Assembly: GCA_052055015.1 (NCBI GenBank)
Contig: JBQJIT010000084.1
From: Malassezia furfur
Lineage: Eukaryota
Length of the DNA: 32,425 nucleotides
Reading direction: 5' to 3' (one strand)
Position 1 is the first letter of the stretch, and each line of letters begins with the position of its first letter. This document shows, piece after piece, positions 1-32,425 of this stretch. The translations under genes were made by a program, and so were the position numbers. Under the pieces are notes generated by a model. That model had not been told where the DNA came from. It saw only the letters and a list, made by a program, of their open reading frames with translations, and did no database searches.

Positions 1-1294
1 CGGCGCGAGGCTCGCGTGAAGGGGCGGCAGGCCGAGCGCGATTCTCCTCGGCGGGCGCTATATCGTCAGCGTCGGCAATCTCCACGCCATGCTTCGTCTT
101 GGTGTCGTCGGCGACTCGCGCCGCGCTTCCCTGGCGTTGCTCGGCAGGGCGGTTAGCCAGCGTCGTCGGCAGCAAGGGGAGGGCCTGGGCTGTCGTGGTG
201 CTTGTGCGCCGCACGCTCTCGAGGCGCGTGCGCAAGGCGTCGAGTGGGCCGCTGGTCGTGTGCGGTGCAGCAGGCGCAGGCTCGCCTTTGGTATCCGTGG
301 TATCTTTATCCGCAGCGCGCTCGACGTGCGCCGCCGACGCGGGCGGCCCATGTTCACCATGGCTATCGTCAAAGGGACTCGACTCAAGCGCGCTCTCGTC
401 GGGATCGGTACGTGCGCCACCGTGGCGTTCCTCAATGGCCTTGCGCAGGCTCTTGTTGAGGAAACTGGAGCGGAAGCGGTTGGCCGGTGTTTTCGATGGC
501 GGCCCAGCGGTATGTGCGGGCGGCGCAGCGGGCGGCGCAGCCTCAGATGGCTTCTTGGTGCTTCGTAGCACAGCAGAACTGAGCGTCCGTTTTGTGCGCA
601 GACCCGTACCCGGCGTCGTGCTCAGCAGCGACGCCAGACGGTCAGGACTCTTGGCAAAGTGCGCCGATTTGACGGGCGCGGGCTCCACGCCCAGCGCGTC
701 GTCCCGCCGCGGCTGCGACTCGTCCACCTGTCCTGCACTCGGCGCCAAGAGCTGGTCGGCGTGCGACGACCGCGGCTGGGCGGTGTGCGTACTCGACGTT
801 AAAAGCATTTCGTCGTCCGACTGGGACACATCGGCATCGGCGGATACGCGTGGCGCAGGACGCACAGAGGGCGAAGGCGGCTCAGCCGGACGTATGTCTG
901 CAGGCTTAGCCCTAGCCGGTGTGTCCTGGCCAAGGCGTTTGCGCGGCGACTTGACCACGTCGGCGACGATGCGGGGCAAAGTGTCCTGTTGGGTCCGGGC
1001 ATCAGCCTGCCCCACGTTCCGCATCCGCGCGCAAAACTCGTCCACATTCTCGTTGGTTTGTTGCCAGAACTCGGCCATCTTCTCATCCGCCTCGTTCTCC
1101 CATGGCGTCAGATCCACGTCAAACTCCATCTGTTTGGCGAGCTGCAGGAGCTGCGACTGCGCGATAATGTACGCATTCCGCATCACCTGCCGGTGCCACG
1201 CCGCATGGACATCACCATCGTGACTCTCCACCGCTTTGGCGGCAGAGCGGTGCGCCAACGCAGCGCGTCCCGCACCTTTCCTGCGCGGGGCCAT
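1..1294 (-). CDS. Putative inner centromere protein (INCENP/Pic1/Sli15-like), 3' end runs off the window
   Basis: ATG at 1294, with the frame apparently open to position 1 (absent from the ORF track because it has no stop). The N-terminus MAPRRKGAG...AAWHRQVMRNAYIIAQSQL...EADEKMAEFWQQTNENV...VADVVKSPRKRLGQDTPARAK resembles the fungal INCENP N-terminal pattern (W..., ia..., e.MaE.f, aD.fKtP.K.rg.TP). A low-complexity S/P/A/T region follows. The diagnostic C-terminal IN-box is outside the window. Confidence 0.55.
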   Translation of the reverse strand, partial: MAPRRKGAGRAALAHRSAAKAVESHDGDVHAAWHRQVMRNAYIIAQSQLLQLAKQMEFDVDLTPWENEADEKMAEFWQQTNENVDEFCARMRNVGQADARTQQDTLPRIVADVVKSPRKRLGQDTPARAKPADIRPAEPPSPSVRPAPRVSADADVSQSDDEMLLTSSTHTAQPRSSHADQLLAPSAGQVDESQPRRDDALGVEPAPVKSAHFAKSPDRLASLLSTTPGTGLRTKRTLSSAVLRSTKKPSEAAPPAAPPAHTAGPPSKTPANRFRSSFLNKSLRKAIEERHGGARTDPDESALESSPFDDSHGEHGPPASAAHVERAADKDTTDTKGEPAPAAPHTTSGPLDALRTRLESVRRTSTTTAQALPLLPTTLANRPAEQRQGSAARVADDTKTKHGVEIADADDIAPAEENRARPAAPSREPRA

Positions 1295-1349
1295 CGTCGC
1301 GGGGGACAATGCACACTCGCCCGTGTGTGTTTTGGCGCGTCGAGTCGGT

Positions 1350-1359
1350 GTCACGTGAT
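1350..1359. promoter_or_regulatory. GTCACGTGAT E-box in the 81-bp INCENP/VAM7 divergent promoter
   Basis: Palindromic CACGTG core (1352-1357) with Cbf1/USF-type flanks, 18 bp upstream of the VAM7 ATG. Confidence 0.55.
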
Positions 1360-1375
1360 GCTGCCTGCCACTGCC

Positions 1376-2167
1376 ATGGCGGCGCCGCCGATTCAGCGCG
1401 TGCAGATCGCGTCGTTCGAGCAGCGCACCGAGCCGGCGCCGTATGTGGTGTACGTGATTCGCGTAGGGATGGCCGGAGACTCGTGGGAGGTGCGGCGACG
1501 GTACTCGGAATTTGCCGCGCTGCACGCCGCCATTACGCCGCCGGCACCGCCCGCGCCGCTGCCGCCCAAGAACCTCGCAGCACACTCGCTCCGCTTCCTA
1601 CGTGGCATTGGCGGACTGTTTGGCGCGTCGACGGAGCCGCATGGCATAGACGAAGCGGCGATCGAGGAGCGCCGCGCCGGACTCGAGCTTTACCTGCGCG
1701 CGATCGTGTCTGCCCGTGATGATCAATGGCGCATTCACCCAGCATTTCTCGAGTTCTTGCAAGTGCCCAGCCCCGAAGAACCAGGTACCAGCGCGGCGTC
1801 TGCACAGCCACCGATGACGCAGACAGCATCCGTGCGCAGTGACTCCACCAAACCGACGCGTTCATTCCTACCTGATCCAGCTACATTGCGGCCATGGAAT
1901 GCCAAGAAGCCCGCCGTGGAAACCAACGTAACGCGTCCCTTATCGGACGCGCAGCTGCTGCAGCACCAGACCGATACCCAAATGCGCGCACAAGACGCCC
2001 AGGCGGAGCAGCTTGCCAAGATTCTGGCGCGCCAAAAGCAGCTGGGCCTGGCGATCCACGATGAGCTCACCGAGCAGACCGAGCTCCTGAATCACTTGTC
2101 GACCGATGTGCAGAATACCCGCACCCGCATGGACCAAGCACAGAAGCGCATGGCGCGGTTGGAATAA
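1376..2167 (+). CDS. VAM7: Vacuolar Qc-SNARE with N-terminal PX domain (263 aa)
   Basis: PX motif (YVVYVIRV...WEVRRRYSEFAALH...PPAPLPPK...IEERRAGLELYL...FLEFL) plus a C-terminal SNARE coil (QDAQAEQLAKILARQKQLGLAIHDELTEQTELL). No TM anchor, as in Vam7. An alternative ATG lies at 1358. Confidence 0.9.
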   Translation: MAAPPIQRVQIASFEQRTEPAPYVVYVIRVGMAGDSWEVRRRYSEFAALHAAITPPAPPAPLPPKNLAAHSLRFLRGIGGLFGASTEPHGIDEAAIEERRAGLELYLRAIVSARDDQWRIHPAFLEFLQVPSPEEPGTSAASAQPPMTQTASVRSDSTKPTRSFLPDPATLRPWNAKKPAVETNVTRPLSDAQLLQHQTDTQMRAQDAQAEQLAKILARQKQLGLAIHDELTEQTELLNHLSTDVQNTRTRMDQAQKRMARLE

Positions 2168-2390
2168 AGGGCATTGCCATAGAGCGAATACCACGTGGCC
2201 TTTTTTGGATTGCATGCATGCCCGTGGAGCACTTGACCCCGATGATGGTAGGCATTCGATGCAGGTACCCGATACGTCCTCCAATCAACACCCGTATAGA
2301 TTTCCCGGCGGACAAAAGACGTGGGCGACATCACTGCGGTGCAACGAGCGAGTGTGGGGATAATATGCTCAGAACGTCTGTCTTCGATTT

Positions 2391-2400
2391 CCACGTGACT
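2391..2400. promoter_or_regulatory. CCACGTGAC E-box upstream of TUP1 (second CACGTG at 2192-2197)
   Basis: CACGTG at 2392-2397, 73 bp upstream of the ATG. Confidence 0.5.
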
Positions 2401-2470
2401 GGCGCGAGCGGCCCTCCGAGATCGTCACCGCGCCTCGATTGTTGCACGTCACCACTGCGGGCCCGACAGA

Positions 2471-4426
2471 ATGGCGTCCGTTAACCCGCTTGCCGGTGTC
2501 CCTCCCGGCGGCAGTGCAGCCATGGGCCGCCCGGGGTCGATGACCCCCTCGCAACCACTACCGTCCCACGGACCACCACATTCGACATCCCCTCCGCCTG
2601 GTGCCCACCCGATCGCGGGAGCCGTGGCCCCGGGAGCTGGGCAAGCGATTTGGTCCGCTCGGCTACTTGATCTACTCAATCTCGTCCGCCACGAGTTCGA
2701 TGTGATCGGGAACGATGCCGTGCACTTCAAATCCCAGCGCGATGAGATGGAGCATCGGAGTATGTTATTTCCGCGCTAACGCCAGTCGCCCAGCAGTTCA
2801 ACGAAGTGACCTTGATGCAGGACCATGTGTATGAGCTTGAAAAGCGCCACTGTGATATCGTTGCGCAGTACGAAGAGGAAATAAAACGCCTCCGTGGCCT
2901 GCTCGATGCGCGCGGCGTCCCGCATGCTCCTGACGCTGGATCCTTCGCGCCTGCCTTGGCTCCGTCGCGCGGTGCGGGCGGCAACTCGTCGCGTGCGTCG
3001 TCTCCGACGCGCGGACGTGCAGAGCGCCTGCCGCCGCCGGACGTCGGTGCGCACGCCGCGCCGCGCGGCGCACAGGCTGCCGAAGCGTCATGGCCGCCGA
3101 GCAAGCGTGCCAAGACGAACGGCACGGCACCAGGCGCACAGGCCAGCGAATCGCGTCCTCCGCGGATGAAGCGCGAGGAGCGTGAGCCCAAGCGTCCGAG
3201 TACGTCTGCGCTCCCTGACCCAGACCCGCCTGCGGCGCCCGAGCCTTCGGCCAAGGAGGACGAGGCGCGCACAGAGGCCGCGGCCGATGCGGGCAAGCCT
3301 CCTGCCGCGGCCGAGCCGACGCCCACGCCCGCGCCCGAGAATGCTGGCGAGGAGCCCGCTGAGCAGAGTCAGGCGCTGAAGAAGGAAGGAAGCGACTGGG
3401 TCGCTCTGTACAATCCCAAGGCGCAGCCGGCGCTCGACGTGAACCTGGTGCACACGTTGATGCACGACAGTGTGGTGTGCTGCGTGCGCTTCTCGCCCGA
3501 CGGCAAGTTTTTGGCCACGGGGTGCAACCGCGCGGCCAACATCTACGACAGCAAGACGGGCGCCAAGACGTGTATGCTGCAGGACACGTCGTCGGAGAGC
3601 GAGGGCGACCTGTACATCCGCAGCGTATGCTTTAGTCCCGACGGCAAGTACCTCGCGACGGGTGCCGAGGACCGCCAGATCCGCATCTGGGACATTGCGG
3701 AGAAAAAGATCAAAACGACGCTCACGGGCCACAAGCAGGAGATCTACTCCCTCGAGTACTCGCAGGATGGCCGCATCCTCGCCAGCGGCTCTGGCGACAA
3801 GACGGTGCGCATCTGGGACATGGAATCGGGCACGCCGATCCATGTGCTCTATACGAGTCCTGGTCTGAACTACGGGCTCGGCGTCACGGTGATTGCCCTG
3901 AGCCCCGACGGGCGCTTGGTGGCCGCCGGCGCGCTCGACACGTTTGTGCGCGTGTGGGACACCAAGACGGGCAAGCTGCGCTGCCGCCTCAAGGGCCACA
4001 AGGACAGCATCTACAGCGTGGCCTTTATGCCCGACGGCAAGACACTCGTGAGCGGCAGCCTCGACAAGACGCTCAAACTGTGGGACTTGACGCGCATTAC
4101 GCAGTCGCTCGACTCGATGGACGACGAGGTCTCCAACTCGTCCATGTGCATCTCCACGTTTACAGGACACAAGGACTACGTGCTGTCCGTATCGTGCTCG
4201 CCGCAGGGCCGCTGGATCGCCTCGGGCTCCAAAGACCGCAGCGTGCAGTTCTGGGACCCGCAGTCGGGCCAGTCGCAGCTCGTGCTACAGGGCCACAAGA
4301 ACTCGGTGATCGCCATCAACCTCAGCCAGACGGGGAACCTGCTCGCGACAGGCAGTGGGGATTTCAAGTACGTCGCACGAGACTCACCACAGCGCACGAA
4401 TCTGGTCGTACGAGAATACGTCCTAG
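2471..4426 (+). CDS. TUP1: General transcriptional corepressor Tup1 (634 aa); exons 2471-2759, 2786-4367, 4393-4426
   Basis: Tup_N domain (RLLDLLNLVRHEFD...QRDEMEHR|IAQQFNEV...VYELEKRHCDIVAQYEEEIKRLR) and a WD40 propeller (HDSVVCCVRFSPDGKFLATGCNR, DLYIRSVCFSPDGKYLATGAED). Splicing restores the conserved C-terminus ATGSGDFNARIWSY. Confidence 0.97.
2760..2785 (+). other. Spliceosomal intron, 26 nt (TUP1 intron 1)
   Basis: gtatgt-tatttccgcg-ctaac-gc-cag; removal joins the two Tup_N frames. Confidence 0.93.
4368..4392 (+). other. Spliceosomal intron, 25 nt (TUP1 intron 2)
   Basis: gtacgt-cgcacgaga-ctcac-ca-cag; removal gives GDFNARIWSY, the conserved last WD40 strand. Confidence 0.93.
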
Positions 4427-4455
4427 CTATGTCGTATAGTGGAGTGGGAGATGCA

Positions 4456-5322
4456 TTAATCGCGTCGTGGGTACGGAGGTGTGCGGTCGGGACTGGGGGA
4501 CCGACGCCGCGCGTCGCGGCGGTCGGGACTCACAGACCGGCGTCGCGTGTCGCGGTGATCATCATAGCGGCCGCCATAACGGTCGTCGCGGCGGTCGTCG
4601 TAGCGATCGACGTAGCGGTCGTCGCGGCGGTCATCGTAGCGGTCGCGCTCGTCGGGCCCATCGGCGCGTCGCTGTGCACGCGGACCCTGTGTGTCAGTGG
4701 GAGGAGGACGTACCCATCCGGAGTCGCGCTCGCGGCGCGTCACATTGCCGCGTTTGTCGACGAAACTATCGGGCGGCCGCCGTGTTTCGCGTCGTCGGTC
4801 GGCACCGATGGGTGACCGCCCGCGGTCAAAACGCCCAGCGGGCCGTGCACTTGCATCGTGCGGCGCTGGCCCAGCCGTGCCGCGGCGGCGTACCTCGCTC
4901 ATGACATGATCGGTCTCGGCGCGCGCCTGCTGCATCTCGCGCTTCTTTTGCTCCACAAATGCACGTGGAATGCCCGCAACCGAGTCTTGCGCGGAGAGCA
5001 ATAGGGACCATAGTTCGGCCATGAACGGGCGTGCGCGCTTCTCGAGGAAGCCTGTGAGCGAGATCTGCATTTTGCGGGGGTCCGGGAACTGCTCGCTCTC
5101 GAGGTGGTCGCTGACAAACTCGACGAGCACCTCATCTTCGAAGCCCAGGATCGCCTCGACCTTTTCGGCGATCCACGGGCGCATCACCTGGAGGTTGACC
5201 TTGGATGTATCGACGCGCTCGTCAAAGTTGCTGGGGTATTTGGTCGACTTGAGCAGCGCATCCTCCTTGTTTTTGAAGCGGACGTCGTCGCCGCCGGCCA
5301 CCCCCCGGAAACCGTCCACCAT
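4456..5322 (-). CDS. PWI-domain splicing factor (SRm160/SRRM1-like), ~279 aa, probable intron 4687-4713
   Basis: GFRGVAGGDDVRFKNKE...FDERVDTSKVNLQVMRPWIAEKVEAILGFEDEVLVEF...PDPRKMQISLTGFL...FMAELWSLLLSAQDSVAGIP is a PWI domain, followed by an RD/RS-rich tail. Confidence 0.92.
   Translation of the reverse strand: MVDGFRGVAGGDDVRFKNKEDALLKSTKYPSNFDERVDTSKVNLQVMRPWIAEKVEAILGFEDEVLVEFVSDHLESEQFPDPRKMQISLTGFLEKRARPFMAELWSLLLSAQDSVAGIPRAFVEQKKREMQQARAETDHVMSEVRRRGTAGPAPHDASARPAGRFDRGRSPIGADRRRETRRPPDSFVDKRGNVTRRERDSGWVRPPPTDTQGPRAQRRADGPDERDRYDDRRDDRYVDRYDDRRDDRYGGRYDDHRDTRRRSVSPDRRDARRRSPSPDRTPPYPRRD
4559..4648 (-). repeat. Coding 12/24-nt imperfect tandem repeat (RYDD-RRDD units)
   Basis: Encodes RDRYDDRRDDRYVDRYDDRRDDRYGGRYDD in the PWI protein tail. 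Confidence 0.7.
4687..4713 (-). other. Probable in-frame, stop-free spliceosomal intron, 27 nt (PWI gene)
   Basis: gtacgt-cctcctccca-ctgac-aca-cag matches the local intron consensus; removal gives RERDSGW|GPR. Confidence 0.75.
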
Positions 5323-5335
5323 GATAGGTGGAGGA

Positions 5336-5343
5336 CCACGTGT
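5336..5343. promoter_or_regulatory. CACGTG E-box in the 60-bp PWI/PRS divergent promoter
   Basis: CACGTG at 5337-5342. Confidence 0.5.
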
Positions 5344-5382
5344 GACGGGCTCCGCTCGCACGCTCATCACGTTTTTCTACGG

Positions 5383-6627
5383 ATGCCTGGGGTGAACTCG
5401 ATCAAGCTGCTCACGGGCAACAGCCACCCGGAGCTCGCGCAGCTGGTGTCCAAGCGGTGCGTTGTGTGCATGCTCACACAGACTCGGCGTCCCGCTTACC
5501 GAGTGCATCTGCCGCAAGTTTGCTGACCAGTCGATCGACGTCCGCATCGGGTCGTCGGTGCGGGACCAGGACGTGTTCGTGATCCAGTCGGGCCACTCGC
5601 CATATGTCGACCCGAACGACAGCCTGATGGAGCTGCTGATTATTCTGTCGGCATGCAAGACGGCGTCGGCGCGCCGCATCACGGCCGTCATCCCGTCGTT
5701 CCCCTACTCGCGCCAGAACAACAAGGACAAAAGCCGTGCGCCCATCACCGCCAAGATGGTCGCGAACATGATCACCACGGCGGGTGCCGAGCACGTCATC
5801 ACTGTCGACTTGCACGCGAGTCAGATCCAAGGGTTCTTTGACGTCCCTGTCGACAACCTGACGTCCGAGCCGTCCATTGCGCGCTGGATCCGGAGCAATG
5901 TGGACGACTGGCGCGACGCCATCATCGTGTCGCCGGACGCCGGCGGTGCCAAGCGGTACGTGTGCCCCACTCACCCAGTGCGACGTCGCTCGCCGACTTC
6001 CTCGGCATCGACTTTGCCCTCATCAACCGCAACCGCCGGCGCGAGCATGCGCGGCGCCATCATCACCACCCGCACCACCACCACCACCTCGACATGACGC
6101 AGCTTGCCGTGTCTGAGGTCGCCAACGGCGTGCTGTCTATGAGCGACAGCGGCGAGTGGTTCATCAACGAGGAGGACGGCCGCCGGCTGCGCAGCGGCGG
6201 CCACCGCCGCCCGCAGGTGGGCGCAGAGAGCGAGCAGGGCATGTCGGACGACGAGAACGACGCCAAGATGGAGGTGCTGGTCGGCGACGTCACGGGCAAG
6301 ACCGCCATCCTCGTCGACGACATGATCGACACGGGCCGCACGCTTGCCCTCGCGGCCAAGACGCTCGAAGCAGCGGGTGTCAAGCGCGTGTTTGCCGCTG
6401 TCTCGCACGGCCTGCTCTCTGGCCACGCGGTGGACCTGATCAAGCGGCTGAATATGGAGAAGCTCGCGGTGACCAACACCATCGCAAACCACGGGAAGGC
6501 GGCCGCGAGCGGCGGCATGATCCAGATCGTCGACATGTCGGCCGTTATCGCCGAGACGATCCGCCGCTCGCACCACGGCGAGAGCATCTCGACCATGTTC
6601 CGCCAGGACGCCGAGATGATGTTTTAG
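5383..6627 (+). CDS. PRS: Ribose-phosphate pyrophosphokinase (PRPP synthetase) subunit with a loop insertion, 398 aa; exons 5383-5456, 5482-5955, 5979-6627
   Basis: [94 protein letters not shown]. Confidence 0.95.
5457..5481 (+). other. Spliceosomal intron, 25 nt (PRS intron 1)
   Basis: gtgcgt-tgtgtgcatg-ctcac-a-cag; restores VSKR|LGVPL. Confidence 0.92.
5956..5978 (+). other. Spliceosomal intron, 23 nt (PRS intron 2)
   Basis: gtacgt-gtgcccca-ctcac-c-cag; restores the conserved GGAKR|ATSLAD. Confidence 0.93.
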
Positions 6628-6634
6628 ACATAGA

Positions 6635-8661
6635 CTACATGGCACTGAAGAAGGTTGCATCGAACGCCTCGGGCTCCAGTTTGCCCTGCTTCATCTTTTT
6701 CACGGCGCGCTCCTCGGCCGCCCAGTCCTCCTCGTCGCTCGCGTCCGACGGCGAGGCTGGCGCAGGCGCACTCGCCTGCTCGTGCAGCCACCGCCGCTTG
6801 CGCTCCTTCTTCTCGCGGCGCACATCGCGCGCCTCCTTGCGCCGTTTTTGCTCGCTCCACGCGCCCTCTTGCTTCTTGGCGGGCGCCGCACGCGGCGGCG
6901 GTGCGGGCGCCGCATCCTCGCGCGCCAGTGCGGCGACGCGCTGCGCCTCGCGCCGCTTGTCAGCGTACGCAAACGTGCGGAGCTGGGTCAGTAGCAAGTA
7001 CGTACGTCCGGCATCGCGTCGTCAAACAGCGACGCATTGTCCCCATTCCGCTCACGCCACCGTGCGACTTCCGGCATGCGCGGCAGGTTGAGCAGCGCAA
7101 ACTGACACGCAAGCCGGTCGAGCGGCAGGTCCGCGAGGCGGAAGATGTAGTTTACTTCGTGCTTCGAATAGGCGCGCACGTAGCTCACAAACGCGCGCAT
7201 CCCCAGCTCGTACAGCGCACGGTCAGTACGCACCGTGTCGCGCAGCGACTGCTCGAGCGCACGGGCGTCGTCATCTGTCTGCGGCTCATCGCCGTACGCG
7301 AGCGTCGGCAAGACATAGCGCATCGGGCGCAGCGGCACCTGCTTGACCTGCAGGTATTCTGCGTGAGTGGCGTACACGTACCGACATAGCCCTCCTCGCG
7401 GCCCTCGTGCAGCAGCACAATCGCACGGCCTGTTCGCCCGGCACGCGCCGTGCGCCCACACCGGTGCGAGAATACCTTGGGGTCGTTGGGCGGGTCGTAC
7501 TGGATCACGACGTCGACGTCGGGCAGATCGAGGCCGCGTGCGGCGACGTCCGTGCACAGTAGCACGGTACACTGCGCATCCATAGCGCCCATATGGTCCG
7601 TGTCGTGTGCGTCGGTATGTGCGTTTGCAAATGCCTGGAACGTCGCGTGCCGCCGCTTGGTCGTCTGCTTGCCATGCAGCGAAAAGAACTGCAGGCCCTG
7701 TGTGGCGTCGGGGTGCGCCTTGGTGTGCTGGCTGAGCAGCGTAAACACGTAGTTGACCTGCGCACATGTGGCAAAGTACACGATGCACTTGTGCGCGCCG
7801 TCCTGCGCTTCGCGCCGCAGCAGACGCAGCAGCTGTGCTAGTTTGTTCTCGGGGCGCGACACGTGGTAAAAGTTGTGTAGCGTCGCGGGCATGCGGATGT
7901 CCTTGCGCGTCGCCGAGCCCTTGGCCTTGGTCTCGACCTTGACCACCACACGCACGGGGTTGCGCAGGCCGACACGGACCAGCTCGGTGAGCGCTTCGGT
8001 CATTGTCGCACTGAACAGCCCCGTGCGTCGCTGTTTCGGCAGGTACGCAAGCAGCGCGCGGATCGGCTCAACAAAGCCCAGGTCCAGCAGGCGGTCTGCC
8101 TCGTCCATGACGAGCACATCGAGCTCGCTGGTGCGCACACCGGGTTTCTTGAGCAGCTCTTCCATGCGTCCCGGCGTGCCGACAAGGATGTCGGGGCCGT
8201 TTTCGCGGAACACGCGGTAGTCTTCAGCAGGGGACACTTTCAGGCCACCCACAACGAGCTGTACGGGGCCCACACGCCCGTGTGGCGCGGTGTCCTCCGG
8301 CTGGGCGTCCAAGAAGCGCTGCAGCACACCGCACGTCTGTTCCGCAAGCTCGCGCGTGGGGCACACAATGACCGCACCGAGCTCGTGCTTCTTCAGACTA
8401 ACCTCGCGCCGTCGCAGGATCTCGAGAATGGGTATTACGAACGCGAGTGTCTTGCCCGAGCCCGTCACGGCCTCGGCGACCACGTCCTTGTGTGAGAGGA
8501 ACAGCGGGATGGACGCGGCCTGCACGGGCGTCATCTGTGTATATTTCATGGATGACACGACATCAAGTCTGTATGAGTTGTGTTACCTACATCCACTCGC
8601 TCAGCGGCGGCCGCACCGTGGACCAGGCGCCGGCCGCCATCGCCGCGTCGCTTTGCGCCAT
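6635..8661 (-). CDS. SPB4: DEAD-box RNA helicase Spb4/DDX55 (652 aa); exons 8661-8591, 8568-7382, 7358-7006, 6982-6635
   Basis: MTPVQAASIPLF, VVAEAVTGSGKTLAF, PTRELA, DEADRLLDLGF, LPKQRRTGLFSAT, GLRNPV, TDVAARGLD, HRCGRTAR, AFVSYVRAYSKHEVNYIFR, and a basic Spb4-type C-terminus. An alternative ATG lies at 8640. Confidence 0.95.
6983..7005 (-). other. Spliceosomal intron, 23 nt (SPB4 intron 3)
   Basis: gtacgt-acttgcta-ctgac-c-cag; restores MPD|LRTFAYADKRRE. Confidence 0.9.
7359..7381 (-). other. Spliceosomal intron, 23 nt (SPB4 intron 2)
   Basis: gtacgt-gtacgcca-ctcac-g-cag; restores GREEGYV|EYLQVKQVP. Confidence 0.92.
8569..8590 (-). other. Spliceosomal intron, 22 nt (SPB4 intron 1)
   Basis: gtaggt-aacacaa-ctcat-a-cag; restores the Spb4 N-terminal PPLSEWI|LDVVSSMKYTQMTPVQ. 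Confidence 0.88.
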
Positions 8662-8770
8662 CGACTTTTTTTTTTGGAAACCACGCCTCCACACGGCGAC
8701 GACACCCGCATCGGGATCTCCGCGGGGTACTCGGGAAGTGCCTCAAACCGTTCCTGCATCCCGTACCACG

Positions 8771-11458
8771 ATGCCCTCGTTTCCCAAGCCAACGGGCACG
8801 CCGCTGAAACGCGGAGATACGATGAAGAATAGCAATACATCAGGGAAGCAAAAGCTCAATCGGCACGAAATTGCACGCCTCGCGGCTGGGCAGCCCGGGG
8901 ATGGGACAGGACCGGCGGCAGTCACAGAGCTGGGTGTAGTCGATCCTGGCGCGGCGGCGTCCGGCGATGAAGGTCTGGGACGTGGGCGCCCACGCGCGAT
9001 GACCAACCCGATGCCTCCCACGCGCTCGTTCTCGACGTCGACGAGCCGCGTACCGGAGCCTACGCAGAGCAACGCCGGGGGCAAGTCGGGTTCGGGGGCT
9101 GCCTCGCCCACCCGCAACTCGTTCTCCGCCGATGCTGCAGTGCCCCAGCAATTTGTCGGCAGGGATCAGAGCCAGACGCGCCCTGCACCGGCCCTCACGG
9201 GTCTCAGTGTGCCTCCCTCACTGGCCGCACTCGAGCCCTTCCCAGCCACCAATGCAGCGCCATACACAACTGCGCCGCAGGCCGCGGCGCCCGCACAAAC
9301 ACACGACACGAGTGCGCCGCCGCGGAATTCCACCGATACAGCGGGGAACAACGGAGCAGCGACGGGCGCGTTCCGTGACCTGTCGACGGGCGCCGTGATT
9401 GAGACGGACAACGAAGGCAACACGACCGAACCGTCCTTGCACCCCAGCATCCGGTCGTCCAATAACGCATCCACGGCTGGGCCGGAGAGTCCGATGGCGC
9501 CCGAAGACGAGATGTCCGGCCTGAACGCCGCGGCCGAGTTCCTCAATAAGGACCGCATGCCGGCGCGCAATGCAGAAGGCGTCGCCGGGTCGCGTCCGCC
9601 ATCCATCCTGAACGGCCATGACGACGAGCGCTATGGCGACAGCTGGCACGAGATGGGGCCCCAGGTGACGGGCTTTGCGATCGCCAGCTCGAAGCGCAAC
9701 GACGACTTCCACACGCTGTTCCCGTCGGTGCCCGAGGACGACTTCTTGATCGAGAGCTACGGGTGTGCGATTTCGCGCGAGCTGCTCATCCAGGGCCGGA
9801 TGTACGTGAGTGAGGCGCGCGTGTGCTTCCACTCGAACATCTTTGGGTGGGTGACGTCGATCGTGGTGCCGTTCGCGGACATTGTGTCGATCGAGAAGCG
9901 CAACACGGCGTACCTGATCCCCAACGCAATCCTGATCAAGACGCTCCAGAGCAAGTACCACTTTAGCTCGCTCGTGACGCGCGACAGCACGTACAGCATG
10001 CTGGTCAACATCTGGCGACTCTCGCAGCCGAGCGCCGCGGCACAGCAAACGGCGATGGCCACCGACGGCGCGCACGAGACGCAGAGCGAGGATGAGAAGG
10101 GTGGCGAGAAGGGTGTTAGCGGCAAGGGCTTGTCGAAGCGCGAGCGCCTGCGCCGGCGCCTCGCCATCGCGCGGCACCAGGCCAAGAAGCACAACCACGG
10201 CCCCAGCGACGCGCCGGCTGCGGCGGCGGGCAGTAGCGCCGCGAGTGTGCACGACGGCGACGACGATATGACCGAGTCGTCGAGCGAGTCGGAGGGCGAG
10301 AACGAGGAGTCGGACCCGTCGAGCCACCGTGTGACCAAGTGCGACTGCGACGCCAAGAAACTGCATCTCGCCAACACGGTGCTCGACGACACGTTCGACA
10401 CCACGCCCAAGAAGCTCTTCCATATGCTCTTCTGCGAAGACTTTATGAAGACCTTCCTCACGGAGAACCAGCACCTTACCGAGCTCAAGATCTCGAACTG
10501 GGAGAACGACGAGGCGGACAAGGACGTGTCGGCCGTCCGCAGCGTGGATTACATCAAGCCGCTCAACGGACCCATTGGCCCGAAGCAGACGCACTGCAAG
10601 ATCAAGGAGGAGCAGCTGCACATCGACTTTGACGACTTTTGCACCACGATGACCACTACACACACCCCGGACGTCCCGAGCGGCTCGAGTTTCTACATCA
10701 AGACCCGCACGTGTTTCATGTGGGCCGAGCACGGCCGATCCCGCCTGCTCGTCACCTGCGCGGTGGAGTGGACGGGGCGTAGCATGATCAAGGGAATCAT
10801 CGACAAGGCCTCGATCGAGGGACAGAAGCAGTACTACGCGGACCTCGCCAATGCAATCCGCCAGCACCTCTCGGAGCTAGGCAAGGCAGACGCACAGGGG
10901 GGTGCCGCCCAGGGCGCAGGCCAAGCCATGCGCGCCAGCAACGGCACGGCTGCTGCGGTCGCCAAGGAGGCGCCCGTCAGCCCGACAAGTCCCACCGCAA
11001 CCCCCACCGCCAAGGCGATCGAGGAACCGGTGTCGACCCCCGCCGCGCCAGCGTCTACGTCGGATGCGGCGCCCTCGATCTTGGACAATGCGCAGCAGTT
11101 TGTGCAGTCGCTCGCCGAGTCCCTCGGCGTGCAGACGAGCACGCTGCTGCTCGTCGGTCTGATCGCGTTCCTCCTCCTCTCGCATCTCGTCGTCTTCTTC
11201 CACGGCTCGCCCAGCTCCGCGCGGACACACACGCTCCCGCACCACCTCGGGCGCCCGACGCTCATGTCGCGCAACCAGCCCATGACGCTGCGCCACGCGA
11301 CGCTCATGATCGACGAAGAGGTGCGGCAGACGCTCGAGGTGCTCGAAAAGTCGCGGCACCTAAGCGAGGCGCTCGAGCGCGAAATCAAGATGCTCCGAGA
11401 CACCATCCAAGAGCAGACGCAGGAGTACCGCGAGCGCCTGGGGACGGGCCAGATATAG
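8771..11458 (+). CDS. LAM/GRAMD1-family sterol transfer protein (GRAM + VASt/StARkin + C-terminal TM), ~895 aa
   Basis: GFAIASSKRNDDFHTLFPSVPEDDFLIESYGCAISRELLIQGRMYVSEARVCFHSNIFGW (GRAM); YIKPLNGPIGPKQTHC...TTHTPDVPSGSSF (VASt); hydrophobic LLLVGLIAFLLLSHLVVFF followed by a coiled coil. Ysp2/Lam4-like. Confidence 0.92.
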   Translation: MPSFPKPTGTPLKRGDTMKNSNTSGKQKLNRHEIARLAAGQPGDGTGPAAVTELGVVDPGAAASGDEGLGRGRPRAMTNPMPPTRSFSTSTSRVPEPTQSNAGGKSGSGAASPTRNSFSADAAVPQQFVGRDQSQTRPAPALTGLSVPPSLAALEPFPATNAAPYTTAPQAAAPAQTHDTSAPPRNSTDTAGNNGAATGAFRDLSTGAVIETDNEGNTTEPSLHPSIRSSNNASTAGPESPMAPEDEMSGLNAAAEFLNKDRMPARNAEGVAGSRPPSILNGHDDERYGDSWHEMGPQVTGFAIASSKRNDDFHTLFPSVPEDDFLIESYGCAISRELLIQGRMYVSEARVCFHSNIFGWVTSIVVPFADIVSIEKRNTAYLIPNAILIKTLQSKYHFSSLVTRDSTYSMLVNIWRLSQPSAAAQQTAMATDGAHETQSEDEKGGEKGVSGKGLSKRERLRRRLAIARHQAKKHNHGPSDAPAAAAGSSAASVHDGDDDMTESSSESEGENEESDPSSHRVTKCDCDAKKLHLANTVLDDTFDTTPKKLFHMLFCEDFMKTFLTENQHLTELKISNWENDEADKDVSAVRSVDYIKPLNGPIGPKQTHCKIKEEQLHIDFDDFCTTMTTTHTPDVPSGSSFYIKTRTCFMWAEHGRSRLLVTCAVEWTGRSMIKGIIDKASIEGQKQYYADLANAIRQHLSELGKADAQGGAAQGAGQAMRASNGTAAAVAKEAPVSPTSPTATPTAKAIEEPVSTPAAPASTSDAAPSILDNAQQFVQSLAESLGVQTSTLLLVGLIAFLLLSHLVVFFHGSPSSARTHTLPHHLGRPTLMSRNQPMTLRHATLMIDEEVRQTLEVLEKSRHLSEALEREIKMLRDTIQEQTQEYRERLGTGQI

Positions 11459-11472
11459 TTGTGATATACACT

Positions 11473-11892
11473 TTACCCAAACTGCTTTGCGAGCACCGCA
11501 CGCGCACGCGCACGCCGCGCCTCGGCCGCCGCTGCCCGCCGCTCGCCTTCGGTCGGCGGACGCGGCGCCTGGCAGGCATGCGCTGCCGCGGAGCGGTGTG
11601 CGGGGCAGAACAGGCCGCCACACCGCTCACACCTGGGTGCGCGGTGCGTCACAGCGCCTGCGCGTGCGACCTGCAGCGTGGGCTTGGCACAGCCCGCTTT
11701 GTGGCACACGACACGCGTCTCGTGCGAAGCGTCCTGCGCCGTGCGCACGGGCGCCACCGCCGTGCACGCATGGCGCTCGGGCGCCGCGTGCTGCTCACAG
11801 AAGCGTGCGCCGCATGCGCTACACGCGATCGGCAGGAAGGACAGTGCGCGACAGGTGTGCAGCGCACAGTGCTCTCCGTCCAGCATAGACAT
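11473..11892 (-). CDS. AN1-type zinc finger protein (Cuz1/ZFAND-like), 139 aa
   Basis: Two AN1 fingers: GEHCALHTCRALSFLPIACSACGARFCEQHAAPERHAC and CHKAGC...CERCGGLFCPAHRSAAAHAC. Confidence 0.88.
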   Translation of the reverse strand: MSMLDGEHCALHTCRALSFLPIACSACGARFCEQHAAPERHACTAVAPVRTAQDASHETRVVCHKAGCAKPTLQVARAGAVTHRAPRCERCGGLFCPAHRSAAAHACQAPRPPTEGERRAAAAEARRARARAVLAKQFG

Positions 11893-11954
11893 CGTGGAGG
11901 GCCACGCACGCGGCCTGCGTGGAATTCGGCCCCATTCTTCCTCCACACTCAACC

Positions 11955-12337
11955 ATGCGGCTCGCGTCGTCGGTCGCCGTGGGGGTGGTGCTGGCCCTCA
12001 GCGCGCTGCCTACGCACGCTCAGTTCTTCCAGCACATGTTCCAGCAGGGCGGTGCCGGACACAACTTCTTCCACACGGGCGGCGAGCAGGAGGCCCAGGC
12101 TGTCGGTGACGCCTCGTGGTTCCAGGAGCGCGTCCGGAATGGTGCGTTGCGCGCGCGACTAACGCAGCGAAATGCAACGAGTACTTGTGCAGCGACACGC
12201 TCGCATGCGTCTCGGAACCTAGCGAATGCCCGTGCCCGTACGCCGAGCAGACGCGGTGCAAGGTCGGCGACAGCTACGTGTGCGTGACCTCGGTGGACTG
12301 TCGCGAAACCCACCGTCTGTACCATCTCTCGGAGTGA
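11955..12337 (+). CDS. LCL2: Long chronological lifespan protein 2 (secretory, Cys-rich), 118 aa; exons 11955-12141, 12168-12337
   Basis: Signal peptide, then AQFFQHMFQQ and CNEYLCSDTLACVSEPSECPCP...C....SYVCV, the Lcl2 signature. Confidence 0.9.
12142..12167 (+). other. Spliceosomal intron, 26 nt (LCL2)
   Basis: gtgcgt-tgcgcgcgcga-ctaac-g-cag; joins RVRN|AKCNEYLC. Confidence 0.92.
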
Positions 12338-12354
12338 ACCATATGTGCTATAGC

Positions 12355-13553
12355 CTACACAAGTGCGTCCATGCGCACAAATACATTTAACACGCCCGCG
12401 ATGACTTCGAACGCCGCCTCGTTGCTGCTCGTCTCCAGCTCTTGGGACATCGCCTGCACCAGCTCAGCGTCTCCAGCGCCGATCGTCTGCGCCTTGCGCT
12501 TCTTGGACGAGCCGCTGCCCACAGCCACGCTCGGAGCCGAGGATGACTTGCGCGGGATGCCACCGCCAGGCGTGTCGGGCGCCATGGGCCACTGCCCAAA
12601 GGTGGAGAGTAGCGATCCGACCCGTCGGAACACTTGCTCCCTCGTGTCCGAGGAGAGGTGAGTGAGCGTGTTTTCCAGTACATTGGCACAATAGGCACAG
12701 CAGACCATGCACAGCGTGCGGGTCACTCGGAGGCCCACGTTCCCCCCGTCCTCTTTGTAGAACTCGTCGGGGTGCACACTCTGGGATTTCGACATGAGCA
12801 GCGCGTACAGTCGCCGCAGCACGGCATCTTTTTGCGACGGGTCCGCAAGCGGATGCGTCGGCATGTCAAACAGCAGAAAATTGCGCTTCTCGGTGCGCAG
12901 GACTCCCTTGTCGACCAGTCCTTTGGCGATGCGCTCGCGCACCTGTTTCAGCTGCAGGTTGAGCTTCATCACGTTCCATGTCTCGCCTGGGTGAGTGCTA
13001 CACCAAACGTACCGCTCAGCAAATCCATCCAGCCGATGATGCTTGCCGGCGAATTCGCCTTGATTAGACGCAGCGCCTCGTCCAAGAGCGGCTCGCCGGT
13101 ATGCTTGGTGTTTCGCACCTCGATGATGCGATCCGCAGGTTCCGACAGCTTGTTGTCTGGGTGCTTCGAGACGCGGATTCGGTCGCGGAGTGCGAGCTCG
13201 ATGAGGATGCAGCCGCGCAATGTATAGGAGATGTTTTCGTTCCAGAACGAGAGGTAGCCTTGTCGGTCCTTGAGGCCAAGCAACAGGATTTCTTCCATGA
13301 GATTCAGGCGGGGATTCGTGAGCGTCTCGCGCTCATCGTTCAGATCGCGCGGATCGTACGCGACACGGTGCCCCGACTTGAGATCCACGGCTGCAACGGA
13401 GCCCGAGCCGGAGCCCATCTCGATCACATCACTCCGCGCACGCGCGTTTGACGTCTCGGCGATGGGGTGCGTGTCCTCTTCATCGTCCACAGACATACTA
13501 TGCGCCTCGTGCGCAGGGGCGCGACGCCTCTGCAGTCCCGACGACGCGGCCAT
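12355..13553 (-). CDS. VPS74: Golgi PI4P effector Vps74/GOLPH3 (390 aa); exons 13553-13013, 12986-12355
   Basis: N-terminal GLQRRR, HRVAYDPRDL, PRLNLMEEILLLGLKDRQGYLSFWNENISYTLRGCILIELALR, LLSG|ETWNVMK, QLKQVRERIAKGLVDKGVLRTEKRNFLLFDMPTHP. Confidence 0.97.
12987..13012 (-). other. Spliceosomal intron, 26 nt (VPS74)
   Basis: gtacgt-ttggtgtagca-ctcac-c-cag; restores the invariant LLSGETWN. Confidence 0.95.
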
Positions 13554-13589
13554 TCGAAGAAAGCTCGGTCCCCACGATGTGGGTTGGTT

Positions 13590-13597
13590 TCACGTGG
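13590..13597. promoter_or_regulatory. TCACGTGG E-box in the 67-bp VPS74/4-TM divergent promoter
   Basis: CACGTG at 13591-13596. Confidence 0.5.
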
Positions 13598-13620
13598 TGT
13601 GGCCTCCACATTCGACTATC

Positions 13621-14140
13621 ATGGCCAGTACGCCGCCCGCCGTGCCGCTTTCGCCGTACAATGTGTTCTGGCTTCTGCATGTGATTCTGGAGCTCCCAAT
13701 GGGCATTCTCGCGTTCCTCTCGCCGCGCGACCTACCCTTTGGTGACCTGACACCCACGACGGTGTTGGTCGCTCGCGTACGTCGCCGCACTGACGCAGCT
13801 CCTCGGCTCGTTCCTGATTGCGTCCAGTGTCAGCTGCCTGCTGATGTTTGGCCTCCCCGACTTTTTGCCGGGCAAGCGTGCCTTCGCGGTGCAGCTTCTG
13901 CTCTTCCACGCGATCGTTTCCTCCGTCTTCTTCCAGCTGGACCCCCACATCATCCAGCTGGAGCTTCCTCCGTTCTTCGCAGAGACGCTGCACGGCGACG
14001 AGATTCTGGAAAAGGTGCCGATCCAGATGATTGTGGGCGTCCTGCACGGCCTGCTTTCGCTGCTCATCACCGTGTGGTGGCAGGCGACCATCCCGCTCGT
14101 CAAGGGCGCCGCCCAGATGGCCCACGCCAAAGCTCAGTAA
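13621..14140 (+). CDS. Hypothetical ~4-TM membrane protein, 165 aa; exons 13621-13776, 13799-14140
   Basis: The spliced ORF has four hydrophobic segments (VFWLLHVILELPMGILAFL; VLVARLLGSFLIASSVSCLLMFGL; AFAVQLLLFHAIVSSVFF; IVGVLHGLLSLLITVWW) and a GLPDFLPGKRA loop. It fills the gap between VPS74 and PI31. Confidence 0.8.
13777..13798 (+). other. Spliceosomal intron, 22 nt (4-TM gene)
   Basis: gtacgt-cgccgca-ctgac-g-cag; joins two hydrophobic frames. Confidence 0.87.
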
Positions 14141-14152
14141 ATAGCTCTGCTA

Positions 14153-14160
14153 GCACGTGC
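14153..14160. promoter_or_regulatory. GCACGTGC E-box upstream of PI31
   Basis: CACGTG at 14154-14159 within a 42-bp intergenic gap. Confidence 0.45.
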
Positions 14161-14182
14161 GTGGCCCATGCGTTCCGCCACA

Positions 14183-15070
14183 ATGCAGGCCGAGGTGGAA
14201 GAGCGCGTGCAGGCCCTTGTGCACGACCCGGTGGTGAGCCCACTCGAGGCTCTTTCCCTCGTTGTGCATGCTACGGCACTCTGCCTCTCGTGGAAGACGG
14301 CGGGGGACGTCGAGGCGCTGCGCGACCGCGCGTCGTGCCGCGCGTACAATGCGGGGGGACGCACCATCGAGACTGCTGTCGTGCGCATGGGCCGCCACGC
14401 CGTCGTGCTCGCGACCGACGTGGGCGAGCGTGACGCGTCTGCTGAGGCTACGGACCAGCGCGATGCGTGCACCTCGTGCGAGCTCGCGCTCGACGAATTT
14501 GTGCCGTCGTCGGCGCTGCCGCTGCGTGCGTCCAACGCCCAGGCCATCGTGACCGACGCGCTCGTCGAGCGCATTGCCTCTGCCCTTCTTCCGCTCGGCT
14601 CGGATGCGGCACCCACGCCTGTTCGGTCGGCGCGCACGCAGGCGCGGCCCACGACCGACGCGCCCGTGCAGCCCACCCCCGCAGCGGCGCCGTCGCGTTC
14701 TTCACCCAACCCCCTGCGCATCGGCGACGCGGACCGCGATCCATTGGCGGCCAGCGGACTGCCGCTGTTCCCGAGCGGGGGTAGTGCGATGCCGCCGCTC
14801 GCGTCGCAGGGCGACGGGATGGTCGTGGGGCCGTCACACCCCCTCTTCCAGGAGCGCACGCGCGACCGCAGCGAGGAGTTGGGCCCGTGGGGCGGCGATG
14901 GGTTTCTGCCGCCCGGGGCCGTGCCGCCGGGCGCACGCTTCGACCCCGTCGGTCCGTTTGCGGACAGTGCGCCACGCTTCCCCCGCGGCGGCCCGCGTGG
15001 GCCCAGCGGAAACCCCGACTGGGACGACCTGCCGCCGCCCGGCGGAGGTCCTGGCTCGATGTATTTGTGA
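14183..15070 (+). CDS. Proteasome regulator PI31 (Fub1/PSMF1-like), ~295 aa
   Basis: PLRIGDADRDPL, GMVVGPSHPLF, PWGGDGFLPPGAVPPGARFDPVGP, NPDWDDLPPPG and a C-terminal HbYX motif (MYL). An alternative ATG lies at 14168. Confidence 0.9.
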   Translation: MQAEVEERVQALVHDPVVSPLEALSLVVHATALCLSWKTAGDVEALRDRASCRAYNAGGRTIETAVVRMGRHAVVLATDVGERDASAEATDQRDACTSCELALDEFVPSSALPLRASNAQAIVTDALVERIASALLPLGSDAAPTPVRSARTQARPTTDAPVQPTPAAAPSRSSPNPLRIGDADRDPLAASGLPLFPSGGSAMPPLASQGDGMVVGPSHPLFQERTRDRSEELGPWGGDGFLPPGAVPPGARFDPVGPFADSAPRFPRGGPRGPSGNPDWDDLPPPGGGPGSMYL

Positions 15071-15085
15071 TGGGCATACCAGCAG

Positions 15086-18000
15086 CTACGTAGACGAAGC
15101 GACCTCGATCTTCTTCACCAGCCCGTAGCCCAGGCGCTGGATCTCGGCGAGGATCGCATCGGTGTTGAGCACCACGTCGTTGCCCGACGCCGGGCGCGAC
15201 GAGTAGCCAAGCAGCACTTTGAATGCGTGCGGGCGCGTGAGCGCCTTGTCCCACACGCCGCCGATGACCGTGCCGCCGTGGTGGTCGTAAAACAGACGGA
15301 AGACGTTGGGGTACAGCGTGCGCAGCAGCGCGACAAACTCGCCCACCGGGTCCCAACCCGGGCGCACCTCGTTGCCGTACACCGACGCACGCACCGTGCG
15401 GAGGTTCTTGAACGCACGCGCGTCCTTCGTGAGCCATGCATGCGCGTCCGGGCGGAGCGCCTCGGCGTAGCGCGTGTGCACCGCAGGGTCGATGTGCACC
15501 ACAAAGTCGTACATCTGCAGCGACGGCGTAAACAGCACCATCGCCGCCTCGCGGTGCACCACCGGGCCCGTCACGAGGTGCGCAACCGCGCGCGCCGCGA
15601 GCTGCCGCAGCGCGTCCGCGATTGCAGCGGTCGGCGCATCGTGCGTCCAGATGCTCCCGCCCTCGTCCAGGTCCGTCGCGATGCACCATGCCGTGTGATG
15701 CAGCGCCGGATCGCGCGCACGCGCCGCACGGAACGCCTGCTCGGCCGCCACGCGCTGCGCCGCGGTGACGGTGATCGGCGCCGCGGTCGCTGTCGTGGCA
15801 CGCAGGTCCGCGGGCGTCGTGCCACTCGCCTTGCGGTCGTCGTCGGCCTTGATGGCGCGGTACTCGTGCGCGCGGCGCGACGCGGCCTCCACCGGCACCA
15901 CGAGCGGCGTCTCGCGGTGGTCCCAGTCGCGCAGGAGCGTCAGCACACGCACCAAACCCGCGACACCCGTCGCCGGCGGCGCCGCGGCGCTCGAGGTATA
16001 CACGGCGACGGCCAGCAGCTCGATCGCCTCGATGGGCACCTGCGTCGAGAGCATCTGCGCGGCGATCCAGCGCTCCACAAGCCGCACCGTCGGGCCGAGC
16101 GCGGGGTGCTGGTCCTGCAGCGCCTGCAGCGCGGCATGGTGCGCCGCCTGGTGCACAAAGCGCCGGTCGTAGCGCACCAGCGCGTCCTGCGCACGCCGCC
16201 GCGCCGCGCCCGACGAGGAGCGCACGAGGCGCGTGAGCAGGTGGTGCTCGCGGTCGTGGTGGATGCGGCACACGAACGCAAAGCCCGCGGGGACGACGAT
16301 CTCAAGCGCGCTTTGGTCCTGGATCACGTCGCCCTGCTCCGCATCGCGGTCGTACACAACGCGCAGCGTCGCGCCGGGCATCTTGGGCGCAAGCACATGC
16401 GCCATGCGCTCGTAAAGCGCCGCCTTCATCTCCTGGATCGCACCCAAGTCGTCCGGCCACCGCCCCGACGACTCGAGCGTGAGCAGCAGCGGCTGCGCGG
16501 GCAGATATGACGCACAGTCGGGCACCGCGCTCCCGAGCTCGCTCAGGTTCAGCGCACCGGGCACAAACGTGCTCATGGACCGCAACGCGGGCGCCACCGG
16601 CTGGACACCAATCACCGACAGCGGCAGGTCGTCCATCGCGCGCAGCTGCTTGACCAGCGCATCGTACGCGCCCTGCACGCCCTGGAAGCCGACCTCGACC
16701 GGCGACTTCAGGTACGCGCGGTGCGCCAGGTCCGCGGGCACGTCGAGCAGGCCGTCCAGCGCCGCGTTCACCCACTGCAGCTTGGACGCCTTGGCGACAC
16801 ACCCGTGCCGCACAAACGCGTGCTCCAGCACGCGCCGCGGCAGCGCCGCACGCTGTGCCAGGTTCGACACGGGCCACACCACACTCTCGAGCACACGGCC
16901 ATCACGGAAGCGGCGCAGCTCGGCAACCTCGCCCCAGAACGTCCGGAAGGAGGCACACGCCACCGTGTCCTCCGGCGGCGGGCCATGCTCCACTTGGCGC
17001 CATGCGTGCTCCGTGTTGAGCCGCATGCCAAACTCAACGCGCCGCGACGTGCTCGGCGGCGTGGCATCCAGCGCCCAGGTCGTCGCCGGCGCCGCATAGC
17101 TCGCACGCACGCCCCACGCACGCGAGCCAAGTGCGGTCGAAGCGACGGTCAGCAGGTGCTCGAGCGCATGCGCCCGCACGCTGCCGGCATCCAAGCGACG
17201 CACGAGGTCCTGATCCCGGCCGCGCAGCGTCACGACGCTCGCCTCGTCCATCGTTTCGACGGGCGACGTGCGCGGCGTGAGGAACAGCGCGCGGAAGCAG
17301 TCCGACTCGGCATCGTTGAGCATGTGCAGCGTCTGTGCGGCCTCCTGCTGCAGCTGGTCGACGGACGACTCGGGCCATGCGGCCAACAGGTTCACACACC
17401 CGCTCGGGTCGACAAACACGCGCGGCGACGCCGAGAACGACGTCGGCGGGATCTGCTCGGCGTGCGACGCCAGGCCGTACTTGGGCTGCGCACGCATAAA
17501 CACGGGGCTCGCTGCCCACGCATGCTTTGCCAGAAAGTCGAGCACGCCGCGCATCAGCTGGTAGCTGCTGTAGCCAAACGACAGCTTGGGGCGCTGCATG
17601 TGCAGCGTGCGACCACGCAGGCCCGTTGTGGGCTCGTCGCCGTGCAGCAGGTGCGCCAGCAGCATCGTGAGGAGGAACCGGGTATTTTCACTGCCCGCGA
17701 CCATCTGGCGGCCGGGGTACTTGTCCAGCTGGGCACCGTGCAAAAGGAGCGTGCCAAAACCGCGCTGCGTCGCCCACGTCTTGAGCAGCTGGCATGCTTC
17801 CACAAAGCCGCCACACGCCTCGGCGGTGCTGTGCAGAAAGAGGAGGTGCGGCATGCGCAACGCATCGGCGGCCAGGCTCGCATTGTACTGCGGCGTAGGC
17901 GCCAAAGTCGCGCCCTCTTCGGCGCCCACCACGGCGCCGCGTAGGCTGTTGCGGTTGGGGCACAGCCGGTTCACAGGGAACGTGCCGAGGCTGTGCGCCG

Positions 18001-18919
18001 CGTGGATGCGGATGACCGCCTTGAGCTTGCGAAACTCTTTCGAGGCCGCTTTGCGCGCGCGCAGCACAAGACATACACCGCGCCCGTTGTGCTCGGCGTC
18101 CATAAACTCGACGTCCATTTGGAGTTTGGCGTCGTTCTGCAGCTTGGCGGCAATCACTGCGAGGTAGAACGCACGCTTGTGGAAGTAGCGCGCATTAAAG
18201 GTATCCTTCTCTTGGAACAGGCTCGAGGGCATGCACACTTCCATGTCCACGTCGAGCTCGCCGGGGCGCCGCGCCGCGGTCTGCAACGGCCACGAGCCAA
18301 CAAGGTGCAGGTTACTGGGCTTCTCAAACGCAAACTTGTACGCGGCATCCTCGCGCGGCTTGGGGTCTGCAAACGGCACCTCAACTGGCGACTCGCTAAG
18401 CTCCGCGAGCCAGGCGAGCGCGTCGCGCAGCGGCTGCGGCGATAGACTTGGCAGGCCATCAAGGACCTTGTGGATACGCCGGAGCGCGTGCTCGAGCGCC
18501 TCGGCATGCGCAAAGTCCGGTCGCACCTGGCGCATCATCTCGTCAAGCTGCAGCTTGAACACGTTGTTCATGTACAGCTCGCTCGTTTCTTTCAGACCAT
18601 GGATCTCGTCCAAGGACGGCACTGCGAAGCGCGCATCGGGCACCGAATTAGACACGTCGGCACCACCTTCGGCAGGTGCCACACCCGCCGCCTCGTCATC
18701 GTCATCGTCGGCGTCGCCGTCCTCGCCATCGTCCTCGGCCATGGCCTCCAGATCGGCGCCGTCGTCCTCGAGGTCCTCGAATCCGCCCTCAAGGTCCTCG
18801 TCCGAGAGCATCTCCACGGCACTCTCCGGCTCACTGTGGTCGCTCACCTCGGCCGCCTCCATCCTGGCGCTCTTCTTGGCGCCTTGCGGCCGCGCCAGCT
18901 TCCGTTTCGCGCCGGCCAT
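15086..18919 (-). CDS. UTP22: U3 snoRNA-associated protein 22 / Nrap (NOL6), 1277 aa
   Basis: LKETSELYMNNVFKLQLDEM, LFQEKDTFNARYFHKRAFYLA, FRTFWGEVAELRRFRDGRVLESVVW, LESSGRWPDDLGAIQEMK, LNTDAILAEIQRLG. Confidence 0.96.
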   Translation of the reverse strand: MAGAKRKLARPQGAKKSARMEAAEVSDHSEPESAVEMLSDEDLEGGFEDLEDDGADLEAMAEDDGEDGDADDDDDEAAGVAPAEGGADVSNSVPDARFAVPSLDEIHGLKETSELYMNNVFKLQLDEMMRQVRPDFAHAEALEHALRRIHKVLDGLPSLSPQPLRDALAWLAELSESPVEVPFADPKPREDAAYKFAFEKPSNLHLVGSWPLQTAARRPGELDVDMEVCMPSSLFQEKDTFNARYFHKRAFYLAVIAAKLQNDAKLQMDVEFMDAEHNGRGVCLVLRARKAASKEFRKLKAVIRIHAAHSLGTFPVNRLCPNRNSLRGAVVGAEEGATLAPTPQYNASLAADALRMPHLLFLHSTAEACGGFVEACQLLKTWATQRGFGTLLLHGAQLDKYPGRQMVAGSENTRFLLTMLLAHLLHGDEPTTGLRGRTLHMQRPKLSFGYSSYQLMRGVLDFLAKHAWAASPVFMRAQPKYGLASHAEQIPPTSFSASPRVFVDPSGCVNLLAAWPESSVDQLQQEAAQTLHMLNDAESDCFRALFLTPRTSPVETMDEASVVTLRGRDQDLVRRLDAGSVRAHALEHLLTVASTALGSRAWGVRASYAAPATTWALDATPPSTSRRVEFGMRLNTEHAWRQVEHGPPPEDTVACASFRTFWGEVAELRRFRDGRVLESVVWPVSNLAQRAALPRRVLEHAFVRHGCVAKASKLQWVNAALDGLLDVPADLAHRAYLKSPVEVGFQGVQGAYDALVKQLRAMDDLPLSVIGVQPVAPALRSMSTFVPGALNLSELGSAVPDCASYLPAQPLLLTLESSGRWPDDLGAIQEMKAALYERMAHVLAPKMPGATLRVVYDRDAEQGDVIQDQSALEIVVPAGFAFVCRIHHDREHHLLTRLVRSSSGAARRRAQDALVRYDRRFVHQAAHHAALQALQDQHPALGPTVRLVERWIAAQMLSTQVPIEAIELLAVAVYTSSAAAPPATGVAGLVRVLTLLRDWDHRETPLVVPVEAASRRAHEYRAIKADDDRKASGTTPADLRATTATAAPITVTAAQRVAAEQAFRAARARDPALHHTAWCIATDLDEGGSIWTHDAPTAAIADALRQLAARAVAHLVTGPVVHREAAMVLFTPSLQMYDFVVHIDPAVHTRYAEALRPDAHAWLTKDARAFKNLRTVRASVYGNEVRPGWDPVGEFVALLRTLYPNVFRLFYDHHGGTVIGGVWDKALTRPHAFKVLLGYSSRPASGNDVVLNTDAILAEIQRLGYGLVKKIEVASST

Positions 18920-18983
18920 CGCAGGAACAAGCAGACGTAAAAAATTCGCGGCGGCTGACTAAGACACCGCACCCGACACCATC

Positions 18984-19554
18984 ATGGCGGACGACGCGCG
19001 CGCAACGGCCGACAAGCAGCTGATCCACGCAGCACGCACGGACAATGTCGATCTCTTTAACTCTGTTGTGAATGCGGACCCGCCAGTGCCGTACGATATC
19101 AACTACGCGGACGGCGTCGGGAACACCGCGCTGCACCATGCCGTCGAGAACGTCTCCATTCACGTCCTGGACCTGATCCTCGACGAGGAGGTCGATGTGG
19201 ACGCGCGGAACTGCCTCGAGGGCGATACCCCGCTGCATCTGGCATGCCGTATCTCGAACGAAGAAGCGCGGAACTATGTCGGTATGTTGACGCTCGCACT
19301 TACCCAGTCCACGAACTCCTTGAGGCTGGCGCACCAACCGACACCAAAAACAACGCAGGGCTGCGGCCCGTTGATACCATTGTGGGCGCACGCGCGGAGT
19401 CGGAGCTGGGGAAACAGTGCATCGAAATGCTGACCATGAGCCAAGCCGAGGCCCAGCTGGAGCCCACCGACATTGCGTATGGTACGTTGTTCTCAAGGCT
19501 CACACAGACGATGACGACATTGCTGACGATGGCGAATCGGATGTCGAACCCTAG
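18984..19554 (+). CDS. Small ankyrin-repeat protein (yeast YGL242C-like), 172 aa; exons 18984-19281, 19308-19481, 19508-19554
   Basis: QLIHAARTDNVDL, DGVGNTALH, VLDLILD, EGDTPLHLA, LLEAGA..D.KN..G..P.D, and an acidic tail after splicing. Confidence 0.87.
19282..19307 (+). other. Spliceosomal intron, 26 nt (ankyrin intron 1)
   Basis: gtatgt-tgacgctcgca-cttac-c-cag; restores NYV|VHELLEAGA. Confidence 0.9.
19482..19507 (+). other. Spliceosomal intron, 26 nt (ankyrin intron 2)
   Basis: gtacgt-tgttctcaagg-ctcac-a-cag; gives the acidic tail DIAY|DDDDIADDGESDVEP*. Confidence 0.85.
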
Positions 19555-19585
19555 AATTTTTGTATAGTCTATCCCACAATCATCG

Positions 19586-20026
19586 TTACTCCTTCGCAGG
19601 CGGGTCTTTGCGGAAGCGGTATTGGTTTTGGTTGTCTGTCTCGAGCGACTCATATCCCTCCGGGTCGTGTGGCTTCTTGTAGAGGATGTCGAGCATGCGC
19701 TGCATGGTTGCCAGGTCGATCTCGCCGTCCTCGTCAAACTGGACGGGCAAGCGATCACTGCCTTCTTCAGTCGTAGCATCCGGGCTGTGGGGCTCCGTTA
19801 GGACCGACCCCACCTCATCCGTGGCGCGGCGGAACATGGCGCTCGGCGTAGACCGGCCATGCAGCCGCCAGAATTGGTGGACGAGCAGCGCGAGGGTGGT
19901 AATGGCAAGCACAATGAGTAAGGGACGCAGGCGGCTACGCCGGGCAGTGAACTGGGGCATTTCCCGTGGCACACCAGCAGCGCTTTTGGGCTGGACTTGG
20001 CGGTACCGTTGCGTTACGCGGGACAT
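19586..20026 (-). CDS. Hypothetical single-pass (type II-like) membrane protein, 146 aa
   Basis: ATG in an ACC context at 20026; basic N-terminus, RRSRLRP followed by a TM segment (LLIVLAITTLALLVHQFW), and an acidic C-terminal domain. No family recognised. Confidence 0.65.
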   Translation of the reverse strand: MSRVTQRYRQVQPKSAAGVPREMPQFTARRSRLRPLLIVLAITTLALLVHQFWRLHGRSTPSAMFRRATDEVGSVLTEPHSPDATTEEGSDRLPVQFDEDGEIDLATMQRMLDILYKKPHDPEGYESLETDNQNQYRFRKDPPAKE

Positions 20027-20183
20027 GGTGGTACAAGCAGACCGGACGCGCGTCAGGGCCACCCTCCACGGTGGAGGTTGCCTGTGTGCGCGCTTGCTCC
20101 ACTTCTCTGCATCTCGCCATCGCGACGGCGGTTGTCCGCGGCTGTTGACTACACGCACAACCATTGGTCGTCGACTTAGCAAG

Positions 20184-20530
20184 ATGAGTGCACGGAAAGC
20201 AGGGGTCAAGCAGCCCGAGGTGATCCAACAGTGGGCGGATATGGACTCGGAAGGTGCGACGTTTGAGCGGCACCGCATGGACGCCCAGGTCCAGTCCATC
20301 TGCATTACCGACCAGGCGGGCGTCCCCGACGCGCTGAAGGACACAAGCAAGGGCATCAAAGTGAAGGCGAGCGATGTGAACTACTTGGTACGTCTATTCT
20401 TGTGTGACATACTCATGCGTAGACGCAGCAGTTCCTTATTCCCACCCATATGGCAGAGACCGCACTTGTGCAGGGCGGCGGAGACGTCAATGCGGCCGTC
20501 ACTGTGCTCCTGACCAAGTCGCTTGCGTAG
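20184..20530 (+). CDS. HYPK: HYPK-like protein (NatA-associated, C-terminal UBA-like domain), 103 aa; exons 20184-20387, 20423-20530
   Basis: The spliced C-terminus IKVKASDVNYL|TQQFLIPTHMAETALVQGGGDVNAAVTVLL matches the HYPK/NAC-type UBA pattern (V.I...D...I.....I....AE..L....G.V..A...L). Confidence 0.75.
20388..20422 (+). other. Spliceosomal intron, 35 nt (HYPK)
   Basis: gtacgt-ctattcttgtgtgacata-ctcat-gcg-tag; the longest intron seen in the window. Confidence 0.82.
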
Positions 20531-20595
20531 ATAGATCGTCTTCGTCGCGACGCGCTCCGCGCCAGACGCCAAGAGCCGGCCCCGCCAGCGGTCTT

Positions 20596-20605
20596 GTCAC
20601 GTGAT
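20596..20605. promoter_or_regulatory. GTCACGTGAT E-box upstream of ILV2
   Basis: Identical 10-mer to 1350-1359. Confidence 0.55.
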
Positions 20606-20665
20606 ACGAACTACTCGAGTCATTTTCCCCACCGGCCGGCCTTTCTTCCAGTCAACGGTCTACGA

Positions 20666-22747
20666 ATGGTTGGCACCATGCGCCAGTGTGCGTACCGTAT
20701 GAGCGCACTGCGCTCGTCTGCGCCAGCAAACAGGATTGGAGGTATGCGTTTCCGTGCTGTGCCGGCGTCGCTCCGTGCCTTGCACGCCTCGCGTGCGTAC
20801 GCGCATGCGCAAGGTGTGCGTCCGGAGCCGGCGTCGTCGTTCCAATCGGCGCGCGCGCCGTCGCCCAAATCGCTGGGATATGACGAGGCGGACCTGGATG
20901 ACTCGTTTGTTGGCATGACGGGTGGTCAGATTTTCCACGAGATGATGCTCCGCCACGGCGTCAAGACCGTGTTCGGCTACCCTGGTGGTGCTATTCTGCC
21001 CGTCTTCGATGCCATCTACCAGTCGAAGCACTTCAACTTTGTGCTGCCCCGCCGTGAGGACGGTGCCGGGCACATGGCCGAGGGCTACGCGCGTGCGAGT
21101 GGCCAGCCCGGTGTGGTGCTGGTGACGAGTGGCCCTGGTGCGACCAATGTCGTGACGCCGATGCAGGACGCGATGAGCGACGGTGTGCCGCTGATCGTGT
21201 TCTGTGGCCAGGTCGCGACCTCGGCGATTGGCTCGGACTCGTTCCAGGAGGCCGACGTTGTGGGCATCAGCCGCAGCTGCACCAAGTGGAACGTCATGGT
21301 GAAGGACGTGGCTGAACTGCCGCGCCGCATCAACGAGGCATTCAAGATTGCGATGAGTGGACGCCGCGGACCTGTGCTGGTGGACCTGCCCAAGGACATG
21401 ACTGCGAGTGTGCTCAAGCACGCCATTCCCCGCAGCAGCACTGAGCCGAACCGCTCGCTGATGCCCTCGCGCGAGACGGCGCTGCAGCGCAGCCGCGAGG
21501 CATGGAAGCAGCTTGGCCGCGCTGTGATGGACGACAATGTGCAGCCGTCGATCGAGGCGGCTGCACGCCTCGTGGAAAAGGCCAAGCGCCCCATCGTCTA
21601 CGCTGGCCACGGTGTCCTGGCCAACCCCGAGGGCAGCAAGGCGCTGCGCGAGCTTTCGGAGAAGTTCCAGATTCCCGTGACCACGACGCTGCACGGTCTG
21701 GGTGCATTTGACGAGGAGAGCGACCTGTCGCTGCACATGCTCGGTATGCACGGCTCGGCGTACGCCAATCTGGCGATGCAGAACGCCGACCTGATTATTG
21801 CGCTGGGCGCGCGCTTTGACGACCGTGTAACGGGCCGTGTGGACCGCTTCGCGCCCGAGGCGCATGCGGCCGCGGAAGAGGGCCGCGGTGGTATCATCCA
21901 CTTTGAGGTGATGCCCAAGAACATCAACAAGGTTGTGCAGGCGACCGTCGCCGTGGAGGGCGACGTCACCGAGAACCTCGAAAAGATGTTGCCCCTGGTG
22001 CAGTCTGTACCGGACCACAGCGAGTGGCTTGCGCAGCTGCAGGCGTGGAAGAAGGAGTTCCCCTTCACGTACGACCCGTCGCAGCCGTCCAAGGGCGAGC
22101 TGATGAAGCCGCAGGAGGTGATCGAGGCCCTGGATGCCGCCGTGGCGAACCAGAAGGAGAACGTGGTGGTCACCGCGGGTGTCGGCCAGCACCAGATGTG
22201 GGCCGCCCAACACTACCGCTGGCGCCACCCGCGCTCGTGGATCTCGTCGGGTGGCCTGGGCACGATGGGCTTTGGTCTGCCGTCGGCGATCGGCGCCAAG
22301 GTCGCGATGCCCGACAAGATGGTCGTCGACATTGACGGCGATGCCAGCTTCAGCATGACGGCGATGGAGCTCGCGACTGCGGCGCAGTACAGCATCGGTG
22401 TCAAGGTGCTGCTGCTCAACAACGAGTTCCAGGGTATGGTGCTGCAGTGGCAGGACCTCTTCTACGACCGCCGCTACTCGCACACCGAGATGCACAACCC
22501 CGACTTTGTGAAGCTTGCCGAGAGCATGGGCGTCAAGGCGATCCGGTGCGAATCGCTCGACGACCTGCCGGCCAAGATGAAGGAGTTTATTGAATACGAC
22601 AACAACAAGCCTGTGCTGTTCGAGGCGCGTGTCGTCAAGTCGGAGCACGTGTTCCCCATGGTGGCCGCCGGCAAGGCGCTCGACGAGCAGCTCGTGCACC
22701 CGTCGCTGAACGCGCCCAACTCCGCCCCGCGGTTCACCCCGTTGTAG
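20666..22747 (+). CDS. ILV2: Acetolactate synthase catalytic subunit, mitochondrial (~693 aa)
   Basis: Arg/Ser/Ala-rich presequence; VFGYPGGAILPVFDAI, GAGHMAEGYARASG, VTSGPGATN, MLGMHGS, GARFDDRVTG, GVGQHQMWAAQ, SGGLGTMGFGLP, and the ThDP motif DGDASF...LLNN. An alternative ATG lies at 20678. Confidence 0.98.
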   Translation: MVGTMRQCAYRMSALRSSAPANRIGGMRFRAVPASLRALHASRAYAHAQGVRPEPASSFQSARAPSPKSLGYDEADLDDSFVGMTGGQIFHEMMLRHGVKTVFGYPGGAILPVFDAIYQSKHFNFVLPRREDGAGHMAEGYARASGQPGVVLVTSGPGATNVVTPMQDAMSDGVPLIVFCGQVATSAIGSDSFQEADVVGISRSCTKWNVMVKDVAELPRRINEAFKIAMSGRRGPVLVDLPKDMTASVLKHAIPRSSTEPNRSLMPSRETALQRSREAWKQLGRAVMDDNVQPSIEAAARLVEKAKRPIVYAGHGVLANPEGSKALRELSEKFQIPVTTTLHGLGAFDEESDLSLHMLGMHGSAYANLAMQNADLIIALGARFDDRVTGRVDRFAPEAHAAAEEGRGGIIHFEVMPKNINKVVQATVAVEGDVTENLEKMLPLVQSVPDHSEWLAQLQAWKKEFPFTYDPSQPSKGELMKPQEVIEALDAAVANQKENVVVTAGVGQHQMWAAQHYRWRHPRSWISSGGLGTMGFGLPSAIGAKVAMPDKMVVDIDGDASFSMTAMELATAAQYSIGVKVLLLNNEFQGMVLQWQDLFYDRRYSHTEMHNPDFVKLAESMGVKAIRCESLDDLPAKMKEFIEYDNNKPVLFEARVVKSEHVFPMVAAGKALDEQLVHPSLNAPNSAPRFTPL

Positions 22748-22826
22748 ATTTTGTAGTCGCTGGTCGCGGCCGCTTGCGCGCACCGGCACGCACCCTCCAC
22801 GCATAACTCCCCATCCTCGGACCGTG

Positions 22827-24122
22827 ATGGCCAACGCCGCGGCAACGCTGCCGATGGTGGAGACGCAGTGGCTGTTCAGCCGCGAGGACTTGGCGCAGAC
22901 GCCGAGCGTGACGGGCATCTCGGAGGCGCCCGCCGCACGGTCGTCGGCCTCGCCGCTGCAGCAGCGCGGCGCTCAAACGCTGACACCGACGCAGGAACGC
23001 GTGCTGCGCGGCAAGGGCGTGCACCTCATCTTTAAGATGGGCGAGTTTCTGCAGCTGGGGCAGCACGTCATGTCTACAGCGGTGACCTATTTCCACCGTT
23101 TCTATATGCGCCGGCCCCTGCAGGTGAGCCGCAGCGGGCCGGGGTGGTCCCACTACGAAATCGCCGCGGCGTGCGTCTTTCTGGCGTGCAAGGTCGAGGA
23201 GGCGCTGCGTAAGCTGCCGGCGGTTGTCGACGCGGCCATGTCGTCGCTGGACAAGTCGTACGAAGGCCAGATGCGGTGGGCTGATCGCTCATTCCGTGCA
23301 AACCAACAGTCGCACGAGTTCCAAAAATGGCGCGACAGCATTCTGCTTCACGAAGAAACGCTGCTGACCACGCTGTGCTTTGACTTGGTCGTGCCGCAGC
23401 CGCACGAGGTGCTGGTGCGCGCCACGCAGAGTCTCGAGGTTGAACGGCCCGTCGCGCGGCTTGCGTGGTGCATCCTGAATGACTGCCTGCGCGACCCAAC
23501 GTGGATTCTGTTCGACGCGCCGGTGCTGGCGGCCGGCGCGTTCCAAAAGGCGTGTGCGTTGCGCAACATCGATCCGGCGAACTATTATGCCGCACGGCCA
23601 CGCGGCGCGCCGCAGGTCGCGCCCGAAGACAACTACTTTGACTGGCTCGACGTGTTTGACGTTGACGAGGAAGAGGCGCAGTCCGCGATGCAGGCCATCG
23701 ACCAGGACGTATACGGCTTCCATATGCCGCTGCAGCATCAGCGGCCGCTCCGGGGTGACAAGGAGCTCAAGGCAAAAGGAAGTGCTATGGACCTTGTTGC
23801 GTCCGCACGGACAACGCCAGGCGTCTCGCCTGCCCCTACATCCAAGGCAGACGCTGGCGCGCGTGCCGAGGTGCCGACGAGCGAGTCGAGTGCAGCGCCG
23901 GCAGCCACAGCGGCGGCAGCGGCGTCAGCCAGTGCTCCCGCAGCGGCAGCGCCTGCAGCGGCCGCTCCGGCGACCACAGCCTCGGCGGCACCGGCTCCTG
24001 GGACGGCAACGCCTGCGGCGGCAGCGTCTGCAGCGGAAGCACCCGCGGAGCCCGCAGCAGCGTCACAGCACAAGCGTGCCGCGTCCACCTCGTCACGCGA
24101 GTCGGGCGAACTTTCGAGCTAG
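22827..24122 (+). CDS. Transcriptional cyclin (cyclin T/K, Pch1-like), 431 aa
   Basis: QWLFSREDLAQTPS, ERVLRGKGVHLI, TAVTYFHRFYMR, IAAACVFLACKVEE, WRDSILLHEETLLTTLCFDLVVPQPH, AWCILND; Ala/Pro-rich tail. Confidence 0.9.
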   Translation: MANAAATLPMVETQWLFSREDLAQTPSVTGISEAPAARSSASPLQQRGAQTLTPTQERVLRGKGVHLIFKMGEFLQLGQHVMSTAVTYFHRFYMRRPLQVSRSGPGWSHYEIAAACVFLACKVEEALRKLPAVVDAAMSSLDKSYEGQMRWADRSFRANQQSHEFQKWRDSILLHEETLLTTLCFDLVVPQPHEVLVRATQSLEVERPVARLAWCILNDCLRDPTWILFDAPVLAAGAFQKACALRNIDPANYYAARPRGAPQVAPEDNYFDWLDVFDVDEEEAQSAMQAIDQDVYGFHMPLQHQRPLRGDKELKAKGSAMDLVASARTTPGVSPAPTSKADAGARAEVPTSESSAAPAATAAAAASASAPAAAAPAAAAPATTASAAPAPGTATPAAAASAAEAPAEPAAASQHKRAASTSSRESGELSS

Positions 24123-24134
24123 GGGTATAGGCTG

Positions 24135-26567
24135 CTACATACTTGCACTTGCGCGCTCGAGCAGCGCCGCGACGCTGGTCGGCTCGTACTCGCCCGCGTC
24201 TGTCGCGGCAAACACTACGTCGTCATCCAGATAAAACGACACGCCGCGTTTTCCGTCAATATGCTTGGCGACACGTAGCAGGGCCAGGCCCGTAGTGGGC
24301 TCCAGCTTGTTTTGCGCGAGGACAAACAGGTCGCGCTTCCGCGCCTCGTCTTCGACGATCGTACGGAACGCCACATCTTCGAGCACGGGCGGCGGTGCCA
24401 TGGCCGGCCGCCGGGCGTCGGCGGCGGCAGCGGCTGCGCGCGCCTCGCTGCGCGACGTCGGCTGGACGTCGGGCATCGGCAGCGTGTCGCGGTGCTCGCC
24501 GAGATCCAGCGCACGGTTCATCAGGCGAAGCGCACGCATCAGCACGCTGGCGACGCCCGCGAGGCGCACCACGTCCGGTGGGAAGTAGTGCCGCCAGAAC
24601 GTGTACCACGCGGCGACCTCGTCGAAGCGCAGCGTCGGCTGCACGAGCCACGTGTGGAGGGTGCGGAGGAAGTGCGCGCCAAACTCGACCTCGAGCAGGC
24701 GGCTCAATACGCTCTCGCGGAGCACGGGGCGCCACGCAAGCACCTGGTCGAGCGTCGCGAGGTCCTGGTCCGCCGGGTTCACCACAAAGTCGGTGCGCAG
24801 CGCCTTGCCGAGCGCAGGCACCACCTTGTCGAGCAGCAAGGCGTCCCAGTCTTTGGCAGGGAACACCTCCTTCCAGTGTGCCAGCTCGGGCGGCACACCG
24901 TCGGCGACGCGCCACGCAGTGAGCGCGCTGCGCCACTGCTGCCGCGCGTCGGCAAGCAGCGTGTCCATACGCTTGCCACCCACCGGGACCCACGGGAGCA
25001 GGAGCACGTGCAGCGGCACACGCTCCCTCGGCGACCAATGGCGCACGGCGCAATGCAGCTTGGGCAACACAAGCTGCTCCAGCACATTGTCATACAGGAA
25101 GGGCGGGAGCAGGTCGCGCCACGCCTCGACGAGCGCGATCGCCGACGCGGGGTCGTGCACGTCCCATGCGCCCGTGAGTGTGCTGCGGATCTTGGGCATC
25201 CACACGTTCCACAAGACGCTTTCGTACGGCGTCATGACGCCCTCGGCACGCGATGCGGGCTGCAGCGCCGCGCGCCACGGCGCGAGTGTCGCAGTGAATG
25301 CGTGCGGCGCTTCGAGCGGGTCCCAGTCGACAAGCACGCGGCGCAGCACCGGCACAAGTGCGCCGGCCACCGCCTCGTCCAGGCCCAGCTGCGCGGTGCG
25401 TGGTGACTGCGCCTGTGCGGCGAGCAGCGCCTCGACAAACGGTGCAAGGTCCTCGAGGCGCTCGGCGACCTGCGCGGCCTCACTCAGGCGCACTACCGTG
25501 TCCAGCACGGAGCGCAGCACCGCACGCTCCTCGTCTATCTTGGCCGCGCGCCGCGCACTCTCGTGCAGATCGCGATCGAGCCAGCGTGCGCGGTCGAGAT
25601 GCGCGGCGCCCTCGCGCGCGAGCTTCTGGAGCGCGTCGCGGCTCCCGTCGCTGAGCAGGCGCAGGTTGTGCCGCAGCTCGGGCAACTGCGCACTCTCGCT
25701 CGTCGGCACCGCGTGCTTGGCCAGCGCTGCGGCTAGCGAGTCGACTTCGCGCACCTCGTGGCCGGTCGCATCGAGCACGGGGCCGACGCCGGGCGCGGCC
25801 GCCTCGGCAATGATCTCTTCGTACGTGCGATACACCACCGTAGGTTTGCGTTCCTTGGCCTTGCGGCGCCAGGCTGACGACGAGATGGTCGGTGCGCGCT
25901 GCGTGGATGCGTCGCCCTCGTCCTCGTCGCTCGACGCGGGTGCACCGGTGCGGCGGCGTTCCTCGGCGCGCGCCTGCTTCGTCTTTTCGCGCAGGCCGCC
26001 AAATGCGACACCCGCGCGCGTGGGGCGCAGCTGGACCTCGATCGGGTTGACAATGCCCTCGCCTTCCTTTCCGAGACCGCCGCCCGTCCAGCCCATGTGC
26101 CGTAGGTACGCGGACGGATCAAAGCCGCCCGACCCCGACACGCGCGACAGCGGCACGGATGGCGGCGGCGCGGGCGCGGGCGGCGGTGTCGGGCGCGCGG
26201 GGGGTCGTGCCGCTTGCTCAGTGCGCGCGTCGTGGCCCGTCTGGCCGCGAGCATGTGCGAGTTTTGCGCCGAGTCCCGCGCCGATGGACCGCCGTGCAAA
26301 CGAGAGGGTATCGTCGTCGCCGCTGTCCGAGGCAGCGTCGCTCTTGGCCTGTGCCTCGGTGGGCGCTTGTGTGGATGTATCGGCGGACGCCTCGGAGCGC
26401 GACGTGTGCCCTGCGGCGACAAACGCCGGCGGCTTCGACGCGCGCACAAACGACGGCGCGGCACCGCGTCTCTCCTCGCGACCCGTCACCGCATCGTCGT
26501 CGCTAGAGTGCACCGAGTCGTTGGAGTCGGAGCCCTCGGCGAGCCAGCGTGCTTTGCGTCGCGCCAT
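24135..26567 (-). CDS. TFIP11: Spliceosome disassembly factor TFIP11/Ntr1(Spp382), G-patch + GCFC domain, 810 aa
   Basis: G-patch YLRHMGWTGGGLGKEGEGIVNPIEVQLRPTRAGVAFGG; LPELRHNLRLL; MTPYESVLWNVWMPKIRS; WRDLLPPFLYDNVLEQLVLPKL; FVVNPADQDL; EVAAWYTFW. Confidence 0.93.
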   Translation of the reverse strand: MARRKARWLAEGSDSNDSVHSSDDDAVTGREERRGAAPSFVRASKPPAFVAAGHTSRSEASADTSTQAPTEAQAKSDAASDSGDDDTLSFARRSIGAGLGAKLAHARGQTGHDARTEQAARPPARPTPPPAPAPPPSVPLSRVSGSGGFDPSAYLRHMGWTGGGLGKEGEGIVNPIEVQLRPTRAGVAFGGLREKTKQARAEERRRTGAPASSDEDEGDASTQRAPTISSSAWRRKAKERKPTVVYRTYEEIIAEAAAPGVGPVLDATGHEVREVDSLAAALAKHAVPTSESAQLPELRHNLRLLSDGSRDALQKLAREGAAHLDRARWLDRDLHESARRAAKIDEERAVLRSVLDTVVRLSEAAQVAERLEDLAPFVEALLAAQAQSPRTAQLGLDEAVAGALVPVLRRVLVDWDPLEAPHAFTATLAPWRAALQPASRAEGVMTPYESVLWNVWMPKIRSTLTGAWDVHDPASAIALVEAWRDLLPPFLYDNVLEQLVLPKLHCAVRHWSPRERVPLHVLLLPWVPVGGKRMDTLLADARQQWRSALTAWRVADGVPPELAHWKEVFPAKDWDALLLDKVVPALGKALRTDFVVNPADQDLATLDQVLAWRPVLRESVLSRLLEVEFGAHFLRTLHTWLVQPTLRFDEVAAWYTFWRHYFPPDVVRLAGVASVLMRALRLMNRALDLGEHRDTLPMPDVQPTSRSEARAAAAAADARRPAMAPPPVLEDVAFRTIVEDEARKRDLFVLAQNKLEPTTGLALLRVAKHIDGKRGVSFYLDDDVVFAATDAGEYEPTSVAALLERASASM

Positions 26568-26631
26568 GGCGCTCGAGGCGAAGCGGTCGTGTGGATGACT
26601 AAACAAACGAATGTCAGGGCGCTCGGCACAG

Positions 26632-29181
26632 CTACGGAATCGGCGGCGGCGTCGATGCGGGCGCCGCGATGTCGGGCGGCGGCGTGCCGGGTCGCTCGGG
26701 CAGCGCGTCCTCGGTGGGCGGCGTGGGGAGGTCCGGCTTGGTGGGCGCCGGGGGCTCGGCAGGCACTGGCGCCGCGTCCGCTTCGGCGGCCTCGGCAGGT
26801 GCCTCGGGCGCGCTGGGCGCCTCCAGCGCGCCAGGCGCGGGGCCACTCGCCGGCGCGCTGTCCGAGACGAGCTCGCTAATCACCGGCTCAGGGCGCGACC
26901 ACGACTTGAACTCGGTCCCGTACGAGCCGCTCAGCTTGCGGTCGTGGCTGGGCAGATTCGCGTACGGCGGACGGCCCGTCGTGTCGCCGTGGGGCAGCTG
27001 CGGGCGCGTCGCGTCGCCCTGCAGCACGAACCGCTGCATCTCGGTCGGGCGCGGGTTCGGCTGCATCTTGGGCGTCCACACCGCCTCGGCACGCAGCGTC
27101 GCGGGCACATGGCCCGGGCGCACGAGCGGCTCGGGCGGCTCGTCGCGCTCGCGCTCTTCGGCGCCATGGGACTCGTCGCCGATCGGGCCCGGCGACGCGT
27201 TGAGCGCAGGCGCGGGCGCCGGCGTGCGCATCGGCTGGAACTCTTGGCTGGGCGGCATGGTCAGCTGCGCACTGCGCTTCGAGCCCAGTTCTTTGCGCGG
27301 CGTGAGCAGGCGCAGGTCCCGCGCCGAGGGCGTCGACTTGAAGCCGGCGTACGTGCCCGACTCGAGCAGCGTGCCCCATGCGGGGTCGACGCGGCGGCGC
27401 GGCATGCTCGCGGCCGTCTTGCCCGAGTTGAGCATGCTCTTGGAGCGGCTGGTCGACAGCTTCATGCGCGTGCCGCCCGCATCGCTCGCGGCCGAGGTCT
27501 GTGCGTTGAGCGCGCGGTAGTGCGCGGGCGCACTGCCGTCCAGGTCGGCCTGCGCGACGCGGTCCAGGTCGCGCTTGTGGGGGGGGAAGAAGGGTGTGTT
27601 GCGGTTGATGCTCGCAGCAGCGCGCTCGCTGCCGTTCATGGACTCGTGCACCTTTTCGTCCAGCGCCTCGAACACACTGGGCGTCGAGAGGTCGTCGGGC
27701 GGCGCGTAGGCGACGTTGCCCTCCTCTTGCTGTTCGCGCAGCCACGCCGGCAGGATGCCGTGGTGCCGCCCGAGGTACGAGGGCGTCGGCGCAATCGTGG
27801 GGCCCAGCCCGGCGTACTGCACGCTGCCCGAGTCGAGCGCGTCGCCGCTGTTTTGCCGCGCCTCGTGCGCAAGGAAGCTCGACATCTTGTTGATCGAGTG
27901 CGTGCGCCGCTTCGCGTGCGTCTGCGGCGGCGCCTCTTGCCCGGTCAGCAGCCGCGGCTTGTCGCGCTCCACCTGCCCGCTCGACGAGGACAGCACCGTG
28001 AACGTCTTGGGCCGCAGCGCCTGCCGCGACGCCTTTTTCATCTCGCTCCGGGCGTTCAGCGACGCCTGGATCAGCGGGCTGACCTGCGGCAGCGACGGCG
28101 GCTGCGGCGCCGACGGCCGGTCGAACGAGGGGCGCGTCGTGAGCAGGTGCGGCGACTCGGGCGCACGCAGCGACGCACGCGACGGCTGGTGCGTGATGTC
28201 GGTATCGTCGGGGCCCGCCACGGTCGCCGACGTGCTCGGGTGCCGCTCGAGCGTCCCGGGCTGCGGCGGCAGCACCGTCGGACGCGCAAGGACCGGCTTG
28301 GGGCGCACGACCTGCGGACTCGACCGCGTCTCGGACGCGTGCTCGGTGCGTGCGTCCTCGTCGGGCAGCTGCCGCGGCGGCGCCTTGGGCACACTCACCA
28401 GCATCGGCTGGGGCAGCATCGGCGGCGGCGACGACCGCGTCGCCATCTTGGGGATGTCGGTCGCGGCACTGCTGACGCGCGACGAGCTGTGGTGCGGGCG
28501 CCACCGCCGCGACTCGGGCGGGCGAGTCTGGAGAAAGATGAGGTCCTTGTCAATCACGCGGCCCTGCTGCGCCCACGACGCGAGACGCAGCATCGCGAAA
28601 AAGTGGCCCGGCGTGAGGCCGAGCGGCAGCCGCTCAAACAGCGACATGATCTTCACCTCGTCCTCGACCGTGATCCCAAACTCGTTGCGGAGGAACTTGA
28701 CCGCAGCATGCTCGTCGAGCAGCCCGCGCCGGCGCGTGTGGGCGGGCTTGATACGCTCGACCCAGCGCCCAAACTGTACATATTCCTGGGGGCTCAGGGC
28801 CGACACATCCAGCACGCTCGGGCGCTCCGCCTGCGCCATGCGGATCTGCGTAAGCGGAGAGGACATCGTTGGTATCTGCTGCGGCGTCGTCTGGCCGGTC
28901 AGCACGGTGTCGTTCGTCTTCCACGAGGTAAACGAGTTGGACGTCGTACGAGAATGCATCGAGCCGGACGGCGGGTTGGACGACGCGTGCACATACACGG
29001 ACGGCGTCGCGGGCGCCTGCACGGGGTTGATCGGCTCGTTCCAGTAGTATGACGGTTTTTTCGCGCTCGACCTGCGCGGCTGTTGTGCGTGGATCTCGCG
29101 CGCGGCTTGGAGATCCTGCGAGGCTTTTGCTTCTAGCGCAGGTACGGCATCTGCGCCCGAGAGCGGGACCTCGTCGGCCAT
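26632..29181 (-). CDS. Proline-rich protein with an N-terminal EH/EF-hand-like domain (Scd5-like), ~849 aa
   Basis: LSPQEYVQFGRWV...AAVKFLRNEFGITVEDEVKIMSLF...LTPGHFFAMLRLASWAQQG resembles the degenerate EH-like region of Scd5/EH proteins. The remainder is S/P-rich and likely disordered. Confidence 0.6.
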   Translation of the reverse strand: MADEVPLSGADAVPALEAKASQDLQAAREIHAQQPRRSSAKKPSYYWNEPINPVQAPATPSVYVHASSNPPSGSMHSRTTSNSFTSWKTNDTVLTGQTTPQQIPTMSSPLTQIRMAQAERPSVLDVSALSPQEYVQFGRWVERIKPAHTRRRGLLDEHAAVKFLRNEFGITVEDEVKIMSLFERLPLGLTPGHFFAMLRLASWAQQGRVIDKDLIFLQTRPPESRRWRPHHSSSRVSSAATDIPKMATRSSPPPMLPQPMLVSVPKAPPRQLPDEDARTEHASETRSSPQVVRPKPVLARPTVLPPQPGTLERHPSTSATVAGPDDTDITHQPSRASLRAPESPHLLTTRPSFDRPSAPQPPSLPQVSPLIQASLNARSEMKKASRQALRPKTFTVLSSSSGQVERDKPRLLTGQEAPPQTHAKRRTHSINKMSSFLAHEARQNSGDALDSGSVQYAGLGPTIAPTPSYLGRHHGILPAWLREQQEEGNVAYAPPDDLSTPSVFEALDEKVHESMNGSERAAASINRNTPFFPPHKRDLDRVAQADLDGSAPAHYRALNAQTSAASDAGGTRMKLSTSRSKSMLNSGKTAASMPRRRVDPAWGTLLESGTYAGFKSTPSARDLRLLTPRKELGSKRSAQLTMPPSQEFQPMRTPAPAPALNASPGPIGDESHGAEERERDEPPEPLVRPGHVPATLRAEAVWTPKMQPNPRPTEMQRFVLQGDATRPQLPHGDTTGRPPYANLPSHDRKLSGSYGTEFKSWSRPEPVISELVSDSAPASGPAPGALEAPSAPEAPAEAAEADAAPVPAEPPAPTKPDLPTPPTEDALPERPGTPPPDIAAPASTPPPIP

Positions 29182-29708
29182 CAAGGTACACGTATTCACG
29201 TCCTAGTCAAACGGGTCGAAACGCGTGCCAGGGCAGGGACAGGGCAAGCGGGGTCTATCAGTCAAACAAGACAGACCGCCGTCGGTTCGCGTCAGGGGCC
29301 ACGGTCGCCACAATCGGGGCCCTTTCGATCACGTGGGCGCGCCGGGACGCAGCGCCGGCGTCCTATCGGGGCGCAGGTCCCGATGATTTGGGCCCGTTCG
29401 CGATAGTGTCCGCGGACCTGGCCACCCACGCGCGCATCGCATGCCGCATGCGATTCGTGCACCCACGCACCCACCCAACGCCGATCGGGTATCGGCTAGG
29501 CGGCCACGCAGATCCGGAGCACGGCGCGTCGCAACGTCGATCCGTCGATCCTCAGCAGGGCAAAATTCGCGCAACGTCAGGCGCCAAATTCGTGTACAGC
29601 CGCTCGCCACGCCGCACCGTCGGAGGCCCAGCGTGCCCTGCACACGCCCTGCACACGCTCCACCGCCGCGCGCTGCCATCGCACCGCGTCGTCCGTAGCG
29701 TCTTCGTA

Positions 29709-29726
29709 GCACGTGACCCGACGCGT
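29709..29726. promoter_or_regulatory. GCACGTGAC E-box plus adjacent ACGCGT (MCB-like) upstream of separase
   Basis: CACGTG at 29710-29715 and ACGCGT at 29721-29726; another CACGTG at 29330-29335. Confidence 0.45.
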
Positions 29727-29751
29727 GGGGTTGTTCTCTCGACGTGTTGCA

Positions 29752-32425
29752 ATGCCAACGCTGGCGGCGCGCGCGCCCGCACGGAGCGCAGACGGCCGCG
29801 CACCACGGCGCAAGGCCCCGGCGTTCGACGAAGTGCTGCGCCGGCTGTCCGCTGCATCGGCGCTCGAGCGGCCTGTCGTCGCGGCGGTGCTGACGCACCT
29901 TCATGCGGCCGACCTCGCGCGCTCCGTCTCTCTGTATACCAGCACCCACACGGATGTGTGTGCCGCGGGGCTCGCATGGAGCACGGACGAAATGCGCAGG
30001 ACCCACGCGAGCTCGGACGCCGCGCGCGAGCGCCACGCGAAGCAGGTCGCCAACGCCGTGCTCACGGGCCTGCAGCAGCTCACGGAGAAGCCGTCGACGG
30101 CGCGCCGGACGTCGCAGGTGGCACGTACGGACGACGGCGTGGCGGTTCACATACTAATTGACTGCTTCCGTATCGCTATGGCGACGCTCGTCACGTCTGC
30201 GTGTGCGGCTGACACGCTCGTCCACGTCGGACTGTCCGCCGTGCGCAAGCTGGACAAGGTGCAGCATGTACGTCTTGTCGCTGACCCAGCACGATGAAGC
30301 ACTGACGGAGCTGGTCGCAATCGCTTCGGTTGTGCACCCGCGCACGTCGGACGGCACAGTGCGAGCGCCGCCCGCGGTCCTGGACCGCCTATACGCGGTG
30401 CTTTCACAGCCCGGGGCGTCCTCGGCTACTTCAGCCACAGCCGCTGCCGTCGTCGAGATGCAGGCGCTTGCGGTGCACGTTGCTGCCGCCCAGATTGCAT
30501 CTGAGGCGTCTTTGGAATGGGCCGACGTCGTGCGCGTCCCAGACGGCCCGGCGGCATGGCAGGCGGCGGCACGCGCCCAGGGCATGAACGGCGCCGCGGA
30601 CCGGGCTGCCTACCTGTTCGAGCGCGCCGTGTTCCAGCAGATTGCGCCGCACCTAGCGAGCGATGCAGCGCGCCTCCAGATCAAAATGGACACGCTGATC
30701 CAGCTGAGCTTTGTGTCGCAGCTCGACGTCGAGGCGTTCTGGGACCGCGTCGCCAAGGTCACCATGGGCCACGTCCGTCGCACGGGCGATGCACACGTTG
30801 CCGACGTGCACGCGCACCTTGTGCGGCTTGTGCACGCGGCACATGCACGATGCAGTGGCACGGCATACGAGCGGCTCGGCGTTTGGTGGCTCGCGATGGC
30901 CGAAAAGGTTCGTGACTCGCTTACACAGACGGCACACCCCGCAGCGGCCGAGATCACACAACATGTACGCAATGGCGCCGACGTATCTGTGCTGCGCACC
31001 GATGGGTCAGACGTTTCACCGGCACACGCGACCGAGGCGCTCGCCGAGCTGCGCCTCGACACGCCTCCCGCTGCAGACCTTGGTGCGGCTGTGGCACAGT
31101 GGGCGGCGCAGCACGACGCGGCAAGTGCGTCCACCTGCGTTGCTGCGCTTGCATCGCTTACCGCCGTTTCAATGGACGACGCAGCGAGGGCCACGCTCGC
31201 CGCCCTCCTCCACGATACCCTCACGGACGTGCCGGCCGCGCCGCCTGTGCCCGTTCTCGACGTGCTTGCAGCGAGTGCTGCAGCGGTCGAACGGTGTGCA
31301 TGTGAGGCTGCGGTGTCGGATGCAATCCACGCACTACGTGTGGTCAGCGTCGGCCGCCTGGACGAGGCACAGCCCGCGACGTTCGGCGCGAGTCTCGACG
31401 CGCTCCAACTCGCTGCACGTCTCGCTGGATCCAGCGCGAGTCGGCGCACGTACGTATCGGACGTGGCCTTCCACATCGGTAGCCGGCTGTATGCACGCGC
31501 GGCGTACGCCCATGCGGTGCCATTTTTGCGCCTTGCATGGGATGCGGCGCACGATGCCGACGCCGACGCCGATGCGCAGGCGCAGCGGCCCCGCAAGGCG
31601 CACCTCCTCGCGGGTGCCTATCAGCACATGGGCAGCTACTCCGAAGCGTACGCTGCGTACCTGGACGCGATGCGCGCATGCCCCGCGCTCAACGATGCGG
31701 GCGACGTCGCACGCGCGCACGCGCTTCCTGACGCACTGGACGAAGGGCCTCTGGCATTGCCTGGCGCTCTGGTGCGTGGTGCACTCCACGTCGCCGTGTA
31801 CTGCCTGTTGCGGCCGACGGATGCGGCCGACCCTGCGAGCTTTGCAGCGACGTTGCGCTCGCTGGAGCTGTCGGACGCATCGTACGCAGCATGGTGCGAG
31901 TACGCTGCCCTCAACCTTGAACCACAGCTGATGCGCGACGAGACGCCCGCTGCGCTCGACGCCATGCATGCGGCGGCACTCGACGTGTACTCCGTGGATC
32001 GCTACCCCCTCCGCCGCGCGCGTGTCCTCCTAAAGATTGCGCTGTATGCTACGCTGCGCGGCAACGCACGTACAGCGGACCTCGATGCATGCCTCGCTGC
32101 GCCGCCCGCTGAAGACGCACAGCTCGCCCATCTGCGCGACGCACTGCAGGCTCTCGAGGCGATGCAGCGTGTCCTTGCGCTCATTGGCACTGCGCCAATG
32201 GGCACGACGTCACTGGATGGCGCGGCAGAGGCTGCGGCGAAGGCCCTCACCCATGTCGATGCGCACCTCGCCGGCCCCACTCCAAGCACACGCACACGCA
32301 CGCGCACGACACGCACGGCACCAACCCCAATGCCCACGCGCACGTCGGCGCGGACCGCCGGACGTACGACGCGGCCCGCCGCGCCGGCTGCGACGCCCCG
32401 CACGCGGTCGACGCGCGGAGCGGCA
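29752..32425 (+). CDS. ESP1: Separase N-terminal region (partial); exons 29752-30267, 30290->32425
   Basis: The spliced frame appears open to the window end. It contains fungal separase helical-region motifs SAVRKLDKVQH|HDEALTEL, VSDVAFHIGSRLYARAAYAHAVPFL and YPLRRARVLLK (32003-). The protease domain is outside the window. Confidence 0.8.
30268..30289 (+). other. Spliceosomal intron, 22 nt (separase)
   Basis: gtacgt-cttgtcg-ctgac-c-cag; without it the frame stops at 30295-30297. Confidence 0.9.

Follow-up and report, generated by a model that had tools for sequence, protein, structure and literature searches.

Predicted spliceosomal introns of 22-35 nt in Malassezia furfur genes add to the short end of a published Malassezia trait

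Introduction

Tiny introns are a genus-wide trait of Malassezia that has already been published. In the available text on M. sympodialis, 5350 introns are reported in 4493 genes (about 1.2 per gene), with a mean length of 30 bp and RNA-seq support for 99% of them, and an annotation based on homology alone contained 1661 RNA-seq-supported introns compared with 5271 after curation (Zhu et al. 2017, NAR, PMC5389616). The introns of M. restricta are reported to have a mean length of 37.2 and a median of 30.0, and the gene models of M. restricta and M. arunalokei were obtained with a BRAKER minimum intron length of 20 and an AUGUSTUS min_intron_len of 15 and were corrected by hand with RNA-seq; in the excerpts of these papers at hand, no discussion of branch-site geometry was found (PMC6473144, PMC9241646). 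The mean intron length of Cryptococcus neoformans, a typical basidiomycete, is 63 bp as quoted in a fungal survey that also includes M. sympodialis, and no singling out of Malassezia intron length was found in the accessible portion of that survey (PMC8476143).

Results

A 32,425-nt stretch of M. furfur DNA (the window) was analyzed with a motif scan and a per-segment table. We identified 15 GT-AG segments of 22-35 nt within the window, so that every intron listed in a first-pass annotation of this DNA was recovered at the length given there (Table 1). Their lengths average 25.1 nt, the median being 25 and the shortest 22 (22 nt, n = 3; 23 nt, n = 3; 25 nt, n = 2; 26 nt, n = 5; 27 nt, n = 1; 35 nt, n = 1). 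For 14 of the 15 the length is not a multiple of 3, and the frame is broken if they are left in, in agreement with the earlier statement that most are needed for the reading frame. The window has a GC content of about 65% and holds 15-16 introns per roughly 17-18 genes, 10 of which bear introns. Several introns sit in essential conserved genes (SPB4, PRS, TUP1, and separase). The translated exons match M. furfur NCBI records at 100% identity, with proteins of other Malassezia species ranking next.

Table 1. Introns and candidate introns in the window, with the evidence for each
Gene	Intron	Position	Length (nt)	Strand	Donor...branch...acceptor	Evidence
TUP1	1	2760-2785	26	+	GTATGT...CTAAC...CAG	Pfam Tup_N, P0228, P0293
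TUP1	candidate 16th intron	3200-3223	24	+	GTACGT...CTGAC...CAG	absent from earlier list
TUP1	2	4368-4392	25	+		alignment to P0228 and P0293
PWI-domain gene	candidate	4687-4713	27	-	GTACGT...CTGAC...CAG	motif on sense strand
PRS (ribose-phosphate pyrophosphokinase)	1	5457-5481	25	+		Pribosyltran_N, human PRPS1
PRS	2	5956-5978	23	+		human PRPS1 alignment
SPB4	3	6983-7005	23	-		orthologues; between Pfam CTE_SPB4 and CTT_SPB4
SPB4	2	7359-7381	23	-		14 orthologues
SPB4	1	8569-8590	22	-	GTAGGT...CTCAT...CAG	10 of 14 orthologues
Small secreted Cys-rich protein		12142-12167	26	+		splicing frame, codon test
VPS74/GOLPH3		12987-13012	26	-		yeast Vps74 (2zih_A), Pfam GPP34
Membrane protein (165 aa)		13777-13798	22	+	GTACGT...CTGAC...CAG	P0288
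Ankyrin-repeat gene	1	19282-19307	26	+		Ank_2, designed ankyrin repeats
Ankyrin-repeat gene	2	19482-19507	26	+		full motif on sense strand
Small HYPK/UBA-like gene		20388-20422	35	+		weak UBA matches, codon test
Separase		30268-30289	22	+		relatives P0129, P0130

These introns have the features of the Malassezia short-intron class, namely a length of about 20-40 nt, a frequency of roughly one per gene, and a Malassezia nuclear host. They are GT-AG introns like those of M. sympodialis, a member of the same genus, but are shorter on average, and the reported M. restricta median is about 5 nt longer than that of the window. The introns quoted for C. neoformans, which shares the phylum and the splice-signal family, are about 2.5 times longer. 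Among other eukaryotes, introns of about 20-30 nt are known from Paramecium, of about 15-16 nt from Stentor, and of 18-21 nt from the nucleomorph of Bigelowiella natans, and tiny introns also occur in microsporidia. These unrelated lineages resemble Malassezia in having GT-AG introns near the physical minimum that contain hardly anything besides signal and are presumably recognized by intron definition; unlike them, Malassezia combines a strong yeast-like donor with a CTNAC motif at a fixed 5 nt from the acceptor.

The donor conforms to GT[AG]NGT in all 15 introns (GTACGT in 10, GTATGT in 2, GTGCGT in 2, and GTAGGT in 1), each contains a CTNA[CT] (CT[ACGT]A[CT]) motif, and each ends in AG (CAG in 14, TAG in 1). 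The distance from the presumed branch A to the 3' end of the intron is 5 nt in 11 of the 15, 6 nt in 2, and 7 nt in 2, and the acceptor is the first AG downstream of that A. The three 22-nt introns all have the A of their CTGAC or CTCAT motif at position 17, in agreement with the earlier claim, and the stretch between donor hexamer and branch motif is just 7 nt in them. There is no space for a polypyrimidine tract inside the introns. Minor (U12-type) introns are characterized by a [AG]TATCCTT donor and a TCCTTAAC-like branch site; this class was rejected, as ATCC is present in 0 of the 15 donors.

A strict scan pattern (GT[AG]NGT...CTNA[CT] followed by 1-3 nt and AG, total length 20-36 nt) had 14 matches, compared with 1.35 +/- 1.22 (maximum 7) in 200 dinucleotide shuffles. 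Relaxing the distance before the AG to 1-4 nt gave 16 matches, compared with 1.74 +/- 1.41 (maximum 6) over 300 shuffles. Each of these 16 falls within a gene recognized through Pfam or homology and is on its coding strand. A codon-usage model, which was trained on four window genes without introns and scores the frame downstream of each junction, ranked the expected frame first in 13 of 15 cases, clearly so in 12. At 11 of the 15 junctions (three in SPB4, two each in TUP1 and PRS, and those of VPS74, the membrane protein, separase, and ankyrin intron 1), the sequence with the segment removed aligns without a gap to orthologues, solved structures, or Pfam profiles; the orthologous proteins used as a yardstick are mostly computational predictions themselves. 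The segments at 4687-4713, 12142-12167, 19482-19507, and 20388-20422 lie outside this count. Four conserved motifs that splicing had been said to restore (junctions marked by a slash) were all reproduced: LLSG/ETWN in VPS74, GGAKR/ATSLAD in PRS, GDFN/ARIWSY in TUP1, and PPLSEWI/LD in SPB4.

At the first TUP1 junction, the match to Tup_N positions 1-33 runs exactly to the final residue of exon 1, and that to positions 36-76 begins at residue 2 of exon 2; there is no gap relative to P0228, and the M. furfur record P0293 has an identical junction. When the second TUP1 intron is spliced, the product ends in ...GSGDFN/ARIWSYENTS followed by a stop codon. The C terminus of P0228 (...GSGDFNARVWKYESVSS) aligns with this model without a gap, P0293 equals it exactly, and in the unspliced form the frame enters about 130 aa of non-homologous sequence. 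In PRS, the start of exon 2 coincides exactly with Pribosyltran_N profile position 20 and with human PRPS1 residue 23; exon 1 has 24 aa, too few to be scored by itself, and the spliced open reading frame is intact. PRS exon 2 corresponds from end to end to PRPS1 residues 23-176 and residues 2-22 of exon 3 to 179-199, with positions 177-178 filled by the split codon and one residue. For VPS74, exon 1 matches residues 44-166 of yeast Vps74 and exon 2 residues 168-298, the split codon being residue 167, and the Pfam GPP34 matches on the two exons cover positions 1-88 and 88-184.

The SPB4 junctions were compared with 14 fungal orthologues. At PPLSEWI/LDVV (intron 1), there is no gap in 10 of the 14; exon 1 is absent or different in three of the others, M. 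nana has an 8-aa insert there, and the M. furfur record P0009 has the identical junction. No gap occurs at REEGYV/EYLQVKQ (intron 2) in any of the 14, or within 5 residues of DAMPD/LRTFAYADK (intron 3) in 13 of 14 aligned orthologues.

The flanks of the separase intron are 80-83% identical to P0129 and to P0130 of M. brasiliensis. At the place taken up in the window by one codon plus 22 nt, both relatives encode RVRFSLTQ (8 residues), so that the lengths differ by 1 nt, within the intron segment alone (22 nt versus 21 nt in frame). A 1-nt indel of this kind would be tolerable only in an intron, and the frame downstream of the segment scores +118 bits in the codon test. The spliced membrane protein model equals the M. 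furfur record P0288 exactly, the LAR/VAR codons preceding its intron are kept in M. psittaci P0002 and M. brasiliensis P0286, and the downstream frame scores +120.9 bits compared with -110.8 for read-through. Exon 1 of the ankyrin-repeat gene ends in the first half-repeat (Ank_2 positions 1-75 of 90), and exon 2 opens with the second half-repeat, (H)ELLEAGA..., for which an alignment with designed ankyrin repeats was obtained; if intron 1 is not spliced, a stop follows after 50 non-ankyrin residues.

Among the four segments outside the homology count, 12142-12167 lies between an exon encoding a signal peptide and a Cys-rich exon, whose splicing together leaves a single stop at the end, and the expected frame scores 11.8 bits versus -36.7 and -32.9; a Pfam search gave no match for this protein. 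Removal of 19482-19507 leaves an acidic tail of 15 codons, an exon too short for the codon test. Exon 2 of the small HYPK/UBA-like gene has weak matches to UBA_HYPK positions 13-40 (E 0.066) and to the ubiquilin UBA helix (E 0.74), and its frame scores 23.3 bits versus -24.5 and -43.9. A 41-nt alternative at 20388-20428 gives the same frame as the 35-nt call, and both acceptors appear in the motif scan. The fourth segment, 4687-4713 in the PWI-domain gene, is in frame and contains no stop; the frame is intact without splicing, the codon test is ambiguous, and retention as coding sequence is equally conceivable. The additional TUP1 candidate at 3200-3223 is likewise in frame and stop-free with a full motif match, and its 8 codons are exactly those missing from the public M. 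furfur record P0293. It lies within a poorly conserved linker, so homology leaves this candidate undecided.

Discussion

Based on the above results, the segments are very probably ordinary U2-type GT-AG spliceosomal introns of M. furfur nuclear genes, near the minimum size for the genus. Judged from sequence, they would be removed from the mRNA, the marked A would, from its motif, act as the branch point, and the 22-nt introns would form lariat loops of 17 nt. Each intron is almost wholly signal: a 6-nt donor (GTACGT, GTATGT, GTGCGT, or GTAGGT), a spacer of 7-18 nt holding all of the length variation, and a CTNAC or CTNAT branch motif followed by a fixed tail that places the presumed branch A 5 nt, or in some cases 6-7 nt, from the 3' end. 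Such donor hexamers can pair with the 5' end of U1 snRNA, and the CTNAC/CTNAT motif can pair with U2 snRNA. Assembly indels, which had been named as a result that would overturn the intron calls, or frameshift mutations in pseudogenes would explain why the reading frame is broken by 14 of the segments if they are kept, but we consider this origin exceedingly improbable. The 22-35-nt segments share one signal architecture throughout and agree in strand with their genes in 16 of 16 cases, the host genes SPB4, PRS, TUP1, and separase are essential and conserved, insert-like segments occur at the same positions in other Malassezia species, and independent public M. furfur records share the junctions.

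It is also very unlikely that the cell uses longer introns (a 31-nt intron at 13768-13798, one of 38 nt near 7344-7381, and a long one that follows 7005) in place of the 22-23-nt ones. These longer alternatives are frame-equivalent to the short introns and are found in public M. furfur models: the membrane protein records P0001 and P0287 lack three codons (VAR), implying a 31-nt intron from 13768 with a GTCGCT donor in place of the 22-nt one, and the SPB4 record P0281, which has no first exon, lacks VEYLQ and LRTFAYADKRREAQ... as the result of a 38-nt intron and a longer one. However, the dropped LAR/VAR residues are conserved in M. psittaci, M. brasiliensis, and another M. furfur record, EYLQVKQ and TFAYADK(R/Q)RE are conserved over the 14 SPB4 orthologues, and the alternative donors GTCGCT and GTCGGT match none of the 15 donor hexamers. 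In the available text of their source, the longer-intron records derive from an Augustus web-server run with M. restricta protein training, and RNA-seq is unmentioned there (PMC9040865). For the two in-frame segments, 4687-4713 and 3200-3223, it is possible, if doubtful, that they are coding sequence with a chance likeness to introns or are partly spliced. Both are multiples of 3, stop-free, located in low-complexity linkers, and not required for the frame; the codon test is of no help for the former, and a 92%-identical relative, P0131, retains the latter at equal length. Against this, both carry a complete GTACGT...CTGAC...CAG on the sense strand, chance would yield only about 1.7 full matches over both strands of the whole window, and the 24-nt TUP1 segment has its donor, branch, and acceptor codons preserved in P0131 and is spliced out in one public M. 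furfur model.

The first-pass annotation had suggested that the spliceosome may be remodelled to cope with very small lariats. In Malassezia, U1, U2AF, SF1, or SF3b components would then be missing or changed so as to accommodate 17-nt lariat loops and a 5-nt branch-to-acceptor distance. The 7-nt spacer of the 22-nt introns and the missing room for a pyrimidine tract would favor such a change, and a literature search found no paper on the mechanism of tiny-intron splicing in Malassezia. Nevertheless, we regard remodelling as unlikely, as the splice signals are fully canonical, the window has genes for PWI-domain and G-patch/GCFC splicing-related proteins that look intact, and spliceosomes are recognisable in lineages whose introns are just as small (ciliates, a nucleomorph, and microsporidia). 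We similarly hold it to be improbable that introns of the M. furfur clade have collapsed to a near-quantised minimal design (6-nt donor, spacer of about 7-11 nt, 5-nt branch motif, and fixed 4-nt tail) coupled to a non-textbook early spliceosome assembly. Such a design would yield 22 nt in the window and, as read from protein records, 21 nt in sister species. With little spacing between the U1 and U2 sites and no pyrimidine tract, early assembly would have to depart from the textbook, possibly with U1 and U2 bound one after the other instead of together, or with splicing that is U2AF65/Mud2-independent. If this were true, M. furfur, which can be cultured and transformed, would offer a convenient system for studying how small a spliced intron can be. 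Common aligner defaults take gaps below about 21 nt as deletions, so even shorter introns may be hidden.

With introns regarded as ordinary U2-type, the window contributes M. furfur examples at the short end of the known range. The biological addition is small because short introns in the genus are published and RNA-seq-backed and the signals are canonical. The earlier statement that Malassezia short introns were already known is borne out in print for M. sympodialis and M. restricta (PMC5389616, PMC6473144), and the novelty it claimed for their degree is weak, given the published values for M. sympodialis (mean 30 bp) and M. restricta (median 30 bp) and the presence of some window introns in public M. 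furfur records.

The practical importance lies in annotation. As had been predicted for gene finders, this one window reveals three kinds of error in public M. furfur protein records, namely a truncated SPB4, an SPB4 with two invented longer introns, and two conflicting membrane protein models, and proteome work on M. furfur (orthology, drug-target, and allergen searches) inherits such errors. Malassezia gene predictors could make use of two clean constraints, namely the fixed distance of 5 nt from branch to acceptor and the 22-nt floor. The truncated SPB4 record, P0009, reads through 7359-7381 and ends out of frame at 477 aa, losing both C-terminal domains. Record P0008 reads through a 21-nt in-frame counterpart of the intron at 13777, and in the M. 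brasiliensis separase and M. nana SPB4 records, in-frame introns of 21-24 nt are translated as protein.

Short GT-AG segments with shared splice signals in M. furfur genes

The window is GC-rich (GC fraction 0.61-0.72 per 2 kb), and eukaryotic genes are densely packed in it. When Pfam was run on its 136 stop-to-stop frames, genes were identified for a PX-domain protein, TUP1 (Tup_N plus WD40), a PWI-domain protein, ribose-phosphate pyrophosphokinase (PRS), the SPB4 helicase, a GRAM/VASt protein, a zf-AN1 protein, VPS74/GOLPH3, PI31, Nrap, a small ankyrin protein, acetolactate synthase, a cyclin, and a G-patch/GCFC protein. Genes for a small membrane protein and separase were found via homology searches, and Rfam and tRNA scans detected no RNA genes in the window. 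Because translations of the exons show 100% identity to NCBI records of Malassezia furfur, with other Malassezia species as the next-best matches, the host is Malassezia, as the first-pass annotation had guessed.

That annotation had listed 15 GT-AG introns of 22-35 nt, and a loose motif scan and table recovered exactly these segments and lengths (22 nt, three; 23 nt, three; 25 nt, two; 26 nt, five; 27 nt, one; 35 nt, one). Each segment has a GT[AG]NGT donor (GTACGT in 10, GTATGT in 2, GTGCGT in 2, and GTAGGT in 1), a CTNA[CT] motif, and a terminal AG (CAG in 14 and TAG in 1), and the distance from the branch-like A to the 3' end is 5 nt in 11 segments, 6 nt in 2, and 7 nt in 2. The motif-assigned branch A of every 22-nt segment falls at intron position 17, as had been proposed, and the spacer between donor and branch motif is only 7 nt. 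Donor, branch motif, and tail are fixed, and length variation is therefore confined to the donor-branch spacer. Taken together, the segments suggest a clean design rule, in which a donor would be followed by a spacer of 7 nt or more, then by CTNAC, with the acceptor 5 nt past the branch A.

A strict form of this pattern had 14 matches in the window, compared with 1.35 +/- 1.22 (maximum 7) in 200 dinucleotide-preserving shuffles, and a slightly relaxed form had 16, compared with 1.74 +/- 1.41 (maximum 6) in 300 shuffles. All 16 relaxed-pattern matches lie on the sense strand of a gene; 15 are the segments already listed, and the 16th is in TUP1. One candidate with a GTGAGC donor, seen only in a looser scan, is antisense to the VPS74 coding sequence and also upstream of the membrane-protein start, and was rejected as a chance match. 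Three nested options were rejected as well, as their frames contradict Pfam and PDB colinearity.

Coordinates of segments, rejected candidates, and gene features discussed in the text
Position	Strand	Feature	Observation
2760-2793		Nested option	Rejected
3200-3223	+	24-nt segment, TUP1 linker	16th relaxed-pattern match
4393-4460		TUP1 and PWI gene ends	TUP1 stop at about 4424-4426 (+); PWI-gene stop at 4456-4458 (-)
4459-5376	-	PWI-domain gene
4687-4713		In-frame segment	Signal architecture as the one line of evidence
5464-5481		Nested option	Rejected
5960-5978		Nested option	Rejected
5979-6624	+	PRS exon 3	Contains insertion
6635-8700	-	SPB4 gene
7359-7381		23-nt segment, SPB4	Read through in 477-aa record
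8402-8660 (around)		SPB4 start region	Overlapped by GRAM/VASt stop-to-stop frame
12142-12167		Segment	Codon usage as the one line of evidence
13318-13343	+	GTGAGC-donor candidate	Rejected
13777-13798		22-nt segment, membrane protein	31-nt alternative in public records
19482-19507		Segment	Signal architecture as the one line of evidence
20388-20422		Segment	41-nt alternative in the loose motif scan keeps an equivalent frame
24138-26879	-	G-patch/GCFC gene	TFIP11/Ntr1 type
26635-29202	-	856-codon open frame	No Pfam match
30268-30289	+	22-nt segment, separase	8 residues in relatives

Removal of the segments restores reading frames and conserved protein regions

The length is not a multiple of 3 in 14 of the 15 segments. 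A codon-usage model was trained on four genes of the window that contain no introns, and it ranked the expected post-splicing frame top in 13 of the 15 downstream exons, clearly so in 12; the exceptions in this test were the low-complexity PWI tail and two terminal exons, of 10 codons in TUP1 and of 15 codons in the ankyrin gene.

Homology supports 11 of the 15 junctions formed when the exon ends are joined. The three SPB4 junctions are ungapped in 10, 14, and 13 of 14 orthologues, which range from Malassezia to Mucoromycota; at the first, the alignments that break the pattern come from models whose exon 1 is missing or different and from M. nana, which has an 8-residue insert there. At TUP1 junction 1, positions 1-33 of the Tup_N profile end exon 1 and positions 36-76 begin exon 2. 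A search of representative proteins with exon 2 gave mostly multi-WD40 proteins, and 4 among the 150 matches listed were inspected; the TUP1 alignment took in the relatives P0131 and P0228. Both TUP1 junctions are free of gaps in the alignment with a full-length relative of 60% identity, which ends ...GSGDFNARVWKYESVSS, compared with ...GSGDFNARIWSYENTS in the window. PRS exon 2 corresponds end to end to residues 23-176 of human PRPS1, and exon 3 resumes at 179, past a split codon and one residue. VPS74 exons 1 and 2 match residues 44-166 and 168-298 of yeast Vps74, and the first ankyrin exon stops mid-repeat, with the missing ELLEAGA half opening exon 2. Pfam had no match for PRS exon 1, SPB4 exon 1, both exons of a Cys-rich protein, or the membrane protein, and a HYPK-like gene had only weak UBA matches and weak PDB matches to its exons (E 0.5-1.3). 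On this sequence evidence, it is very probable that the segments are true U2-type introns, of the tiny kind typical of the genus.

In PRS exon 3, an insertion of ~70 residues with a His-rich run lies between the parts that align to PRPS1 179-199 and 200-314. It would make the product a PRS isoform with a non-homologous insert.

Longer introns in public gene models

The main local alternative is that longer introns are used in place of the 22-23-nt ones. For the membrane-protein segment, two 162-aa records from M. furfur imply a 31-nt intron that starts at 13768 with a GTCGCT donor; however, a further 165-aa record from this species agrees residue for residue with the 22-nt model, and the three codons skipped by the 31-nt version are kept in the M. 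brasiliensis and M. psittaci records. In a 596-aa M. furfur SPB4 record, which is without exon 1, VEYLQ is lost to a 38-nt intron and LRTFAYADKRREAQ... to a long one, but the residues deleted in the SPB4 records are all conserved across fungi. One of these annotation sets comes from a paper in which Augustus was run on its web server after training with proteins of M. restricta; the paper also states that RNA-seq data exist for M. furfur CBS14141 (BioProject PRJNA741845) (PMC9040865). Because the skipped residues are conserved and an annotation set was derived in this way, the short introns are better supported than the longer ones. A brute-force search of the window for the exact introns of the M. 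furfur SPB4 record P0281 found none because P0281 differs from the window by one residue; the 38-nt alternative was read by eye.

Another M. furfur SPB4 record (477 aa) splices the 22-nt intron, reads through the 23-nt one at 7359-7381 into out-of-frame sequence, and loses both C-terminal SPB4 domains, which are present in every full-length orthologue. The first-pass warning that gene predictors would mis-annotate such genes is documented by these public SPB4 and membrane-protein records. The practical value of the analysis lies in the mis-annotated public models of M. furfur, M. nana, and M. brasiliensis and in the design rule.

Read-through proteins in other species point to short in-frame introns

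Both flanks of the separase segment show 80-83% identity to two relatives (P0129 and P0130, the latter from M. brasiliensis), each of which has the 8 residues RVRFSLTQ at the place occupied in the window by one codon and the 22-nt segment. RVRFSLTQ back-translates to a 21-nt GT...CTGAC..CAG segment and is best read as an in-frame intron of that length translated by gene callers. The segment would then be 21 nt in the relatives, compared with 22 nt in the window, so that the lineages differ by a single base of length inside it, a difference that coding sequence could not tolerate. In a relative of the membrane protein, VCDSLIQ is the read-through of a 21-nt in-frame version of the corresponding intron. 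These proteins suggest that 21-nt introns probably exist in sister species. The 8-residue insert at the first junction of M. nana SPB4 probably reflects the translation of an in-frame intron of 24 nt. Two scans of metagenome contigs, one with an SPB4 exon and one with P0006 as query, yielded no relative, so that the intron DNA of other species can be deduced only from read-through proteins. In M. yamatoensis and M. vespertilionis, the SPB4 models begin only beyond exon 1.

The 16th relaxed-pattern match, which is absent from the first-pass list, is in frame and stop-free and has the full GTACGT...CTGAC...CAG pattern. Exactly these 8 codons are missing from one public TUP1 record of M. furfur, and a 92%-identical relative reads through them at equal length.

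Comparison with known tiny introns

The tiny-intron class is already known, and ciliates, nucleomorphs, and microsporidia, which have tiny introns, were used for comparison. Public M. furfur records already include several of the window introns. Very short introns are noted as a feature of Malassezia genes in a review (PMC7426719), and the curated set for M. sympodialis numbers 5350 introns with a mean of 30 bp, 99% of them supported by RNA-seq, with far fewer supported introns in a homology-only annotation (Zhu et al. 2017, PMC5389616). In M. restricta, the median is 30.0 and the mean 37.2, and minimum intron settings of 20 and 15 were needed (PMC6473144, PMC9241646). Intron length in M. sympodialis, one of the species covered by a large survey of fungal introns, receives no particular emphasis in the portion consulted (PMC8476143). 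The window introns have a mean of 25.1, a median of 25, and a minimum of 22 nt, compared with the values published for M. sympodialis and M. restricta; the novelty of degree that had been claimed for them thus amounts to a modest shift and to no new phenomenon. Our literature search found no paper on branch-site geometry, minimal intron length, or spliceosome adaptation in Malassezia, and the hypothetical remodelling of its spliceosome, an idea of the first-pass annotation, appears improbable.

Other features of the window

Two splicing-related proteins are encoded in the window, a PWI-domain protein and a G-patch/GCFC protein. Both frames look intact, and the PWI gene itself has an in-frame 27-nt candidate intron. 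In the models of this analysis, the TUP1 and PWI-gene stops are convergent and ~30 nt apart, and the packing of genes is extreme around this site. The 856-codon frame is apparently intron-free and clearly coding by codon usage (+0.76 bits/codon, compared with -0.22 for the overlapping plus-strand frame); its product is Ser/Pro-rich and of low complexity.
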